This document shows, piece after piece, positions 1 to 64,000 of a stretch of 64,000 nucleotides of DNA. Source of the DNA: Abditibacterium sp. (GTDB taxonomy: Bacteria > Armatimonadota > Abditibacteriia > Abditibacteriales > Abditibacteriaceae); assembly GCA_965199495.1 (NCBI GenBank), contig CBDASK010000003.1, forward strand, positions 2,464,001-2,528,000, in the 5' to 3' direction. The notes under the pieces are model-generated. The model ran no database searches. It was not told the origin of the DNA and saw only the letters and a list, made by a program, of their open reading frames with translations. Position 1 is the stretch's first letter. Every line of letters begins with the position of its first letter. A program made the translations under genes and the position numbers.

Positions 1-1
1 A

Positions 2-283
2 GGCGAAGGCTTGATTTTGGAATTGGACGCCCGCGCTGGCGTCTGCGCCTCGACGGGCAGCGCGTGCGCGGCGGGCAGCTTAGATCCGTCGCCAGTTTTG
101 CTGGCGATTGGCCGCGAAGTCGGCCTGGCACGCGCCGGAACGCGCTTTTCGCTGGGACGCGAGAACGCCGCCGAAGAAGTGGACGAACTATTAAGTCTGT
201 TGCCCGAAGTGCTGGAAAGTTTACGCGCCCTCAGCCCAGCCACGCGCGCTGGCATCGCGAGCGGAGCGGATGTTGTGGTTTAG
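2..283 (+). CDS. Cysteine desulfurase (IscS/NifS-type), C-terminal part, truncated by window start
   Basis: GEGLILELD..GVCASTGSAC (catalytic Cys loop)..PSPVLLAIG..RFSLGR, typical group I desulfurase C-terminus. Confidence 0.85.
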   Translation, partial: GEGLILELDARAGVCASTGSACAAGSLDPSPVLLAIGREVGLARAGTRFSLGRENAAEEVDELLSLLPEVLESLRALSPATRAGIASGADVVV

Positions 284-321
284 AATTTTGGTTGAAAAGA
301 CAAGTCACTACTCACCTGCGC

Positions 322-456
322 TTGTCATTCTGAGCGGAGAGAGGCACGAACGAAGTCGAAGAATCCATCGGTTGCGAGTAAACTCGACTTTCGTCGGTAA
401 TCTTACGTTATGGATTCTTCGACTTCGTTCGTGCCTCTCTCCGCTCAGAATGACAA
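322..456. repeat. REP/REPIN-like doublet, GTCATT family
   Basis: Perfect 47-bp inverted repeat (322-368 / 410-456, TTGTCATTCTGAGCGGAGAGAGGCACGAACGAAGTCGAAGAATCCAT) with 41-bp spacer, between convergent genes. Confidence 0.9.
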
Positions 457-486
457 ACATGGAGAAGGGAGCGATTTGGATTAATT

Positions 487-1536
487 CTAATCAATCACAA
501 CTTCACGACCCGTCTTTGACGATTCGTAAATCGCGTCCAAAATCTTCTGCAACGCCAGCGATTCTTCCGGCTTGATGAACGCCTGCGCTTCGCCGCGCAA
601 AACGTCAATGAAGTGCGCCATGCGGTTGGTGTCCACCATCGGCGGCAACATCTCGACATCTTCGATTTTGTAACCGTTGGGCGTGTCGTGATACCATTGC
701 AACGGCGGGAACTTCAGGCCGCCGTCGGTGCCGAAAATCTGTGTGCCGTCATAATTATCGATGTGCGCGGCCCACGAAGCCTCCAGCAAAACCGTGCGCC
801 CGCTTTTGAGCTTGATTAAAGCAATCGCCAAATCGTCCACATCGAACGGTTTGTCGGGGTTGATTTCGCCACGGCCCCAATTTCCGTCGCCCAAGCCGCG
901 CGGGCCAAACTCCGCGTAGGTTTTGCCCGAAACACTCGCCGCATCGAACTCGCCCATCAGATAAAGCGCGCGGTCTAAAGCGTGAACGCCGATGTCGTAG
1001 GTCGCGCCGCCGCCCGCGAACTGGGTTTGCGTGAACCACGAACCGATGCGCGGAATGCCCGACCGGCGCAGCATCGCGGTTTTGGCGTGATAAACGTCGC
1101 CGATTTTGCCCGCGTCAATCATCTGTTTGGCGGTTTGAACGGTTTCGGTCATGCGATTGTTCTGGCCGACCATCAAAAGCGTGCCCTGTTTTTTCGATTC
1201 GGCGAGCAACTGCGCCGCGTCCGAGGCGCGCGTGGCGATGGGCTTATCAACCATCACGTTTTTGCCCGCCTGCAACGCTTCCAAGCCGACGGGCGCGTGC
1301 AAAAAGTTGGGTAACGCAATCGAAACCACGTCAATATCGTCGCGCGAAAGCAGCGTTTTGTAATCGGTGGTGAGCGTGGGAATGCCAAACTCGTCGGCGG
1401 TTTCTTTGCCGCGTTCGGGCGAAACTTCGGCCAGAGCCACGACAGTGGCGTTGGGGTGCTTTTTGAAGGAGCGAATGTGGTCTTGACCAATGGCGCCCGC
1501 GCCGATAACGGCGACGTTGTAATTGTCTTTTTTCAT
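487..1536 (-). CDS. Gfo/Idh/MocA family NAD(P)-dependent oxidoreductase
   Basis: VAVIGAGAIG Rossmann motif, VMVDKP, GGGATYDIGVHALD, C-terminal AIYESSKTGREV. Confidence 0.9.
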   Translation of the reverse strand: MKKDNYNVAVIGAGAIGQDHIRSFKKHPNATVVALAEVSPERGKETADEFGIPTLTTDYKTLLSRDDIDVVSIALPNFLHAPVGLEALQAGKNVMVDKPIATRASDAAQLLAESKKQGTLLMVGQNNRMTETVQTAKQMIDAGKIGDVYHAKTAMLRRSGIPRIGSWFTQTQFAGGGATYDIGVHALDRALYLMGEFDAASVSGKTYAEFGPRGLGDGNWGRGEINPDKPFDVDDLAIALIKLKSGRTVLLEASWAAHIDNYDGTQIFGTDGGLKFPPLQWYHDTPNGYKIEDVEMLPPMVDTNRMAHFIDVLRGEAQAFIKPEESLALQKILDAIYESSKTGREVVID

Positions 1537-1675
1537 GGGAAAAATAGCGATATTTAAGGTTAGCCGATTGAGCGAATTCGCGCGAAATCATAGACGTTTT
1601 ATTTCGTGGTTCCTAGGAGACGAACACGCAAATATCGCCAACTCATAAATCGGGTATAATTGCCCATAAATCTCC

Positions 1676-2662
1676 ATGAAAAATACCTCTTCTTCCGTCC
1701 GCCGCGCGCTGGCTTTTACCGCGTTTTGCGCTCTTGGTTTCGTTGTGACGAATGTAACTGCTCACGCGCAAGATGCGCTAATTCAAGATACAAATGTTCC
1801 CGCCGTGGCTGCTTCGTCGGTTGTGCCAGAAACGGCGTTTCCGACGCTGCTCGCTCTGGATAATAACGGCGTGTGGGCGCTGCATATTTCCGATGGCCAG
1901 CTCAAAATTAAGGGCGATGTCGCCATTGATTCGAGCAACAAAAGCGCGCTGTGGTCTTCGGGTGGCGCGGTGCAAATTAGCGACGGCGCTTTGAAAGTGG
2001 CTGGCGGTTATACCCATTTGGGAAACAATTCGATTTCGCCGTTGCCATCGTTGGGCGGCGCGCTGGTCGCCGATCCCATCCCCGATTTTCGTATCTCTGC
2101 GGATTTGCAATTGATGTCGCCGCAGAAACTTTTTCTGCAAACCGACCCCAACGATAACGACACCGAACTCAGTCCGGGCGTTTACAACGGCGGCATTTTC
2201 GCCAGCGGCAAAGGGCGCATTCATCTCGAACCGGGCGTCTACGTGATGAACAACGGCGACTTCAACGCCATCGGCCCCACCGTCGAAGGCGAAGGCGTGA
2301 CGATTGTGATGGCGGGCGACCAAGCCGGTTCGCTGAGTTTTTCGCTGGGCGCCAAACTCATCGCCTCGGCTCCCAAAACGGGCCAACTCAAAGATTTGGT
2401 TATCATCAGCCGCGCCAGCGGCGGTTTGAACAAAGCCGTGGCTTTTTCGGTCGCTGGCGCGCGCCTCGACGGCATCGTCTACGCGCCCAATACGCAGTTC
2501 AATCTGGCGAGCCAAGCCGATGTGCGCGCCACCAAAGTGATTTGCTTCAGTTGCAGCGTGGTCGCTTCCAAACTCGAACTCACCGGCACGCGCGACCCCA
2601 ATAACGGCGACGATGCAGCCACGGCGACCGAGAACGCTGAAATGGCACCTCAGCAAAATTAA
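1676..2662 (+). CDS. Secreted beta-rich protein resembling the C-terminal domain of TadG-like pilus-associated proteins
   Basis: Signal peptide ending AHA-Q; PGVYNGG..LEPGVY..GEGVTI..GIVYAP segments; TATAAT at 1655-1660. Confidence 0.55.
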   Translation: MKNTSSSVRRALAFTAFCALGFVVTNVTAHAQDALIQDTNVPAVAASSVVPETAFPTLLALDNNGVWALHISDGQLKIKGDVAIDSSNKSALWSSGGAVQISDGALKVAGGYTHLGNNSISPLPSLGGALVADPIPDFRISADLQLMSPQKLFLQTDPNDNDTELSPGVYNGGIFASGKGRIHLEPGVYVMNNGDFNAIGPTVEGEGVTIVMAGDQAGSLSFSLGAKLIASAPKTGQLKDLVIISRASGGLNKAVAFSVAGARLDGIVYAPNTQFNLASQADVRATKVICFSCSVVASKLELTGTRDPNNGDDAATATENAEMAPQQN

Positions 2663-2713
2663 TTCAATAAAAAATCGCAATCTACTGCTCTGTTTTTATC
2701 GAGCCAAAACGCA

Positions 2714-5700
2714 TTATTTGCTCGCTGCTTTATACCGAATACGCGGCGTCTCGGCAAAGACGTTTCTCATTATCGGCTGGTAATATTGCCAGAAGAATTG
2801 CGACGAATAATCGCCGTAGCGACCGGAAACTAATTTATCAACGCCGCCCAAAACTGGATATTTCTGCACTAATTCGGGCACTTGCAGATAATTGGCGACG
2901 TTGCCCGCGAAATACAATGAGCGCAATTGGCCGCGCGAATTGTCGCCGTCGCGCCAAGCCACGGCGGCGGGCAGCGAGACGCGCGTGCCGCCGTTGATCA
3001 GATATTTGGTCGGAAAACCGGCTTTGCGCAGACGCTCGCCCGCTGCGGCTTTGATTTCCAAATGATAATAAGCCAGCACGCGCGCGCCCGGTTGCGGCGT
3101 GACGACATCGAACCAGTAGCGGCCCGGAATGCGGTCGCCGACGCCGTTAAGCAACGCGTCATTCTTCACTTTTGGGTCGGTCGAATGGCGCAGCATGGCG
3201 ACGTGGCTGGTCAGACCGGCCTGAAGCGAGTTGCCCAATTCGTCTTCCAAAATTGCGATGGGTTTGCCAAAAGGCGACGGTTCGAGCGACTGCGTTTTCG
3301 GGTTGAAAATTTCGCTGGGGCCATCGGGATAAAAGACGAAACCGCGCCCGCTCGGATTGGTCGGTTTGCCCGCTTTCGCCGAAACGTAAGCGCGCACGCT
3401 TTTCCATAAGGCGTTGTCGTAGCGTTCTTCTTCGGCGAAGTTTTCGACGTAGCGGCCATACCAACCGTCGTAATGGACGTGCAAAACGCCCTCTAACTGG
3501 CGCGCGGCCTGCGCCTGACGGAATTGCACGGCGTTATAGAAAACCGAGTTTTTCAGGCCGTCCAACTTGGCACGCGCATCAATCAGCGCGCCGCGCTCGT
3601 CTTCCAGATGGCCGCGCGCGTCGCGAATCGCTTTGAAGTTATCGCCGGTCTCGACTTTTCGTAACGCCTGCCGCGCCGTCGGAATACGCACGCGTTCGAT
3701 GTTGGTGACGCGCTCACGCTGCGTTTGCGTCGCCGCCTCCAACTGCGCGGGCGCGATGAAATTGCCGGGCCGCGTCGGATAACCCAGCGTGTTCCACTCG
3801 CCAATCACCAATCCGCCCGCGCGCGCGAAACCGTCAACCGAATGGATTTCTTCGGCGCTTAAACCTCGACGCGGCGCGCGGAAACGCACGTATTTGTCGG
3901 CTCTGGCTTCATATTGGGTGAACTCGCCGTAAGTGTCGGCCAGATACAATGCGCCCGGCGTTTCGATGGTCGTGGGCAAAGGCCGGTCGCGGCCCGATGC
4001 GACATAATCGGCGACTTTGGTCGGGTCAATCGCCAAGCGTTTCGGGTCGGGCACGAAGCCGTAATAGTCCTGCGCCGCGTCGTATTGCGTATGCTGCGAC
4101 TCGCCCGCGCTCGGCCCAAAATTGGGCTGATGGCGCACTTTCAAAAAGTTCAGCGTCCACGAAAGCGCGCGGTGTTCGCCGCCGTTTTTGCCAAACGTCC
4201 GATCCAAAATCGAGACGTTGACCGGATAAATCGGCGCATTGAGCCAACTCAGCGCGCTCCAGCCCAAAACGCCGACGCCCGCCAGCATCAATAAAGTGAA
4301 GGCGCCGATGACGCGGCTCGGCGTGATCGGATTGCGCACGCCGCGCAATGGTTCGAGCGGGAGCGGGCTGGGTTGCCCCTGCGAATCGTCGAAGAACGCT
4401 TTGTTGATGGCGCCCGCGCGCACCGGTTTGTTGAGCGTGAAAATGCTGGAAAGCATCCACACATGATAGAGCGCCCAAAACGAGTTGAGTAAGACAGCCA
4501 CGCCGTCGCGCTGGTAGCCGCCGATCCAACTCCAAAGGCCCCAGCAAAACGCCCCCAGCGACAGCAAAAGCATCGCGATCTGGAACCACAAAGAAGTCCA
4601 CGCGACGCGCCCGCCGACGCCTTTGGGCGTCACGCCAAACGGGCGTTTGCGGCCCAAAAGCGCCGAAATCGCCGACGACATGTGAACCGGAAACGAGACG
4701 AAACCAATCTGCTGTCCCAACACCATCTGGTTGAGCGGAAAGCCGCGCGCTTCCATGCCCACATAAAACATGTTGAGCGAAAATAAAAAATAGGGAATGA
4801 AAACCGCGATATAGGTAAACGTATCTTGCTGCAATGGTTTGATGCCGAAAAAGATATAGGCAATCGGCAAACACATAAAGATAAAATTGACCCAGCCAAC
4901 CCAATAGTAAGTCGCCGATAAAAAGTATTCCCACCATTGTCCCAACCGAAGCGAGCGCGGATGTTTAAAGAACTCTGCGAAGATATGGCGCGCCGTGCCC
5001 AGTGTGCCAAACGACCAACGGCTTTGTTGAGTGAAATAGGCCGCCAAGTTTTCGGGCGCCAAAAGATAGACGAAAACGCGATTGAGATACAAAGAATCCC
5101 AGCCTTTGCGGTGCATCTCGAACGAAGTCGCGAAATCTTCGGTCACGCTTTTCTCGTCGAAACCGCCGACATCTTCCAAGGCCGCGCGCCGAAAAATCAC
5201 GTTCGTGCCGCAGCAAAACGCCGCGCGCGAATACGATTTGCCTTCGCAGATATATTCGTAAAACACGTTCTGCTGGCGCGCCGCCGCGAGGGCGACATAG
5301 GAAACGTCGGTGTTGGCGTAAAACTGCGGCGTCTGCACGAACGCCAATTTCGGGTTTTCCTGGATTTGCGGCACGACATCGCTCAAAAAGTTGGCGACGG
5401 GCAGCGCGTCGGCATCGAAAATCGCCAGAAACTCGGCGTCGGATTGCTTCAGATAATCGTTGATGGCGCCCGCTTTATAACCGCGCCGATTGGTGCGCTG
5501 GATGCACTCGATGCCATAACGCCGCGCGGTTTCGCGCGCGCCCTGCTGCGATTCGGGGCGCGTCGAATCGTCCAAAATCACGACTTCTTTGTTGGGATAA
5601 TTGAGCGCCATCAGCGCGCCGACAGTTTCGGCCAAAACTTCCGGCGGCTCGTTGAAACAGGCGACGATGCACGCCACGCGCGGCGTGCCCAATTCGGCGA

Positions 5701-6061
5701 ACATTCTCTGGCGCGTTTCGCGGTAGCCCCACATCGCCTTGAGCATCGAGTTGGTATAGCCGATGCCATGAATCACGATGAAGCCAAACGCGAAAAGGAG
5801 GAAAACTGAGCCAACTCGGTCAACCAAACGGTAGCCGGGCTGCAAGAGAGCCACGCCGACCGTGACGGCATAAACCGCCATGAAAAACAGGCCGAGCCAA
5901 CTGAGCCACAGCACGAGTTTGTGCGCGCGCGGTAGGTTGCGAAACCCGCGCGGCGCCCCGCGCGCCATGCGCGTGCGACGCGGCATGTTTTCCAGTTGCG
6001 CGCGTTCCGATTCGCTGGATAAGTCGCCGCTGACCGAGACGAAATTGTTGCTTTTTGCCAC
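2714..6061 (-). CDS. Processive GT2 polysaccharide synthase (BcsA/cellulose synthase-like) fused to a ~500-aa extracytoplasmic domain; start uncertain (GTG 6061 or nearby)
   Basis: DDS, GYKAG, DAD, QTPQ, FCCGT, TED and QQSRW motifs; multiple TM helices; no PilZ motif seen. Confidence 0.85.
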   Translation of the reverse strand: MAKSNNFVSVSGDLSSESERAQLENMPRRTRMARGAPRGFRNLPRAHKLVLWLSWLGLFFMAVYAVTVGVALLQPGYRLVDRVGSVFLLFAFGFIVIHGIGYTNSMLKAMWGYRETRQRMFAELGTPRVACIVACFNEPPEVLAETVGALMALNYPNKEVVILDDSTRPESQQGARETARRYGIECIQRTNRRGYKAGAINDYLKQSDAEFLAIFDADALPVANFLSDVVPQIQENPKLAFVQTPQFYANTDVSYVALAAARQQNVFYEYICEGKSYSRAAFCCGTNVIFRRAALEDVGGFDEKSVTEDFATSFEMHRKGWDSLYLNRVFVYLLAPENLAAYFTQQSRWSFGTLGTARHIFAEFFKHPRSLRLGQWWEYFLSATYYWVGWVNFIFMCLPIAYIFFGIKPLQQDTFTYIAVFIPYFLFSLNMFYVGMEARGFPLNQMVLGQQIGFVSFPVHMSSAISALLGRKRPFGVTPKGVGGRVAWTSLWFQIAMLLLSLGAFCWGLWSWIGGYQRDGVAVLLNSFWALYHVWMLSSIFTLNKPVRAGAINKAFFDDSQGQPSPLPLEPLRGVRNPITPSRVIGAFTLLMLAGVGVLGWSALSWLNAPIYPVNVSILDRTFGKNGGEHRALSWTLNFLKVRHQPNFGPSAGESQHTQYDAAQDYYGFVPDPKRLAIDPTKVADYVASGRDRPLPTTIETPGALYLADTYGEFTQYEARADKYVRFRAPRRGLSAEEIHSVDGFARAGGLVIGEWNTLGYPTRPGNFIAPAQLEAATQTQRERVTNIERVRIPTARQALRKVETGDNFKAIRDARGHLEDERGALIDARAKLDGLKNSVFYNAVQFRQAQAARQLEGVLHVHYDGWYGRYVENFAEEERYDNALWKSVRAYVSAKAGKPTNPSGRGFVFYPDGPSEIFNPKTQSLEPSPFGKPIAILEDELGNSLQAGLTSHVAMLRHSTDPKVKNDALLNGVGDRIPGRYWFDVVTPQPGARVLAYYHLEIKAAAGERLRKAGFPTKYLINGGTRVSLPAAVAWRDGDNSRGQLRSLYFAGNVANYLQVPELVQKYPVLGGVDKLVSGRYGDYSSQFFWQYYQPIMRNVFAETPRIRYKAASK

Positions 6062-6287
6062 TGGTAAAATTAAAAATTCCCGCTTTGCCCTTCTCTTCGT
6101 CACCATTCTCGCCAACGCGAAAAGCGGCGAGTGCAAAGCGGCGTCAAGTTTAAACGTTAAAGGCGCGCGCGACCCAAATTTTGTGTGAAGCTGTTTTTTG
6201 AGGTTGAACGCGCGCATTTCATAACAGCGGTTTGTCCGCGTGAGGCCGTTGCGCAGACGGGCAATTGAGCAAATACCGCCGCCTTCA

Positions 6288-6328
6288 TTGTCATTCCGCG
6301 AGCAAGCTCCTTACTCGCGGAATGACAA
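6288..6328. repeat. Short GTCATT-type hairpin (REP-like)
   Basis: TTGTCATTCCGCGAG (6288-6302) / CTCGCGGAATGACAA (6314-6328). Confidence 0.75.
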
Positions 6329-6413
6329 GCGGGCGTAACTGGGCAACTCTTATCTAAATCCGCTATTCTGTTCGTTACGCCGTCCTCGATAATTTCGCGC
6401 AAACTCAACAGCA

Positions 6414-7538
6414 ATGCACACGATTCCCGGCCTCGACGCACTGGCGCACAACTCCGATCTGCTCGCGCGCCTCGAAAACCAGCGCTTGGGTTTGCTCACC
6501 AATCCAACCGGCGTCACGCGCGACGGCACGCCCGCATTAGACGTTTTGCGCGCCCTTGATTTAAACGTCGTCGCGCTATTTTCGCCCGAACACGGCCCGC
6601 GCGCCGACCGCGAGGGCGAGATCGAATCGGGTCAATCTGCCGAAGGTTTGCCGATTTACTCGCTTTATGGAGCCACGCGCACGCCATCGCCCGAAATGTT
6701 GGACGATTTGGACACGATTATTATCGATTTGCAGGATGTCGGTGCGCGCTTTTACACCTATGCCGCGACGATGTTTCATCTAATGGAAGCGTGCGCGGTG
6801 CGCGGCATCGCTGTTGTCATTTTAGATCGGCCTAATCCGCTCGGCGGCGGTTGCGAAGGCCCAATTATCGAGCCAGATTTGCAATCGTTCGTCGGCGTGG
6901 CTGCTTTGCCAGTGACGCACGGCATGACGATGGCCGAACTGGCTCACTGGTTCGCGCACACGTCAAATTTGGCGATTGATTTATCATTTGCGCCCATCGA
7001 AGGTTGGACGCGCACCGCGCGTTGGCCCGATACGGAATTGCAATGGCGCCGTCCTTCGCCCAACTTGCCCGATTTCACTTCTGCCGCGTGGTATCCGGGT
7101 TTGTGCTTGCTCGAATTTTGCGATTTCTGCGTCGGGCGCGGCACGCCAGCGCCGTTTCAAATTTTGGCGTCGCCCGATTTGCCCGCCGCCGAATTCGTCG
7201 CGCGCTGGCGTAACAGCGCGATTGCGGCTTCGGTTGTGGAAATCGTGCCGACGCACGCCAAATTCGCGAACGAAAAATGTCGCGGCGTGCGATTTACGGG
7301 CGAGGCGCCCAAAAATCCAGTTGCGTTTGGCCTCGAAGTTATCGCGATATTACGCGCATCTCACCCGAATTGGCCGCGTGCGGATTTCGATAAAGCGGCA
7401 CAATTGATTGGCTCGCGCGCCGTGATAGACGCGTTGTGGAGCGGCGATTTGGCGACGGCCCAAGCGATTGCGCGCACGGACGGCAACGCGTGGAGAGCCG
7501 AACGCGCGCCGTTTTTGATTTATGGCATTGACGAATAA
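6414..7538 (+). CDS. namZ: Exo-beta-N-acetylmuramidase NamZ family (DUF1343/YbbC)
   Basis: LGLLTNPTG, LFSPEHG, YSLYG, DLQDVGARFYTY, LDRPNP, HGMT, PSPN, VGRGT. Confidence 0.9.
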   Translation: MHTIPGLDALAHNSDLLARLENQRLGLLTNPTGVTRDGTPALDVLRALDLNVVALFSPEHGPRADREGEIESGQSAEGLPIYSLYGATRTPSPEMLDDLDTIIIDLQDVGARFYTYAATMFHLMEACAVRGIAVVILDRPNPLGGGCEGPIIEPDLQSFVGVAALPVTHGMTMAELAHWFAHTSNLAIDLSFAPIEGWTRTARWPDTELQWRRPSPNLPDFTSAAWYPGLCLLEFCDFCVGRGTPAPFQILASPDLPAAEFVARWRNSAIAASVVEIVPTHAKFANEKCRGVRFTGEAPKNPVAFGLEVIAILRASHPNWPRADFDKAAQLIGSRAVIDALWSGDLATAQAIARTDGNAWRAERAPFLIYGIDE

Positions 7539-7580
7539 TAAAAAGTTAAAATATGAAGTGAAACAATCCAAGGAGATTCC

Positions 7581-8132
7581 ATGCAAAGCAAGAAAACCCT
7601 GATAGTGAGTAGCGGCCTCGTGGCTTTGGTGCTAACGGCGGCGGTTGGCATCGCCAACACCAGAACGCGATCTGTTTATGTCCCCAGCGGCAGTATGCTG
7701 CCGAATCTGCCCCTTGGATCGACGGTGTCGGTTAAGCTCAACGCTTATCAAAAAATAAGCGATGTCAGGCGCGGCGACATCATCGTTCACACGCGCACCG
7801 ACAGAGGACGGCGCGTGGACTCGCTGAAGCGGGTCGTTGGCTTGCCGGGCGATAGAATCGTTGCCATCGGCACGACTTTGAAAATCAACGGGCGCGCGTT
7901 GCCGCATAGACTCGTGCGTAAAGTCGGCAAAGTTTCGGTTTATAGCGAAACCAACGGCGCCGCCAGTTACGCGGTTCAATATGGCGATAACACTGCGCCC
8001 GCTCCGGCATTTCGCGGGGTTGTGCCCGCCGGACAGCTGTTTTGTCTGGGCGATAATCGCGATAATGCTTACGATAGCCGCTATCTGGGCGGCTTGTTTT
8101 TTGGCGAAATTCTCGGCAAAAAGGTGCCGTAA
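7581..8132 (+). CDS. lepB: Signal peptidase I (short, single TM)
   Basis: VPSGSMLPNL (Ser), LKRVVGLPGD (Lys), LGDNRDNAYDSRY; AGGAG upstream. Confidence 0.9.
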   Translation: MQSKKTLIVSSGLVALVLTAAVGIANTRTRSVYVPSGSMLPNLPLGSTVSVKLNAYQKISDVRRGDIIVHTRTDRGRRVDSLKRVVGLPGDRIVAIGTTLKINGRALPHRLVRKVGKVSVYSETNGAASYAVQYGDNTAPAPAFRGVVPAGQLFCLGDNRDNAYDSRYLGGLFFGEILGKKVP

Positions 8133-8422
8133 ACCAAGGCATCAGGAGGCGCAAAAAAGAAAATTATCGTCCGATGCGGTGCGCCATACCGAGCGTTTGA
8201 TCGGTAAGAGCGTTGATATTTCCGTTTGTGGACGCCTATTTCGCCGCTCGCTTGCCCGATGCCGAAGGTTTCGGACGGGAAGATTTGCGTGTCAATTGAT
8301 TCCGCAACGGGCTTAAATGAAAGTTGTTAACTCAACTTAACAGTTGGCGCGAACAAAAGTTTGGGTCTGGCGGTCGGTTTTGGGATGCGCACAAAAGAAG
8401 TCGCATTTTAAAATCAAAAATT

Positions 8423-10096
8423 ATGAAACAGCTCAACATTCCCGCTTTGATTTGCGGCGGCGCGCTCGCGTTGTCGCTGAGCTTTGCTACGGCCACAACC
8501 AGCCACGCCGCCGAACCGAATGCGCCCGCTTCGACAAATAAAAGGCAAGTCAATCGCGCGCTCGCCGGAACGCGGTGGCAACTGACTTCGCCGACTTACG
8601 CCGGTTTGACTAATAAGCCGACTTTGAACTTCGACGATGAGCGCATCGGGGCGTCTGTCGGCTTGAACCAAATGGGCGGCACTTACACAATTGACGGCCA
8701 AAAGATGAAATTCGGGGCTTTAATTTCGACCAAAATGGCCGGGCCTCCCGCTTTGATGCGCGCCGAAACCCAATATGCCAAAGATTTGGATGGCGTTCGC
8801 AGCTTCCAAATTTCGCCCGACGGAAAGACTTTGACCTTGCGCGGCCAGAAAACTCTGACATTCGCGCGCGCTGGCTTTGCGCAAACCAATTCGCTCGCCA
8901 ATACCGAATGGATTGCAACTCTTGCGGGATTTCCTGGCATAACCGTCAGTGGCAAAGCGCGGGTCATCAAATTCACGGACAAAATTCTCAGCACATCGGT
9001 TGGTTTGAACCAAATCAACGGCAACTATAAAACTGCCACGTCCAAAATTGATATTAGCGGTTTGGCTTCGACCAAAATGGCTGGCCCGCCCGCGTTGATG
9101 CAAGCCGAAAACGATTACATCGCGGCGCTGCAAGGCGCGACCGAATATGAGATTTCGCCCGATGGCCAAACGCTGACTTTGCGCGGCAAGAAAACGTTGA
9201 CATTTTCGCGCCTCACAGTGCAGACCAATTCCCTGACCGATACCAATTGGGAATTGACCGATCCAATTTATGCGGGACTTAACAAAAAGCCGACGCTCAA
9301 ATTTACCGACAAAGCCACCGGTGCGTCGGTTGGGCTGAACGCGATGGGCGGTGGCTACACAATTGACGGCGCGAAAATCGAGTTCGAGCAGATGATTTCG
9401 ACGATGATGGCCGGGCCGCCCGCTTTGATGAAAGCCGAAGATAGTTACAAAACAGCTCTGGCGGGCGTCAAAAGTTTCGAGATTTCGCGCGACGGCCAAA
9501 CTTTAACACTACGCGGTGCGCAGACTTTGACCTTCGTTTCGACGGGCAAAACGGCGCAGGGATTTGTGCCGGAGCAAACCAAAATCATTAACGTCGCGCC
9601 GCAGTTGGGCGCCGAATTCGACGGCGACCAAACGCCGAAATATCTGCAACTCGAAGATTTGAGCGAGGGCACAAGCTGGGGCAAATTCACCGAAGCGCAA
9701 ATTATCGGTTTCGATTATCAGCCGGGCAATCGTTATCAGTTGCGCGTGCAAGTCGAGCGCGATGCCAATAGCGGCGAAAAGCAGTTGCGTTTGCTCGAAG
9801 TGTTCAGTCAGCATTATGTCGGCGACGCGAAGCTAAATCCCGGCGATAAAATTCTGGAAGTCGCGCCCACCAAAGTCAATGGCGTCGGCGTGGCTCCGAT
9901 GAAGTGCCTGCAAGTCCGCGAAGTCGGCGGCCCGTGGCAGAATTTCTACGCGCCGATTCAGAGCTTCGATTTTCAGGAAGGCTGGCGCTATCGTTTGCAG
10001 GTCAACGTCAGCAAAATCGCCAACCCACCCGCCGACGGTTCGAGTTTGCGCTACCAGTTGGTGCGTATTTTGGACAAAATGCCGGTGACGTATTAA
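8423..10096 (+). CDS. Secreted protein with 3 META (HslJ-like) domains and 2 DUF4377 domains
   Basis: Three repeats LxxTxW..SVGLN..STKMAGPPALMxAE..ISPDGxTLTLRG, then two repeats of VAP..I.GF.yqxGxRYxL.V; signal peptide. Confidence 0.85.
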   Translation: MKQLNIPALICGGALALSLSFATATTSHAAEPNAPASTNKRQVNRALAGTRWQLTSPTYAGLTNKPTLNFDDERIGASVGLNQMGGTYTIDGQKMKFGALISTKMAGPPALMRAETQYAKDLDGVRSFQISPDGKTLTLRGQKTLTFARAGFAQTNSLANTEWIATLAGFPGITVSGKARVIKFTDKILSTSVGLNQINGNYKTATSKIDISGLASTKMAGPPALMQAENDYIAALQGATEYEISPDGQTLTLRGKKTLTFSRLTVQTNSLTDTNWELTDPIYAGLNKKPTLKFTDKATGASVGLNAMGGGYTIDGAKIEFEQMISTMMAGPPALMKAEDSYKTALAGVKSFEISRDGQTLTLRGAQTLTFVSTGKTAQGFVPEQTKIINVAPQLGAEFDGDQTPKYLQLEDLSEGTSWGKFTEAQIIGFDYQPGNRYQLRVQVERDANSGEKQLRLLEVFSQHYVGDAKLNPGDKILEVAPTKVNGVGVAPMKCLQVREVGGPWQNFYAPIQSFDFQEGWRYRLQVNVSKIANPPADGSSLRYQLVRILDKMPVTY

Positions 10097-10123
10097 TTAT
10101 CGTTGGTGAAGTAGGGGACGAAA

Positions 10124-10255
10124 TTTAACCACAAAAACGCAGAAATCACAAAAGGCACAAAAATTTCAAAAGGTTTGAAAGAACAATATCTATCGAAGAA
10201 AGTTCTACCAACTATTTTTTGTGCCCCTTGTGACTTCTGCGTTTTTGTGGTTAAA
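10124..10255. repeat. Imperfect inverted repeat, AACCACAAA..CACAAA family REP-like element
   Basis: TTTAACCACAAAAACGCAGAAATCACAAAAGGCACAAAAA / TTTTTGTGCCCCTTGTGACTTCTGCGTTTTTGTGGTTAAA. Confidence 0.8.
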
Positions 10256-10305
10256 GATGGTCAAATCTGACTCGCCAAATTCTACTTTTACTGCCGGTTC
10301 GCAAT

Positions 10306-10314
10306 TGCTATAAT
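10306..10314 (+). promoter_or_regulatory. Extended -10 promoter element
   Basis: TGCTATAAT 14 nt upstream of ATG 10329. Confidence 0.55.
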
Positions 10315-10328
10315 GAAAGTCAAATTAT

Positions 10329-11813
10329 ATGAATTTTGCTCATTGGACGACGCCCCAACGCGAATTGTGGGCGCGTTTGCAAGCCTTCGATTTGGACGAA
10401 CCCGGCGCCTCGCTCGATTTCTCGCGGCGTCTGGCGCGCGAAAACGGTTGGACGCACCCATTCGCCAAACGCGTCGTCGAGGAATACAAACGTTTCTTAT
10501 TTCTGGCGATGAGCGCCGGGCATCCGGTCACGCCGTCGGACGAGGTTGATCAGGCGTGGCATCTGCATTTGGTTTATACGCGTTCTTATTGGGACGAATT
10601 GTGCGCCGACGTTTTGTGCGCGCCGTTGCATCACGGGCCGACGCGCGGCGGCGCGCGCGAGGGCGCCAAGTTCGGCGAGTGGTATGCCAAAACTCTGGCC
10701 AGTTACGCGCGTTTTTTCGGCGCCGACGCGCCCGCCGAGGTTTGGCCCGACGCGCAGACGCGCTTTGGCGAAACGACGCATTTTCGGCGCATCAACGCGC
10801 GGCGCCATTGGATCGTCGAAAAGCCGCGTTTGCAATGGCGCGCGCATTTCTCGCCCGCGCTGTTAGTCGTGTTGGCTTTGCTCGGAGCGGGCGGTGTGGC
10901 CTGGGGCGCGCAGTTGGGTTGGAACGTGTGGAATTGGTATGGCCCTGAGTTTCTGACGCTGTTCTGGCTGCTCACTTTCGCCGGTTTTGCGGGCATAATT
11001 TGGGCGCATCGAACGTGGAATGTACCCCACGACGAGCAGTTGCCGCTGCAAAAATTGGACGCTTATTCCATCGCCCGTTTGAGCGACGAAGGCGAGAATT
11101 TGCCGATTGATGCGGCGCTGGCTCACATGATTCAAGATGGACGCATTGGTGTCGAAAGCAATGGCGTCGTTAGCCGAATTGGAGCGATGCCAACAGATGA
11201 TTGGGAACGTTTGGTGTGGGACAAAATCGGCGTTGGCACGCGACAAATCGCGATGTTGCGCGCGGAACTCAAACCCTCGTTAAACCGCTTCGATGGCGAA
11301 TTGGAACGTTTGGGATTGTTTATCGCGCCCGCAGCGCGCGCGCAAATTGGGACGATTTCGGTGATGGTGCCGACGCTTTTGCTGATGCTGGGCGGCTCGA
11401 AAATTTTGGTTGGATTAAGTCGCGGGCGCCCGGTCGGATTTCTCCTCATTTCGTGCGTCCTCGTTTTGGTCGCGATGGCAATCGCGTGGAGCAATGTTCC
11501 GCGCCGCAGTCGGCGCGGTGACGCGTTTCTCGAACGTTTACGCGCCACACACCGGCGCGGCAGTTTGAGTTTGCCGCCGCTTTCCGATACGGCGCCAGCC
11601 AACGATGCAGCCACGGCGAGCGCGTTGGTTCTGGGCATGGCGTTGTGGGGCGCGAATGAAATGGACGCGTTCGGTCTGGGGCAGCAACGCCGCCTGATGC
11701 AGCCACCGCCCGCCAGTAGCGGCGGAAGTAGCGACGGCGGTTGCAGTTCCGATAGCGGCGGGTGTGGCGGTGGAGGATGTGGCGGCGGCGGGTGCGGAGG
11801 TTGTGGCAGTTGA
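10329..11813 (+). CDS. GRDP-like (DUF1399-type) domain fused to TIGR04222-type membrane domain with Gly/Cys-rich tail
   Basis: EYKRFLFL..TPSDEVDQAWHLH..YTRSY; GPEFL; KILVGLSRGRPVGFL; tail GGCGGGGCGGGGCGGCGS. Confidence 0.8.
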   Translation: MNFAHWTTPQRELWARLQAFDLDEPGASLDFSRRLARENGWTHPFAKRVVEEYKRFLFLAMSAGHPVTPSDEVDQAWHLHLVYTRSYWDELCADVLCAPLHHGPTRGGAREGAKFGEWYAKTLASYARFFGADAPAEVWPDAQTRFGETTHFRRINARRHWIVEKPRLQWRAHFSPALLVVLALLGAGGVAWGAQLGWNVWNWYGPEFLTLFWLLTFAGFAGIIWAHRTWNVPHDEQLPLQKLDAYSIARLSDEGENLPIDAALAHMIQDGRIGVESNGVVSRIGAMPTDDWERLVWDKIGVGTRQIAMLRAELKPSLNRFDGELERLGLFIAPAARAQIGTISVMVPTLLLMLGGSKILVGLSRGRPVGFLLISCVLVLVAMAIAWSNVPRRSRRGDAFLERLRATHRRGSLSLPPLSDTAPANDAATASALVLGMALWGANEMDAFGLGQQRRLMQPPPASSGGSSDGGCSSDSGGCGGGGCGGGGCGGCGS

Positions 11814-11829
11814 CGCGCTTTTCCAAATC

Positions 11830-12540
11830 ATGAAAAATTTTTTCAAACCCGTGGTTTTAGTTGCCCTTTTCCCCATACTCCACGGTTGCACGCGAACGCA
11901 AGCCGAAATCGGCCAAACCGCAGACGCAATCCCGCAAACCGTCGCGCAGCAAAAACCAGTGCCGACTGCGACGCCGATGAATCCGTGGGAAGAATCGGCG
12001 GTGCGTCGCGTCAACGTCCAAAATCCCATCGCCGCCAAAATCGTCAAAGCCGCGCGCGCGCAGGAAAGCGATAATTACGATCCGTCCTATCAATCCATCA
12101 AATACCCCGGCGGCGACGTGGCTGCGGGGCGCGGCGCCTGCACCGATGTCGTCATTCGCGCTTTGAGAGGCGCCAATATTGACCTGCAAAAGTTGGTTCA
12201 CGAAGACATGAAACGCAATTTTCGCGCTTACGGCGATCATTGGGGTTTGGGCCACACCGACAAAAATATTGACCATCGCCGCGTGCCCAATCTGATGATA
12301 TTTTTCGCGCGTCACGGCAAAACTCTGTCGCTTTCGACCGATAAAGCTAACCTGAAAAATTGGCAGCCGGGCGATATTATTTGCTGGAAATTGCCGGGCA
12401 ATCTCAATCATATCGGCGTCGTTTCCAACGGCATCGGCGCGCGTGGTTTGCCGCTCGTGATTCATAATGCACAGCAGTGCATCGAGCAGGATTATTTGGA
12501 CGAATGGCCGATTACAGGTCATTATCGATATCCCAAATAA
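11830..12540 (+). CDS. DUF1287 (YijF-like) lipoprotein
   Basis: Lipobox LHGC; YDPSY..YPGGDV..GACTDVVIRALR..DLQKLVHEDM..NIDHRRVPNL..WQPGDI..HIG. Confidence 0.9.
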   Translation: MKNFFKPVVLVALFPILHGCTRTQAEIGQTADAIPQTVAQQKPVPTATPMNPWEESAVRRVNVQNPIAAKIVKAARAQESDNYDPSYQSIKYPGGDVAAGRGACTDVVIRALRGANIDLQKLVHEDMKRNFRAYGDHWGLGHTDKNIDHRRVPNLMIFFARHGKTLSLSTDKANLKNWQPGDIICWKLPGNLNHIGVVSNGIGARGLPLVIHNAQQCIEQDYLDEWPITGHYRYPK

Positions 12541-12576
12541 TTCGTTATTACGCACAAGAAGAACACAAAAGACACA

Positions 12577-13071
12577 CTACTCTTTCAGCGGTCGCCACTT
12601 GCCGTCCGCTTGTTTGCGCCAGCCAAATGTGTAGTCCTCATGCAAATCTCGTTCAGTATCATAGGCAATACGTTGTTGAGCAGTCACTAACGCAGAGGAT
12701 TCGCCCGCTTTATCCGCACGAGGCCGCAAAACGTTCCACACCTGATCCACTTCTTTCTTTAAAGCCTTTAAGTCGGTTTTGGGCAAATCCGTGATATAGG
12801 TAAACCTCAACGCGGGCGGTTCAGTGCTATTTTCGTTGAAAATTACGAGCGCAGTTCTGAGTAGAGTGAGCTGCTTCCCAGACGCGATTTTGATTTTTTC
12901 CAACTTCTCTATTTTTGTGTCCAACTCTTTTTGATCGATAACTTTCAGCTCATCAGTCGAAATCTTGGCGTAAAAGTTGGCGTGACATCCGCCGAGAATT
13001 ACCGATATTAAAGCGCAAGTCAAAGGCTTTGTGACGGATGAAATTCTCTTCAGAATTTGTGCAAGATTCAT
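12577..13071 (-). CDS. Hypothetical lipoprotein in a visibly lower-GC stretch
   Basis: 164-aa ORF, hydrophobic N-terminus with LGGC lipobox-like motif. Confidence 0.6.
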   Translation of the reverse strand: MNLAQILKRISSVTKPLTCALISVILGGCHANFYAKISTDELKVIDQKELDTKIEKLEKIKIASGKQLTLLRTALVIFNENSTEPPALRFTYITDLPKTDLKALKKEVDQVWNVLRPRADKAGESSALVTAQQRIAYDTERDLHEDYTFGWRKQADGKWRPLKE

Positions 13072-13277
13072 GATGGCCTTTGACTATAAATGCTCTCTCA
13101 CATTTTAATTCCCGTTGAGGATAAAGTCAATTAGCGTTACCTTATGCTGTTCTTGCGCAGTAATCAAAAGTGTTATCGAGAGGAAATAAATACGTGCTTT
13201 CAAGCTGAGTCGGCACCAAAACGCGCCGGGCGCGTCTGAGTTTGCTAACCTTTGGAAGCGTAAAAGGGAATTAAAAT

Positions 13278-14633
13278 ATGGCAATGTTTGGCGAAGACCG
13301 CGAAAATTTGCGGTGCTCTTTCTGTGGCAAGCGCCGCGAACAAGTGAACAACTTAATCGCGGGCGCGGGCGTTTATATCTGCAACGAATGCGTCGAGTTG
13401 TGCAATGGCATTCTCACCAAAGAGGGCGGCCCCGAAATCGTCGAAGACGACGATTTGCCTTTGGGCACGATGGGCGGCTTGCCCAAACCCCGCGAAATCT
13501 TCGATGTTTTGGGACAATACGTGATCGGCCAAGAACGCGCCAAGCGTTTATTGTCGGTCGCGGTTTATAACCATTACAAGCGGCAGGCGATTCTGGAAAA
13601 CGGCCCGTCGCGCGATGGCGTCGAACTCGAAAAATCGAACATTTTGCTGATCGGCCCGACTGGTTCCGGCAAAACGTTGTTGGCGCGCAGTCTGGCGCGC
13701 ATCATGGATGTGCCGTTTTGCATTGCCGACGCGACTTCTTTGACCGAAGCCGGTTATGTCGGCGAAGATGTCGAATCCATTTTGGTGCGTTTGTATCAGG
13801 CCGCCGATGGCGATATTGAGGCGGCGCAGCGCGGCATCGTTTTCATTGACGAAATTGACAAAATCAATCGGAAAAGTGACAATCCGTCCATCACGCGCGA
13901 CGTTTCGGGCGAAGGCGTGCAGCAGGGATTGTTGAAGATTTTGGAAGGCACGGTCGCGACCTTTCCACCGCAAGGCGGGCGCAAACATCCGCAGGGCGAA
14001 AATCAGGTCAATCTCGATACGAGCGGGATTCTGTTTATTTGTAGCGGCGCTTTCGAGGGTTTGGAAGCGGTTATCGAGCGTCGCGTGCGTTCTTCGAGTC
14101 TGGGCTTTCGCGCCAAGCCGGAAGGCAAAATCGAGGATTCGATGGAGCGCGCCAAGCTGTTCGCCCAAGCCACGCCGGACGACTTGATGAAATTCGGCTT
14201 CATTCCCGAATTTATCGGACGTTTGCCGGTTTTGGCCACGCTCGATCCATTATCGGAAGAAGCGATGATTTCGATTTTGACTGAGCCGAAAAACTCGCTG
14301 GTCAAGCAATACTCGAAAATGCTGCTGGCCGATGGCGTTGACCTGAAATTCACCGAAGGCGCTTTGAAAGCCATCGCGCACGAAGCGATGTCGCGCCGGA
14401 CGGGCGCGCGCGCTTTGCGTTCGATTTTGGAAGACACCATGACCGGCGTAATGTTCGACGTGCCCAGCCAAAAAGGCATTGCGCAGTGCGTGATTGACGC
14501 GGAAAACATCATCGAAAAAACCGAGCCGAAACTGATTTCGCGCGAGCAAATTTTGGCCGAAACGCGCGAACGCATGCGCGCAGAACGCGCGACGGACGAC
14601 GAGGAAACTCGGCCCGATTTGGAAGTCGCTTAA
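13278..14633 (+). CDS. clpX: ATP-dependent Clp protease ATP-binding subunit ClpX
   Basis: [14 protein letters not shown] zinc finger, [17 protein letters not shown] loop, LGF loop, GARALR. Confidence 0.98.
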
Positions 14634-14635
14634 AC

Positions 14636-14670
14636 AAAACGCCGCGAATCGAATGATTCGCGGCGTTTTT
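14636..14670 (+). terminator. Intrinsic terminator after clpX
   Basis: AAAACGCCGCGAATC-GAAT-GATTCGCGGCGTTTTT. Confidence 0.85.
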
Positions 14671-14720
14671 ATATTGAGATAATGCGATAACGTTTCATAA
14701 TGTGAAGGCTATATGAAAGC

Positions 14721-14923
14721 GGGGTTTGCGCTCAGGGCAAAGGCACACCAAATTGAGCGTGAAATGTAGGGTCACCGGCTTGCCGTGACCGCAAACGTCA
14801 ATTGAATTTGTTGCCTGACAAGAGCTTGATCGACCTGAAGCCGTGACGTTTGCGGTCACGGCAAGCCGGTGACCCTACATTTCACGCTCAATTTGGTGTG
14901 CCTTTGCCTTGGGGTTTGCGCTC
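14721..14923. repeat. MITE/REPIN-like element with GTAG-type REP cores and flanking 13-bp direct repeat
   Basis: Perfect 65-bp IR (14736-14800 / 14844-14908) containing GTAGGGTCACCGGCTTGCCGTGACC; GGGGTTTGCGCTC at 14721-14733 and 14911-14923. Confidence 0.85.
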
Positions 14924-15018
14924 TCTTTCAATCGGGACGTGAGGGAAAACCACGATAAGAACAGGAAGTAAGTCTCGCTAATTGACGTGGCTGGCGAGTT
15001 ATGCAAGAAGCCTAAAAC

Positions 15019-15051
15019 AAAAAAGACCGCAGCGTTTGCTGCGGCCTTTTT
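15019..15051 (-). terminator. Intrinsic terminator after recA
   Basis: AAAAAAGACCGCAGC-GTTT-GCTGCGGCCTTTTT, 10 nt past the recA stop. Confidence 0.8.
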
Positions 15052-15060
15052 GGATAAATT

Positions 15061-16170
15061 CTACTCTTCGTCATCCAAATCTTCGTCCACTTCCGGCACT
15101 TCGGCAGTTGGGTCAACCGGGTCGGTTTCCTCGACCGGGCCGTCCAGGCCCATCGCCACGCGGACTTTGGCTTCGATGATGTCGGCTTCTTCGGGATGTT
15201 CCTGCAAATAGGCGCGCGCCGAATCGCGGCCCTGAAAGCGTTCTTCGCCGATGGTGAACCAGGCGCCACCTTTTTGCACGGCGCCCACGCGCACGCCCAA
15301 ATCCAAGATATCGCCGTATTTGTTGATGCCCTTGCCAAAAATTACGTCGAACTCGGCGTCTCGAAACGGCGGCGCGATTTTGTTCTTGGGAATCGAAACT
15401 TTGGTGCGGCTGCCGATCTGAACCGTGCCGTCCTTAATCGCCTCGCCGCGCGAAACGCGCATACGAACCGACGCGAAAAACTTCAGCGCGCGTCCGCCGG
15501 GCGTGGTTTCGGGCGAGCCATACATCACACCGATTTTCTCGCGAATCTGGTTGATGAAAATCACCGTCGTGCCCGCGCGGCCCGCCGTCGAAGCCAGTTT
15601 GCGACACCCTTGGCTCATCATACGCGCCATCGTGCCGACCTGCAAATCGCCCATTTCGCCCTCGACTTCGGCGCGTGGTACCAGCGCCGCGACCGAGTCA
15701 ATCACGATCAAATCAATGGCGCCCGAACGAATCAGCGTGTCGGCGATTTCCAACGCCTGTTCGCCGTTGTCGGGTTGCGAAATATACAAATTGTCAATAT
15801 CAACGCCCAAAGTCTGTGCGTAAGTCGGATCGAGCGCGTGTTCGGCATCAATAAAGGCCGCAATGCCGCCTTTCTTCTGACATTCGGCGACGCAGTGCAA
15901 GGTCAGCGTCGTTTTGCCGCCGCCCTCGGCGCCGAAAATTTCGACTAAACGGCCTTTGGGCAAGCCGCCGCCCAGAGCCACGTCGAGCGACAGGCTGCCC
16001 GTCGGCGTCGTGTCCACTTTCATGTGCGCGCGCTCGCCCAGACGCATGATGGAGCCTTTGCCAAACGTCTTTTCCATGCGCGAAACCGCTTCGGAGAGCG
16101 ATTTCTGTTTGTCCGTCACTTTGCCGTCCATGATCGGCACCATCTTAGTTGATTCGGTTGATTTAGCCAT
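15061..16170 (-). CDS. recA: Recombinase A
   Basis: [17 protein letters not shown], Walker [54 protein letters not shown]; start at MAKSTE. Confidence 0.98.
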
Positions 16171-16447
16171 AGTTTTTCTCGTTAATTTCTCAGCCGCGAG
16201 CACGCTTTTAACGCCCCTCATTCGCTGGCATTCTTGACGCATTAGAGCAGTCTTCGTTGCCTCCAATGTTTTCACTTTATCGAATGACACCGAGATTTTA
16301 CCGCGTATTCAATGAAAGCGCAAGGGGCGAATCTCACATTGGCGAAAAAGTGAATGGCCGGAGGTTTGATATTTCGATTTTAACCGATAATTGGCTTTGG
16401 CTTTGGCGCGGGAATGCCCTGTTTTACCGGCCAATCACGCGGCGATT

Positions 16448-16456
16448 TGCTATAAT
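16448..16456 (+). promoter_or_regulatory. Extended -10 promoter element
   Basis: TGCTATAAT 13 nt upstream of ATG 16470. Confidence 0.55.
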
Positions 16457-16469
16457 CAAGGGCAAACTT

Positions 16470-17882
16470 ATGATTCACATCTCTCAATGGTGGGCGCAAA
16501 ACTCGAACGGCAAGACGTGGCTGGCGGCGGGAGAGGACGCTTCGCTCCAAAAAATTGGCGAATTCGATTTGAGCGAGTTTTCGATTCTCGCGCTCGATGG
16601 CGCCATCGAAACCTTCGAACGCGCCGACGTGGCTGCGACGCTCGATTTGGAAAATGTCAGGGCGAACGGCGAGGCGATGGATGCGCGCGCCCAATTCGTG
16701 TTGTTGCCGCGCTACGCCAACTTAAATGGGCAACTTCAGACCAAACCGCTGGAAGCGTTTTTTGGCGATTTCCCCTTGCTCAAAAAGTGGGACGACGCGA
16801 ACCGTTTGTTGGTGTGCGATCTTTCGACGGCCCCAGCCTCGACCGCAGCCACGGCGGGCGAGACGATTTTTCACGCCGGGCCAAACGCGGCGGAAACGAT
16901 GATCGGGGTTTTGGCGCAACTGGGGCAGAAAAAATTTCGCACGATAGGATTAGATTTCCGCTTGCGTTCGGCGCCCGCCGAAGGCGCCGTGGCTCTGCCG
17001 TTGGGGCGCGGCACCGGCGAAGTGATTCTGCGGCACGATTTGGATTTGCTGCCGTTGGGCGCGCCGGGGCCGATTCGGATTTTCGTGGGCACCGACATTT
17101 CGCAGATGATCGGCGCCAAAGTTTTGCATTACAGCCTGCAAACTCACACCCCGATGACGGCGATTTTCGATTTGATGCAGGACGTGAATCCGCCCACGCC
17201 CACAGACAAAAAGAACTGGGCGCGCACCGAATTTTCGTTTCGCCGCTTCGCTATTCCTTCCAAGGCCGGTTATCAGGGACGCGGCGTTTATCTCGACGCC
17301 GATATGCAGGTTTTTCAGGATTTTCGCGAACTCTGGGACGCGCCGTTCGAGGGCGCGACCGTTTTGAGCGCGCCCTCGTCCAGTCCCACGCGCAAAGCCC
17401 AATACGCGATGATGCTGCTCGACTGCGCCCGCTTGAAATGGGACGTTGACGAGATTATCGCCGGTTTGGACGAGGAACGCTACGATTACCAGCAACTGGT
17501 CGGCGAATTGTGCATCGTGCCGCCCGAACAGACGCGCCAGAGCATTTCGTCCGATTGGAACTCGATGGAAGAGTTTACCGAGGGCAAAACGCGATTGATT
17601 CATTATACCGACTTGAATAAGCAGCCCTGGGTTTCGGCGCGCAACCCCAACGGCAATTTATGGGTGGACGAACTGGTGCGCGCGATGAAAGACGGCTTCG
17701 TTTCGCAGGGCGAAGTGGACGAGGCGATCAAAAACGGTTTCGCGCGCCCTTCGCTGGCGCGCCAAATCGCGACGCCGCGCGCTCTGTGGCCGATGTTCAA
17801 ATCTGCCGCGCGCCTTTTGGATCGCGGTTACAGACCGCACGCCGCCATCAACGCGCGCCTCTACCAGAAGACGCCCGCGTAA
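16470..17882 (+). CDS. Two-domain glycosyltransferase: N-terminal Rossmann-like domain plus GT-A (GT8-like) domain
   Basis: IRIFVG..TEFSFRRFAIP..GRGVYLDADM (DxD)..WNSME..LIHYT..QPW. Confidence 0.75.
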   Translation: MIHISQWWAQNSNGKTWLAAGEDASLQKIGEFDLSEFSILALDGAIETFERADVAATLDLENVRANGEAMDARAQFVLLPRYANLNGQLQTKPLEAFFGDFPLLKKWDDANRLLVCDLSTAPASTAATAGETIFHAGPNAAETMIGVLAQLGQKKFRTIGLDFRLRSAPAEGAVALPLGRGTGEVILRHDLDLLPLGAPGPIRIFVGTDISQMIGAKVLHYSLQTHTPMTAIFDLMQDVNPPTPTDKKNWARTEFSFRRFAIPSKAGYQGRGVYLDADMQVFQDFRELWDAPFEGATVLSAPSSSPTRKAQYAMMLLDCARLKWDVDEIIAGLDEERYDYQQLVGELCIVPPEQTRQSISSDWNSMEEFTEGKTRLIHYTDLNKQPWVSARNPNGNLWVDELVRAMKDGFVSQGEVDEAIKNGFARPSLARQIATPRALWPMFKSAARLLDRGYRPHAAINARLYQKTPA

Positions 17883-17973
17883 TTTTATTCGCGTTCTGAA
17901 ATGGAAATTACTCGCGCCCAAAGCCTGAATTAAGCGTGAAATAACCGGTGATTGCGCGCGAGTGCGCTTTGAG

Positions 17974-18999
17974 ATGACTTTATCGAATCCTAATCCGCGC
18001 ACAATTGGCGTTATTAATTACCGGCACATGGGCGATGTGTTGTGTTCGTTTCCGGCGCTCTTGGCGCTGCGAACCCGGTGGCCCGAAGCCAAAATCGTGG
18101 TTTTGGCGGCGCCGCTGGGTTGCGCATTATTGCCGGGTTGCGGGCTGAGTGACGTGACGGTCGCGATTTCGCGCGACTGGCGTGGTTTGGTGACGGGCGT
18201 GCGCGCTTTGCGGCGCGAGCGCGCAGATTTGGTGATTTGCCTGCAAAACTCGCGGCGCCTGCGCACAATGTCGCGCTTATCGGGCGCGCGCGATCGCGTC
18301 GGGTTTGAGGGAGGCCGCAGCGAGAATTTTTTGACGCAAACCGTCGAGAAAGAAGGCCCGCCCTGGCTTTTTGACGATCTGCGTTTGGTCGAGGCGCTGG
18401 GTTGCGCGCCGGTTCAAAACGACATCGCCGGCTTATTGAATCTCAGCGACGCCGAGCGCACGCGCGCCGCGCAGTGGCTGCAAGAGCAGGGCGTGGGCGA
18501 AAACGAGCGTTTGATCGGCGTTAATCTGGGCGCCTCGGACGAGCGGCGCGTGTGGCCGCTGGAAAATTTCGCGCGCGTGGTGAACGCGCTGCAAGAGCAG
18601 GAGCGCGCGCGCGTCGTTTTGTTGGGCGGCCCCACCGATATAGCGCGCATTGAGGCGTTGCAACTGTTGCTCGCGCGGCGCGCCTTGCGGTGCGCGGGCG
18701 AGTTTTCGCCGCGCGAAACGGCGGCTTTGCTCGAACGTTGCGCGGTTTTGGTCACCAACGACAGCGGCCCGATGCACCTGTCTATCGCCGTCAAAACTCC
18801 GGTCGTAGGCTTGTTTGGGCCGGTCGCCGCCGCGCACCGTCTGCCGCCGGGATACGGCCACATCGGTTTGGAACACAACGCGCCATGCCGCGCCGTGCGC
18901 CCGTTCGGTTGCGTCGAAGAACGCACTTGCGCGCTCTGCCATTGTTTGCTCGCCATCACGCCCGATGAGGTCGTGGAAGCGGCGCTTTCGCGGTTGTAA
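17974..18999 (+). CDS. Glycosyltransferase family 9 (heptosyltransferase-like)
   Basis: HMGDV, RVWP, LLGGP, VTNDSGPMHL, LFGP, Cys-rich C-terminus. Confidence 0.9.
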   Translation: MTLSNPNPRTIGVINYRHMGDVLCSFPALLALRTRWPEAKIVVLAAPLGCALLPGCGLSDVTVAISRDWRGLVTGVRALRRERADLVICLQNSRRLRTMSRLSGARDRVGFEGGRSENFLTQTVEKEGPPWLFDDLRLVEALGCAPVQNDIAGLLNLSDAERTRAAQWLQEQGVGENERLIGVNLGASDERRVWPLENFARVVNALQEQERARVVLLGGPTDIARIEALQLLLARRALRCAGEFSPRETAALLERCAVLVTNDSGPMHLSIAVKTPVVGLFGPVAAAHRLPPGYGHIGLEHNAPCRAVRPFGCVEERTCALCHCLLAITPDEVVEAALSRL

Positions 19000-19009
19000 A
19001 TGTGCCGCA

Positions 19010-20395
19010 TCAACCTGATTGGCGCGCATCCGCCGCGTCTACGGCGTCCACTAAAATTTGCAGCGTGCGCGCAAAAGCTTGGTTTTGCGCGGCGAGCAAA
19101 GCATCGGCTTTCTCGCCCAACGCGCGGCGCAAGTCGGGCGAATCGAGCAGCCACGTCCAGTGCGCGGCCAACTCGGCGGGCGTGTGAACGCGAAAACCCA
19201 CGCCCGCCGCTTCGCACAGATTTTGCTCGACCGCGAAGTTGCCGCTTTTGGGGCCGTAAGCCACGGGCTTCGACCAGACCAACGGTTCGGTGACGTTTTG
19301 CGAGCCTGAAAAGATCGAGCCGCCCACGAAAATGCCGCTGGCCCACCGGTAAACCGTCAACAATTCGCCCAGAGTATCGAGCAGCAAAATATCAATGCTT
19401 GCGCCCGAACGTTCTTGGTGCATTTGTGAGCGGCGCGCGAGGCGCAATCCGCGTTGTTCCACCAACTGCGCGATTTCGTCGGCGCGTTTGGGGCGGCGCG
19501 GCGCCAACAGCAAAACCGGTGGCGGCCCCTCGTGACTCCAGTTCTCGCGGACGATTTGAAAGGCTTCCAACACCCAATTCTCTTCGTCAGGGTGCGTGCT
19601 GCCCGCGACCAAAAGTGGGGCAGCGCCCGCGTTGGTTTCGATCCAGACGCGCAAACTCGCTTCTTTGGCGGCGTCGAAAGGAGGGCGCTGGTGAGGAAAT
19701 TTGATGCTGCCGACGACGTGAGACTGCGCCGTCGCGGGCGCCAGATTCTCTACGTTTGGCAGATAATCCGGCGTCGTGAGCGTAATTGCGCGCAGACCGC
19801 GCAACTGCCAACGCTTGAACTTAACGCTTGGCGAAGAGCCTTCGTTGGCTCGCTTGATGCTCAGGCGCGCGTGAACGATGACGAAAGGCACGCGCTGCAC
19901 CCATAAGCTGCGGATGAGCGCGGAATAATTAAATTTCTCGTAAAACACCACCAAATCGGGGCGCGCGCGCGCGTGCCAGCGCGCCACGGCCCACACGTTA
20001 TCAAACGGCTTGGGCAAAACTTCTTCGTCGGTTAATCGAGACGCGGTTTCAATGGCTTCGCGCTCCATGACCGTGAAGACCAGACGGGCATCAGGGCGCG
20101 CCTGGCGTAGCGCGCGCGCAAGCGGCGCGATGGTGGCGACTTCGCCCCAACCATCGGCGATAATCGCGACGCGTGGCCCCTTTTTACTGTTTTCTCTCTC
20201 TGAGAGCGACGGCGTGGCTGCTTCGGGGAAATCAATGCTCCAGCGCGCCGGATCGAACTCGAAAGTGAAACCGTGATGGCGCATTCGTCGCCACTTTCGC
20301 CATAGGAAAACGGGCGCGCCTATCAAGCAAGCCGCGCTGTAGGCCAGCAGCCCGCCGTCGCGCAAAAGCGCCGCTAAAATTTTGGCTGATTTCAT
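19010..20395 (-). CDS. Divergent Kdo transferase-like protein (WaaA/KdtA, GT30)
   Basis: PFD, GSIKF, AGSTHPDEE, LAPRRPKR, DTLGEL, FVGGS..NVTEP..GP; ATGA overlap with upstream GT9. Confidence 0.8.
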   Translation of the reverse strand: MKSAKILAALLRDGGLLAYSAACLIGAPVFLWRKWRRMRHHGFTFEFDPARWSIDFPEAATPSLSERENSKKGPRVAIIADGWGEVATIAPLARALRQARPDARLVFTVMEREAIETASRLTDEEVLPKPFDNVWAVARWHARARPDLVVFYEKFNYSALIRSLWVQRVPFVIVHARLSIKRANEGSSPSVKFKRWQLRGLRAITLTTPDYLPNVENLAPATAQSHVVGSIKFPHQRPPFDAAKEASLRVWIETNAGAAPLLVAGSTHPDEENWVLEAFQIVRENWSHEGPPPVLLLAPRRPKRADEIAQLVEQRGLRLARRSQMHQERSGASIDILLLDTLGELLTVYRWASGIFVGGSIFSGSQNVTEPLVWSKPVAYGPKSGNFAVEQNLCEAAGVGFRVHTPAELAAHWTWLLDSPDLRRALGEKADALLAAQNQAFARTLQILVDAVDAADARQSG

Positions 20396-21417
20396 CGCGC
20401 CGCCTCGCGCGCTTTGCTCAACTGCACGCGCGCCGCCACGACGACTTCGGCGGGCGCAATCGCCGCCAGACAGGAGCAATGCGACTCGAACGCGCATTTG
20501 GCGAGCGGCAAATTTTGGCAAACCGCGTTATGTTCGAGCGCGATATGCCCGCGATGCGGCACCATGCGAAGCGCCGCCGGAACGAGGCCAAACAACGCGA
20601 CGGTCGGCGTATCAACGGCCATCGCGAGGTGCATTGGCCCGGTATCGCCGGAAATAAAAGTCGCGCAACGTTCGATGAGCGCCGCCGATTGGCGCGGCGA
20701 AAACTCGCCCGCCGCAATAATTAGCGGCGCGCTGACCAGCGTTTTTAATTCTTCGATCATCGGCAAATCGTTTGGCCCGCCGAAGACGATAATTTGCGCC
20801 TCGTCGCTCAATGCGTTGGCGACTGCCGCGAAATTTGACACGCTCCAACGCCGCCGCTCGACACTGGCGCCCATGTTAAGACCAACCAATGGTTTTTCCA
20901 CGCCAACGTTTTGGTCGCCCAGCCAACGAACAGCCACGGCGCGTTCGTCGTCGGAAATTCGCAGCAATCCAACGTAATCGGTTCGCCTCGCCGGAGCGCC
21001 CAACGCGCGCGCCATTTCCAGATCGAGCGCCGTAGATTGCAAACCGTCCCACGGCACTTTGAGATTGAGCGTGAAGGTATGTTTGGTCGGCGCGAACCCC
21101 GCGCGCACGCGAGCGCCCGATAATTTCGCCATCGCCGCGACGCGAAAGGTGCTGGAAAAACAGACCGCGACATCGGGTTTTTCGCGCCGAATTTGGGCCA
21201 GCGCGCGCAGGTTATCGCGCCATTTGCGCTGGTGCAAAATTAACCCATCGGCCAATCCGGCGCCCTCGAACAAATTCATTGGCAACGGAGCCGCCACGCA
21301 GATAATGCGCGCGTCCGGCCAACGCGCCCGCATCGCCAATATCGCCGGGAACGAACCCAGCGCATCGCCCATATGACGATGGTTGAAAATAACGAGGGTG
21401 CGCGGCTCAAAATTCAT
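20392..21417 (-). CDS. Glycosyltransferase family 9 (heptosyltransferase-like)
   Basis: HMGDA, RRW, FGGP, ISGDTGPMHLA, ALFG; paralogue of 17974-18999. Confidence 0.9.
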   Translation of the reverse strand: MNFEPRTLVIFNHRHMGDALGSFPAILAMRARWPDARIICVAAPLPMNLFEGAGLADGLILHQRKWRDNLRALAQIRREKPDVAVCFSSTFRVAAMAKLSGARVRAGFAPTKHTFTLNLKVPWDGLQSTALDLEMARALGAPARRTDYVGLLRISDDERAVAVRWLGDQNVGVEKPLVGLNMGASVERRRWSVSNFAAVANALSDEAQIIVFGGPNDLPMIEELKTLVSAPLIIAAGEFSPRQSAALIERCATFISGDTGPMHLAMAVDTPTVALFGLVPAALRMVPHRGHIALEHNAVCQNLPLAKCAFESHCSCLAAIAPAEVVVAARVQLSKAREAAR

Positions 21418-21457
21418 GCGGAAAAGCGGACGATAGTTTAGCCCGCACTTCGTTGGT

Positions 21458-22786
21458 TTAACCGATGCCCAGCAGGCTCGTTATCAACAAAATCAACGTC
21501 AAAACGATCAGAATTATCACCGTCGTCCACGCGACCAAATTGCCCCACAAGCCGTTGACGTAATCTTTCATCAAGCGTTTGTCGTTGACCAATTTCAACA
21601 TGAAAATCAGCACGACCGGCAGCAGCATACCGTTGAGATTTTGCGAAATCAGCATCGCCGATAAGGGCGAAATGCCGGGTAGCAAAACCGTGGCGGCGCC
21701 AATGAACAAAGTCGCCGAGAAGATGCCGTAAAAGAGCGGCGCCTGTTTGCTGGTTTTTTGCAAACCGATTTCCCAGCCGAACGCCTCGCACCACGTATAA
21801 GCCGTCGCCAGTGGTAACACGGCGGCGGCGAGCAACGACGCCGCCAGCAAGCCGACGGCGAACAAAGTCGTGCCGATGTGTCCGAGCGGAATCGAAAGTG
21901 CCTGTGCGATTTGTTCGGTGCTTTCGACTTTGAGTTGCCCGCTTTTGACGAGCGGATACAACGTGGCTGCGGTGCAGACGATGATGAACCAGCCGACCAA
22001 ATCGGTGACAAAAGCGCCCAGATAAACGTCGGCTTTTTGGTAGCGGTAACCCGCCACGCGAATGCCTCTGTCCACCATATTCGATTGCAAAAAGAACTGC
22101 ATCCACGGCGCGATGGTGGTGCCGACGACGCCGACGCAGAGCAGCAAAAACGCGCTGTCGCCGGTAAAATTGGGCGTCACGGTTTGATGCAAAATCTGCG
22201 GCCACGTCACGCCCGAATCGGGTTTGCCGACGGCTTCGATGGCAGCGATGACGTAAGTGACTTGAATCAGGCAGATCGCCAAAAATATGCGTTCGACAAT
22301 GCGAAATGGGCCGCGCGTGACCAAAAGCCACATGAACAAAGCAGCCACCGGGACGGTGAGCCATTTGGATAAACCGAACAGTTCGCCCGCCGCGATGACT
22401 CCGGCGAACTCGGCGACGACGGTGGCGGTGTTGGCCACGAACATCACGCCCAGAGCGAACAGCGTCCACGAAACGCCGTATTGTTCGCGAATTAATTCGC
22501 CCAAACCTTTTTGCGTGACGGCGCCCATACGCGCGGCCATCTCCTGCACGAGGGCCAAAACAAAAGTAATAGCGACCAGCAGAAACAGCATCCGGTAGCC
22601 GTAATTGGCGCCCGCGTAGGAATAGGTGCCGATGCCACCCGCATCGTTGCCCGCCAAAGCCGAAATTAGGCCGGGGCCGAGCGCGGCCATGTATAAACCC
22701 AAAGTGGAGCGCGAGGGAAAACGTTGGCGCAACCCCGCTAAACGCGATGGGAGTTTGGTGCGGACGTTGGGAGGAACTGTGGCCAT
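21458..22786 (-). CDS. NRAMP-family divalent metal transporter, NRMT (Mg2+)-like subtype
   Basis: GPGLI..GNDAGG, QEMAARMG, GTTIAPW, about 11 TM helices; GGAGG upstream. Confidence 0.85.
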   Translation of the reverse strand: MATVPPNVRTKLPSRLAGLRQRFPSRSTLGLYMAALGPGLISALAGNDAGGIGTYSYAGANYGYRMLFLLVAITFVLALVQEMAARMGAVTQKGLGELIREQYGVSWTLFALGVMFVANTATVVAEFAGVIAAGELFGLSKWLTVPVAALFMWLLVTRGPFRIVERIFLAICLIQVTYVIAAIEAVGKPDSGVTWPQILHQTVTPNFTGDSAFLLLCVGVVGTTIAPWMQFFLQSNMVDRGIRVAGYRYQKADVYLGAFVTDLVGWFIIVCTAATLYPLVKSGQLKVESTEQIAQALSIPLGHIGTTLFAVGLLAASLLAAAVLPLATAYTWCEAFGWEIGLQKTSKQAPLFYGIFSATLFIGAATVLLPGISPLSAMLISQNLNGMLLPVVLIFMLKLVNDKRLMKDYVNGLWGNLVAWTTVIILIVLTLILLITSLLGIG

Positions 22787-22997
22787 AAGTGCGGCTCCTC
22801 CGTGGGCATAACGAGAGCGTTCATAAAGTGAAAAACCTTAGAGGTTATACTCTTTTTTCGCGCGTTTCGCCATCAGGAAATCCACAATTCTCTCCGCAAA
22901 TGAAACGTAATCCATCGGTTTTCTGACATCAAATTCCTCCGTTCTCACGCGTCATGAAGCCGACAAAATTATCTATAATTTGCCGCAGAATTTCCTT

Positions 22998-24857
22998 ATG
23001 TTTCGTTTTTCCTCGTTCACAATTCTGTTGCCTGTTCTGCTTTGCCTCGCGGTCTGCAAGGTGCCGCAGATTCGGGCGCAAACCGCAGAGAAGCCAGCCG
23101 CGTTGCCGCCCAATCAAGCGGTTTTGGCGTCCGACGCGTTGGAAAAAATCAACTGGCCCAACGCGCAAACCTTTGATGTGAACGGCCAAACTTTCGCGCG
23201 CGCTTTGCGCGTGCGCGTGCCGCCAACCCAGGGCGAAAGCAACGCGGTTCAAATCACGATTAACAACGGCGCGCCCGTGAAAAAAGGCGATGTTTTGCTG
23301 GCGACCTTCGCCGCGCGCGGACAAGCCACGGCGCGTGAACCGGGCGCAGAGGCGGGCGCGGCGCAGATCATGTTTCTCTTCGAGGGCAGTTCCGAGCCGT
23401 GGACGAAAAGCGTGACGCGCGGTATTTCGCTGCCGAGCGCAACCGTGTGGCGACGCGTCGCGATTCCGTTTGTCGCGCAGCAAGATTATGCGACGGGCGC
23501 GGCGATGGCCTCGTTGCGGCTGGCGTTTGGCGAGCAAACCATCGAACTCGCCGATTTGCAAGTGCGCGATTTTGGCGACGCCATTTCGCTCGAAAAAATG
23601 CGCGCAATCGCCGCCAATCTGTCGCCTTTGGGCGCGCTCGATGTGACGATAAACGCGGCACACACGCGCCAGACGATGCGCGGTTTGGGCGGTAACTATA
23701 CGGCTGGCGGACGCGAAGGTTGGGGCACGGTCAACGACCATGTCGCGCAATATACGCGCGCCCATCTTCATCCGGTTCATGCGCGCCTTGGTTTTTCGCT
23801 CAAGTTGTGGCAACCCCAAGCCGGTGGCTCGTTCGTGACGGACGGAAAAAACGGCGAAGTGTTGAAAATGGCGGGCGAATTCGCCGCCCGCAAAGTGCCG
23901 ATGACGGCGAGTATTTGGGAAGCGCCCGCTTGGATGACGACTAACGAAGGCGACCGCAAAATCATTCCCGAAGCGCAGTGGGACGCGGCGATTAACGCCA
24001 TCGCGGCGTTTTTGGAGCGCGCGCAAAAACAGGGCGCGCCCATCGAAACGCTGTCGTTTAACGAAGCCGATTGGGGCGTTGATATTCACTGGGCGCCCGC
24101 GCGTCTGGCCGCCTTTATCAAGCGCGCCGCGCCCGAATTCGCGCGGCGCGGTTTGAAGACAAAATGGCTCGTCGGGGACACAACCAGTGGCGCGGCTCTG
24201 GTGGATTACGCGCGCCCACTGCTCGAAGACGCCGAATTGCGCCCATTTCTGGGGCCAATCGCCTTTCATGGCTGGGACGCGCTGGGCGCCAGCGACGCGA
24301 CTTATCGCGCGATTTACCAATTGGCCGCCAAATACCATCGCGAAGTCTGGTGCCTCGAAGCCGGTTCGGACTCGTCGGCGTGGCAACTCGATCCGAAAGT
24401 GTGGCCGACATGGAACTACGCGCTCGACGTGGCTGTGGTCTACGCCGTAACTATCGCCGAGGCGCGCGCGAGTGTCGTGGATTATTGGACGTATCGCGAC
24501 GATTATCCGCTCGTTGACAAAGATAATCAGCCCTATCCGGTTTTCGGGGTTCTGCAGCAATTCAATCGCGCGTTTGGCGCGGGCACGCGAATCGTCGAAG
24601 CGAACGCGCCCAGCGCCGACTTGCGCGTCTTAGCGGGCGTCAAACCCGATGGCACAACGGTGGCAATGCTGATTAATCCCATCGGCGCCGGGCAGGTGAC
24701 ATTGCGCGGATTGAAACCCCATTCTACCGTGACATTCACACTTTCAGACGAAAAAGGGCAGGGCGTGAAATTTTTTGAACAATCAACTGTGAGCGCAAAC
24801 GGCGCCGTCATTTGCGCGTTGCCCGCGCGTTCGATAATGTTTGTCCAAACAAAGTAA
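22998..24857 (+). CDS. Secreted clan GH-A glycoside hydrolase (GH30-like) with N-terminal CBM-like domain
   Basis: Signal peptide; QTMRGLGG, FNEAD (acid/base), FHGW, VWCLEAG (nucleophile), C-terminal LPARS. Confidence 0.7.
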   Translation: MFRFSSFTILLPVLLCLAVCKVPQIRAQTAEKPAALPPNQAVLASDALEKINWPNAQTFDVNGQTFARALRVRVPPTQGESNAVQITINNGAPVKKGDVLLATFAARGQATAREPGAEAGAAQIMFLFEGSSEPWTKSVTRGISLPSATVWRRVAIPFVAQQDYATGAAMASLRLAFGEQTIELADLQVRDFGDAISLEKMRAIAANLSPLGALDVTINAAHTRQTMRGLGGNYTAGGREGWGTVNDHVAQYTRAHLHPVHARLGFSLKLWQPQAGGSFVTDGKNGEVLKMAGEFAARKVPMTASIWEAPAWMTTNEGDRKIIPEAQWDAAINAIAAFLERAQKQGAPIETLSFNEADWGVDIHWAPARLAAFIKRAAPEFARRGLKTKWLVGDTTSGAALVDYARPLLEDAELRPFLGPIAFHGWDALGASDATYRAIYQLAAKYHREVWCLEAGSDSSAWQLDPKVWPTWNYALDVAVVYAVTIAEARASVVDYWTYRDDYPLVDKDNQPYPVFGVLQQFNRAFGAGTRIVEANAPSADLRVLAGVKPDGTTVAMLINPIGAGQVTLRGLKPHSTVTFTLSDEKGQGVKFFEQSTVSANGAVICALPARSIMFVQTK

Positions 24858-24890
24858 TTCCAAATCGCATCGCCACTATTTACTCAATCC

Positions 24891-26780
24891 ATGCTTTCTC
24901 CCACTTCTTCCACTCCGACGACCGGCACTTTGACCGACGCGATTTTGCCGGTCGCCTCGGCCAATTCCAACGAGTTGCTCGTCGAACTTTCGCAGACTTC
25001 GCTCGCCGAGGCCGACGAAATTCTCAAGGCCACGCTCGAAGAAGCGATGCAAGCCGTCGGCGGCACGCGCGCGTTTCTGGCCTTAGTTGACATGGGTTCG
25101 GGTGAACTCGCGCTGCGCTTCACCACGGGCGAAGGCTGGACGGACGAGATTCGGCGGCGCCGCGTCAACGTCGAAAACGCGGCGCATATCGGCAGCGCGC
25201 GGCGCGGCATCACGCGTCACGTCGTGGTCAACAGCAAGCCCTATTGGACGGGCGATGTGCTGGCCGACCCGCATTATATCGGCTTTTTCGACGACGTGAA
25301 ATCCGAAATCGCAATGCCACTGCGCAGCTCGAACGGCGGTACGATTGGCGTGATCAACATCGAATCGCCCGACGCCGATAAGTTCAACGATTCGCACATC
25401 GAAGTTCTGGCGCCGCTCTGCCGCCGCGCCGCGATTATCGTGGCAATGGCCGAGCATCAATTGCGCGAGGAAGCCTTGGTCGCCATTGGCCGCGATTTGA
25501 ACTCCGCCGCCGATCTGGAAATGCTGATTCACGATGTGGTGAATCAGGCGACGAAAATTCTGCGCGCCGAAGATTGTTCGCTGTTTCTGATGGACGAGGC
25601 AGGCGAAATGCTCGAACTCGTCGCCTCGCAAGGCCCGCTCGATAAAGAATCGGGACAGCACACGGTGAAATATCGGTTGGGCGAGGGTTTGACCGGTTGG
25701 GTCGCGCAAAATGGCCGCGTGATTCGCGTGGGCGACCCGCGCACCGATTCGCGTTGGAAGGGCGTTTTCGAGGAAGCGCCGCCCGCCGAAACCGCCGCTT
25801 TGATGGCCGTTCCCGTTCACACGCAGCGCCAGAAAACCGGAGTTTTGCGCGTGGTGCGCCATCGCAAAGGCTCGCTCTATTTTTTGCCGCAAGAGTTCAC
25901 TCAGGCCGACGAAGACATTCTGGTCACGCTGGCGGGCCAACTCGCCGTGGCTATTGATCGGACGCGACTCACCGAGCGGCTTTTGGGCGCCGAACGCATG
26001 GCCGCCTGGGGCGAAATGAGCGCGCGCGCCGCGCACATGATCGGCAATACGGTGTTTGGCGTCAAAGGTCATCTCAACGAACTGAATTACGTTCTCAAAG
26101 AAAGCGAAAAAGACGATGAAGAATGGACGGACGTGAAAGAACTGACCAGCCACGTCACGCGCGGCTTATATCGTTTGGAAGGGATTTTAGGCGAATTTCG
26201 CGATTTCGTGCTGGCGACGCAGCTTCATACGGTTCAAAGCGACATCAACGGAATTTTGAGTAACGTCACCAAAGAAACTTTTCCCAAGCACACCGAAATT
26301 GATTTGATTTTGAGTCTCGCGCCCGATTTGCCGCCGGTTCTGGCCGATGAAGTGAAACTCAAGCGTGCCTTTGGCGAACTCATCGAAAACTCGATTGATT
26401 TTCAGCCCGAAGGTGGCCAACTCACGGTGAAAAGCTCGCTTACGACACAAAAAGCTATCGCTCATCTGACGCGGGCGCAGTTCGCCACGCCGATTGTGCG
26501 CATTGACTTTATAGACCACGGCCCCGGTCTGAGCGAGCAAGACCGCGCGCGCGTTTTCCAGCCGTTTTATACCAAAAAAGCCAAAGGCATGGGATTGGGA
26601 CTTTCGATTGTCAAAGGTATTATCGAGGCGCACGGTGGCGCGATTTTAGAAATCGGCAATGAAGACGAATTAGGAAAAGGCGCGCATTTCGTGGTGTTTT
26701 TGCCGACGGTGAGCGGCAAAGAACGGCGGCCCCGCCACGAAAATAATGGAAGCGGCAAGCAGGAGATGGAGAAAAGCTAA
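24891..26780 (+). CDS. Cytoplasmic GAF-GAF sensor histidine kinase
   Basis: Two GAF domains (SEIAMPL..IGVINIES; GEGLTGWVA), H-box AAHMIGN, ELIENS, DHGPG, FQPFYT, GMGLGL. Confidence 0.9.
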   Translation: MLSPTSSTPTTGTLTDAILPVASANSNELLVELSQTSLAEADEILKATLEEAMQAVGGTRAFLALVDMGSGELALRFTTGEGWTDEIRRRRVNVENAAHIGSARRGITRHVVVNSKPYWTGDVLADPHYIGFFDDVKSEIAMPLRSSNGGTIGVINIESPDADKFNDSHIEVLAPLCRRAAIIVAMAEHQLREEALVAIGRDLNSAADLEMLIHDVVNQATKILRAEDCSLFLMDEAGEMLELVASQGPLDKESGQHTVKYRLGEGLTGWVAQNGRVIRVGDPRTDSRWKGVFEEAPPAETAALMAVPVHTQRQKTGVLRVVRHRKGSLYFLPQEFTQADEDILVTLAGQLAVAIDRTRLTERLLGAERMAAWGEMSARAAHMIGNTVFGVKGHLNELNYVLKESEKDDEEWTDVKELTSHVTRGLYRLEGILGEFRDFVLATQLHTVQSDINGILSNVTKETFPKHTEIDLILSLAPDLPPVLADEVKLKRAFGELIENSIDFQPEGGQLTVKSSLTTQKAIAHLTRAQFATPIVRIDFIDHGPGLSEQDRARVFQPFYTKKAKGMGLGLSIVKGIIEAHGGAILEIGNEDELGKGAHFVVFLPTVSGKERRPRHENNGSGKQEMEKS

Positions 26781-26862
26781 AGCATAAAAGGAGAAATTCT
26801 ACTTTTTATTCTCTATCCTTCGGCTTTCATCCTTTCTCCGTGCCATACTAAACCGTTCAATT

Positions 26863-27324
26863 ATGGGAAAAATTTTAGTGGCCGACGACGAAGATGATGT
26901 GCGGCTTTCGCTCGAACGCAGACTGCGGCGCGATGGACATAATGTCACCATTGCTGGCTCCGAACTCGAAGCGGCGCGCGCCATCGAAGACGCGCCGGTG
27001 CCATTTGACGTAGTTTTGACCGATATGCTGATGGAATCGCCCAATTCGGGCGTCGAAGTTTTAAAGTCGGCGCTGGCGCGCGACGTGTTTACCGAAGTCG
27101 TGGTTCTGACGGCTTATGGCAACGTGACCAACGCCGTCGAGTGCATGAAAATGGGCGCCTTCGATTACATCGAAAAGAACATTCCCGGCGTGGATGTTTA
27201 CGAACTCATCTCGATTAAGATCGAGCAAGCGTTGGAACGACGCCGTTCGAGTTTGTCAACGGTGCGCCGCCTCGAATCGTTCGCCAAAGTCCGCGAAATG
27301 CAGGACGAACACGGCGGAAATTAG
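26863..27324 (+). CDS. Response regulator, receiver domain only
   Basis: ILVADDE, VVLTDMLM, LTAYG, GAFDYIEK. Confidence 0.92.
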   Translation: MGKILVADDEDDVRLSLERRLRRDGHNVTIAGSELEAARAIEDAPVPFDVVLTDMLMESPNSGVEVLKSALARDVFTEVVVLTAYGNVTNAVECMKMGAFDYIEKNIPGVDVYELISIKIEQALERRRSSLSTVRRLESFAKVREMQDEHGGN

Positions 27325-27382
27325 AAGTTAGAAAATGGAAGTTGTCGCGCGACGTGGCTGCTTCTGACCTCTCAAAAGAATC

Positions 27383-27817
27383 ATGGAAGACGAACCTCTG
27401 GAACCGTTGCCTTTTGGCACGCGCGTAGAAATCGGCGGGCGCACGATGCTGCGCCCCGGCTTTTCGCTCGTCGGCTTGACTGGCATGGTTTATCTGCAAT
27501 CGCCCGGCACGCCGCCCGGCTGCACAACGGTTATTGTTGACTGGAAATCGCACGGCTACACGCCCGAAGGCGGCTATCCCGAAGACAGTTTGCCGCCGAT
27601 GGTCAACGTGCCGACCCAACATTTGACGATTTTCGAGGGCGAAGTCGAAGAACCCGAAGTCAAAGCCAAACCGAAATTCGTGCCGCGCCCCGACCGCATT
27701 GACCCGCGCACCGGACGCCCCGCCGACGAAGGCGCATCGGCGCCCGCGCCAACACCAGCCACGCCGGAAGACAAAGACGACGATGAGCCAATACGCCCGG
27801 CGTTGCGGCTGGTTTAG
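27383..27817 (+). CDS. Hypothetical protein (small beta domain plus Pro/acidic tail)
   Basis: 144-aa ORF with genome-typical codon use, followed by a terminator. Confidence 0.65.
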   Translation: MEDEPLEPLPFGTRVEIGGRTMLRPGFSLVGLTGMVYLQSPGTPPGCTTVIVDWKSHGYTPEGGYPEDSLPPMVNVPTQHLTIFEGEVEEPEVKAKPKFVPRPDRIDPRTGRPADEGASAPAPTPATPEDKDDDEPIRPALRLV

Positions 27818-27831
27818 AATGTCAGGCGCAC

Positions 27832-27871
27832 AAAAATGGCGATTGAAACTCAGTTTCAATCGCCATTTTTT
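27832..27871. terminator. Bidirectional intrinsic terminator
   Basis: AAAAATGGCGATTGAAAC-TCA-GTTTCAATCGCCATTTTTT between convergent genes. Confidence 0.88.
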
Positions 27872-27873
27872 GT

Positions 27874-29034
27874 TTAAACGCCCTGCGCGCGCGCCGGGCG
27901 CGTGCCCGCTTTCAAATCATATTTTTGCGTTTTGCCGTCGCTCCACACTTCGACGCTGAGCGGCGCGCCCGGCTTGGCGCTACCAATTAAATTGCGCAGT
28001 TCGCCCGGCGTATCAATTGTTTTTCCGTTGATTTTGGTGATGACATCGGTTCCGCGTTGGCTCCACGGCACCGCTCCGGCGGGCGATTGCGGATAGACGC
28101 CCGTGACCAAAACGCCGTCTTGCAAGCCCAGTTGGTCGCCGATGTCGCCCGTGAGCGGTTGAACCGTGACGCCCAGCCAACCGCGCGTGACGTGGCCGGT
28201 GGCTGCTAACTGCGCGCCGACCGAGTGCGCCAGATTCGCCGGAATCGCCAAGCCGATGCCTTGGTTGCCGCCGCTTTCGCTCAAAATCGCGGAGTTGATG
28301 CCGACCAAATCGCCGTTAATATCAACCAACGCGCCGCCCGAATTGCCGGGGTTAATCGCGGCGTCGGTCTGCAAGAAATCTTCGTAAGCCGAAATACCCA
28401 GATCGCTGCGGCCCTTCGCCGAAATGATGCCTTGCGTCACCGTCGAACTCAAATTGAACGGACTGCCAATCGCCAAAACGATGTCGCCGACGTTGATTTT
28501 GTCGGAATCGGCCCAATTCAAAGTCGGCAAATTCGAGCCTTCGATTTTCAGCATGGCGATGTCGGAATCGGCGTCGGTGCCCAAAAGTTTGGCGGTGAAA
28601 CGGCGCCGGTCGGTCAGCGTGACCGTTATGCGCGTCGCGTTTTTGATGACGTGATTGTTGGTCACGATCAGGCCGCTACCGTCGATAATGACGCCCGAAC
28701 CCAGCGATTGCGCTTTTTGGTCGGGTTCGCGCAATGGGCGCCCGCCGAAACTGCCGTCGCCGAAGAAATCGCTCATCGGATCGCGAAAAACGCGGCCCGG
28801 AATCACGCTTTCCGATTGGATATTGACAACGGCGGGCGTGACCTTGCGCGAAATCTGCGCGTAAGTCGAGGATAACGCCGCCAAATCGTCGGCGTTACGG
28901 ATGGTGTTTTGGGCTTGCGCGGTTTTGTTGATCGAATTGGAATTATGTTGCGCGCAGGCACCAATGACAAAAGAAAGAGCCGCAACTCCCAAAACGGCGG
29001 GCACCAGACGAGGGGAACGAGAATGAATTTTCAT
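27874..29034 (-). CDS. HtrA/DegQ-family serine protease with one PDZ domain
   Basis: GSGVI, TNNHVI, DIA, QTDAAINPGNSGG, RGWLGV. Confidence 0.95.
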   Translation of the reverse strand: MKIHSRSPRLVPAVLGVAALSFVIGACAQHNSNSINKTAQAQNTIRNADDLAALSSTYAQISRKVTPAVVNIQSESVIPGRVFRDPMSDFFGDGSFGGRPLREPDQKAQSLGSGVIIDGSGLIVTNNHVIKNATRITVTLTDRRRFTAKLLGTDADSDIAMLKIEGSNLPTLNWADSDKINVGDIVLAIGSPFNLSSTVTQGIISAKGRSDLGISAYEDFLQTDAAINPGNSGGALVDINGDLVGINSAILSESGGNQGIGLAIPANLAHSVGAQLAATGHVTRGWLGVTVQPLTGDIGDQLGLQDGVLVTGVYPQSPAGAVPWSQRGTDVITKINGKTIDTPGELRNLIGSAKPGAPLSVEVWSDGKTQKYDLKAGTRPARAQGV

Positions 29035-29145
29035 GGCGGGCAGGTCGGCTCAGATTTGGTGCCGAGATTTGGGTTGGAAAGTTCGCCGAGCGCTTTGTGA
29101 CGCGCAGGTGCGCGGAGATTTGTGGAGCGCAGTGACGTTTATTCC

Positions 29146-31014
29146 TCAACCTTTCTCGACCAAATACGCCCGCGCCCCAAACTTCACCACATCGCCAATA
29201 AGCAAAGCTGTCGGCGCGTTCGCCGCCAGCTTGCGACTATTAACGAACGTGCCATTGGTCGAACCCAAATCGGTCACGATCAATGCTTTTGGCCCGATTT
29301 GCAAGCGCGCGTGGCGCGACGAAACGCCCGCGTCGGCGATGATTAAATCGTTGTCCGCCGCGCGTCCGAGAGTTAAAGTTCCGCTCGCGGGCAAGTTCAA
29401 CGCGGGTTCGCCGCGCAGTCGCCACGAAGCAGCCACCGGCATCGGCTCGGCGACGATTGGCGGTTGAATCGGCGCGGTTTGAACTGGAATCGGTGCGCGT
29501 GGCTGGATGGGCGCGGCGCCCGCGCCTTCGAGATAGAGCGTGATTTCGACGTTGCCGAAACGGCGCGTATCGCCGTTTTGGAGCGGGCGCGTTTGGCCGG
29601 TGAAATCGGTCAAAGTTGGGTGCCCGCCCTCAAAGGCGTAGCGCGCGGCGACGGCGGGGGCTTCGCGCGTGAAGATGCGACATTTGCTGCGGTCACTGCC
29701 AACGGCTAACGGCTGCGCGCCCAGACTAAGGTCGAACGCGTCTTTGGGACCATAAGAAACGTGCAGATAGGCTTTGCGAAACGCGACTTCGGCCCAGACG
29801 ACCATCGCGCCGATGGCGAAACCCAAAATCGTGGCGCCCAGCAAACGGCCCGTCACATCGTTGGCAAAACGCGCGGCCAAAATAAACGCCATCGCGCCGA
29901 TCCAGCCGCCGCCCGCGCCGCCCAAAATCGCGCGCCACGCTTGCAGATTGGGCACGAACGGCGCGAGGCCCGCGCCCAAGAGGGCGCCGCCCGCCGCCCA
30001 CGCGACCAGACGGCTGAGCGTGATGGTGAAGTTGTTATCGCCCGCGCCCGAAAAAATCAGTTGCCCCAGCAAACCGGCGACGCATCCGGCACCCAAGCCC
30101 GCCGCCATGCCGCCGATTTCGGCCCAGCCGACTTTGCGCCGCGTGGTGCGACTTTGTATGCCAATTAAAGCGATGGAGGCGCCCAATCCGACCAATGCCG
30201 CCCAGACCGCCGTGCGCGTCCATTCGAGCGCGGCGTCGTAGTTCGCGACGGCGTGCGATTGAATCATCGCGCGGCCTTTGTTGCCGGTTAAGGCTTGTTC
30301 GGCGCGCTGAAACGCTTCGCCGAAACTGCCCGCCGACGCGGCAAAAACTAAATTGGGATCGCCCGTTAATTGCGCCAGATAATCTTTGTCGGCGTCGTCG
30401 GTGCCAATCGCCACGATTTTCATCCCCGAACTCCGCGCGCCCTGCGCGACTTTTAACGTTCGAGCAACGGGATTGACATTCGTGCCATCGTCGTTCGCAC
30501 CGTCGGGATAGCCGTCGGTAAACAGTAGGATATTGCGCGCTTCGGTCGTCTGTTTGGCCGTGCCCGCGAGGGCGAGTTGCGGCGTTTGCGGCAAGGCGCC
30601 GACGGCGCTTTGCATTCCCAAATCCATGCGCGTCGAACCGTCCACGCTCAGACTGTCAATCGCGCCGTGGAGCGCCAGAGGGTCACGCGAAAGCGGGCTG
30701 ACGACGCGACTTTGCGAGTTGAATTCGATGACGGCCACGCGGGCGGTCGCGAAATCCTGCCGGTCAATATAAGCGTTGGCGGCGCGCTTCATTTCGTCGA
30801 GGGAACCGAACATCATGCTGCCCGATGTATCCAAAACCAGCGCAACAGCTTGAGGCGGCGCGGGCGGCGGCGGTGGGGGCGGCGGTGGAGGCGGCGGCGC
30901 GGTGAGCGCCAGAAATCCCTCGCCCAGCGCCGCGAAAAGCAGCGTGCCCAGCGCGGCGGTCGCGCCGAAAAGCATCGGTTTTTTCCAGCGGTTGTGGCGA
31001 GAGGGCGATTGCAT
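29146..31014 (-). CDS. Membrane protein: TM - poly-Pro - vWA - Gly-rich TM bundle - degenerate FHA-like - FHA
   Basis: DTSGSM MIDAS, GST, LFTDG; LGR..VSSRHA..DLGSTNGT. Confidence 0.88.
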   Translation of the reverse strand: MQSPSRHNRWKKPMLFGATAALGTLLFAALGEGFLALTAPPPPPPPPPPPPAPPQAVALVLDTSGSMMFGSLDEMKRAANAYIDRQDFATARVAVIEFNSQSRVVSPLSRDPLALHGAIDSLSVDGSTRMDLGMQSAVGALPQTPQLALAGTAKQTTEARNILLFTDGYPDGANDDGTNVNPVARTLKVAQGARSSGMKIVAIGTDDADKDYLAQLTGDPNLVFAASAGSFGEAFQRAEQALTGNKGRAMIQSHAVANYDAALEWTRTAVWAALVGLGASIALIGIQSRTTRRKVGWAEIGGMAAGLGAGCVAGLLGQLIFSGAGDNNFTITLSRLVAWAAGGALLGAGLAPFVPNLQAWRAILGGAGGGWIGAMAFILAARFANDVTGRLLGATILGFAIGAMVVWAEVAFRKAYLHVSYGPKDAFDLSLGAQPLAVGSDRSKCRIFTREAPAVAARYAFEGGHPTLTDFTGQTRPLQNGDTRRFGNVEITLYLEGAGAAPIQPRAPIPVQTAPIQPPIVAEPMPVAASWRLRGEPALNLPASGTLTLGRAADNDLIIADAGVSSRHARLQIGPKALIVTDLGSTNGTFVNSRKLAANAPTALLIGDVVKFGARAYLVEKG

Positions 31015-31028
31015 GGAGGAAAGTAAAA

Positions 31029-31237
31029 CGCGTTTCGGTTAGTTTGCTCTGTTCTCTCGCTTCGCTTTGTCATTCTGAGCGGCGTGAGGAACGAACGAAG
31101 TCGAAGAATCCATAACTCTCGATGAAGTGAAAGCGAAGTTCAGTCACGACCGATGGATTCTTCGACTTCGTTCGTTCCTCACGCCGCTCAGAATGACAAA
31201 GCGAAGCGAGAGAACAGAGCAAACTAACCGAAACGCG
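31029..31237. repeat. REP/REPIN-like doublet, GTCATT family with extended arms
   Basis: Perfect 85-bp IR (31029-31113 / 31153-31237); inner part related to 322-456. Confidence 0.92.
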
Positions 31238-31283
31238 CTCACAGGGACAATGAACGGCAGGCGTCATGGCTCGAAATTTAGAA

Positions 31284-32651
31284 TTACAAAGCCCGCAACG
31301 CGAAGTCGAGTTTGCCCAATCGCACGCGGTCGCCGACGTTTAATTTGCGCGCGACGTTCGGCGCCAACTTCTCGCCGTTGACGAAGGTGCCGTTGGTCGA
31401 ACCCAAATCGGTCAGTTGCAGCGCGCCGCACTGCCATTGCACTTGCGCGTGGCGCGACGAAACGCCCGCATCGGCCACGACAATCGCGCTATTGGCCGTG
31501 CGCCCGATTGTCGCGGGTTGCTCGCACTTGGGAATCGCGAGGCTGTGGCCTTGAAGCGACAAAAACGCGAAATTTGGCATCGTCGCGCGAATCGTCGGCG
31601 CGTTGGCCGAAACGGACGCGGGCGCCGTGGCTGCATCGGGCGCGGCCCAACCGGCGACCGTTTTCGCGTTAGAAGTTGCGGGCGAATTGGCGGGCGGCGC
31701 GTAAATTGGCGCGGCGGTAGGCGATGGGTAAGTGGGCGTTCGCGATTTACTTGATTTCGATTGAAAGCGAAATTGGGTGGCGCCGATTTTTAGCGTGTCG
31801 CCCGGCGTTAAGGGCGCGTTCTCGCACGCGACGCCGTTGATTCCAATGGCCTCGCCCTGCCAAAACCATTGGCCGTTTTGCGAAACTAAGGCGCCCAATT
31901 TGGCGGGCAAATGTGTGTCACGAAACAGCGAAATCGCGTTCGATTCGTCGCGACCAACCGAAACGCGCGCCGTGTTGAGCGGATATTCTTTGCCCTCGTA
32001 ATCGCCGCTCGAAATGCCCAAAAGCCACGCGTCTTTCATCGCGTCCTGCACCACACGCATCAGCAACGCGATGAGTGCGCCCATGATGATTTGGCCGACG
32101 AAGCGCGAAAACGCGCCGTCGCCGCCACTGCCGCCCAGCGAGGCCAGACCGTCGAAAACGAAGCCGCCGATGAACCCGCCCAACGCGCCGCCCAACGCGC
32201 CGCGCGCGGATTGGAGCATATCGCGGCGCACGAAACCCAATCCCACGCCGACCGCCGCGCCCATCAGCGCCCAGCCGATGCCGCGCGTGATCGAGTTTTG
32301 CACAAGCAAATACGAAGTCTGACCGGCCACGCCACCCAAAAACGAGAGCGCGAAAAACAAGGGCAACGCCAACAGCAAATCGCGATGCCATTGGCCGCGC
32401 AGACTGCGCAAGTTGTCGTAAATTAAAATCGCCGCGCCAATCGTCAGGCCGATGGCGCCCGACCACAACGCCGAACCGACGATGAGACCGACGAGATCGG
32501 TGGCGGGCGCGCCACTGTTGGCGCCCGTGAGCGAGCCGACGAGTTCGCCGACGGGGAACGACAGCAAGCCGCCGCCCGCGCCCGCAAACGCCGCCCATAA
32601 ACTGCCCGCCGAAAACGGCGAAACCGCCGTTGAAGTTGTGGTGGTGCCCAT
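31284..32651 (-). CDS. Membrane protein: Gly-rich TM bundle - degenerate FHA - FHA
   Basis: VSVGRD (first domain lacks SRxH); IGR..VSSRHA..DLGSTNGT. Confidence 0.88.
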   Translation of the reverse strand: MGTTTTSTAVSPFSAGSLWAAFAGAGGGLLSFPVGELVGSLTGANSGAPATDLVGLIVGSALWSGAIGLTIGAAILIYDNLRSLRGQWHRDLLLALPLFFALSFLGGVAGQTSYLLVQNSITRGIGWALMGAAVGVGLGFVRRDMLQSARGALGGALGGFIGGFVFDGLASLGGSGGDGAFSRFVGQIIMGALIALLMRVVQDAMKDAWLLGISSGDYEGKEYPLNTARVSVGRDESNAISLFRDTHLPAKLGALVSQNGQWFWQGEAIGINGVACENAPLTPGDTLKIGATQFRFQSKSSKSRTPTYPSPTAAPIYAPPANSPATSNAKTVAGWAAPDAATAPASVSANAPTIRATMPNFAFLSLQGHSLAIPKCEQPATIGRTANSAIVVADAGVSSRHAQVQWQCGALQLTDLGSTNGTFVNGEKLAPNVARKLNVGDRVRLGKLDFALRAL

Positions 32652-32743
32652 GAAATTTAGCGTTTTAATTGACGCGTCGGCGTTAAATTTGTGTTCATAA
32701 GAATTGCGCGGTTGAAGCCTCAGCCCCGCCGCTACGCAAATTT

Positions 32744-34642
32744 CTACATCTCGTCATTCAGCCGAATGCGGCAAATATCCACGCTATAATCGCGCGCGCC
32801 CGCCGCGATAATATAATCGTGGGGCGCTTGAGTAATCGGCGCGAAACGCAGTTTCTCGATGCGCCCGCGCATCGCCGAACCGCCGGGCGTGCGGCGCAAC
32901 GTGTAATTGCGAAACACCGCGCCCCGCGCGGTGCGAATGAAAACCGCGTCGGTTTTGCCGACTGCCACCAGACGGCTATCGGGCGACCACGCCACGCATT
33001 CGGGCAAGCCGCCCATGTCATGCTCCCACGACAGCGTGCCTTGCGCGGCGTGCCAGACGCGCAGCCTCGAATCGGCGCCAGTCGTGGCAATCCACTGCCC
33101 GTCGGGCGACCACGTGACGCCCGTCAGCGCGGCACCGTGCGCGGTGATTTGCCCGATGTCGCTCAAATCGTGGCCGCTCCACAGGCGCAACACTCCGTCC
33201 ATAATGCCCGCGACAGCCAGCGCGTTGCCATCGGGCGACCATGCGATGGCCAGCGCGCCCGGCGTGCGCCGCGCCTTGATGGCGCCCGCATCGGCGTTCC
33301 ACAGCGTCACGGCGCCCGCATCAGCCACAGCGAGTTCGCGGCGCGCCGGACAAAACGCCAAATCGCGCACCACGCCCGCGCAATCGGTCAACTGCGCCAA
33401 AGGTTTGCTGTCGCGGCTGACCAAATTGACGCCGTCCCAAATATCAACGCGCTCATCGCGCCCGCCGCTCGCCAGCAAACTGCCGTCGGGCGCGTAGGCC
33501 AGCGCCAAAACGCCGCCCGCGTGCGCGCTCCACATCGCGCGCGCCGGAGTGATGGTATCGTGCCAGTTCCACTCGCAAATTTTGCTGTCGGCGCCGCCCG
33601 AAATCAGCCGCTTACCGTCGGGCGCAAACGCCAGCGCCAACACTGGCGCGATGTGCCGTTTCATCGTCGAATTGATCAACGCCGCGTGCGTGCCCGCCGC
33701 GTCAACGCCCGCGACATCTGGCGCCGCCATTGGCGCCGTGGCTGCTGTCGAGGCGGCTCCGATTGGCGGCGGCGGGCGGCGCGCGGGCGATTTTTGACCT
33801 TTGAGTTGCGCCTCGAATTCGCCCGCCGATTGCGGGCGGCGCGCGAATTCCATCGCTAACGCGCCCATAATCGCGTCGGTGAGCAAGGGCGTCAAGCCCG
33901 GTCGGAGCGATTCGAGTTTGGGGAGCGGAACGTCGGCGGCGCGGTCGGTGGCGGCGACGGGTTTGGTTCCGCTCAGCGCGTGATAGAGCGTGGCGGCCAG
34001 AGCGTAAATATCGCTGGCCGGGCCGCGTTTGGCGTTGGAGGCGTATTGTTCGAGCGGCGCGTAACCCGGCGTCACGATTTGCGTCATTTTGGTCGCGCTA
34101 TGGTCAAAAGCGCGCGCCGTGCCGAAATCAATCAAAACCGCGCCGCCGCTCCGGCGCAAAATCACGTTATCGGGCTTAATATCGCGATGCAAAACGCCCG
34201 CGCCATGAACAACCGCAAGCGCGCCCGCCAAGCGCGAACCGATGTCGGTCACTTCCCATTCGTCCAATCGCGTTTTGTCCTGGATGCGCGCTTCGAGCGT
34301 CTCGCCCTCGATCCATTCCATCACCATGTAGGCAGTGTTATTTTCTTCAAATGTGCCCGCGACGCCGACGATGCCGGGATGCTGGAAGCGGCCCAAAACG
34401 CGCGCTTCGTTGAGAAATTCGGCGACGCCCCGATGAAGAGCCACGGCGTCGGCCATCACGACATCGCGGCCCTGGCGCAACGCGCCCGCCGGGAAGTATT
34501 CTTTGATGGCGACGTAACGTTTGAGCGCCATATCGCCGCCTTTGTAGGTGATGCCGAAGCCGCCCTGCCCCAAAACTTCGCCGAGGGCATAGGTGCCGTT
34601 GTGAAGTCGAGTGCCGCGAGGCAGGGCGGAAGTGGAAGGCAT
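32744..34642 (-). CDS. Hanks-type Ser/Thr protein kinase with WD40 repeats
   Basis: GQGGFG, VAIKE, HRDIKPDN, DFG, GYAPLEQ; repeats LAFAPDG/WSPDG..S(T)GG.D. Confidence 0.95.
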   Translation of the reverse strand: MPSTSALPRGTRLHNGTYALGEVLGQGGFGITYKGGDMALKRYVAIKEYFPAGALRQGRDVVMADAVALHRGVAEFLNEARVLGRFQHPGIVGVAGTFEENNTAYMVMEWIEGETLEARIQDKTRLDEWEVTDIGSRLAGALAVVHGAGVLHRDIKPDNVILRRSGGAVLIDFGTARAFDHSATKMTQIVTPGYAPLEQYASNAKRGPASDIYALAATLYHALSGTKPVAATDRAADVPLPKLESLRPGLTPLLTDAIMGALAMEFARRPQSAGEFEAQLKGQKSPARRPPPPIGAASTAATAPMAAPDVAGVDAAGTHAALINSTMKRHIAPVLALAFAPDGKRLISGGADSKICEWNWHDTITPARAMWSAHAGGVLALAYAPDGSLLASGGRDERVDIWDGVNLVSRDSKPLAQLTDCAGVVRDLAFCPARRELAVADAGAVTLWNADAGAIKARRTPGALAIAWSPDGNALAVAGIMDGVLRLWSGHDLSDIGQITAHGAALTGVTWSPDGQWIATTGADSRLRVWHAAQGTLSWEHDMGGLPECVAWSPDSRLVAVGKTDAVFIRTARGAVFRNYTLRRTPGGSAMRGRIEKLRFAPITQAPHDYIIAAGARDYSVDICRIRLNDEM

Positions 34643-34691
34643 TTTGTGTGCTATAAGTATTGTAAGTTAGATATTGCGCCATTGGCCGGTT

Positions 34692-34852
34692 TGTCATTTC
34701 GAGCGCCGGGTGCCCCCTGGGCGGCAGAAATCTTTTGGCCCCGCGCCAGCGGAAATGATGCAAAAGCCTGAAGGTGAAAACCGCTCCAACTGCGCTGCCG
34801 CGCGGGCGCAAGATTTCTGCCGCCCAGGGGGCACCCGGCGCTCGAAATGACA
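34692..34852. repeat. REP/REPIN-like doublet, GTCATT family variant
   Basis: Perfect 43-bp IR TGTCATTTCGAGCGCCGGGTGCCCCCTGGGCGGCAGAAATCTT (34692-34734 / 34810-34852). Confidence 0.9.
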
Positions 34853-34859
34853 GGCCACT

Positions 34860-35732
34860 TCAACCCGCGCGCCCGTCTTTAACCGTCACTGCGCCCGCGT
34901 TGCGGCTCTCCAACACGCCCTCGAACGGCACCGACTGGTTGGGCGTGTATTTCGGCAACGTCTGCGGCGGCGTCGCATCAAGATCAATCGTCACTTTTAA
35001 AGCGCCTTTGACGTTTTTGCAATTGACAATTAGCGGCCCGGTGGCTGCATTGCCCAGGCTGACGAACTCGCCGCGCCAGTTGATTTTCTTGCCCTGAACC
35101 GAATCCCAGTAAAGCGATTGTTGCTGCGGCGTGCCCGTCGTGAGATTGGCGTAAAGTTCGTCAAATGTCGGCCCGCTTGCAGCCACGGCGCCGGTTGTCG
35201 GTGCGGCAGTCGCGTTTGGCGTTGGTTCGCTTGTCGGCGCCGTCGTCGCTTGCGCGGTTGGCGCGACCGTCGGTTGCGCGGTTGTGGCGGGCACAATCGG
35301 CGCGAGCGCCGTCGTCGCGCTGGGCGTAGGAGCCACGGCGACCGTCGGCGCCGGTTTTTTGCCCAGCAACGCCCACAACGCCATGCCCAGAAGCAACCAT
35401 CCCAAGCCGCCCGCGACCATCGCCCACGCGGGGACTTGCACCTTGTTTTGCGCGCGCTGCGCCATCGTCGGCGCGCCTTTTGGCGTTGGCGATTCAACAA
35501 TCGGCGTCGGTTTCGCTTCGCCCATCGGCGGAATTGCGACGGTTTTGGCGCCCGCATCGGTCGGCGTGGCAGATGGCGCGACGACGGGTTGCGGCGCCGA
35601 CTTTTGGGGCACATCTTTGGGCGCGACATAACCCGGCGCCCACGGCAACGCCGCGCCGCATTTGTAGCATTTCTCGACGTATTTCGAGTTTTTGGCGCCG
35701 CAAACGGCGCACTGGCCGAGATCAACTTTCAT
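34860..35732 (-). CDS. Zinc-ribbon - Pro-rich linker - TM - Pro/Thr/Ala linker - small OB-like domain protein
   Basis: CAVC..CYKC; single TM; C-terminal GKKINWRGEF..FEG. Confidence 0.7.
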   Translation of the reverse strand: MKVDLGQCAVCGAKNSKYVEKCYKCGAALPWAPGYVAPKDVPQKSAPQPVVAPSATPTDAGAKTVAIPPMGEAKPTPIVESPTPKGAPTMAQRAQNKVQVPAWAMVAGGLGWLLLGMALWALLGKKPAPTVAVAPTPSATTALAPIVPATTAQPTVAPTAQATTAPTSEPTPNATAAPTTGAVAASGPTFDELYANLTTGTPQQQSLYWDSVQGKKINWRGEFVSLGNAATGPLIVNCKNVKGALKVTIDLDATPPQTLPKYTPNQSVPFEGVLESRNAGAVTVKDGRAG

Positions 35733-35754
35733 GATTTTAGTTTAGATTTAACCT

Positions 35755-37590
35755 TCAATAGCCGTTGCCGCCGCTCCCCGAAACGCCGCTCAAAAATGTG
35801 GCGCTGAGCCACAGTCCCCACAAAACCGTGCCGATAATTCCCATAATGCGTCCGGCCTGCACCGTGCCTCGGTCGCCGGGGTCGCTATCGCCGTAGGCCG
35901 CGAGCGCGTTGTTGCCGGTAATCCACGCGACGGGCGCGAAAATGCCGCAACAGAAAAACCCCAAAATGCCATAAGTCAAAACCGTGCCGCCCCGCTTTGC
36001 GATAAACGGCTGCATCGCTGGCGAGTAGCCACCGCCGCCCTGCGGGTGCGGAATCGGCGGCGCATAGGGATTATTTTGTGGATAAACCGGCGCGGGCGCC
36101 ATGCCGACCGACGGATCGGCGGGCAGGTTGCGCAATTCGGTCGTAAGAATTCCGATTAAACGGCGCGTTTCATCTTTGCCGCGTCCGTAATCGCTGACCG
36201 TCATCGAGTTCGACGGGCGCGAATCCACCGTCACCATCACGCCGCGATTGTCCTGCGTGACCTGCCCGCTCACGCTTTGCGAATTGGAGCGTAAGTCCAA
36301 ACCGGTTTTGCCCAAAACACGGTAATTGGGTGCATCAACTTCGGGTTGCAGGATGCCAAATAGTCCAAAGCTGCGCTGAACCGCGAGCAAAACTCTGGTG
36401 GGCGCCGCGTTGGTGAGCAGTTGATTTTCGGAAATCTGCGTCACCGTCGCGCTGCCCGTGGCTGCACCGGGCGCCGGAGCAAACGGTACACTCGTTGGCG
36501 CCCCCGTGCCCCAGCCGCCGCCCATCTGCGTCAGGGCGTTGTCAACGGCGGGCGTCGGCACGAGCGGCGCCGCTTGCGGACGTTTAATCGCGTCCAAAAA
36601 CGCGCCGATGTTTTGCGGGCGTTCGCTGGCTTTCACCTGCATCGCCCACACCAAAGCATCAGAAAAAGTTTTGGAAAGTTTCGGGTTTAACTCGCGCGGC
36701 GCTTTCAGTTCGACGCCCGCCGCCCGGTCGGTCGCTTGGGGCGGAACTTGGCCAGTGACCGCGTGATAAAGCGTGGCTGCGAGCGCATAAATATCGGTAT
36801 ACGCGCCAAAGCGCGCCTGTTGCCCGTATTGTTCGAGCGGCGCGTAACCCGGCGTCAGCATCGTGGTTTGCTTGACGGTTTTGCCGCTCGCAAACGCGCG
36901 CGCCGTGCCAAAATCAATCAAAACCACGCGGCCATCTTTGGTCAGACAGATGTTATCGGGCTTCAAATCGCGATGAATAATGCCCGCGTCGTGAACGACT
37001 TTAAGCGCGACGCCGACTTTCTCGGCAATCGTAACCGCTTCGCTTTCGTCCAACACGGTTTGCTCGATCATGCGTTTGCTCAAAGTCGAACCTTCGAGAA
37101 ATTCCATCACCATGTAAGCGGTGTTATTCTCTTCAAAGACGCCGAAAACGCGCACGATGCCCGGATCGGAAAAGCGCGCCAGAGTGCGCGCCTCCTCGAT
37201 GAATTTGGCTTTGACGTTGGCGTAATCCGCCGCCGACAAAGTCCCGGCAGGTTGCACCGTGGCGTCCTGGCGCGCGCAGCCTTGCGGGAAAAATTCTTTG
37301 ATGGCGACGTAGCGCCGCAAATTCAAATCGCCGCCTTTATAAGTGATGCCGAAACCGCCTTGCCCCAAAACTTCGCCGACGGCGTAATTGCCGTTATTGA
37401 GGCGCACGCCCTTGGGCAATTGCGGCGAATAAGCGGCGGGCGCGATGCCGTGGCTGGATGTGCCACCGGTCTTAATGCCGGGCGTGCCGCTCATCGGCGT
37501 GCCCGTCGCGCTGAGGCCGAGCGCCGCGCCGCACGCGGCGCACGTCAAGGCGTTATCGGGGTTTTGGTGTCCGCAAACTGCGCAAATCAT
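35755..37590 (-). CDS. Zinc-ribbon Hanks-type Ser/Thr kinase with C-terminal DUF4190-like TM hairpin
   Basis: CAVC..CAAC; GQGGFG, VAIKE, HRDLKPDN, DFG, GYAPLEQ; GILGFFCCG..AWITG..AGRIMGIIG. Confidence 0.93.
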   Translation of the reverse strand: MICAVCGHQNPDNALTCAACGAALGLSATGTPMSGTPGIKTGGTSSHGIAPAAYSPQLPKGVRLNNGNYAVGEVLGQGGFGITYKGGDLNLRRYVAIKEFFPQGCARQDATVQPAGTLSAADYANVKAKFIEEARTLARFSDPGIVRVFGVFEENNTAYMVMEFLEGSTLSKRMIEQTVLDESEAVTIAEKVGVALKVVHDAGIIHRDLKPDNICLTKDGRVVLIDFGTARAFASGKTVKQTTMLTPGYAPLEQYGQQARFGAYTDIYALAATLYHAVTGQVPPQATDRAAGVELKAPRELNPKLSKTFSDALVWAMQVKASERPQNIGAFLDAIKRPQAAPLVPTPAVDNALTQMGGGWGTGAPTSVPFAPAPGAATGSATVTQISENQLLTNAAPTRVLLAVQRSFGLFGILQPEVDAPNYRVLGKTGLDLRSNSQSVSGQVTQDNRGVMVTVDSRPSNSMTVSDYGRGKDETRRLIGILTTELRNLPADPSVGMAPAPVYPQNNPYAPPIPHPQGGGGYSPAMQPFIAKRGGTVLTYGILGFFCCGIFAPVAWITGNNALAAYGDSDPGDRGTVQAGRIMGIIGTVLWGLWLSATFLSGVSGSGGNGY

Positions 37591-37600
37591 AATGTAAAAG

Positions 37601-37733
37601 GGGACAGGAAACAGGAGACAAGGGAGACGGGGGAAACGCTACTCTCGCCAGACGCGCCTTAAAAGTCATAGTCACCCGATTGTTGTCATGCTCATTTCCT
37701 GTCTCCTGTTTCCCTCGTTTCCTGTCTCCTGTT
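37601..37733. repeat. Degenerate heptamer-based purine/pyrimidine inverted repeat
   Basis: ACAGGAA ACAGGAG ACAAGGG.. (37601-37637) opposite TTTCCTG TCTCCTG TTTCC.. (37695-37733). Confidence 0.7.
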
Positions 37734-39140
37734 CTACGTTCCCGTCATACGACGAATCTCTTCCGCCGACAAGCCACCGCGCCCGTCGTCGCCGACGACG
37801 GCGGTTTTGATGGTTTTGGTTTTCAGGCCCAACTGAACGGTTTTGGCGGTGCCGACCGAAATCGCGCCACTCGAATTCAGTTCGTCCATCGCGTTGGTCA
37901 GCATTTGCGTCATGGCGGCGTTGCCCAAGCGCTGCGTCATGCCCGCCGCGACTTGTAACGTTTGGCCCGCGCGCGAGGCGTCAATCGTCGCGATGCGCAC
38001 GGCGTCCTCGACCAAACGGCCCACGTTTTTCTGCTGCACGTAGCCGATAATTTCGGCATCAACGGCGGCAATCGCGGCTTCGTCGGTGGTGAACTCGATA
38101 AACAAGTTTTCGGGCGGAAACTCCTGCACGCGGCCCAAACCGGGCGCGTTGGCGACCAAGCCCAACTGCGAAATCCGCACGCGCGAAGGCGGACGCTCGA
38201 CGCCCTCGACCGTCATCTCGAAAATAAAAACGGTGAAATCGCCTTTCTCGATGTTGCCCAAACGCAACGGTTTTTCGCCCGCGTTGACATCGGCCAAATT
38301 GGGATAAACCCGCGTCACCGCGTTGACGCTGACGCCCTTAACGCTCGAAATCGTCGCCTTCAAATCGGTGACGACTTCGTTGATGCCTTTACCGATTTCC
38401 TCTTGCAAGACCGCGCCCATATCGGTGATTTCGCGCACATGATAAGGTCGTCCCTGCGTCGCGTCGGCCATCTGGCGCATCAGTTCGGCGTTGTATTCTT
38501 CGCCAAAACCAATCGAAATAATCGGCGTATTCGATTGCGCAAACGACGGCAAAAGTTCGCTGCACTGTTCTTCGTCAAATGCCGCGCCGTCGGTGAAAAC
38601 GATGGCGCGCTTGGCGGTTTCGGGCGGCAAGCGATTCATTTCGGCCAGAGCGCAGCGAAGTCCCTGCGCCATGCGCGTGCCTCCAGCGAAATCGCGCAAA
38701 CTTTCAATCGCCGAATGCAAATTGCCGCGTTGCGAAACCGGCGTGAGTGGCACCAAAGTGCGCGCTTCGTCATCGAAATGAATAATCGAAATCGTGTCGG
38801 TGGGCGCTAAGCGTTCGTCGTCCACCATGATGTGCGCGGCCTGAATCGCCTGATCTAATAACGTCGGCAAATTCATGTCGTAGGCGGCGTAGTTGCCGCC
38901 GTCCATCGCGCTGTCGCGGCCCTGCGCGCCGATCTGCTGGGCCAGCGTTTTGGCCTCGCTTTGGTCGGCGTACGATTGCATCGAGGCGCTGGTATCAATC
39001 ACGAGCGCGAGCGCGAGCGGCGGGCGCGAGGCGGCGACTTGCGCTTCGGGAATCATTTTAAGCATGGCGAACACTTTTTGCGCGTCGCCCGTGCCCGCTT
39101 TGAGACTGTTGCGGTGCGGCTTCCAGATGATTTTTAACAT
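37734..39140 (-). CDS. Cytoplasmic vWA-domain protein with beta-rich region and Thr-rich helical C-terminus
   Basis: VIDTSASM MIDAS, GGT, VFTDG, GFGEEYN; C-terminal GTAKTVQLGLKTKTIKT. Confidence 0.92.
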   Translation of the reverse strand: MLKIIWKPHRNSLKAGTGDAQKVFAMLKMIPEAQVAASRPPLALALVIDTSASMQSYADQSEAKTLAQQIGAQGRDSAMDGGNYAAYDMNLPTLLDQAIQAAHIMVDDERLAPTDTISIIHFDDEARTLVPLTPVSQRGNLHSAIESLRDFAGGTRMAQGLRCALAEMNRLPPETAKRAIVFTDGAAFDEEQCSELLPSFAQSNTPIISIGFGEEYNAELMRQMADATQGRPYHVREITDMGAVLQEEIGKGINEVVTDLKATISSVKGVSVNAVTRVYPNLADVNAGEKPLRLGNIEKGDFTVFIFEMTVEGVERPPSRVRISQLGLVANAPGLGRVQEFPPENLFIEFTTDEAAIAAVDAEIIGYVQQKNVGRLVEDAVRIATIDASRAGQTLQVAAGMTQRLGNAAMTQMLTNAMDELNSSGAISVGTAKTVQLGLKTKTIKTAVVGDDGRGGLSAEEIRRMTGT

Positions 39141-39170
39141 GATTTTAAGTCGTTTGAATTTCTTGTGCTT

Positions 39171-39267
39171 CGTAGAGACACCGACTTGTCGTGTCTAAAA
39201 AGGTCTGATTTGCTTCAACTTTGCGATAGCTCCGACGTTTTAGACACGACAAGTCGGTGTCTCTACG
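39171..39267. repeat. GTAG-type REP doublet
   Basis: Perfect 30-bp IR CGTAGAGACACCGACTTGTCGTGTCTAAAA (39171-39200 / 39238-39267). Confidence 0.92.
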
Positions 39268-39288
39268 GGGCACGATAGAAACCGAAAC

Positions 39289-41238
39289 CTATCCAAAAAC
39301 CGGCGCCGCGCTTTCGTCCAACCGAAACAAAACCAGCGTCGCGTTATCCGGCGCGCCGCGTTGCAACGCCAACTTGAGCAGCGCCCGCGTCGCGCCGCGC
39401 AAATCGTTCCCGCCAATCGCTTCGGACATTTCGCTTTCGACGACCGGCTCCCACAAACCGTCCGAACAGGCCAGCAACACGTCGCCGCTTTGCAAATCCA
39501 AAGTCGGCGTTTGCTTTTGCACCGCCAAAGTGTCAATGAAATAATCGGGTTGCGGATGGCGCTCGCCCAGACTGCGCGTGACTTTGTTGCGGTCGCCGTG
39601 CGTGCGAATTTCCTCAAACGTGATTTCGCCCTGCAACAACAGCGACATCACGAACGAATGATCGCGCGACAAGAGTTCGTATTCGCCATTTCGCAACAAA
39701 TAAAAGCGCCCATCGCCGACATGCGCGATAGACAGGCGTTTTTCGATGACCAAACCGGCGTCGAGCGTGCAGCCACCGCGCGCGCCGCGCGCTTGCATCG
39801 CGTTCACGACGGCGCCGTTCGAGAGCGCCGCCCAATCTTTGACCAACTGCGCTTGCTGCGCGGCGGGCAACGCCGACAAATCCGCGTTATCGGTCGCTCC
39901 GGCCCACGATGACGCGGCGTCCAAAAACGTTTGAACCGCGACTTCACTCGCGACTTCGCCCGCCGCCATGCCGCCCATGCCGTCGGCCACGATAAACGCT
40001 GACCAAGCCAATGGCCCGCTTTCGGTTTCCCACGCGCCGCCAAGCACGCCAAACGCGTCCTGATTGGTGACGCGCGACGGCTCCAAACCAATCGTTGATA
40101 ATCCGCATCCATCGTGCGACACGGTCGGCTTGAGGCGCGCTTTGAGTTTGACGAGCGCCTTATGCAATTCGGACGCGTTGTTAAATCGCGTGTCGGCTTC
40201 GCCCAGCACCCGCCGCAAAATTTGCGGCACGCCCGCCATGACGACGCGCGGCTTCCAACTCAAAAAATCAACGCCGCTTTCGGGCACAGCTTCGCCGGTC
40301 ACGGCGCGATAGAGCAGCGCGCCGACGGCATATAAATCGGAGCGCGCGTCTACTTTGCCGGGCTGCAAAAGTTCGGGCGCCGAATAGCCCGCCAGCGAAA
40401 GCGCCGCTTCGAGCGGTTCGCCAATCGGCGCGGCGAACGAACAATCCAAGATTTGCACCGGTTTGCCCGAAACGATGTCTTCAGGCCGCAACCCCAAATG
40501 CGCGAATCCAACTTCGTGCAAGCGCACCAAGAACGCCGCGACTTGCGTTAAAAGCAACAAAGTCTCGCCCAGAAACTCGGTTTCGCTGGCTTCGCGCTGT
40601 TCGGCGGGCAATGCAGCCACGGCGGCTTCGTGCGCGCTGAAAAACTGGCCAAGCGTCGGCCCACTCGTCGGCATCTCGGTCGCGAGATAAACGCAATTAT
40701 CGCTCGCAAAACCACTAATCACGCGCGGCAACATCGCCAAGCGCGCGGCCTCTTCCCAGTGCGCGCGCCACATCTTTTCGCGGCTCAAGCGCTCGCCCCA
40801 TTCGCCGCTCGCCTGCCGCAAACGCCCGGCTTGTTCTTCGCCATCGCCGCGTTGCCAGCGCGCGCGATAAACGTTCTCGCCGCCGCGCGTCTCCAAATGC
40901 TCTTCGACAATAAAAACGCCATCGAAAGCCCGAATTGGCGCGCCGACTTCCAATATCGGCGGCGCGACCGACGGCAACGGCTCGCTCCATTCTTCGAGTT
41001 CACCATCATCTTCAATTATCGGCGCTATTTCGGTGGAAATTTGCGCTTCGGGCGCGGCGAATTCCACATCGAACTCGGACAAATCGGTTTCGACTTCAGC
41101 GATTGGTTCGAGCGCAATTGGCTCAATAAATTCGGCGATGGGCGCTTCATCGGGCGGCGTGGCTGTTGGCTCGGTAGGCATTTGCGGTTCGGGATTCGAG
41201 GTTTTGCCCGCGCCTTTTAAAATATTGAAGAGGCTCAT
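39289..41238 (-). CDS. Acidic N-terminus - pseudokinase - PP2C (PPM) Ser/Thr phosphatase fusion
   Basis: HLGLRPEDI, LDCS, GYSAPE, DLYAVG; NQDA, VADGMGG, HVGD, DHS, RSLG, CSDGLW, DNAT. Confidence 0.9.
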   Translation of the reverse strand: MSLFNILKGAGKTSNPEPQMPTEPTATPPDEAPIAEFIEPIALEPIAEVETDLSEFDVEFAAPEAQISTEIAPIIEDDGELEEWSEPLPSVAPPILEVGAPIRAFDGVFIVEEHLETRGGENVYRARWQRGDGEEQAGRLRQASGEWGERLSREKMWRAHWEEAARLAMLPRVISGFASDNCVYLATEMPTSGPTLGQFFSAHEAAVAALPAEQREASETEFLGETLLLLTQVAAFLVRLHEVGFAHLGLRPEDIVSGKPVQILDCSFAAPIGEPLEAALSLAGYSAPELLQPGKVDARSDLYAVGALLYRAVTGEAVPESGVDFLSWKPRVVMAGVPQILRRVLGEADTRFNNASELHKALVKLKARLKPTVSHDGCGLSTIGLEPSRVTNQDAFGVLGGAWETESGPLAWSAFIVADGMGGMAAGEVASEVAVQTFLDAASSWAGATDNADLSALPAAQQAQLVKDWAALSNGAVVNAMQARGARGGCTLDAGLVIEKRLSIAHVGDGRFYLLRNGEYELLSRDHSFVMSLLLQGEITFEEIRTHGDRNKVTRSLGERHPQPDYFIDTLAVQKQTPTLDLQSGDVLLACSDGLWEPVVESEMSEAIGGNDLRGATRALLKLALQRGAPDNATLVLFRLDESAAPVFG

Positions 41239-41254
41239 AACTTGGGAGAAATTT

Positions 41255-41349
41255 GTAGAGACGCCGATTTATCGCGTCTAAAACGTGAATGAATTCGTGA
41301 AGTTTGCGGGCACTTCCACGTTTTAGACGCGATAAATCGGCGTCTCTAC
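41255..41349. repeat. GTAG-type REP doublet (same family as 39171-39267)
   Basis: Perfect 33-bp IR GTAGAGACGCCGATTTATCGCGTCTAAAACGTG (41255-41287 / 41317-41349). Confidence 0.92.
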
Positions 41350-41358
41350 GGCATTGCA

Positions 41359-42003
41359 TCAATCCACTCCGAACTCGAAACGCGCGTTGCCCAGCGAAAT
41401 TTCGTCGCCTGCGTTTAATTCCTGTTCGCCGCTCAAACGCGAAAACGCGCCTGCGCCGCCCGCGCGCCAAAAGGTGCCGTTGCTCGATCCCATATCTTTG
41501 ACAAACCATTTGCTGTTGCCACCATCGCGGCGAAACTCGGCGTGATGGCGCGAAACATACGACGCTTCGGGCAAAGGCGCCAAATCTACGTCAACCGGGC
41601 CACTATCGGGATCGAAGCGCCCGACGACGGCGCCGCTGGCAAAACGAAACGTTTCGCTTGTCAAAGCGCCGCCGCGCCGCAACGTGATATGCGCCATCTC
41701 GGTCGCCGTGGCTGCTGTGGGCACAGGCGTTGATGCGATTTGCGATTTATCGAGAACAACTGTCGAATCGGACGGGGAAAATTCGTAATTCGGCGCGTCC
41801 AGATTCATCGGTTCGGCGGCGTTATCGCCGCCGAATTCGTTGCCAAAGTCAACGGTATAACCGGCGCCGTCGTTGCCGCCGCTTGCAATGGGCGCGATTT
41901 GCGGCGCGTTGGCGGCGGGAACGGACTCGAATTCCATGCCGCAGTCGGGACAGACATCGGCATCGTCGGCGACGCTGGCGCCGCAGGTTAAACAGGTTTT
42001 CAT
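41359..42003 (-). CDS. Zinc-ribbon plus FHA domain protein
   Basis: CLTC..CPDC; VGR..VDL..VSRHHA..DMGSSNGT; TAGAAT 7 nt before ATG 42003. Confidence 0.92.
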   Translation of the reverse strand: MKTCLTCGASVADDADVCPDCGMEFESVPAANAPQIAPIASGGNDGAGYTVDFGNEFGGDNAAEPMNLDAPNYEFSPSDSTVVLDKSQIASTPVPTAATATEMAHITLRRGGALTSETFRFASGAVVGRFDPDSGPVDVDLAPLPEASYVSRHHAEFRRDGGNSKWFVKDMGSSNGTFWRAGGAGAFSRLSGEQELNAGDEISLGNARFEFGVD

Positions 42004-42050
42004 AGGACGCATTCTATTTTAGTTGATTCGGTGGACAAATTCGCCAAATA

Positions 42051-43247
42051 TTAACCCAACTTATTCACCCACATCATCGGAATCGCGTAGCTCATGCCGG
42101 TGCCCTCGACGCCGCTCGAAATGACACCGACGACCTCGCCGCGATTATTTACAACCGGCCCGCCCGAATTGCCGTGTGTGACTGAGCCGCCCAACTGAAT
42201 CACCGAAACCGCGCCACTTTTGTCGGTTTGCAAACGTTCGACGCGCACGGCTTTCACCGAAACCGAAGGCAAATCGCCATCGAGCGTTAAAGTTTGCACG
42301 CCAAGCGGAAAGCCGACGACGTAAACCTCGTCGGTTTCTTGCAGCGCTTCGGAACGGCCCGCCGAAAGCGCCGGAGATTGCCCGGCGTCGAGCGTGATTG
42401 TGGCCAAATCGTCCTGAAAGTCGGCGCCCTGCGTTTGGGGCGCGACGCGGATGCTCGAAGCAGCCACGGCGACGCTTCGTTCGCGCGGCGTGCCCGCATC
42501 GAAGATCAAACGGCAAGGGGCGACGCTGCCATCGGCGTTGACGACGACATGGCGATTGGTCACGATGCGGCGCGCATCGCCCAGCGCGAACCCCGAACCC
42601 ATCGCCCACGCGTTGCCGTCGCGGTGCGCGATTAACACTGTCGCGGCTTTGACATTTTGCAACGCGGCGGGCGCCAATTTGCCGCCGACCGGTTCGACGC
42701 CGGGCGCCAGTTGCGTTTGAGAGGCGTCCACATTTGTCGGCGCGGCGGGCACTTTGGGCAAATTCTCGACGCGGGCGCTGGGCGCCGTGGCTGCATCGGG
42801 CGCGCCCTGTCCGCGCAGTCCTATGACGCCCAGCACCAGCACAATCGCCGCCGTGCCCGCGATGCCCCCTTTTTGCGGCGCGCCCAATGCGTGCCATCTG
42901 TTCAGTTTTTGCTTGGCGTTACTTTTAACCTCGCTCGCAGACGATTTTCGCGATGACGGCAATTGCACCGTCGCGTTGAAATCGCCCAGTTGGATTTGGT
43001 CGCCGTCGCGCAAGTTGGCTTTGTCCACTTTCTTGCCGTTGACCAGCAAACCGTTGGTGGAGTGTTCATCGCTGACCGACAAAGTTTTGCCGTCCCAACC
43101 GAAGCGCGCGTGACGTCGCGAAACGCGTTGATAACCGCTCAGTTCCAGATCGCAATCGGCGGCGCGCCCGATGAATTGCGTGCCGGTGAGAGCCAGCGTG
43201 CGGCCCGTCATTGGGCCGCTTTGAACGAGAAGCGTAGGGAAATTCAT
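42051..43247 (-). CDS. FHA - TM - trypsin-like serine protease
   Basis: IGR..VSRRHA..STNG; single TM; GSGF, TNRHVV, DLA, GNSGGP. Confidence 0.9.
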   Translation of the reverse strand: MNFPTLLVQSGPMTGRTLALTGTQFIGRAADCDLELSGYQRVSRRHARFGWDGKTLSVSDEHSTNGLLVNGKKVDKANLRDGDQIQLGDFNATVQLPSSRKSSASEVKSNAKQKLNRWHALGAPQKGGIAGTAAIVLVLGVIGLRGQGAPDAATAPSARVENLPKVPAAPTNVDASQTQLAPGVEPVGGKLAPAALQNVKAATVLIAHRDGNAWAMGSGFALGDARRIVTNRHVVVNADGSVAPCRLIFDAGTPRERSVAVAASSIRVAPQTQGADFQDDLATITLDAGQSPALSAGRSEALQETDEVYVVGFPLGVQTLTLDGDLPSVSVKAVRVERLQTDKSGAVSVIQLGGSVTHGNSGGPVVNNRGEVVGVISSGVEGTGMSYAIPMMWVNKLG

Positions 43248-43314
43248 CGGAGCAAACGCACCAGAGTCGCGCGCTGGAAGTATGAAATAATTCGAGATGA
43301 GTTGACGAAAAACC

Positions 43315-43351
43315 AAAAACGCCCACCGAAAGTCAATCGGCGGGCGTTTTT
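43315..43351 (-). terminator. Terminator downstream of tRNA-Pro
   Basis: AAAAACGCCCACCGA..TCGGCGGGCGTTTTT. Confidence 0.75.
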
Positions 43352-43361
43352 AAATTGCAAT

Positions 43362-43435
43362 TCGGGATAGCCGGATTTGAACCGACGACCTCTTGACCCC
43401 CAGTCAAGCGCGCTACCAAGCTGCGCCATATCCCG
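43362..43435 (-). tRNA. tRNA-Pro (GGG), CCA not encoded
   Basis: CGGGATATGGCGCAGCTTGGTAGCGCGCTTGACTGGGGGTCAAGAGGTCGTCGGTTCAAATCCGGCTATCCCGA folds as a cloverleaf with anticodon GGG. Confidence 0.97.
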
Positions 43436-43450
43436 CGAAAAGCGAACTCT

Positions 43451-43479
43451 ATCTTACCGCGTTTTCGCGCGCGCGTCAA
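43451..43479 (-). promoter_or_regulatory. Sigma70-type promoter of tRNA-Pro
   Basis: TTGACG - 17 nt - TAAGAT on the minus strand. Confidence 0.75.
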
Positions 43480-43899
43480 GCGAACGCTTTATTTTCTGCG
43501 TTGCCGATTGCACGCGCACTATAAGCGGAACTTCTCGTCTGAATAACTCCCGCCGCCCTTCAACCTTTGAAGCTCTGTTTTGGATTGCCGTTATCGGCCA
43601 TTTAGAGGATGCGTAGAGAAGAGTTGCTCCCCAGACTTTGAGAGTGGTTTTTCTTTGAAAGTTCTCTTAATTCTGTTCGGCAACCCCAAAGAAAAGAGGC
43701 GGGTTTTCCCTGCGATTTTTAGCCGAAGTCTTTAATCCCGACCTTTATGCGAGGGATTAGCAAAACGCTGCTGATGCGCTGTGCCCGTTGCGCTCATACT
43801 TTGATCGCCCCATTTCGCGCCCGAATTTTCTGGTAAGCTGCAATTGGTTTTGCGCTGTTGCGTTTGTTGGTCACTCTTTTCAAGGACGCTGCATTTCTC

Positions 43900-45849
43900 A
43901 TGTCCGTTTTTACGCCCTCTGCCTCGACGCAGGCCGATTTGCAAAACGCAAGTCAGCCCGTCGGTTCGCCTAATGGTTCGCCCGCCGCGTCGCTTTCGCG
44001 CGGGCAACGCCGCTTCGCGAAATACGGTTGGTTTCTGCTGGCCTATATGCTGGCGGCCATCGTGTGGGGCGTGTTCTTGCGAGCGACCGGTTCGGGCGAC
44101 GGTTGCGGCGCGCACTGGCCCTTATGCGACGGCGTGCTGATTCCCAATAACGGCTCGATGCTCAAGGCGTATATCGAAAGCATTCACCGCATCAGCACCG
44201 AGCTTTTGGGATTGTTCGTGATTATTCAGTTGGTGTGGGCGTTTCGCGCGTTTCCCAAAAAACATTTGGTTCGACTGGGTGCCATCGCGACTTTGTTTTT
44301 CACCCTGACCGAGGGTTGGTTGGGCGCGAAATTGGTTTTGCTGAAATTAGTCGCCTACTCGGACGCGCCGCAACGCATTTACTGGTTCGCCGGACATTCG
44401 GTCAACACGTTCTGTCTGGTCGGCGCGCTGGCTTTAACCGCGTGGTGGGCGACGACCAATCGGCGCTTGCAGTTGAAGAATCAAGGCCCGTTATTGGCGT
44501 TGGGATTGGCGGCGATTGTCGCGACTGTGGGATTATCGGTCACCGGTTCGATTTCGGCGTTGGGCGATACGCTTTATCCCGCGTCGAGCCATCTCGAAGT
44601 GATGAGCCAATCGTTGTTGCCGACCGCCACTTTCGTGATGAAAGCGCGTCCGGTTCATCCGTATACGGCGGTTGTTGTGGCGATGTTTTTGGCTCTCATG
44701 GCGGGCTTGCTTAACCATCTGCGGCCCTCGCCCAACACGCGGCGCTTCACGTTGTGGCTGTGGTTTATGCTGGGCGCGCAAATGGTGATTGGTCTGCTTA
44801 ACGTCGGCTTGCTGGCGCCGATTACTATGCAGTTGATTCATTTGGCATCGGCGCAACTGTTGTGGATTTCCTTAATTTTGCTATTTGCCTCGGCGTTTGC
44901 CGTGGGCGTGCCGCAAGTCGAAATGCAGCATATTCCGCGTGCGGTGTTGGACGGCGCGCGCGGCGGCATCAAAGATTATGTGGCGCTCACCAAGCCGCGC
45001 GTAATTTCGCTGTTGTGGTTCACCACGATGACGGGAATGTTCATCGCGGCGGGCGGTTGGCCGGGCGGCAGTTTTCTGAGCGGGCTGTGGCTGTTAGCAG
45101 CCACGGGCGCCGGGTTGTATGCGGCGGCGGGCAGTTCCAACGCGATTAATATGGTTTGCGAGCGCGACTTGGATGTGCGCATGGAGCGCACGGCTTCGCG
45201 CCCGACGGTGACCGAGCGCATTCATCCGCGCACGGCGCTGTGGTTTGCGTTTGGCCTCGAAGCGTTTTCGTTTGGGTTGTTGTGGTGGAGTTCCAATCTA
45301 TTGGCTGCCACGTTGGCTTTGGCGGGATTGGTGGTCTACGTCAACGTTTATACTCTGCTGCTGAAGCGCCGGACTTGGAGCAATATCGTCATTGGCGGCG
45401 CGGCGGGGGCGTTTCCCCCTCTTGTCGGATATGCTGCTGTCGCCAATACTCTGTCGCCGTTGGCGTGGCTGCTGTTCGCTCTGGTCTTTGTATGGACGCC
45501 GGTTCACTTCTGGGCCTTAGCGATTATGATCAAAGACGATTACGCCAAAGCCGGAGTGCCGATGCTGCCCGTCGTCAAGGGCAACCGTTATACTGTCGCC
45601 CAAATCGGGCTGTATGGCGTAATTACAGTAATCTGTTCGATTGTGCCGCTATGGTTTGGTTTGGGCTGGCTTTACGCGATTGCGGCGGTCGCATTGAACG
45701 TGTTGCTCGCCCGTGGCTGCTGGTTGTTGTGGCGTAATATAGATGATCGCAAGCGCGCATCGGGCTTGTTTCATTATTCGATGATTTATCTGGCGCTGCT
45801 GTTTTTGGCGATGGCGATTGATAAATCGATTCCGTTTGGGAAAATGTAA
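43900..45849 (+). CDS. Fused heme A synthase (CtaA) and heme O synthase/protoheme IX farnesyltransferase (CtaB)
   Basis: TGSGDGCGAHWPLC, ESIHR, HL; then LTKPRV, D..M.RT..RP, LKRRT, GGAAGA.PP, WTPVHFWAL, DYAKAGVPMLP. Confidence 0.93.
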   Translation: MSVFTPSASTQADLQNASQPVGSPNGSPAASLSRGQRRFAKYGWFLLAYMLAAIVWGVFLRATGSGDGCGAHWPLCDGVLIPNNGSMLKAYIESIHRISTELLGLFVIIQLVWAFRAFPKKHLVRLGAIATLFFTLTEGWLGAKLVLLKLVAYSDAPQRIYWFAGHSVNTFCLVGALALTAWWATTNRRLQLKNQGPLLALGLAAIVATVGLSVTGSISALGDTLYPASSHLEVMSQSLLPTATFVMKARPVHPYTAVVVAMFLALMAGLLNHLRPSPNTRRFTLWLWFMLGAQMVIGLLNVGLLAPITMQLIHLASAQLLWISLILLFASAFAVGVPQVEMQHIPRAVLDGARGGIKDYVALTKPRVISLLWFTTMTGMFIAAGGWPGGSFLSGLWLLAATGAGLYAAAGSSNAINMVCERDLDVRMERTASRPTVTERIHPRTALWFAFGLEAFSFGLLWWSSNLLAATLALAGLVVYVNVYTLLLKRRTWSNIVIGGAAGAFPPLVGYAAVANTLSPLAWLLFALVFVWTPVHFWALAIMIKDDYAKAGVPMLPVVKGNRYTVAQIGLYGVITVICSIVPLWFGLGWLYAIAAVALNVLLARGCWLLWRNIDDRKRASGLFHYSMIYLALLFLAMAIDKSIPFGKM

Positions 45850-45894
45850 GTGAAGGACGCAAGTTAATCTGACCGTAAAGGTTTTTAATTTTTC

Positions 45895-46584
45895 ATGGCT
45901 CAACTGTTTCATCCAGCCAGCAACACCCTCGCCAAGCTGTCCATCGTCAGCGGCGTTTTGGGTGTGCCGCTTCTCATCGGCGCGGGCTACGCGATCAACA
46001 TGACTTACGGTTATGCGGTCTACAAACCCGTGGTTCAGCCGGTGCAGTTTTCGCATAAACATCACAACTGGGACGACGGCATTGACTGCCGTTATTGCCA
46101 TACTTCGGTCGAGAAATCCACTTCGGCGGGTATGCCCGATACGCACACCTGTATGTCGTGCCACTCGCAGATTTGGAGCGATTCGCCCGAACTTGCGCCG
46201 GTGCGCGCGTCCTACGTTTCGGGCCAGCCCATCGAGTGGAACCGCGTTCACGATTTGCCCGACTTCGTTTATTTCAACCACTCTTTGCACATCAACAAAG
46301 GCGTGGGCTGCGAATCGTGTCATGGTCGCATTGATCAGGCGCCGCTGGCGATGAAGGTTCATACTTTTTCGATGCAGTGGTGTTTGGATTGCCATCGCCA
46401 TCCCGAAAAATTCCTGCGCCCCAAAGAGGCCGTGTGGACGATGGGCTGGACGGCTGCCGACGCGGGCACAAACCCCGATACCGGCAAGCCCTTTACCCAG
46501 CGCGAATTGGGCACCAAGCTCGTCACCGAATATAAAATCGGCCACGAGCGTTATCTGACGGATTGTTACACCTGCCACGGTTAA
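45895..46584 (+). CDS. actA: Alternative complex III pentaheme cytochrome c ActA
   Basis: Five CxxCH (CRYCH, CMSCH, CESCH, CLDCH, CYTCH); QPVQFSHKHH; DFVYFNHS. Confidence 0.93.
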   Translation: MAQLFHPASNTLAKLSIVSGVLGVPLLIGAGYAINMTYGYAVYKPVVQPVQFSHKHHNWDDGIDCRYCHTSVEKSTSAGMPDTHTCMSCHSQIWSDSPELAPVRASYVSGQPIEWNRVHDLPDFVYFNHSLHINKGVGCESCHGRIDQAPLAMKVHTFSMQWCLDCHRHPEKFLRPKEAVWTMGWTAADAGTNPDTGKPFTQRELGTKLVTEYKIGHERYLTDCYTCHG

Positions 46585-46600
46585 AGCGGCGCAAATCATA

Positions 46601-49600
46601 ATGAGTCAACTGATTCACATTACCGACAAAAAGGGTTCTCGCATTGAGGACAAGCCGCTCGATCTCGACGACGTGCGCGCCAAACTCGCCGAAACCAACG
46701 GCAAGACCTATTGGCGTTCGCTCGATGAGCTGTCGCAAAAGCCCGGCTTCACCGAAATGCTGCGGCGCGAGTTTCCCGGTCAGGCGCCCAAAGATTGGGC
46801 GCCGCTTCCGCGTCGCGACTTTCTGAAATTGATGGGCGCGTCACTCGCGCTCGCCGGTTTGAGCGGTTGCGCGTTTCAGCCCAACGAGAAAATCGTTCCC
46901 TACGTCAATCAGCCGGAATCGGTCGTGCCGGGCATCGCCTCTTACTATGCCACGGCGATGCCGTTTTCGGGTTACGCGTTGGGACTTTTGGCCAAAAGCA
47001 CCGATGGTCGCCCGGTCAAAGTCGAGGGCAACCCCGATCATCCGACTTCGGGCGGCGTTTCGCAGTTTGCTTCGGCCAACGGCAAACCGACGCTGAAAAA
47101 ACGCGGCTCGACCGATGTTTTCGCGCAGGCTTCGCTTTTGACAATGTATGACCCGGAGCGCTCGCAATCCATTCGCCGCAGCGGCGCTTCGAGCAACTGG
47201 GACACGTTCGTCGGCGAAATCACGCAGCAAATTCAGAATTCGCGCCGCACCAGCAAAGGCGCCGATTTCGCGATCATTACCGATACCATCACGTCGCCGA
47301 CCCAAATCGGTTTGATGAACGATTTGCGCGATTTGATGCCGGAGTTGCGCTGGGTTTCTTACGAGCCAGTCAACCGCGATAACGTCACGGCGGGCACGCG
47401 TTTGGCGTTTGGGCGCGACTTGCATCCGGTCTATCATTTCGATAGGGCCGACGTTATCGTTTCGCTCGATTGCGACTTCATGCTCGAAGAGCCGGGCCGC
47501 GTGGCTCATGCGCGCGAGTTCATTGATGGTCGCCGCGTTACCGACAAAAGCGCGCGCCAGAAGATGAATCGGCTTTATGTGATCGAGTCCACGCCGACCA
47601 TCACCGGCGCGCAAGCGGATCATCGTTTCCCGGTCAAAGCCGCGCAAGTTGACGGCATCGCGCGCTCTCTGGCGCAAGCGGTCGGCGTGCAGGGCGGCGC
47701 GGGCGCGCAACAGGTGACAGCAGACCAGAACAAATGGGTTCAGGAAATCGCCAAAGACTTGAACTCGAACGCGGGCAAAGTCATCGTCGTCGCGGGTGCG
47801 CATCAGCCACCGGCGGTTCACGCACTGGCGATGGCGATGACGGAAGGCTTGAAAGGCGTGAATGACAGATTGCCCGCTCCTGACAGCGCGACCATCACTT
47901 ATCATGCGCCGATCGAGGGCGCGCCGGTTCCGCATTTGGCGGGCTTGGCGTCGGTTGTGGACGAGATGAAGGCGGGCAAAATCAAGACGGTTTTGGTGAT
48001 GGGCACCAACCCGGCTTATAGCGCGCCGCGCGATTTGGATTTTGCGGCGGCGTTCAACAAAGTTCCGTTTCGCGCGCACGTTGGGCTTTACGAAGACGAG
48101 ACCAGCAACCTTTGCACCTGGCACGTTCCCGAATCGCACTATCTGGAACAGTGGAGCGATGCGCGCGCCATTGATGGCACGGTTTCTATTGTGCAGCCGA
48201 TTATCATGCCGCTTTACGAAGCGTGCAAATCGCCGCTCGAAGTGCTGGCGATGATGGCGGGCAACGTCAACTCGTCGGGCTACGACATCGTGCGCGGCAA
48301 CTGGGCGCGCACCAAAAGTCTGGTCAACGACGGCACCTTAGCGGCGGCGAGCAATCAGGGCGAACTGGCGAAAAACTCGACTTTGACGCAGAGCGGCGCG
48401 AGCGGTTTGAACAGTCAGGGCATTAATAATGGCGCGGCGCAGGGCTTGAGCAACGGCCCGATGACGGGCGCGCAGGGCAGCAACGCGAGTAATGGTTCTG
48501 GGATTGTTGCCGTCAAGAACAGCAAAACTGGGTTAGTTGGCACTGAGGATGTCAACAACGGCACCATCAACGGCGGCGCGATGAACGGCGTCACGCCGAT
48601 GAAACCCGCGCCCAACGGCGTGACGCGCAACAGCGCGCGCGGCGTTGGCCCTGGGAATAATATCTTCTATGCCGATGGTCATGTAAAACCGAAAACTGGC
48701 GGTCAGCAAGTCGGCGCCGCCGCAACGACAACCGGCGATGCGTTTGCTTTCGACCGATTCTGGCAGGAAGCCGTTCACTCCGGCGTTATCGCTGGCACGG
48801 CGGCTCCGGCGATTAACGTGACGGCGGGCGCTTTGAATTTGCCCGCGCAAACGGTTATTGGGCAGGGCATCGAAGTCAACTTCCGGCCCGACCCGACGAT
48901 TTGGGACGGACGCTTCGCCAACAACGGTTGGTTGCAGGAATGTCCCAAGCCGCTCACCAAATTGACGTGGGACAACGCGATTCTGGTCTCGCCCAACACG
49001 GCGCACAAGAACGGTTGGAATAACGACGATGAAGTCGAGTTGACGCTTAATGGCGGCAAAGTCAAGGGCGCGATTTTCATGTTGCCCGGCCAGCCCGACG
49101 ACGCGTTGACAATTAATCTGGGTTATGGCCGCGCGCAGGTTGGCAAAATCGGCACGGGCGCCGGATTCGACGCCAATCAACTGCGCACGGTTGATGCTCC
49201 GTGGATGGCTTATGGCGTGAAAACGGCCAAGTTAGGCACGGTCTACAAATTGGCAGCCACGGCGCACCATAACCTGATCGCGCCGAGCGGTAAAGACACG
49301 ACTTTCGTCGAAGCGTTCGTCGGCGGCGATGACGCCAAGACCAAAGTCATTGACGACATGGTCACGCCCGAAACGCGCGGCAAAGATATTGACGGCACGC
49401 ACGGGCGCGACCTGATTCGCAGCGGCACCTTCGCGCAGATGCAAAAGGGTGAACTGCCCGTCGTGGAAGAAGACAAAATCGGCGTGCCGATTTCGTGGCC
49501 GCGCAATCCCACTCCGGCTTTGGCGGGCAAAGCGATGCCCACCAGAGACAGCAACGGTTTTGCGCAGGGCGATGGATTGGTTTCGACCGAAGAAGATGGC

Positions 49601-50572
49601 CGCCCACTCGCCGATGATCGCGAGTTGGCGGGCAGCCCATCGTTTTATCCGCGCGAATCGGATTATGAGGCTTCGACGCCGCTCCGTTCGGTCGTGGCGG
49701 AAAAAGATTTGGAAGCCAAGTCGGCGGCGCTGGGTCGCACCAACGTGACGCAGCAGTGGGGCATGAGCGTGGATTTGCAATCGTGCGTCGGCTGTAACGC
49801 GTGCGTCGTGGGTTGCCAATCGGAGAATAATTCGGCGATTGTCGGCAAAGATCAGGTCTTAATGGGCCGCGAAATGCACTGGATTCGCATTGATGCCTAC
49901 ATGAGCGGCTCTTACGAAAACCCCGAAGTTTATTTCGAGCCGATGATGTGCCAGCACTGCGAAAAGGCGCCGTGCGCGCCGGTTTGTCCGTTCAACGCGG
50001 TTATGGAATCGCCGGGCGGCATCAACGAACAGATTTACAATCGTTGCGTCGGCACCAAATACTGCGAGAACAACTGCCCTTATAAAGTGCGCCGTTTCAA
50101 CTTCCTGCAATATTCGGATCAGATTTCGCCGACGATTCAGTTGATGGCCAACCCCAGCGTGACCGTGCGCAGTCGCGGCGTGATGGAAAAATGCACCTAT
50201 TGCATTCAGCGCGTCAAGGCCGCGCAGTGGCAGGCTGAAAAAGAAGATCGTTTCATTGCGGACGGCGACATCATTACCGCGTGCCAACAGGCGTGTCCGA
50301 CCAACGCGATTGTGTTTGGCGATATCAACGATCCGAACTCGCAGGTCAGCAAACTCAAGCGCGGCGACTTGACGTTCGGAATTTTGACGCACTTGAATAC
50401 CGGGCCGCGCACTTCGTATACCGCGAAGATTCGCAATCCCAATCCGGCCCTCGTTGCGCTCAATCCGAAGGTTTATGGCACCGAAGTGCGCGAAGGCGAA
50501 CACGCCGAGGGCGCCGAGCATACGACGGAAAATCAGGCGTTCGTTGAAAGCAAGGGCGAGGCGAAACACTAA
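46601..50572 (+). CDS. actB: Alternative complex III subunit ActB (molybdopterin-oxidoreductase-like plus Fe-S domains), with large insertions
   Basis: YWRSLDEL, RRDFLKLMGAS..SGC, GRPVKVEGNPDHP, LTWDN, CVGCNAC, CQHC..PC..VCP, CVGTKYCENNCP, EKCTYC. Confidence 0.95.
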   Translation: MSQLIHITDKKGSRIEDKPLDLDDVRAKLAETNGKTYWRSLDELSQKPGFTEMLRREFPGQAPKDWAPLPRRDFLKLMGASLALAGLSGCAFQPNEKIVPYVNQPESVVPGIASYYATAMPFSGYALGLLAKSTDGRPVKVEGNPDHPTSGGVSQFASANGKPTLKKRGSTDVFAQASLLTMYDPERSQSIRRSGASSNWDTFVGEITQQIQNSRRTSKGADFAIITDTITSPTQIGLMNDLRDLMPELRWVSYEPVNRDNVTAGTRLAFGRDLHPVYHFDRADVIVSLDCDFMLEEPGRVAHAREFIDGRRVTDKSARQKMNRLYVIESTPTITGAQADHRFPVKAAQVDGIARSLAQAVGVQGGAGAQQVTADQNKWVQEIAKDLNSNAGKVIVVAGAHQPPAVHALAMAMTEGLKGVNDRLPAPDSATITYHAPIEGAPVPHLAGLASVVDEMKAGKIKTVLVMGTNPAYSAPRDLDFAAAFNKVPFRAHVGLYEDETSNLCTWHVPESHYLEQWSDARAIDGTVSIVQPIIMPLYEACKSPLEVLAMMAGNVNSSGYDIVRGNWARTKSLVNDGTLAAASNQGELAKNSTLTQSGASGLNSQGINNGAAQGLSNGPMTGAQGSNASNGSGIVAVKNSKTGLVGTEDVNNGTINGGAMNGVTPMKPAPNGVTRNSARGVGPGNNIFYADGHVKPKTGGQQVGAAATTTGDAFAFDRFWQEAVHSGVIAGTAAPAINVTAGALNLPAQTVIGQGIEVNFRPDPTIWDGRFANNGWLQECPKPLTKLTWDNAILVSPNTAHKNGWNNDDEVELTLNGGKVKGAIFMLPGQPDDALTINLGYGRAQVGKIGTGAGFDANQLRTVDAPWMAYGVKTAKLGTVYKLAATAHHNLIAPSGKDTTFVEAFVGGDDAKTKVIDDMVTPETRGKDIDGTHGRDLIRSGTFAQMQKGELPVVEEDKIGVPISWPRNPTPALAGKAMPTRDSNGFAQGDGLVSTEEDGRPLADDRELAGSPSFYPRESDYEASTPLRSVVAEKDLEAKSAALGRTNVTQQWGMSVDLQSCVGCNACVVGCQSENNSAIVGKDQVLMGREMHWIRIDAYMSGSYENPEVYFEPMMCQHCEKAPCAPVCPFNAVMESPGGINEQIYNRCVGTKYCENNCPYKVRRFNFLQYSDQISPTIQLMANPSVTVRSRGVMEKCTYCIQRVKAAQWQAEKEDRFIADGDIITACQQACPTNAIVFGDINDPNSQVSKLKRGDLTFGILTHLNTGPRTSYTAKIRNPNPALVALNPKVYGTEVREGEHAEGAEHTTENQAFVESKGEAKH

Positions 50573-50581
50573 GGTTGAGGT

Positions 50582-50756
50582 GGGCGGTAAGTTTTCCCTC
50601 ACCCTAACCCTCTCCCGGAGGGAGAAGGAACACCTTGCCGGAAAGTAAAACTTGCTTCAACTAACTCAATAAGAAAGTTGAAGTAACTTACAGCTTCCGG
50701 CAAATCGTTCCTTCTTCCTCCGGGAGAGGGTTAGGGTGAGGGAAAACTTACTGCCC
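50582..50756. repeat. CCCTCACCCTAACCCTCTCCC-family inverted repeat element
   Basis: GGGCGGTAAGTTTTCCCTCACCCTAACCCTCTCCCGGAGG / CCTCCGGGAGAGGGTTAGGGTGAGGGAAAACTTACTGCCC, with further inner pairing. Confidence 0.88.
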
Positions 50757-50814
50757 TTCGATAAATTGATAATTAAACCAACCGGCATCGCATCGCCGGA
50801 ACAATTGACACACT

Positions 50815-52323
50815 ATGGCTGCAATTACACCACGAGGAATTACGCGACGGTTACCCACACCGCCCGTTGATGCCGACGAGACTTTCGATGTCATCGGCAA
50901 AGGGAACTCGCTCGCCAGCGTTTCGGCGCGGATTTCGGACGTCGTTTTGCGCGACCGTTTGCGTCCAGGCTGGGTTTTATTCCTGATTTTCGCGCTGATG
51001 CTGCTGGCGACGCTGGCCGTTTCGGTCGTTTATCTGGGCGCGATGGGCGTGGGCATCTGGGGCATCAACAACGCTGTGGCGTGGGGTTTCGACATCATCA
51101 ACTTCGTTTGGTGGATCGGTATCGGCCACGCCGGAACGTTGATTTCGGCGGTTCTGCTGCTCTTCCATCAGAACTGGCGCACTTCGATTAACCGCTTCGC
51201 CGAAGCGATGACGATTTTCGCCGTTTTCTGCGCGGGCCTTTACGTGCTTTCGCATCTGGGGCGCCACCAATATGCTTACTGGTTGTTCCCGTTGCCCAAC
51301 TCGATGGGCATGTGGCCCAACTTCCGTTCGCCACTCGAATGGGACGTGTTCGCGGTTTCGACCTACATGACGGTTTCGATCTTGTTCTGGTATGTCGGTT
51401 TGATTCCCGATTTGGCGACGTTGCGCGACCGCGCGGTTCGTCCGCTCATCAAGCGCCTTTACGGTATTGCATCGCTCGGCTGGCGTGGCTCCAATCAGCA
51501 CTGGCATCGCTACATGGCGGTCTACCTGATTTTGGCGGGCATCTCGACGCCGCTCGTTTTGTCGGTTCACTCGACCATCTCGTTCGACTTCGCGTTTTCG
51601 CAGAATCCGGGCTGGCACACGACGATTTTTCCGCCTTACTTTGTGGCGGGCGCTCTGGTCGGCGGCTTCGCGATGGTTTTGATCCTCGCGATTCCGATGC
51701 GCCAGATTTTCCAGTTGAAAGATATGATCACGATGCGCCATCTGGAAAACTGCGCCAAGATCATTCTGGCGACGGCGATTTTTGTGGCCTATGGTTACGG
51801 CATGGAAGTTTTCATGGCCTACTATTCGGGCGAAACCTACGAGCGTTTCATGACGGTCAACCGCTTCTTCGGGCCTTACGGCTGGAGCTATTGGGCGCTG
51901 ATGAGTTGTAACGTGCTGATTCCTCAACTGTTCTGGTTCAGGAAAATCCGCACCAGCTTGATCTGGCAGTTCGTGATTTCGATCATGGTCTCGATTGGCA
52001 TGTGGCTGGAGCGTTTCGTGATTATCGCCGTTCCTCTGACGCGCACCTTTTTGCCATCGTCGTGGCACACCTACGTGCCGACGGGTTGGGACTGGGCGCA
52101 GTATTGCGGATCGTTCGGCTTGTTCCTGACCTGCTTTTTGCTGTTTTGCCGCATGTTGCCAGTGATCGCGATGGCCGAAATGCGCGAACTCGTTCACCAC
52201 GAAGCGCATCACGGCCACGGCGCCGATCATGGCGCGGGCGGTCATGCGCACAGCGGCGAGGGCGGCGAACCCAACGCGGGCTTTTCGGGCAGCGACCCGT
52301 CGGTCGCGGCGGCGCGAGGTTAG
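50815..52323 (+). CDS. actC: Alternative complex III subunit ActC (NrfD/PsrC family)
   Basis: NFVWWIGIGHAGTLISA, WRTSINRFAE, HLGR, NFRSPL.WD, PLVLSVH, WHTTIFPPYFVAGA, GMWLERF. Confidence 0.95.
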   Translation: MAAITPRGITRRLPTPPVDADETFDVIGKGNSLASVSARISDVVLRDRLRPGWVLFLIFALMLLATLAVSVVYLGAMGVGIWGINNAVAWGFDIINFVWWIGIGHAGTLISAVLLLFHQNWRTSINRFAEAMTIFAVFCAGLYVLSHLGRHQYAYWLFPLPNSMGMWPNFRSPLEWDVFAVSTYMTVSILFWYVGLIPDLATLRDRAVRPLIKRLYGIASLGWRGSNQHWHRYMAVYLILAGISTPLVLSVHSTISFDFAFSQNPGWHTTIFPPYFVAGALVGGFAMVLILAIPMRQIFQLKDMITMRHLENCAKIILATAIFVAYGYGMEVFMAYYSGETYERFMTVNRFFGPYGWSYWALMSCNVLIPQLFWFRKIRTSLIWQFVISIMVSIGMWLERFVIIAVPLTRTFLPSSWHTYVPTGWDWAQYCGSFGLFLTCFLLFCRMLPVIAMAEMRELVHHEAHHGHGADHGAGGHAHSGEGGEPNAGFSGSDPSVAAARG

Positions 52324-52331
52324 GCTGAATT

Positions 52332-52359
52332 GCGAGGAATTAGCGCGCTAATTCCTCGC
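52332..52359. repeat. Perfect 28-bp palindrome between actC and actD
   Basis: GCGAGGAATTAGCG-CGCTAATTCCTCGC. Confidence 0.85.
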
Positions 52360-52384
52360 GTTATGAGTTGGAGGCAATCATATC

Positions 52385-53053
52385 ATGGCAGAAATTGACA
52401 TCCAAAAATCCGGCGCCGCGATCATCGAGAAACCGACGGTTGCGCGTGGCCCGCAAGAACTGATTTCGGGCAACAATCGCGGGCGCGATTTGCGCGCGGC
52501 GGAAGTCGCGCGCGCTCAGGGCAAGCACGAAGTCTGGGGCATCACGGCGGAATTCGACGAAACCGACCCGATTATCAACGCGGCGCGTCAGGCGCGCCAG
52601 TCCGGCTACACGCGCATGGATTCCTATACGCCGATGCCGGTCGAAGGGTTGAGCGAGGCGAGCGGTTATCGCAACAAGCAGATGCCCGCGCTGATGTTCA
52701 TGGGCGGCTTATTGGGTTGCTCGGCGGGCTACTGGATGCAGTGGTATGCCAACACGCAATCCTACGTTCTCAACGTCGGCGGGCGACCTTATCATACGTG
52801 GCCGAACTTTATCGTTATCACCTTCGAGGCGACGGTTTTGCTGACGGCGTTTATGGGCGTCTTTGGTATGCTGGCGCTCAACGGTTTGCCGACGCTTTAT
52901 CATCCGATGTTTGGCGTGGACGGATTCGACCGCGCTTCGCAAGATCGCTTCTTTTTTACCATTGAATCGCGCGACCCGGAGTTTGACTTCGATAAAACGT
53001 TGGCGTTTATGCAGAGTTTGGGAGCGCTTCGCGTTCAAGTTGTGGAAAAATAA
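52385..53053 (+). CDS. actD: Alternative complex III subunit ActD (DUF3341)
   Basis: AEF, DSYTPMPVEGL, VGGRP, P.FIVITFE, NGLP..YHP.F, RASQDRFF. Confidence 0.92.
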   Translation: MAEIDIQKSGAAIIEKPTVARGPQELISGNNRGRDLRAAEVARAQGKHEVWGITAEFDETDPIINAARQARQSGYTRMDSYTPMPVEGLSEASGYRNKQMPALMFMGGLLGCSAGYWMQWYANTQSYVLNVGGRPYHTWPNFIVITFEATVLLTAFMGVFGMLALNGLPTLYHPMFGVDGFDRASQDRFFFTIESRDPEFDFDKTLAFMQSLGALRVQVVEK

Positions 53054-53055
53054 AG

Positions 53056-53982
53056 ATGAAACTTAAATTTCTTGTGTTGGCGCCTCTGGCGTTGGGCGTT
53101 TTGAGCGGTTGCACACGTCAGGGCAAATTTCAGCCGGTTGACATGTGGAACGGTGCGCGCCTGAAACCTTACGAGGGCTTTCATTTTTTCGCCAACAACT
53201 CCGAGGCGCAGACGCCGCCTGCGGGCACCGTCGCGCGTTCGCAAAACCGCACCGACGAGCCGCTTTATTACGGCACACAAAACGGTACGCTGATTACCTA
53301 TAACCCGCTGATTAAGAACGCGAAAAATCCCGAACAGCGTTTGGCGATACTTCAGCGCGGCCAAGAGCGCTACCAAATTTATTGCCAGCCGTGTCACGGT
53401 TTGGGCGGTTATGGCGATGGTTTGATCGTCAAGCGCGGATTATCTGCGCCGCCTTCGTATCATCTGGATCGTCTGCGCAACGCCGCCGATGGGCATATTT
53501 ACGATGTTATCGCCAACGGTTACGGCTCGATGTATTCCTATGGTTCACGCGTGCCGACTCAAGATCGTTGGGCGATTGTGGCCTACATTCGCGCTTTGCA
53601 GCGTTCGCAAAACGCCATGCCGGGCGACGTTCCGGCGGGCAAAGATTTGAGCAAACCCGAAGTTGTGCCGCCAGTCAACAACGAGCGCAAATATCAGGGC
53701 GGGACGGGTGGGCACGCTTACAACCGCGCCAAAAATGGCAACGATAGCGACGTGGCTGATGGAACGGAAGATTTGCCGATGGTTGGCACGCAGCAGAACG
53801 ATTTGAATTACGGCAATATCCCCAGCGCGCAGTTGGGCCAGCCGAGCCGCGCGCCGGTTTCACCGCAGCAGAATTCGTCGCCTTCGCCGAGCATGAACGA
53901 ACCCGACAGTTCGCATTTGTTGGCGCCCAGTCGGGGCGAGGCCCAAGCGAAATCTTCGGCGACTTCGCCCGCCGCGCGCTAA
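53056..53982 (+). CDS. actE: Alternative complex III monoheme cytochrome c lipoprotein ActE with long C-terminal tail
   Basis: Lipobox LSGC, DM, PPAGTVAR, CQPCHG, DRWAIVAYIRALQ. Confidence 0.9.
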   Translation: MKLKFLVLAPLALGVLSGCTRQGKFQPVDMWNGARLKPYEGFHFFANNSEAQTPPAGTVARSQNRTDEPLYYGTQNGTLITYNPLIKNAKNPEQRLAILQRGQERYQIYCQPCHGLGGYGDGLIVKRGLSAPPSYHLDRLRNAADGHIYDVIANGYGSMYSYGSRVPTQDRWAIVAYIRALQRSQNAMPGDVPAGKDLSKPEVVPPVNNERKYQGGTGGHAYNRAKNGNDSDVADGTEDLPMVGTQQNDLNYGNIPSAQLGQPSRAPVSPQQNSSPSPSMNEPDSSHLLAPSRGEAQAKSSATSPAAR

Positions 53983-54006
53983 AGATCGAGAGTGAAATTA
54001 AGTAAC

Positions 54007-55386
54007 ATGGCAGAAATCAACATCGAACACACCGAAGAAGGCGGCGGGCACTCGCATGACGAGGGCGCGCGCGCGATTCCCACGGTCAACGAACTTATCG
54101 GGCCGCGCTTGACGGCGCTCATCGCCAAAGCGCCCATTTATATGACGGTTGGCGGTGTGCTGACGCTCGCCGGTTTGCTCTTGTCGCCCAAATCGTTCTT
54201 CCAATCCTATCTGTTCGCCTATATGTTTTGGTTCGGCATCACGCTCGGCTCGACGGCGTGGCTGATGGCGCATCACGTTGTCGGCGGCGGCTGGGGCTTT
54301 TTGATGCGTCGCCCGCTCGAAGCGGCCACGCGCGTGTGGCCATTGACGCTGGCGCTCTTCGTGCCGCTCGCCATCGCGATGTTTTTGTCCATGACCAACG
54401 GGCACGCGATGGGCGCGCTTTATCACTGGGCCGATCCGCACGTCGTGGCTGCCGATGCCAGTCTGATCAAAAAAGCGGGTTATCTCAATCCTTTGGGCTG
54501 GCTGATTCGCGCGGGCGTCTGCTTCGCGATCTGGTTTGGACTGTCTTATCTGCTCAACAAATGGTCGCGCGAGGAAGACACTTCGCCTTCGCCGATTCCG
54601 CGCCACAGGCTCAGCATGTGGTCGGCGTTTGGTCTGGTCATCTTTCTATTTACCGTTACCATCGCTTCGGTGGATTGGGTAATGTCCATCGAGCCGCACT
54701 GGTATTCTGCGCTGTGGGGCGCGATTTTCTTGGTCGGCGAAGCATTGTCCACGCTCTCGATTATGGTCGTCATCATCTATAACATGATGAAGGGCACGAC
54801 GCTGTTCAAAAGCATCGAAACGCGCTATTTTCGCGATATCGGCAACTTGATGTTGGCCTTCACGATTTTTTGGGCCTACACCAACTATTCGCAGTTCATG
54901 ATCCAGTATTCGGGCAACCTGGCCGAAGAAGCGACGTGGCAACTGCACCGCACGACGCACGGCTGGCAGTTCTTTGGCGCCGTCAATATCGTGTTGCACT
55001 TCGCGTTGCCGTTCTTGTTCGCTTTGATGTCGATCACCAAAGTCAACATGGGCAACCTGCGCAAACTGGCGATGTTCTTGATTTTCGCGCGCTTCGTTGA
55101 TTTGTTCTTTTACGTGGTGCCGACGTTTCGCGTTAGCCCGCTCGATGGATTGCCCGGTGGCGCTTATCCGTTCGCGTTTCTGGCCGACATCGGTTTGCCG
55201 ATTTTGCTGGGCGGATTGTGGCTCTGGGCATGGGCGACGCAGATGAAGAAAGTCAACGCGCCGATTGTGCCGCTTTTCGACCCGCGCATCGGCGACGACG
55301 CGTGGCCGCTCCAGGCGGCGGAAACGACCGCAGCGAACACGGGTTCGAGCGGACGCACTTTGAAGGAGGCAACAATCAATGGCTGA
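54007..55386 (+). CDS. actF: Alternative complex III subunit ActF
   Basis: SYL, GGW..RRPLEA, LYHW, K.GYLN, DWVMSIEPHWYS, DIGNLM, WAY..SQF..NLAEE. Confidence 0.9.
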   Translation: MAEINIEHTEEGGGHSHDEGARAIPTVNELIGPRLTALIAKAPIYMTVGGVLTLAGLLLSPKSFFQSYLFAYMFWFGITLGSTAWLMAHHVVGGGWGFLMRRPLEAATRVWPLTLALFVPLAIAMFLSMTNGHAMGALYHWADPHVVAADASLIKKAGYLNPLGWLIRAGVCFAIWFGLSYLLNKWSREEDTSPSPIPRHRLSMWSAFGLVIFLFTVTIASVDWVMSIEPHWYSALWGAIFLVGEALSTLSIMVVIIYNMMKGTTLFKSIETRYFRDIGNLMLAFTIFWAYTNYSQFMIQYSGNLAEEATWQLHRTTHGWQFFGAVNIVLHFALPFLFALMSITKVNMGNLRKLAMFLIFARFVDLFFYVVPTFRVSPLDGLPGGAYPFAFLADIGLPILLGGLWLWAWATQMKKVNAPIVPLFDPRIGDDAWPLQAAETTAANTGSSGRTLKEATING

Positions 55387-56056
55387 TCACAAACCACAGG
55401 GCACACAACAATACGCCGTCGAATCGGGCTACGAATCGGGCGACGCCAACGTCAAATCCATCGTCACCGGGCTTTCGATAATTTTAGTTTCGACCGGCGT
55501 TGTTATGGCGGCGATGTTCGGTATGTTCAACGTGTTGAACGGACGCATCAACGACGAGCAGGAGAAAACTCCTGCCGCAATGTCGCAGGTCGTCGTTCCG
55601 CCGCAGCCACGCCTGTTTCCGTCGCCCTACACTGATACGGCGCCCGAAGCCTACCAATATAAGCAGTCAGCGCCCGATTTATATCCGTGGGATGTGCGCA
55701 ACGTCGAAATCGAGAATCAATACGACGAAACCAACGTTTACGCCAAAGACGCGAAAAGCGATACGCGCATTCCCATCGCCGATGCGATGGCTTTGGAAGC
55801 GGGCATAAATCCCAATTCCAAAACTGGCCCGAATGGAACACCTGCCGTGATGTCATGGCAACCGGAATATCCGATTTTGATGGCGGGTAAAACTGGGCCG
55901 ACGATGAATTTATCGTATGGCTCCACAAAGGTAAGCGAAGAGATTTTCGATTTGCGGCCCAAATATTGGGAAACGCAGGACGAAAAGTTCACCGTCGAGT
56001 CGTCGGGCGGACGCACATTGGTCGAAGGCAACGACGTGGCTGATGTCAGCCGGTAG
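55379..56056 (+). CDS. Single-TM protein, ActG-like by position
   Basis: GYE..D.NV, one TM, PPQPRL, RIPIADAM; lies between actF and SCO. Confidence 0.65.
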   Translation: MADHKPQGTQQYAVESGYESGDANVKSIVTGLSIILVSTGVVMAAMFGMFNVLNGRINDEQEKTPAAMSQVVVPPQPRLFPSPYTDTAPEAYQYKQSAPDLYPWDVRNVEIENQYDETNVYAKDAKSDTRIPIADAMALEAGINPNSKTGPNGTPAVMSWQPEYPILMAGKTGPTMNLSYGSTKVSEEIFDLRPKYWETQDEKFTVESSGGRTLVEGNDVADVSR

Positions 56057-56195
56057 AGATTTGGTGATGTAAGAAACCTCTTTTGGTGCAGCATCTCTTG
56101 CCACTGCGACAAGTGATAAGCAACGCCGGGCGCGCCGCCGGTTCGTCAAACTCTTACTTGTTCCGCTTCTCGTGTGAAACGGGGAAAGTCGTATC

Positions 56196-57194
56196 ATGTT
56201 CAACACGCAACGCTCTCGCACTTTCTGGCCCGCGCTTCTCTTAATGGGATGCGCGTCGCTTCTCGCTCACGCTCCGGCGCGCGCGCAATCTCAAACCGCG
56301 CCTGCCGGGCTGGTGCCGATTGCCCCGCAGGGCGATCTGGGTTCCAATCACGCGGGCAAAGATGGGCAGAACATCTTCGATACCACCGCGCCCAACGGCG
56401 GCGCGCCCGCCGATTTGGTGAGTCGCGTTGGCATTGATCAGAATCTCGACGCCAAAATTCCGCTCGATTTGCAGTTCAAAGACGAAGACGGCAAAACGGT
56501 GGAACTGGCCGATTACTTCGGCAAAAAGCCGGTGCTGATCACGATGTTGCAGTTGACCTGCGACCAAGTCTGTTCGGCGCAGTTTGGCGCGATGAATACG
56601 GCGTTTAAAGACCCGAAATTTGGTTTTACGCCCGGCAAAGAGTTCGAGATTTTGACGGTTTCGATTGATCCGAAAGAAACGCCGATGATCGCCAAAGACG
56701 TTCAGGACGAGCGTATCAAAGATTTGGGTAAGCCCGAAGCGCGCGAGGGTTGGCATTTTCTGACCGGCACCAAAGAAAACACCAGGGCTTTGGCCAAAGC
56801 TCTGGGCATCAAATATATCTGGGAAGAGAAGAACGGGCAGTTCATTCATCCCGACGGGATTGTGATGGCGACGCCAGATGGTCATGTGTCGCGCTACTTC
56901 ATGCGTTTGGATTACGATCCGCGCGCTATGCGTTACAGCATTGTCGAGGCGTCCAAAGATCGGGTCGGCACCATCATTGACCAAATCGCGTTGTCGTGTT
57001 TTCACTACAATCCGACGACCGGCAAATATACGTTGCAATTTATGCTGGTGCTGCGTTTATTGGGCGGCGCGTTTGTGCTGGGAAGCGTAGGCGCGATTGC
57101 GTTTGCATTGATGCGCGAAAAGCGCGGGCCAAAGCCCGGCGCAGCAGCCACGACGGGCGCGGCGGGCAACAACAAGAAAGTTAAAACGGCTTAA
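56196..57194 (+). CDS. SCO family copper chaperone
   Basis: VGIDQNL, CDQVC (CxxxC), SIDP, WHFLTG, FIH, CFHYNPTTGKY. Confidence 0.92.
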   Translation: MFNTQRSRTFWPALLLMGCASLLAHAPARAQSQTAPAGLVPIAPQGDLGSNHAGKDGQNIFDTTAPNGGAPADLVSRVGIDQNLDAKIPLDLQFKDEDGKTVELADYFGKKPVLITMLQLTCDQVCSAQFGAMNTAFKDPKFGFTPGKEFEILTVSIDPKETPMIAKDVQDERIKDLGKPEAREGWHFLTGTKENTRALAKALGIKYIWEEKNGQFIHPDGIVMATPDGHVSRYFMRLDYDPRAMRYSIVEASKDRVGTIIDQIALSCFHYNPTTGKYTLQFMLVLRLLGGAFVLGSVGAIAFALMREKRGPKPGAAATTGAAGNNKKVKTA

Positions 57195-57227
57195 ACTGAA
57201 GTTTAGGTCTCATCTGACGTATTTCAA

Positions 57228-58754
57228 ATGGAACAACTTTTTCCTTATCTCCTGCCGCAGGCGTCGAGTTTCGCGCAGGGCATTGACTCCGTTTACTGGG
57301 TAATCACGGGGATTAGCTTCGCGTTTTTTCTGGGCGTGGCGTTCTTCTTGCTGCTCTTCGTGACGCGCTATAAACAGGGCACTAAAGTCAACCGCGTGTT
57401 GCCCGCACACGAAGGTATCGCGCTCGAACTGATCTGGACGGTCATTCCTCTGTGTATCGCGCTGTGCCTGTTTCTCTATTCGACTATCGTCTATTTTCAG
57501 ACGGTGCGCGCGCCGCGCGATGCCACCGAAATTTTCGTGGTTGGCAAACAGTGGATGTGGAAAATTCAGCATCCCAACGGTCGTTGGGAGATGAACGAAA
57601 TCCATATTCCTGTCGGCAAGCCGGTCAAGTTGACGATGATTTCGGAAGACGTGATTCACGACTTCGGTCTGCCCGCGTTTCGTCTGAACATGGACGTTGT
57701 GCCCGGTCGCTACACGCAGATGTGGTTTAACCCAACGCGCGTTGGCCGTTATCATTTGTTCTGCGCGCAATATTGTGGCACCAACCACGCGATTATGGGC
57801 GGCTACGTCACCGTGATGGAGCCGAACGATTTCGAGAAGTGGATGCAGACCGGCAACGTGTCGGCTTCGTTGGCTTCGCAGGGCGAGACCCTGTTCCGCG
57901 AACAGGGCTGCACCGGTTGTCACGGCCCGATGGCGAACGTGCGCGCGCCTTCTTTGGCGGGTATTTACGGAAAAGACATCGCCGTGCAAATTCCCGGCTC
58001 GCAGCCGTGGAACGCCAATATTCCGGCTCAAACCGTGAAAGCCGATTATCGGTATTTGCACGATTCGATTATCGTTCCAGCCAAGGAAGTCGCGGCGGGC
58101 TATAAACCGATTATGCCCTCTTATCAGGGCCGTTTGACCGAAGAGCAAGTTTTGCAATTGGTGGACTACATCAAAACATTAGCCACGTCGAACGGCACCT
58201 CAAATGGCGCGGCGACGGGTTATCAGCCTTATCCGGGACAGGAGACTGGCGGCAACGCGGTGGGGCGCAGCGAATCGGGCGATTATAAAACTGGCAAAGA
58301 GCAAGTCGGCAACTCGACCGGCGATATGTCGGACAACATAGACCGCGAGGCGACTTATCGCAAGCCGTTCACTTTGACAACGCGCGGTGACCCCGAAAGC
58401 GGTATTTTGGGCACGGGTAACGCGACCGGCGATATGTCGAATAACGTGGATCGCGAGAATATCTTTAAAGGCGGCGGCGCGGTTTCCAATACGGCGACCA
58501 TTGATCGCGCGGCGGGCAGTATGCAGGGCAAAAATTATCAGGGACGTGGCGGTTTGAGCGTTTACTCGACCGATAACTACGAGCAATCGAGCGCCAAAGC
58601 GTTTACTGGCGGCGTGGGTTCGGCGCCGATTCAAGGCGGACGCAATTCGGGGAGCCAATATGGCGGCAAGCACGTTTCGGGCGCGGGCAATGCGGGTGTG
58701 CGTGGCGGCGGCGACGCGGCCAGCCTGACGAGCGGCGGAGCGACCGCGCGATAA
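57228..58754 (+). CDS. ctaC: Cytochrome c oxidase subunit II (caa3-type, CuA plus cytochrome c) with ~190-aa tail
   Basis: LELIWT, KQWMW, SEDVIH, CAQYCGTNHAIM, CTGCH, MPSY. Confidence 0.95.
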   Translation: MEQLFPYLLPQASSFAQGIDSVYWVITGISFAFFLGVAFFLLLFVTRYKQGTKVNRVLPAHEGIALELIWTVIPLCIALCLFLYSTIVYFQTVRAPRDATEIFVVGKQWMWKIQHPNGRWEMNEIHIPVGKPVKLTMISEDVIHDFGLPAFRLNMDVVPGRYTQMWFNPTRVGRYHLFCAQYCGTNHAIMGGYVTVMEPNDFEKWMQTGNVSASLASQGETLFREQGCTGCHGPMANVRAPSLAGIYGKDIAVQIPGSQPWNANIPAQTVKADYRYLHDSIIVPAKEVAAGYKPIMPSYQGRLTEEQVLQLVDYIKTLATSNGTSNGAATGYQPYPGQETGGNAVGRSESGDYKTGKEQVGNSTGDMSDNIDREATYRKPFTLTTRGDPESGILGTGNATGDMSNNVDRENIFKGGGAVSNTATIDRAAGSMQGKNYQGRGGLSVYSTDNYEQSSAKAFTGGVGSAPIQGGRNSGSQYGGKHVSGAGNAGVRGGGDAASLTSGGATAR

Positions 58755-58840
58755 AGTCGAATTGGTAAAGGCGCGTTGCCTTACTATTTCGCAAAAGGAC
58801 AGTTCCAACATCCTCGAAGTTTGAGGAAACTAAAGTCACA

Positions 58841-60769
58841 ATGAAGTTGAACAATCCCAACGAACAACCCGAAAACGCCACCGGCGGTTCTATCGGCCCA
58901 CAAGGCCCGATGGAGCATGGCGCGGGCGCGGCGCAGGCCGCCAACGGCGCGCAGGTCGAAGTGGCCACGGTCAATCGCGGCACCGCCGCCAATGGCGCCT
59001 CGATCTACACTCAGACGCAGGAAGCCTCCGATCCGCACAATATTGGTGTGCCGTTCGAGTCGTATCTCAATAACGATTTCTCGTGGAAGTCGTGGATTTA
59101 CACCTTAGATCACAAACGCATCTGCATGATGTATTTGGCGTTTATCTCGGTGATGTTTTTGCTCGGCGGCGCGGCGGCGTCGTTGATTCGCTATAACCTC
59201 ATCGAGCCGCAGGGCATGCTGGGCGCCGAAGCCTACAACCGCGCGTTTTCGGCTCACGGCATCATCATGGTGTTCTTCTTTCTGGTGCCGTCTATTCCGG
59301 CGACGCTGGGCAACTTTTTGGTGCCGCTGATGATCGGCGCCAAAGACGTGGCTTTTCCGAAGTTGAACATGTTGTCGTTTTACCTTTATGCGGCGGGCGC
59401 TCTTTTGGCGCTCTTCGCGATGGTCGCGGGCGGCGTTGATACCGGTTGGACATTTTATGCGCCGCTCTCTTCGACGTTTAGCAATGGTATGGTGACATGG
59501 GTCATCATGGGCGTGTTCTTGGCGGGCTTTTCGTCCATCTTGACCGGCCTGAACTTCATCGTCACCATTCACAAAATGCGCGCGCCGGGCATGACGTGGT
59601 TTCGCATGCCGCTCTTTATGTGGTCAATGTATGCGACTTCGTTGATTCAGGTTTTGGGCACGCCCGTCGTGGCTATCACTCTGGTCTGCATCATCGTCGA
59701 GAAATCGCTGGGCGTTGGCATCTTCGATCCCAAACTCGGCGGCGATCCGGTATTGTTCCAGCACATGTTCTGGTTCTATTCGCATCCCGCCGTTTACATC
59801 ATGTTGCTGCCGGGCATGGCGGTTATTTCGGAAGTTATCGCTTGTTTCTCGCGCAAGCCGATTTATGGTTACAAGTTCGTGGCGTTCTCGTCGCTGGCCA
59901 TCGCGATTTTTGGCTTCTTAGTGTGGGGACATCATATGTTCGTTTCGAGCCAGTCGCCTTACGCGGGCATGGTCTTCTCGCTGATTTCGTTTCTGGTGGC
60001 GATTCCTTCGGCGGTTAAAACGTTTAACTGGACGGCGACGCTTTACAAAGGCTCGATTCGCCTCGACACGCCGATGATTTATGCGTTGGGCTTCATCGGC
60101 CTGTTCGCCATCGGCGGGCTGACGGGTTTGCACCTTGCGGCGCTGGCGACCGATGTTTATCTGCACGACACCTACTTCGTCATCGCTCACTTTCACTACG
60201 TGATGGTTGGCGGCACCTTATCGGCTTACCTGGCGGGGCTGCACTTCTGGTGGCCCAAGATGACCGGCAAAATGTATAACGAGACGTGGGGCAGGGTCTC
60301 GGCACTCATTTTGTTCATTGGCTTCAACCTGACGTTCTTCCCGCAGTTCTTGCTGGGTATGTGGGGCATGCACCGTCGCTATCATGCGTATCCGCCGGAA
60401 ATGCAGTTCCTCAACATCATGTCGAGCGCGGGCGCGAGCGTTTTGGCTTTGGGCTTCCTTTTGCCAGCGTTCTATCTGACTTGGAGCCTGAAATACGGAA
60501 AGCAAGCGCCAGCCAATCCGTTTGGCGCGACCGGTTTGGAATGGCAGACGACTTCACCGCCGCCGTTGACTAACTTTGAAGTGATTCCAATTGTGACGAC
60601 CGGCCCTTACGCCTATGACGCCGTTGAGTCAGAGCGTATTTACGAGAAGACCGAAGCGATCACCGCAGAGGTTCGCCAACGAGTTGCCGCCGCCGAACGC
60701 GAACGCGACGTGGCTTTAACTGTCGAACGCGAGGGTTTGGGAGCGCACGAAGAGAAAACACATGTCTAA
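58841..60769 (+). CDS. ctaD: Cytochrome c oxidase subunit I, type A2
   Basis: [42 protein letters not shown]. Confidence 0.97.
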
Positions 60770-61742
60770 TATCGCCATCGAACCTATCGAGCGGCCCGCC
60801 GCCGTCGAACACAGCCACGCCGCGCACGGACACGATGCGCATGGCGATGGGCATCACGGCCCGGCGTTCCTGCATCACCATTTCACCGATGTCGCGCAAC
60901 AGCGCGAGTCGAACCAATTGGGCATGTGGGTTTTCATGGTCACCGAGATCATGACGTTCGGCGCGCTGTTTTTCGTTTATACGCTCTATCGCCATCTCTA
61001 CGATGTTCAGGCGTTTCAAAACGGAATGATTTCGCCTTACGGCACTGGCTCGCATCTGCTCAACAATAATCTGGGTTTTACCAACACTCTGGTGCTGCTC
61101 ACTTCTTCGCTGACGGTCGCCGCCGCCGTTCATTACGCGGGGCTTAAAGATAGGAAGAAGTTGATCGCATTGATGGGCGTAACCTGGATTTTGGGTTTCA
61201 TATTCTTGGGCATTAAAGCCGTCGAATGGCACGCCGATTACGAAGAAGGTTTGGTGCCCGGCCTCAGTTGGAATCCGCGCAATGTTTTGGCGGAACACGG
61301 GTTCGTTTTGGCGACGCCGACTGGCGTGCAGGGCGAAGCATATTTGCCCGGTTTGAACGGAAATCCTCCGGCTGCGGTCGTGACCGAAGATAACGGCAAA
61401 GCGATGTATGAGCATACGCTACAAAGCATTAAAGCCGACGAAGCGGCGAGTGGCGCGGAAGCCGGACACGCCGAAGAAGCGGAACACGTGTATCGCGGCG
61501 TGGTGAACGGCAATCACATGCAGATGTTCTTCGTGATTTACTTCACCATGACCGGTCTGCACGCGATTCACATGATCATCGGTCTTTTCTTGTTGGCGAT
61601 TTACATTGTTCATGCGCGCAATGGAATGTTTACCGCCGAAGCCAACGATCAGCCGGTCGAAATTTTCGGATTGTATTGGCACTTTGTTGACATCGTCTGG
61701 GTGTTCCTTTATCCATTGCTCTATCTGGCCACCGTGCAGTAA
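60762..61742 (+). CDS. ctaE: Cytochrome c oxidase subunit III with loop insertion
   Basis: [44 protein letters not shown]. Confidence 0.95.
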
Positions 61743-61817
61743 GGACAGCTTAAAAGGTAAAAATTCTTTGACCTGTTTTTATCCTTCATCGCTTATCCTT
61801 CCATTCTTTCTAAAATC

Positions 61818-62267
61818 ATGGCAAATCCTACAGACCAAAGATTAACCGCTCAACTGGAGCGCCCCGAAACCGTCGCGGGTAACGTCGGCCACGCTGGAAG
61901 CGGCATCGGGCCGGACAGTGGCCCGCACGAACATAATCAAGACCATATGGACGAACATACTCATCACGTTTCGATGGGGACGTATTATGTCGTTTTCGCG
62001 TTTTTGATGGTGATGCTGATGCTCACCGTCGGCGCATGGTGGATTGACGAATACAAATTCCCGCTCGGCCATTGGAGCATCCCGATTGCCGTCGGCATCG
62101 CCATCGTTAAAGCGGTCGCGATTGTGCTGATTTTCATGCACGTCAAGTTCTCTAGCCGCCTGGTGCAAATTTTCGCTTGCACCGGCATTGTGTTTATGGG
62201 CATCATGTTCGTCTTGACGTTTAACGATTACTTCACGCGCGGCTGGGTGCCGATTGCGGGACACTAA
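61818..62267 (+). CDS. ctaF: caa3-type cytochrome c oxidase subunit IV
   Basis: YYVVF..L..LTV, IAIVKA..IFMHVK, DYFTR. Confidence 0.9.
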   Translation: MANPTDQRLTAQLERPETVAGNVGHAGSGIGPDSGPHEHNQDHMDEHTHHVSMGTYYVVFAFLMVMLMLTVGAWWIDEYKFPLGHWSIPIAVGIAIVKAVAIVLIFMHVKFSSRLVQIFACTGIVFMGIMFVLTFNDYFTRGWVPIAGH

Positions 62268-62279
62268 AACAGACAACTA

Positions 62280-62315
62280 AAAAAGGCGCGACTTCTTCGG
62301 AAGTCGCGCCTTTTT
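62280..62315 (+). terminator. Intrinsic terminator of the respiratory operon
   Basis: AAAAAGGCGCGACTTC-TTCG-GAAGTCGCGCCTTTTT. Confidence 0.92.
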
Positions 62316-62351
62316 CGCCTCTTAAAACGCGATTTTTCGCATACTTCTGGT

Positions 62352-63086
62352 ATGCTCGACTTACACTGTCATATTTTGCCCGCTTTGGATGACGGGCCAA
62401 AAACGTTGGAGGAATCGCTCGAACTCGCTCGCTTTGCCGTCGCCGATGGCATCACGCATATTGTAGCCACGCCGCATTGCCATCACATGACGCACCTACT
62501 GCGTGCCGATATTCTGCCGCGCGTGAGGCAGTTTCAAACCGCATTAGACGCCGCGCAAATCCCGCTCACAATTTTTCCCGGTTCGGAAATTCGCACCAGC
62601 GACATCGCACTTTTTCGGCGCGAATACGATGAAGAATTGTTGTGCCATCTGGGTGACGATCCGGCCTATTCGCTACTCGAATTTTCATGGCGCGAACCCG
62701 AATATCCCGGCCATGCGCCCGAACATATTCGCTGGCTGTTGGAGCGCGGCACGCAACCGATAATCGCGCATCCCGAACGCCACAGCTTTTTCACGCACGA
62801 CCGCGCGCGCTTGCACGAATTGGTCGAGGCGGGCGCGTGGCTGCAAATTACCGTGGACTCGTTGCTGGGCAATAACGGCGAACGCCCGCAACGCGCCGCC
62901 GAAGATTATTTGTTGTTTTATCCCAACTGCGTGTTGTCCACCGACGCGCACCGCATGTCGCGCTGTTCGGGCATGGCGCGTGGCTACGAACTGGTGCGCG
63001 AACAATTGGGCGACGGACGCGCCGACGATTTGCTCGAAAGATCGGATGCCGTATTGGCGCATATACAATCGGTTTGCGCGCGTTGA
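62352..63086 (+). CDS. PHP-family protein-tyrosine phosphatase (CpsB/CapC/YwqE-like)
   Basis: DLHCHILP..DDG, ATPH, PGSE, LLE, PIIAHPER, STDAH. Confidence 0.92.
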   Translation: MLDLHCHILPALDDGPKTLEESLELARFAVADGITHIVATPHCHHMTHLLRADILPRVRQFQTALDAAQIPLTIFPGSEIRTSDIALFRREYDEELLCHLGDDPAYSLLEFSWREPEYPGHAPEHIRWLLERGTQPIIAHPERHSFFTHDRARLHELVEAGAWLQITVDSLLGNNGERPQRAAEDYLLFYPNCVLSTDAHRMSRCSGMARGYELVREQLGDGRADDLLERSDAVLAHIQSVCAR

Positions 63087-63136
63087 GAGGCAAAATGTGG
63101 TCTATCGCCCTTCTTATTCAGAAGACTACAACTCTC

Positions 63137-63212
63137 GGCGGGGCTTGCGCCTCCTTCCAATTGGTATTCTTTCGAGAATCTCCGATGATTGGAAGGAGGC
63201 GCAAGCCCCGCC
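63137..63212. repeat. REP-like doublet, GGAAGG family
   Basis: Perfect 25-bp IR GGCGGGGCTTGCGCCTCCTTCCAAT (63137-63161 / 63188-63212). Confidence 0.88.
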
Positions 63213-63230
63213 AGTGTAACCTCTGCTATC

Positions 63231-64000
63231 TAACCAATGGTGCGGGTGTGCGAAGGAGTCATCGGGACGGCAAACTTTGAGGTTGACCAAAACACCAAAG
63301 AGCCTCCCCGATGACCACAATTGATTTTACCATTGCCCTGTTTTGCCGTGTCGATGATGGGTTATTCGACCAAGAGAAACACCCGTTTTCCCTGCTTCAT
63401 CCCAGCGAAGTTGTGACACTGGCGATGCTGCAAGTGCTGCGCGGCGAAGGCAATCGCGCCTTTGATCGCTGGGTGCGGCGCGAGTTAGGCCCGCTCTTTC
63501 CCCGGCTGCCCGAACGCACACGCCTGTTCCGTTTGTTCGTGACTTATCAGGAACTTTGCCAACGCTTTCTGGTAAAGGCCACGCTCTTTGGCATCGTGGA
63601 CTCCTATGGCATCGAGCTGGTGCATCCGTGGCGCGAGCGGCGCACGCAGCGCCAAGTCGCGCGCAAAGGCAAGAGCCTGCACCGCTGGATTGTCGGAGCC
63701 AAAGTGTGCGTATTGACCGACAATCTGGGGCGCATCGTGGGCTTTCGCGTGGATGGGGCGGGCGTGCATGACAGCGCCTTCCATCCGCTCATCGAGTCTG
63801 TGAAAGAATAGACGATTGTGTTTGGAGATGGGGGCTTTCACGCCCGTGAGGGCGACCCGGAAAACCTCAAAATCTGTCGTAAGGGACAGTGGAACGACCG
63901 CATGATCGTCGAAACGCTCTTCTCTTTGTTCACAACCGTCTTGAGGATGAAGAAGCTCGCCCATCGGCTGCTTGAACCGCTCAAAGCCCGATTGGCTTAT
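63231..64000 (+). mobile_element. IS982-like insertion sequence, truncated by window end; left end tentative (TAACCAATGGTGC)
   Basis: DDE transposase reading frame from 63311; shift in sequence style; right end lies outside the window. Confidence 0.65.
63311..64000 (+). pseudogene. IS982-like DDE transposase with in-frame TAG at 63809-63811
   Basis: F.RVDD, SEVVT, FPRLPERTRL.R, VDS, HD; same frame continues after the stop as TIVFGDGGFH..RMIVETLFS. Confidence 0.8.

Follow-up and report, generated by a model that had tools for sequence, protein, structure and literature searches.

The question raised by this locus is why a heptamer, CGTGGCT (AGCCACG on the opposite strand), should recur about once per kb along the window, by which we mean the whole stretch of 64,000 nucleotides analyzed here. 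The first-pass annotation had counted about 68 copies by eye (38 and 30 on the two strands); an exact search gave 69 (38 on the plus and 31 on the minus strand), and every coordinate it had listed is among them. In 100 dinucleotide-preserving shuffles of the window, 9.11 ± 2.87 copies were expected (maximum 15), and none of the shuffles reached 69. Its comparison of variants in the first 10 kb, 14 CGTGGCT versus 3 CGTGGCG, 2 CGTGGCA, and 0 CGTGGCC, was reproduced exactly. Relative to the gene calls, 37 copies are sense, 29 are antisense, and 3 lie outside; the copies at 14986 and 27353, which had been called intergenic, are indeed so placed (Table 1). The heptamer had also been described as often extended, and 45 of the 69 copies carry the longer form CGTGGCTG (2.5 expected), while the 12-mer CGVCGTGGCTGC occurs 17 times (0.14 expected). 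The complete word can be written as CG[C/G/A]CGTGGCTGC, with CGTGGCTG(C) as the shorter form.

Table 1. Copies of the heptamer core and of its extended forms in the window.
Feature	Position	Strand	Context
CGTGGCT core (n=38), part 1	1804, 2437, 3202, 6896, 7619, 9889, 12117, 14986, 16516, 16628, 16988, 20213, 21962, 24428, 25946, 27353, 29498, 31626, 33737	+	
CGTGGCT core (n=38), part 2	36457, 36772, 37449, 41158, 41707, 42786, 45464, 45712, 47500, 51484, 53751, 54257, 54444, 56035, 59347, 59668, 60709, 62836, 62979	+	
CGTGGCT core (n=31)	238, 1435, 2617, 2957, 4496, 5849, 6671, 8501, 11609, 14168, 15976, 16847, 19149, 19259, 20932, 23324, 26148, 27757, 32023, 34439, 35181, 35331, 40615, 42462, 45099, 49255, 55605, 57146, 58181, 60813, 62465	-	
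All 69 core copies	238..62985	both	
12-mer consensus CGCCGTGGCTGC	1801..1812	+	
12-mer consensus CGCCGTGGCTGC	2615..2626	-	
12-mer consensus CGGCGTGGCTGC	6893..6904	+	
12-mer consensus CGCCGTGGCTGC	11607..11618	-	
12-mer consensus CGACGTGGCTGC	12114..12125	+	
12-mer consensus CGACGTGGCTGC	16625..16636	+	
12-mer consensus CGCCGTGGCTGC	16845..16856	-	
12-mer consensus CGGCGTGGCTGC	20210..20221	+	
12-mer consensus CGACGTGGCTGC	27350..27361	+	intergenic, between two ORFs, 5' of ORF starting at 27383
12-mer consensus CGCCGTGGCTGC	31623..31634	+	
12-mer consensus CGCCGTGGCTGC	33734..33745	+	
12-mer consensus CGCCGTGGCTGC	35179..35190	-	
12-mer consensus CGCCGTGGCTGC	40613..40624	-	
12-mer consensus CGCCGTGGCTGC	41704..41715	+	
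12-mer consensus CGCCGTGGCTGC	42460..42471	-	
12-mer consensus CGCCGTGGCTGC	42783..42794	+	
12-mer consensus CGCCGTGGCTGC	49253..49264	-	
CGTGGCTG copy	14986..14993	+	intergenic, between convergent clpX and recA

The first-pass annotation had named three outcomes that would demote the signal: confinement to the window, strong replichore polarity, and loss of the enrichment under a codon- and dipeptide-preserving shuffle. None was observed. The 4.72-Mb chromosome carries 4,533 copies of CGTGGCT (0.96 per kb), its commonest 12-mer is CGCCGTGGCTGC (690 copies), and CAGCCACG and CGTGGCTG top all 8-mers in enrichment (12.7- and 9.3-fold, respectively). The strand totals are symmetric (2,277 vs. 2,256), and no replichore polarity was found for CGTGGCT in the two arcs delimited by the GC-skew extremes (799 vs. 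810 and 1,478 vs. 1,446). GC skew and gene-strand bias are both very weak on this chromosome.

Of the 4,533 chromosomal copies, 4,128 lie inside gene calls. The word might simply follow from protein composition, codon usage, or codon-pair bias. Two reading frames, xxC-GTG-GCT and xxA-GCC-ACG, hold 73% of the genic copies, and further words in which C|G falls at a codon boundary also exceed the shuffle four- to fivefold, both of which would suit such an origin. However, a synonymous-codon shuffle, which preserves all proteins and therefore all dipeptides, gave 416 ± 16 sense and 328 ± 21 antisense copies (20 shuffles), whereas 2,341 and 1,787 were observed, so that the two orientations are enriched alike (5.6- and 5.4-fold). 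The spacers show about the same excess (391 copies vs. 74–84 expected, ∼5-fold), and GCT, the Ala codon used in the word, is a minor one, rising from 10.5% overall to 47% directly after GTG. Sister species of similar GC content have only 0.06–0.16 copies per kb, and of 14 control words none showed the self-avoidance between same-orientation copies described below. We consider a coding by-product refuted by the codon shuffle, the distribution in the genus, the self-avoidance relative to the controls, and the spacers and GCT usage, and assign it practically no probability.

Copies in the same orientation avoid each other at distances of up to ∼0.8 kb, the exclusion zone measuring about 0.6–1 kb. 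Same-orientation pairs <400 bp apart are at 0.15–0.5 of expectation, and the coefficient of variation of the per-strand gaps is 0.81–0.85, whereas opposite-orientation pairs are about as frequent as expected (ratio ∼1.0) at all distances between 20 bp and 3 kb. Because the orientations thus form two independent self-avoiding series, the reader would see the word on a single strand, or in a single direction, and we infer that it works strand by strand and not on orientation-blind duplex DNA. At distances of up to 60 nt, 168 core pairs are inverted versus 30 direct; 113 of the 136 inverted pairs within 40 nt are intragenic.

Related genomes, another place where the first-pass annotation had proposed to look, were compared at the level of the genus (13 species) and of the family (27 genomes). 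In the genus, three of the 13 species bear the word, namely the genome under study (G000), G011, and G004, with 815, 597, and 192 copies of the 10-mer, respectively, against 0–15 in the 10 other species. In G011 the density is 0.875 per kb and the per-strand spacing pattern is replicated, while G004 has a dialect, a longer 14-mer with a shared core (1,406 copies). Two genomes of other genera carry unrelated words. That of G017, the oriented AGTACGGTCGA, occurs 2,412 times (none of the other 26 family genomes has more than 5) and has an exclusion zone likewise of about 0.6–1 kb; that of G014, GCAAGTACTTGC, is a true palindrome with 2,567 copies. A hyper-abundant word is therefore known in five of the 27 family genomes.

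Word sites differ between orthologous genes by point substitutions at aligned positions. The creating substitutions are synonymous and non-synonymous, fall in ordinary genes and in spacers, and comprise transitions and transversions (A>C, G>T, C>G, and T>G included) at all seven positions. G000 and G011 have 195 sites in common, with 87 found only in the former and 54 only in the latter; core 7-mers are conserved at 70% versus 43% for all 7-mers, and two-mismatch neighbors of the word are reduced to 0.83–0.89 of expectation. Two small replicons are poor in the word (0.32 and 0.19 per kb), as are five segments of 20–34 kb (about 0.25 per kb) and a further region at 4.22–4.26 Mb; the segments and this region encode an ICE-like element, serine recombinases, defense genes, an O-antigen cluster, and a prophage. 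The word is kept better than neighboring sequence and is absent from recently acquired DNA, and a depletion in mobile DNA, which the annotation had proposed to look for in IS and prophage DNA, is seen in the small replicons, the ICE-like element, and the prophage.

Two rival explanations can be taken up here. Spread of a mobile short repeat of the REP/REPIN kind, driven by a Y1 transposase (RAYT/IS200-type), might be suspected from G004, in which many intergenic copies form long hairpins of two inverted words, often followed by T-runs. The hairpin spacers are not conserved, however, Y1_Tnp occurs in 12 of the 13 genomes of the genus with or without the word, and spread of this kind, which we judge highly improbable, is contradicted by the coding location of most copies and by the aligned codons, which show substitution and not insertion as the origin of sites. 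The second is a repair bias tied to methylation, of the VSP/Vsr-like type that has been proposed for HIP1, in which a methyltransferase would mark the word and a mismatch endonuclease would convert near-cognates. HIP1, the highly iterated palindrome GCGATCGC of cyanobacteria, is hyper-abundant at ∼1 per kb, is imposed on coding sequence, and is lineage-specific. Our word shares all of these traits, and the G014 word is palindromic as well, but that of G000 is non-palindromic with independent orientations. Several 6-bp palindromes are strongly avoided in the genome. Such avoidance, pointing to an active restriction–modification history, and a true Vsr in G004 (E = 6e-29) would both agree with repair bias; yet Vsr does not track the word, being sub-threshold in G000 (24.5 bits) and not found in G011. 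Moreover, a VSP-type process acts on one T:G mismatch type only, against the range of substitutions above, and a non-palindromic specificity of 12–16 nt is untypical of Type II methyltransferases. The methylation-linked option of the first-pass annotation thus appears very unlikely, and nothing in the analysis supports its nucleoid-protein option.

Its remaining option, an uptake-like signal, is the closest class, judging by copy number, strand symmetry, frame bias, inverted pairs, mobile-DNA depletion, dialects, and substitution origin. We tentatively prefer, at somewhat below even probability, to regard the word as a lineage-specific, recombination-driven chromosomal "self word," a DNA-uptake or transformation signal of the DUS/USS kind. 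Some homologous DNA exchange step would prefer word-carrying DNA, creating a molecular drive by which alleles with the word would displace those without, until each ∼0.6–1 kb per strand had one copy; an extra nearby copy would confer no gain and decay. The signal would act at a strand-specific step, for instance where the incoming single strand is recognized or protected. Transformation genes, which the annotation had proposed to search for, are present: ComEC in all 13 genomes of the genus and, in G000, one HHH_3 (ComEA-like) protein, DprA, 8 secretin matches, and 48 N-methyl pilin motifs. Nevertheless, ComEC in 13 species and the word in three leave the distribution without explanation by the uptake machinery. 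To our knowledge, every member of the Neisseriaceae and Pasteurellaceae carries a dialect, and the patchiness of hyper-abundant words here (five of 27 genomes) counts against uptake, as does the intragenic position of most close inverted pairs, unlike in Neisseria. The word also differs in belonging to another phylum (among named relatives, RecA comes closest to that of an Abditibacteriaceae MAG, at 77% identity) and in that no receptor, of the ComP/ComN type or other, was identified.

As far as the relevant parts of the literature on DUS (Neisseriaceae) and USS (Pasteurellaceae) go, the likeness is broad: the word is short and non-palindromic, has thousands of copies at ∼1 per kb with equal strands (10.1101/2025.10.24.684340; PMC7811141; PMC3630211), lies in genes with a frame bias and in spacers, forms close inverted pairs and hairpins, is concentrated in core DNA and lacking from acquired DNA, and has species-level dialects and fairly even spacing. 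Inverted pairs, hairpins, and frame bias are described in portions of two of these sources (10.1101/2025.10.24.684340; PMC7811141), and even spacing is, in a portion of the latter, what an uptake-driven drive is expected to give (PMC7811141). DUS recognition, however, requires duplex DNA, according to a section of PMC12061091, and would predict orientation-blind avoidance; that opposite-orientation copies are instead at ∼1.0, each orientation avoiding only itself, is not what a duplex-binding pilin receptor would predict and argues against uptake.

Chi had been set aside in the first-pass annotation as strand-polarised. Replichore polarity is absent, which does speak against a Chi-like signal, but the per-strand self-avoidance makes a direction-reading mechanism of this kind a serious rival again, possible though on balance doubtful. 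A translocating nuclease-helicase would read the word on one strand and halt the degradation of a broken end; word-less alleles would be resected and recopied from word-bearing copies, a biased gene conversion, and the word would build up, on both strands, at every place that lacked a copy of the same orientation just upstream. Orientation-specific avoidance with independent orientations is the prediction for a directional reader, and scarcity in mobile DNA suits a self marker, as for Chi. RecC was found in none of the 13 genomes of the genus, and AddA/AddB-type UvrD-like helicase architecture in neither of the only two PDDEXK_1 proteins of G000; the usual Chi readers were thus not found, a difference from RecBCD/AddAB systems that we nonetheless count in favor of this rival.

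The candidate for the reader is a Dna2-like nuclease-helicase, a single chain of 1,421 aa (G000:C3:4111365-4115630) that is uncharacterised. An N-terminal PD-(D/E)XK nuclease bearing a four-Cys motif is followed by a conserved middle of ∼650 aa and, at the C terminus, by an SF1B helicase of the Dna2/Upf1 type. Among solved structures, the best sequence match to the protein is DNA2 (5eaw, E = 7e-13), over the helicase part only, and the middle has no fold match at E <= 0.001, which weakens the case. We know of no member of the DNA2-like helicase-nuclease family with sequence-specific behavior. Within the 27 family genomes, the gene occurs only in G000, G004 (86% identity), G011, G017 (42%), and G016 (45%), with nine further positive genomes among 201 in the phylum. 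The gene-positive species of the genus are exactly its three word-bearing ones, G017 is the sole carrier among six congeners and has its own oriented word, and protein and word diverge in parallel (shared core at 86% identity, unrelated word at 42%). The joint presence of gene and oriented word in two independent lineages favors the Chi-like explanation. However, the three species belong to a single clade, and a correlation would be seen for any gene specific to it; the clade-corrected tally is two independent co-occurrences, one gene-only lineage (G016, where 63 kb of sequence, including 40 kb in defense-island context, contain no such word), and one word-only lineage (G014, without a homolog even by profile search). 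In G011, moreover, a frameshifted gene retains residues 680–1421, the nuclease domain being deleted, and yet the word persists at the density given above.

Like Chi, the word is oriented, and under the Chi-like explanation a moving enzyme would read it on a single strand; the word is over-represented in the core DNA of its own organism, and its core of 8–9 nt has the length of Chi. We take GCTGGTGT, within the G004 dialect, to match E. coli Chi in seven of eight letters, and the word to be about five times denser than Chi is in E. coli. Flanks lengthen it to 12–16 nt, though, and relatives have fused palindromic forms; the Chi sites known to us measure 5–8 nt, none longer, and words of 11–16 nt and fused palindromes exceed this. 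Chi sequences are species-specific, as stated in a part of PMC4614115, and in this the word is like them. The candidate reader resembles Bad, the bacterial DNA2-like helicase-nuclease of Geobacillus stearothermophilus, in joining a PD-(D/E)XK nuclease, a Cys cluster, and an SF1B helicase, as far as the domain description in PMC7430649 extends, and differs from it in its length (∼1,420 aa) and its conserved middle without recognised fold.

Some other direction-reading machine, serving strand discrimination or nicking for repair, priming, or a self/non-self system, seems unlikely. The spacing would then result from selection to keep each strand covered, and each strand does have its own even series with the exclusion zone described; the priming variant supposes a genome without fixed replication direction, as the very weak GC skew and gene-strand bias may indicate. 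No candidate enzyme was found, though, selection spread over ∼4,500 sites would act extremely weakly on each of them beside a drive, and mobile-DNA depletion is explained no better than by uptake or a Chi-like signal. Returning to the self word that we prefer, its appearance is that of a tag for self-recognition in DNA exchange or repair, comparable tags having so far been documented in only two other bacterial families.

The over-representation of the heptamer CGTGGCT (reverse complement AGCCACG) is real and strong. It occurs 69 times in the window (38 copies on the plus strand and 31 on the minus strand), and dinucleotide-preserving shuffles of the same DNA gave 9.1 ± 2.9 copies, with none of 100 shuffles attaining 69. 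The first-pass annotation, which had proposed the heptamer as a candidate uptake or HIP-like signal, proved accurate in detail: all the positions that it had listed were correct, its counts for the first 10 kb (14 copies against 3, 2, and 0 of the variants ending in G, A, and C) were reproduced, and both copies that it had cited as intergenic lie between genes. The enrichment also extends beyond the window. The window corresponds to G000:C3:2464001-2528000 of the source genome (4.81 Mb in total), which comprises a 4.72-Mb chromosome (GC content, 55.7%) together with small replicons of 24.7 kb and 64.6 kb, and whose closest named relative by RecA comparison is an Abditibacteriaceae MAG (77% identity). 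The chromosome carries 4,533 copies of the core, 2,277 forward and 2,256 reverse, or 0.96 per kb where chance alone would give about 0.14, distributed evenly among 100-kb bins, save for four clearly poorer full bins (54–70 copies).

Most of the copies (4,128 of 4,533) lie inside gene calls, which were crude, ORF-based, and made within the present analysis. As a null for the genes, synonymous codons were permuted inside each gene, thereby keeping every protein and therefore every dipeptide. This shuffle predicted 416 ± 16 sense and 328 ± 21 antisense copies, compared with the 2,341 and 1,787 seen, so that the enrichment persisted at 5.6-fold and 5.4-fold, respectively; among all 65,536 8-mers, the top two were CAGCCACG (12.7-fold) and CGTGGCTG (9.3-fold). 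The spacers held 391 copies, with 74–84 expected from Markov models of order 1–3. Together, the protein-preserving shuffle and the spacer enrichment rule out a codon or dipeptide artefact. The main genic frames are xxC-GTG-GCT (1,766 copies) and, on the opposite strand, xxA-GCC-ACG (1,232), and the codon habit is overridden by the word: the alanine codon GCT rises from 10.5% overall to 47% following GTG, and the valine codon GTG from 35% overall to 76% preceding GCT. A separate trait of the coding sequences is their near-total avoidance of the palindromes CGGCCG, CCGCGG, GCCGGC, and CGATCG (8-mers containing them are found in 0–22 copies, with 310–720 expected from the synonymous shuffle), which suggests strong restriction pressure, past or present.

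Flanking positions lengthen the core to CG[C/G/A]CGTGGCTGC(T). The commonest chromosomal 12-mer is CGCCGTGGCTGC, with 690 copies, the G and A variants having 357 and 276, and the window alone holds 17 of these 12-mers (0.14 expected), with CGTGGCTG present 45 times (2.5 expected). Exact 8-mers of the word are enriched 9- to 13-fold; words with one mismatch stand at 1.0 as a class, internal mismatches falling mostly below 1 and terminal ones being still enriched, and words with two mismatches are depleted to 0.83–0.89. A palindrome of the HIP1 type was rejected, as CGTGGCT and AGCCACG differ; the sole palindromic word is that of a relative from another genus (G014).

The spacing of the copies depends on their orientation. 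Same-orientation pairs reached only 0.16–0.49 of the expected number at 8–400 bp, 0.57 at 400–600 bp, and 0.74 at 600–800 bp, with ratios of about 1 from 1 kb onward, and for the 9-mer form the ratio was 0.15–0.17 up to 400 bp. Opposite-orientation pairs, convergent and divergent alike, remained at about 1.0 throughout, except for a 3- to 3.8-fold excess at 8–20 bp that represents hairpin pairs; within 60 nt, 168 pairs are inverted and 30 direct. Fourteen other frequent 7-mers, taken as controls, gave same-orientation short-range ratios of 1.1–2.1, and the coefficient of variation of the gaps per strand was 0.81–0.85. The pattern is repeated in G011, another species of the genus (0–0.31 for the same orientation at 25–600 bp, about 1.1 for the opposite one). 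In G004, the third word-bearing species, and in G017, of another genus, the copies form mostly inverted pairs, and therefore both orientation classes are excluded; G017 showed no pairs at 25–200 bp, a ratio of 0.04 at 200–400 bp, and about 1 from 1 kb. Its exclusion zone is hard, at about 400 bp.

Because only same-orientation copies avoid each other, the reader of the word would appear to work on a single strand or in a single direction, and the process favouring the word saturates over about 0.6–1 kb. At short range, the same-orientation copies that remain are about as frequent as chance would make the word, as expected if a copy close to a same-strand copy is simply not favoured. A model of directional duplex coverage was rejected, since it predicts the avoidance of convergent copies only. 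Polar words of the KOPS/AIMS type, for which a leading-strand skew is expected, were also rejected, the strand totals being nearly equal and the replichore arcs (between the GC-skew extremes) being balanced at 799 versus 810 and 1,478 versus 1,446 copies, although the GC skew is very weak and the polarity test therefore of limited force. Gene-strand bias is likewise very weak in this genome.

The first-pass annotation had proposed depletion in IS and prophage DNA as a check, and the word is indeed scarce in mobile DNA. The core occurs at 0.32 and 0.19 per kb on the two small replicons, not far above the chance level of about 0.14, and at about 0.25 per kb in five chromosomal segments of 20–34 kb each, compared with 0.96 overall; a further core-poor region lies at 4.22–4.26 Mb. 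These word-poor segments carry an ICE-like element (coupling protein, relaxase, serine recombinase, and Mrr), additional serine-recombinase elements, defence cassettes of the ubiquitin-like E2/ThiF/JAB type, a low-GC O-antigen cluster, and a prophage with portal, TnpB, and 7-deazaguanine synthesis genes (see the table). Two of the E2/ThiF/JAB cassettes (with multiubiquitin) and a GAP1/double-GTPase pair, all probably defence systems, share the two tabulated intervals with the ICE-like element. The 7-deazaguanine genes of the prophage are of the DNA-modification type, and the prophage also encodes a ParB_N protein and a WHH/colicin-DNase toxin with its SUKH immunity gene. On the 64.6-kb replicon, 10 of the 12 copies share one orientation, which may have arisen by chance (about p = 0.04) or may reflect replication or packaging in a single direction. 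Among the other features of the window, the inverted repeat is MITE- or REP-like and unrelated to the word, RecA as called from its predicted GTG start has about 60 extra N-terminal residues ahead of the domain, and the kinase cluster includes FHA and VWA proteins, a PP2C phosphatase-kinase fusion, and an FHA-trypsin protease.

Location of features in the window and in the source genome (G000; C, contig; L, sampled locus)
Feature	Location	Strand	Remarks
Inverted repeat, long, nearly perfect	window 14744-14900		arms about 55 nt, between clpX and recA
RecA, 409 aa	window 15061-16290	-	RecA domain from residue 63
Ser/Thr kinase cluster, dense	window 27874-43316	- (all)	one kinase with WD40 repeats
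ICE-like element and probable defence genes	G000:C3:416000-450000 and 504000-524000 (L214-L216)		TrwB-type coupling protein, relaxase, serine recombinase, Mrr
Nuclease-helicase, 1,421 aa	G000:C3:4111365-4115630 (L175:6365-10630)	-	one of only two PDDEXK_1 proteins of G000
Prophage	G000:C3:4241000-4261000 (L221-L222)		QueC/QueF-like, GTP cyclohydrolase I, and radical SAM genes

Among 13 species of the genus, the word is limited to the source genome, G004, and G011. The 10-mer CCGTGGCTGC has 815 copies in the source genome (51 for the reversed-word control), 597 in G011, and 192 in G004, and 0–15 copies, at or below their own controls, in the 10 other species. G011 (85% DNA identity) and G004 (80–85%) are also the nearest relatives of the source genome, the other species being at 65–79%, so that the word is that of a single clade. 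G011 uses the same form, at 0.875 per kb, and G004 has a longer dialect, (A/G)GGACGTGGCTGGTGTC, whose 14-mer occurs 1,406 times there, nine times in the source genome, five in G011, once in G006, and never in G009. No comparable word was seen in samples of 80–180 kb from G006, G009, G010, G012, G013, and G015. Words of the ACACAGAGACAC / GTGTCTCT type, possibly a distinct family of short repeats, show moderate over-representation in G006 (CACAGAGA, 22 copies in 87 kb), and AGAGACAC has 196 copies in the source genome (82 expected).

Two members of other genera have words of their own, unrelated to that of the source genome. The 4.3-Mb genome of G014 has 2,567 copies of the palindromic 12-mer GCAAGTACTTGC, which is found 0–3 times in each of the 26 other genomes of the family set and not at all in its congener. 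This pattern is HIP1-like; the word extends to CTGCAAGTACTTGCAG, and the copies are mostly genic, in all three frames (loci L162-L163 and L176-L193). G017 has an oriented word, AGTACGGTCGA, with 2,412 copies (1,188 and 1,224 by strand) and only 0–5 in each of the 26 other family genomes, including five congeners. Its extended form is (A)AGTACGGTCGA(A), 91 of the 153 forward copies lie inside a fixed 24-bp palindrome at offset 13 (loci L226-L241), and about the initial 37 kb of its contig C2 are almost devoid of the word. In G016, the candidate AACTCAAAAC (473 copies against 311 for the control) was rejected as a short tandem unit.

The origin of the sites can be followed in alignments. In codon alignments of the syntenic ACIII-cytochrome oxidase cluster from six genomes, word sites occupy aligned positions at which the outgroups have ordinary synonymous or non-synonymous variants (GCG-ACG for GCC-ACG, GTT-GCC for GTG-GCT, and CGC-GGC for CGT-GGC); some sites are common to all three species, and many are lineage-specific. 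Over 252 kb aligned between the source genome and G011, 195 sites are shared, 87 are found only in the former and 54 only in the latter, and core 7-mers are conserved at 70%, compared with 43% for all 7-mers and 26–62% for near variants. A hand count of a few sites, with G004 as the outgroup, gave three gains and two losses in the source genome and one of each in G011. Because word sites are aligned, and single differences between the two species affect all seven positions and include transversions, the sites arise by substitution under a directional force, and not by the insertion of a mobile repeat or by a repair bias toward one transition. Very-short-patch repair by Vsr, which corrects only T to C, was rejected on the same variety of differences, and a good Vsr was found in G004 only. 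A RAYT/REP origin was rejected because the copies are overwhelmingly genic and made by substitution, and Y1_Tnp is present in 12 of the 13 genomes irrespective of the word. Methylation-linked, mobile-repeat, and coding explanations are, even taken jointly, very improbable. The word is, then, a hyper-abundant, clade-specific self word, made by substitution and kept by a directional process that saturates strand by strand; by analogy with known systems, it seems uptake-sequence-like in most measurable respects and Chi-like in its strand logic.

Uptake signals are described, in a 2025 survey of them, as known from Neisseriaceae and Pasteurellaceae only, with lengths of 9–10 nt, hundreds to thousands of copies, dialects, frame bias, inverted repeats in terminators, and core-genome enrichment among the traits named (10.1101/2025.10.24.684340). 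The Haemophilus USS are reported to lie about 1 kb apart on average, to form close inverted pairs, and to be spaced rather evenly, an evenness explained by molecular drive (PMC7811141). Our own search of the uptake-sequence literature returned work on these two families only. Like DUS and USS, the word has a high copy number equally divided between the strands, a genic frame bias together with presence in spacers, enrichment in core DNA and scarcity in acquired DNA, and dialects, the source genome and G011 sharing one form, G004 having GGACGTGGCTGGTGTC, and 10 species having none. In G004, two inverted words often pair into intergenic hairpins whose spacers vary and which are followed by T-runs, whereas in the source genome most inverted pairs within 40 nt (113 of 136) are intragenic. 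Recognition of DUS is described as duplex-dependent with some single-strand preference (PMC12061091), whereas in the source genome only same-orientation copies avoid each other. The competence genes that the first-pass annotation had thought worth seeking were in part found: the source genome has ComEC, a ComEA-like HHH_3 protein, DprA, eight secretin matches, and 48 pilin-like N-methyl motifs, and a receptor of the ComP/ComN type was not identified among them. ComEC is present in all 13 genomes of the genus and therefore does not track the word. By these likenesses, a transformation-linked signal is a credible, if tentative, reading.

Chi is characterised in the literature as a short word that differs between species and controls AddAB and RecBCD (PMC4614115), and per-strand self-avoidance would fit reading in one orientation by a translocating enzyme. 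A Chi read by RecBCD was rejected, as RecC (PF04257) is present in none of the 13 genomes of the genus, and so was one read by AddAB, as neither of the two PDDEXK_1 proteins of the source genome is AddA-like or AddB-like. One of these, however, is a nuclease-helicase with a PD-(D/E)XK nuclease bearing a four-Cys motif at its N terminus, a Dna2/Upf1-type SF1B helicase at its C terminus, and strong conservation of the region between the two; Bad is cited as a characterised bacterial DNA2-like helicase-nuclease (PMC7430649). The middle 680 residues have a predicted fold with a mean pLDDT of 71.8, no PDB match at E <= 0.001, and weak hints, in this model, of RNase H-like/DEDD exonuclease and Upf1-type accessory folds. 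None of the 120 homologs listed, from 141 at E <= 1e-10, has a specific name; those outside close relatives are about 40% identical and, among the matches listed, have source labels including Planctomycetaceae, Thermomicrobiales, Sphaerobacter, and Chloroflexi.

Within the 27 genomes of the family, the nuclease-helicase is found only in the source genome, G004 (86% identity), G011, G017 (42%), and G016 (45%, plus a paralog), and in a phylum sample it is present in 14 of 201 genomes. No gene neighbourhood is conserved across the source genome, G004, G017, and G016: the gene is flanked by bacterial TopIB and TPR genes in the first, unknown ORFs and a VWA gene in the second, a SAM synthetase gene in the third, and McrBC, Z1, and Mrr defence genes in the fourth. 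Its occurrence in the clade of the source genome and in G017 means that it accompanies an oriented word in two independent lineages, a correlation that rests on few lineages, and the self-avoidance on each strand fits an enzyme that reads direction. Against a Chi-like signal for this enzyme, the ortholog in G011 is truncated (G011:C5:36235-38455), with about 2.2 kb including the nuclease domain deleted and a frameshift, which could be a real pseudogene or an assembly error in a MAG; G014 carries a word, yet even a profile search found no homolog there; G016 carries the gene, yet the 63 kb sampled from it, much of which is island DNA, showed no word; and replichore polarity is absent, as far as a very weak GC skew allows it to be judged. 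In a metagenome scan, only two loci on gene-bearing contigs were recovered, and their repeated-word counts were inseparable from those of 55 RecA-locus controls. A Chi-like signal for this enzyme seems to us somewhat doubtful. In its full form, which would be new to science and which we regard as rather doubtful, a widespread, patchily inherited Dna2-like Fe-S nuclease-helicase would read an oriented word of 9–14 nt, and each acquiring lineage would rewrite thousands of sites by biased gene conversion, one even series per strand, as a high-density self marker that would also keep out foreign DNA; G017 and the source clade, with their unrelated words, would then be two independent instances. 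Direction could also be read by another machine than those of transformation or this enzyme, which we consider unlikely.

A literature search for such a word in Abditibacteriota found none; among the matches listed, titles on Abditibacterium were ecological, taxonomic, or unrelated, and those for the word itself had no bearing on genome motifs. A clear case in a distant, little-studied phylum, one family of which has at least three unrelated words, would indicate that self words evolve repeatedly and quickly. Per-strand self-avoidance is a cheap discriminating statistic that can be applied to any genome, and with a concrete candidate enzyme, the questions of how USS, DUS, HIP1, and Chi accumulate, and by which reader, become directly testable. 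In practical terms, foreign DNA in these genomes can be recognised by its low density of the word, and the word would bear on the development of genetic tools for the Abditibacteriaceae.

Follow-up and report, generated by a model that had tools for sequence, protein, structure and literature searches.

The question raised by positions 27,874–43,247 of the window (the whole 64,000-nucleotide stretch of Abditibacterium DNA analysed here) is whether its ten genes form one undescribed trans-envelope system, as proposed in an earlier note, or a known core with varying additions. All ten open reading frames (g1–g10) are on the minus strand in the order noted earlier, without internal stops and with intergenic gaps of 22–269 bp. 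The features are, in transcription order:

43362..43435, minus strand: tRNA-Pro(GGG), upstream neighbour of g1, outside the system
43313..43353, minus strand: intrinsic terminator 3' of the tRNA, ~65 bp before g1 (−27.0 kcal/mol)
42051..43247, minus strand: g1, 398 aa, FHA, one membrane helix and a trypsin-like protease (Trypsin_2) predicted outside; accessory
41359..42012, minus strand: g2, 217 aa, zinc ribbon, linker and FHA; ArnA-like, DRA0333/FraH-like; core
41255..41349, unstranded: intergenic palindromic repeat (REP-like), ~139 genome loci
39289..41238, minus strand: g3, 649 aa, acidic disordered N-terminus, pseudokinase (~aa 90–370) and PP2C; DRA0334-like; core
39165..39273, unstranded: intergenic palindromic repeat, ~132 genome loci
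37734..39140, minus strand: g4, 468 aa, split beta-sandwich, vWA (MIDAS), four-helix bundle and conserved terminal helix
37596..37733, unstranded: intergenic imperfect palindrome, ~18 genome loci
35755..37590, minus strand: g5, 611 aa, zinc ribbon, Hanks kinase, unnamed domain and two membrane helices; DRA0332-like core kinase
34860..35732, minus strand: g6, 290 aa, zinc ribbon, membrane helix, Pro/Thr/Ala stalk and OB-like domain predicted outside
34692..34852, unstranded: intergenic palindromic repeat, ~69 genome loci
32744..34642, minus strand: g7, 632 aa, intact Hanks kinase (g5 subfamily) and WD40 propeller; accessory kinase
31284..32651, minus strand: g8, 455 aa, six predicted membrane helices, degenerate FHA and canonical FHA; accessory membrane reader
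31029..31237, unstranded: 85-bp perfect inverted repeat (REP-like), ~75 genome loci
29146..31014, minus strand: g9, 622 aa, g8-type membrane domain with vWA in the predicted first outer loop, degenerate FHA and canonical FHA; accessory
27874..29034, minus strand: g10, 386 aa, HtrA/Do protease (trypsin) with one PDZ
27829..27873, unstranded: bidirectional terminator between g10 and a convergent 144-aa gene (−24.1 kcal/mol hairpin)

Domain searches and motif checks agreed with the domain content given in the earlier note and with its view of a Ser/Thr phospho-signalling locus holding writers, an eraser and readers. Both g5 and g7 keep the Gly-loop, VAIK, HRD and DFG motifs of intact Hanks kinases, the PP2C aspartates are kept in g3, and GR/SxxH/NG are kept in four FHA domains; four of the six FHA matches in the whole 4.8-Mb genome fall within this 15-kb cluster. 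The proteases g1 and g10 keep their His/Asp/Ser motifs. A domain search of the ten genes found no Ter, T6SS or DNA-binding gene, and the terminator noted at the cluster end was recovered with A/U runs on both sides. MIDAS motifs are kept in both vWA proteins, previously grouped as two scaffolds, but these differ in kind, g4 resembling a cytoplasmic hub whereas the vWA of g9 is predicted outside the membrane. The earlier reading had missed the tRNA (at an equivalent position in G011 and not found in the G004 locus; G000 is the genome under study and other G numbers are comparison genomes), the terminator behind it, the genome-wide palindromic repeats present in five of the nine gaps, the additional, degenerate FHA-like domain that g8 and g9 each have, and the fact that neither a zinc ribbon nor a membrane helix is predicted in g7.

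The core of the locus is g2–g5, and it is already described; the locus is not a new class of system. DRA0331, DRA0332, DRA0333 and DRA0334 of Deinococcus radiodurans have g4 (34.6% identity over the full length), g5 (43%), g2 (54%) and g3 (36.5% over 419 aa), respectively, as their best tblastn matches in G000. In a reverse search against the plasmid set only, g4 and g3 each matched the Deinococcus record once. The genes g2, g3 and g4 are adjacent and in the same order in all seven genus relatives having g3, and g2-g3-g4-g5 are so in G026 and G049, from other families. Among 301 genomes of the phylum, the g4 clade occurs in 15, in 14 of them together with the g5 kinase subfamily, and both are missing from 278, counts in which kin are not independent; on the opposing side, 8 of the 22 genomes with the g5 subfamily gave no g4-clade match. 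Six of 12 matching plasmid loci were opened, and these held vWA, FHA and PP2C genes in all six cases and a kinase in five.

Structural comparison connects the core to the ArnA/ArnB pair of Sulfolobus. The best PDB matches of g2 are ArnA (5a8i and 8s05_C; E = 7e-5), the match being restricted to the FHA (aa 146–210), and sequence motifs gave the ArnA-type arrangement of an N-terminal four-Cys zinc finger, linker and FHA. The g4 model aligned with ArnB (8s05_A) at Z 34.7 and 2.7 Å over 367 residues with 16% identity, the next unrelated match having Z 24.3, and g4 is modelled as an ArnB-like, DRA0331-like cytoplasmic core hub. Alignment and model place conserved threonines in its C-terminal four-helix bundle (aa 431–443), as in ArnB, with T431, T434, T441 and T443 invariant in 36 of 36 aligned relatives. 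The low identity to ArnB and the FHA-only match to ArnA weigh against an ArnA/ArnB-type reading. In g3, the domain search gave a weak Pkinase match along with PP2C; the model of aa 96–369 matched PknB (Z 24.1, rmsd 2.5 Å) and that of the PP2C domain matched tPphA (Z 27.3). HRD is replaced by HLG, DFG by DCS, and the Gly loop is absent; in g3, a PP2C is joined to a kinase fold that lacks the catalytic residues. The Deinococcus preprint names aa 210–368 of DRA0334 'KI-FHA' (10.64898/2026.01.23.701218); the aligned region of g3 is a kinase C-lobe. The membrane helices of g5 are DUF4190-like, with a DUF4190 match below the Pfam cut-off.

By analogy, we consider it fairly likely that g2–g5, the counterpart of DRA0331–0334, act as an ArnA/ArnB-type phosphothreonine switch to which kinases and membrane FHA proteins were added in this lineage. 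At rest, the zinc ribbon of g2 would bind g4 loosely. A membrane or cytoplasmic cue would activate g5 or g7, which may then phosphorylate the threonines of the g4 C-terminal bundle and probably also g2. The FHA of g2 would then bind phosphorylated g4 tightly, a change comparable to the ZnF-to-FHA switching described on ArnB (PMC12852372), and the FHAs of g8, g9 and g1 could draw partners, once phosphorylated, to the inner membrane. Finally, g3 would strip the phosphates, guided by its pseudokinase domain. According to the preprint, DRA0332 phosphorylates DRA0333 and DRA0334 dephosphorylates DRA0332 (10.64898/2026.01.23.701218); these activities, including the Mn-dependent phosphatase acting on the operon kinase, are those of the Deinococcus enzymes, and the corresponding motifs are intact here. 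The output, the weakest step, would most likely lie in an envelope or general stress response, controlled post-translationally by way of partners whose genes are elsewhere.

Alternatively, though we regard this as unlikely, the main role of the switch might be in signalling DNA damage or oxidative stress, a role proposed both for the Deinococcus operon and for S. islandicus ArnA. The preprint connects DRA0334 with RqkA and cites an oxyR mutant in which DRA0331 and DRA0333 are overexpressed, and ArnA is reported as a repressor of the DNA-damage response (PMC10470591). However, membrane proteins are predicted for five of the nine non-HtrA genes, with outward domains in three cases (g1, g6 and g9), which fits envelope cues better, and no repair gene is adjacent. 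This alternative concerns the output alone and does not conflict with the core mechanism.

Around the phosphothreonine switch, the additions are six-helix membrane FHA proteins (g8 and g9) and duplicated zinc-ribbon kinases with swapped tails; these types recur near the core in other lineages, and the membrane and kinase additions vary between relatives. A g5-family kinase adjoins g8 in 7 of 14 relatives examined and no kinase is adjacent in the other seven; g8 is also kept in genus members without g3 and without a close g4, and can therefore serve other pathways. g6 is a lineage-specific accessory, of which 3 of 26 family genomes have a full-length relative; its zinc ribbon match is weak, and its OB-like C-terminus is an Atlas lead only (cosine 0.92/0.91). 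Tentatively, the zinc ribbon might be a common docking tag, the ArnB-like hub reading swappable kinases and adaptors whose ribbons compete with the FHA protein for one site. Such proteins could share the four-Cys ribbon at the start and differ in the sensor at the end (WD40, TPR, GYF, SH3/beta-helix, DUF4190-like or OB-like), a reading we regard as less likely than not. The ribbon is present in 34 of 41 hand-picked kinases of these loci, in nine kinase-less neighbours and in 18 of 18 FHA partners. Paralogues of g4 occur with ribbon-bearing genes and without FHA or PP2C in a second G000 locus and in G003, G004, G005, G008, G009, G011, G013, G014 and G020, and recent kinase duplicates in G004 end in unrelated tails. 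Literature searches found no account of such a docking-tag network; if true, it would give bacteria a modular scaffold network in the style of eukaryotes.

The tandem kinases with swapped tails would also suit a defence or conflict system, in which molecules of phages or competitors would be sensed by the tails and growth would be halted through kinase activity, in the manner of KKP. Its patchy spread (15 of 301 genomes) and the core genes on cyanobacterial plasmids are consistent with this, and Kaur et al. report zinc-ribbon kinase, PP2C and vWA genes next to some actinobacterial GTPase-centric conflict systems. We nevertheless find it quite improbable, as the ten genes contain no nuclease, NADase or other effector domain, PADLOC matches are generic kinase or trypsin only, 50,697 phage records gave no g4 match, and the GC3 of the cluster (0.65–0.76) is similar to that of seven of the eight flanking genes checked. 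The KKP anti-phage module itself was considered and rejected: its defining CSD kinase and PP2C-kinase-kinase triplet, with FHA- and CSD-fused kinases, are absent from the cluster.

That all ten genes, both proteases included, make one co-transcribed trans-envelope system is very improbable, although they are co-oriented with short gaps and terminators at both ends, and the FHA of g1 is canonical. All ten occur together only in G000 and probably in G011, where they are divided between two contigs, one ending and the other starting at the g5/g6 junction. Five sister species have the set distributed among several loci. The survey of relatives goes half-way towards the refutation that the earlier note had set for itself: linkage of the ten genes is confined to two or three close species, and that of g2-g3-g4 is kept. 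The bracketing by two proteases fails for HtrA, which 24 of 26 family genomes carry; of the 16 contexts examined, 1 has it beside g9. In G003, G009 and G012, HtrA adjoins the same response-regulator and 144-aa genes with no cluster next to it, and it lies on another contig in G004, where g4 is 94% identical. Two cases count against dismissing HtrA entirely: it has a g6-like gene at a distance of 4.4 kb in G015 and a g5-family kinase at 3.6 kb in G017. It is likely a resident family-wide neighbour and not part of the system. The other protease, g1, adjoins g2 in G004 and G011 and stands alone in five of the seven relatives having it (G002, G003, G009, G010 and G012). Co-occurrence of g1, g3 and g4 tracks one clade on the HtrA tree (SH-aLRT 95) and therefore counts as one event.

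A Ter-type triad of the E. coli yegL-pphC-yegI kind is extremely remote: vWA, PP2C and Hanks kinase genes are together there as here and the genome has six TerD-family matches, but its Ter genes lie 350–400 kb from the cluster, g4 has an ArnB three-domain fold and no TerY-type NCBIfam match, and the zinc-ribbon FHA protein and pseudokinase have no counterpart in the triad as described. The T6SS threonine phosphorylation pathway was likewise set aside, one marker, VipB, giving no match in the 95%-complete genome.

The phosphothreonine-switch reading would connect a patchily distributed bacterial operon, of which the Deinococcus enzymes alone have been studied so far, with an archaeal switch already solved. 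It predicts the g4 tail threonines as substrate, two binding modes, and, for docking on the phosphatase, a pseudokinase domain in place of an FHA. The bacterial versions, having kinases of their own, would offer an easier test of the downstream output of ArnA/ArnB, which is unresolved (PMC12852372), and the varying kinase arrays illustrate the way in which further inputs are acquired by such a switch.

Among known systems, the vWA-FHA-PP2C-kinase loci on cyanobacterial plasmids (Tolypothrix, Gloeothece, Nostoc and Trichormus; annotated only) have the core genes in common, and both loci tested encode g9-like membrane vWA proteins (34–36% identity), which gave no match to the C-terminal FHA of g9; the Gloeothece locus has a gene with the membrane domain only. 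They differ in gene order, in kinases ending in TPRs and in ARC6-family and serine hydrolase neighbours. Sulfolobus ArnA/ArnB (PDB 8s05, 5a8i, 5a8j; PMC6509490, PMC12852372) shares the ZnF-linker-FHA partner and the beta-sandwich/vWA/four-helix-bundle fold of the g4 model, with MIDAS and a Thr-rich tail. It represses archaellum genes and uses a PP2A, whereas the host here is bacterial, the phosphatase is a PP2C with a pseudokinase, the kinases lie in the operon with their own zinc ribbons, and g4 has an extra C-terminal helix and membrane FHA proteins beside it. According to Watad et al., ArnB-like folds are widespread and mostly not for multi-phosphorylation (PMC12852372), a point against the switch reading. 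The closest system is the D. radiodurans operon (10.64898/2026.01.23.701218). Its gene order is vWA-kinase-FHA-PP2C, against FHA-PP2C-vWA-kinase here, core order being an unstable feature that varies across loci, and g1, g6, g8 and g9 have no counterpart there. It has the same four proteins, each the best match (35–54% identity), with zinc ribbons on the FHA protein and kinase as here, and a second zinc-ribbon kinase follows there too.

The ten-gene locus is real, and its core is of a known kind, present here as a variant. As described in the earlier note, ten co-oriented genes were located on the minus strand of the window at 27874..43247. In transcription order they encode FHA-TM-trypsin (g1), ZnR-FHA (g2), pseudokinase-PP2C (g3), vWA (g4), ZnR-kinase-DUF4190-like (g5), ZnR-TM-OB-like (g6), kinase-WD40 (g7), membrane-FHA (g8), membrane-vWA-FHA (g9), and HtrA (g10) proteins, domain assignments that Pfam and NCBIfam support. 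Motif inspection showed that g5 and g7 retain the Gly-loop, VAIK, HRD, and DFG motifs. Protease triad motifs are present in g1 and g10, the PP2C aspartates are retained in g3, and both vWA domains (g4 and g9) carry a MIDAS. The locus contains four canonical FHA domains, and four of the six FHA matches in the whole genome (G000) fall inside it. The terminator proposed for the end of the cluster was found as a bidirectional hairpin 3' of g10, and upstream of g1 lies a tRNA-Pro with its own terminator. Recent horizontal entry at this tRNA is unsupported: the composition is ordinary and the tRNA is absent from the corresponding locus of the relative G004. A promoter scan predicted 10 sites, against 6.1 +/- 2.5 expected, and was given no weight. 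Long REP-like palindromes of several families occupy five of the nine intergenic gaps:

Window 31029..31237, intergenic palindrome
Window 34692..34852, intergenic palindrome
Window 37596..37733, intergenic palindrome
Window 39165..39273, intergenic palindrome
Window 41255..41349, intergenic palindrome

We rejected these as parts of the system because each has 18-139 copies across the genome.

The proposed linkage stood in part in a gene-neighborhood survey: the adjacency of g2-g3-g4 is kept, whereas the ten-gene set is split over several loci in G002, G003, G009, G010, and G012. All seven genus relatives with a full-length g3 have g2-g3-g4 adjacent, and g2-g5 are adjacent in G026 and G049. G004 contains g1-g9 together with two extra kinases and one extra ORF, and G011 has all ten genes, spread over two contigs. 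In the five genomes with a split set, the core lacks an adjoining kinase, g1 is solitary, and the kinases are found elsewhere, adjoining g8 in four of the five. Among 26 family genomes, g8 orthologues occur in 15 (kinase-adjacent in 7 of 14 examined), g9 relatives in nine (g8 nearby in three), and full-length g6 in three. Among 301 genomes of the phylum, which are kin and not independent, 15 carry the g4 clade and 22 the kinase subfamily; 14 carry both. Co-occurrence of g1, g3, and g4 was rejected as independent evidence, being confined to one clade on an HtrA tree (quick run without bootstrap). A search of genome contigs for related loci returned only three close ones. Of the metagenome set, 7 of 64 parts were scanned, and of the 56 loci obtained, the 8 with full-length matches were annotated. 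In G003, the g4 orthologue is broken by one TAA (L044:43-1503).

The suggestion that the system may be undescribed did not survive for the core. Judged by sequence, g2-g5 represent a known operon type, that of the Deinococcus vWA, kinase, FHA, and PP2C genes DRA0331-0334. Each Deinococcus protein finds its best G000 match in this core: g4 (34.6%), g5 (43%), g2 (54% over the FHA), and g3 (36.5% over 419 aa). The D. radiodurans record used (L059) carries other tags and was taken as DRA0331-0334 because of species, order, and domain positions. The next gene in this locus is a second ZnR-kinase, and the record splits the Deinococcus ZnR-FHA gene into two neighboring CDS (L059:11178-12121). According to the consulted part of a preprint (10.64898/2026.01.23.701218), DRA0333 is phosphorylated by DRA0332, and DRA0334 dephosphorylates DRA0332 and other kinases; that part reports no assay of the vWA protein and does not name ArnB. 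In addition, g4 matched 12 of 72,556 plasmid records with full-length identities of 35-38%, and all 12 come from Deinococcus or cyanobacteria. Six of these 12 loci were opened, and vWA, FHA, and PP2C genes occur together in all six, with a kinase in five.

Foldseek with whole g3 returned PP2C rows only, and the N-terminal domain was resolved by a wider structure search, in which model residues 96-369 aligned to PknB (Z 24.1, 2.5 A). The kinase motifs are degenerate, with the Gly loop gone, HRD changed to HLG, and DFG to DCS; in its model, the phosphatase carries a pseudokinase domain. An alignment pairs DRA0334 aa 229-614 with g3 aa 225-639, and the region of DRA0334 (gene L059:12123-13973) named 'KI-FHA' in the preprint falls on the pseudokinase C-lobe of g3. 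A profile of 41 kinases matched DRA0334 weakly at aa 288-324, and a profile of nine FHAs matched none of six phosphatases, this region included, which argues that the 'KI-FHA' region is more probably the degenerate lobe of a kinase. A table excerpted from PMC1262709 contains a phosphatase+kinase entry for D. radiodurans.

By sequence, the g4 profile finds Vwa2 (5a8j), ArnB (8s05_A), and a Catenulispora vWA protein (4fx5). Searched against 1.84 billion representatives, it matched 252 clusters with E no higher than 1e-30, and some of these are generic multi-vWA proteins. The AlphaFold model of g4 (pLDDT 88) matched 4fx5 with Z 38.3, ArnB with Z 34.7 (2.7 A, 367 residues), and Vwa2 with Z 30.8, the next structure scoring 24.3; the likeness to 4fx5 has been noted earlier (PMC6509490, in part). 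ArnA is the best PDB match of g2. On these matches, the g2/g4 core looks like ArnA/ArnB, the Sulfolobus phosphothreonine switch. As described in the sections consulted of PMC12852372, the ArnA zinc finger binds unphosphorylated ArnB loosely, tight FHA binding follows phosphorylation of the ArnB helical-bundle threonines by the kinase ArnC, and the downstream step is left unresolved. Four threonines of g4 at aa 431-443 are invariant in 36 of 36 relatives. A terminal EEIRxxTG-like helix, which may be a docking motif, is kept in a 25-row g4 clade (quick tree without bootstrap), missing from four distant vWAs, and of low confidence in the monomer model. A predicted complex of g4, the g5 zinc ribbon, and Zn had a median of 0.34 (best control 0.21) and was taken neither for nor against binding.

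Downstream of g4 relatives are arrays of one to four kinases, with WD40, TPR, GYF, SH3/beta-helix, or DUF4190-like tails or tails of no Pfam family. Among 55 hand-picked genes from array loci, 41 were kinases, and a four-Cys ribbon resembling that of the FHA proteins was found in 34 of these and in nine non-kinases. The pattern is not exclusive to arrays: it occurs in 73 G000 ORFs, several unrelated ones scoring level with array members. It is possible, though less likely than not, that the ribbon is a shared docking tag read by an ArnB-like hub. Within-locus kinase duplicates cluster in G004, Deinococcus, and two metagenome loci, and g5 and g7 do not (rough support; 40 of 41 rows, one under 200 aa being dropped, bootstrap unsettled). 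The segment g5 aa 385-495 belongs to none of the Pfam families searched; a stand-alone 228-aa gene without a kinase or Pfam match (L005:6688-7374) matches this domain and the membrane tail of g5. One metagenome array contains a type IV secretion coupling-protein-like gene (L068:15075-16673).

A second G000 locus (L001:9980-19987; G000:C3 about 3.540-3.550 Mb) has a g4 paralogue (40%) without FHA or PP2C, after which come two ZnR-kinase-TM-WD40 genes of 1,200 aa each plus a ZnR-WD40 gene; similar loci occur in G003, G004, G005, G008, G009, G011, G014, and G020. A third region (L002:5434-14508 and L003:4771-6860; G000:C3 about 1.410-1.432 Mb) encodes kinase-FHA, PP2C, and kinase proteins and, about 10 kb further, a distant vWA and a double-ZnR-FHA protein. 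SIR2, HD, AEP-like, and PIN genes lie nearby.

Both g8 and g9 combine a Gly-rich membrane domain, for which no Pfam family was found, with one degenerate and one canonical FHA. With segments placed by hand, hydropathy and positive-inside counts predict six helices, with the g9 vWA in the first outer loop. The g9-like genes present in Tolypothrix and Gloeothece loci show that membrane components recur across independent lineages. An Atlas lead points to comparable membrane-FHA clusters in Planctomycetota, Spirochaetota, and Cyanobacteriota. The second of the two proteases said to bracket the cluster probably does not belong to it: HtrA orthologues occur in 24 of 26 family genomes and adjoin g9 in one of 16 contexts examined, the exceptions being a g6-like gene nearby in G015 and a kinase in G017. 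Window 24891..27817 encodes a GAF-GAF histidine kinase, a receiver-only regulator, and a 144-aa protein without Pfam match, a set that faces HtrA in several relatives. In G003, G009, and G012, HtrA faces these response-regulator/144-aa genes with no cluster there, and G011 alone has further genes separating the 144-aa gene from HtrA, a KilA-N gene among them (L125:8264-9112).

Beyond the observed or computed architecture, motifs, predicted folds, and linkage, a probable switch can be proposed in which the kinases would phosphorylate the g4 tail, g2 binding to g4 would shift from ribbon to FHA, g8, g9, and g1 would tether phosphorylated partners at the membrane, and g3 would reset the switch. 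Its output, the least supported element, might be envelope or general stress control via partners in trans. A defence system is less likely, because Pfam found no effector domain among the ten genes, PADLOC matches were generic only, and a g4 search of 50,697 phage records gave no phage copy.

As the earlier note stated, Ter genes are absent from the locus:

G000:C3 2849759..2898268, two groups with six TerD-family matches in total, not linked to the ten-gene cluster

The T6SS marker VipB had no match in the G000 genome. In our literature search, which missed most subscription journals, no description of ribbon-kinase arrays was found, nor any work linking the Deinococcus operon with Arn for bacteria. 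The features of KKP, as far as given in the part of PMC11341870 used, are absent from the ten-gene locus; the yeg triad is taken from a figure legend and extracts of 10.1101/819920. PMC7159879 (in part) mentions ZnR-kinase, PP2C, and vWA genes next to some GTPase-centric conflict systems of actinobacteria. Closest among the papers found are the preprint on the Deinococcus operon and the publications on Arn.
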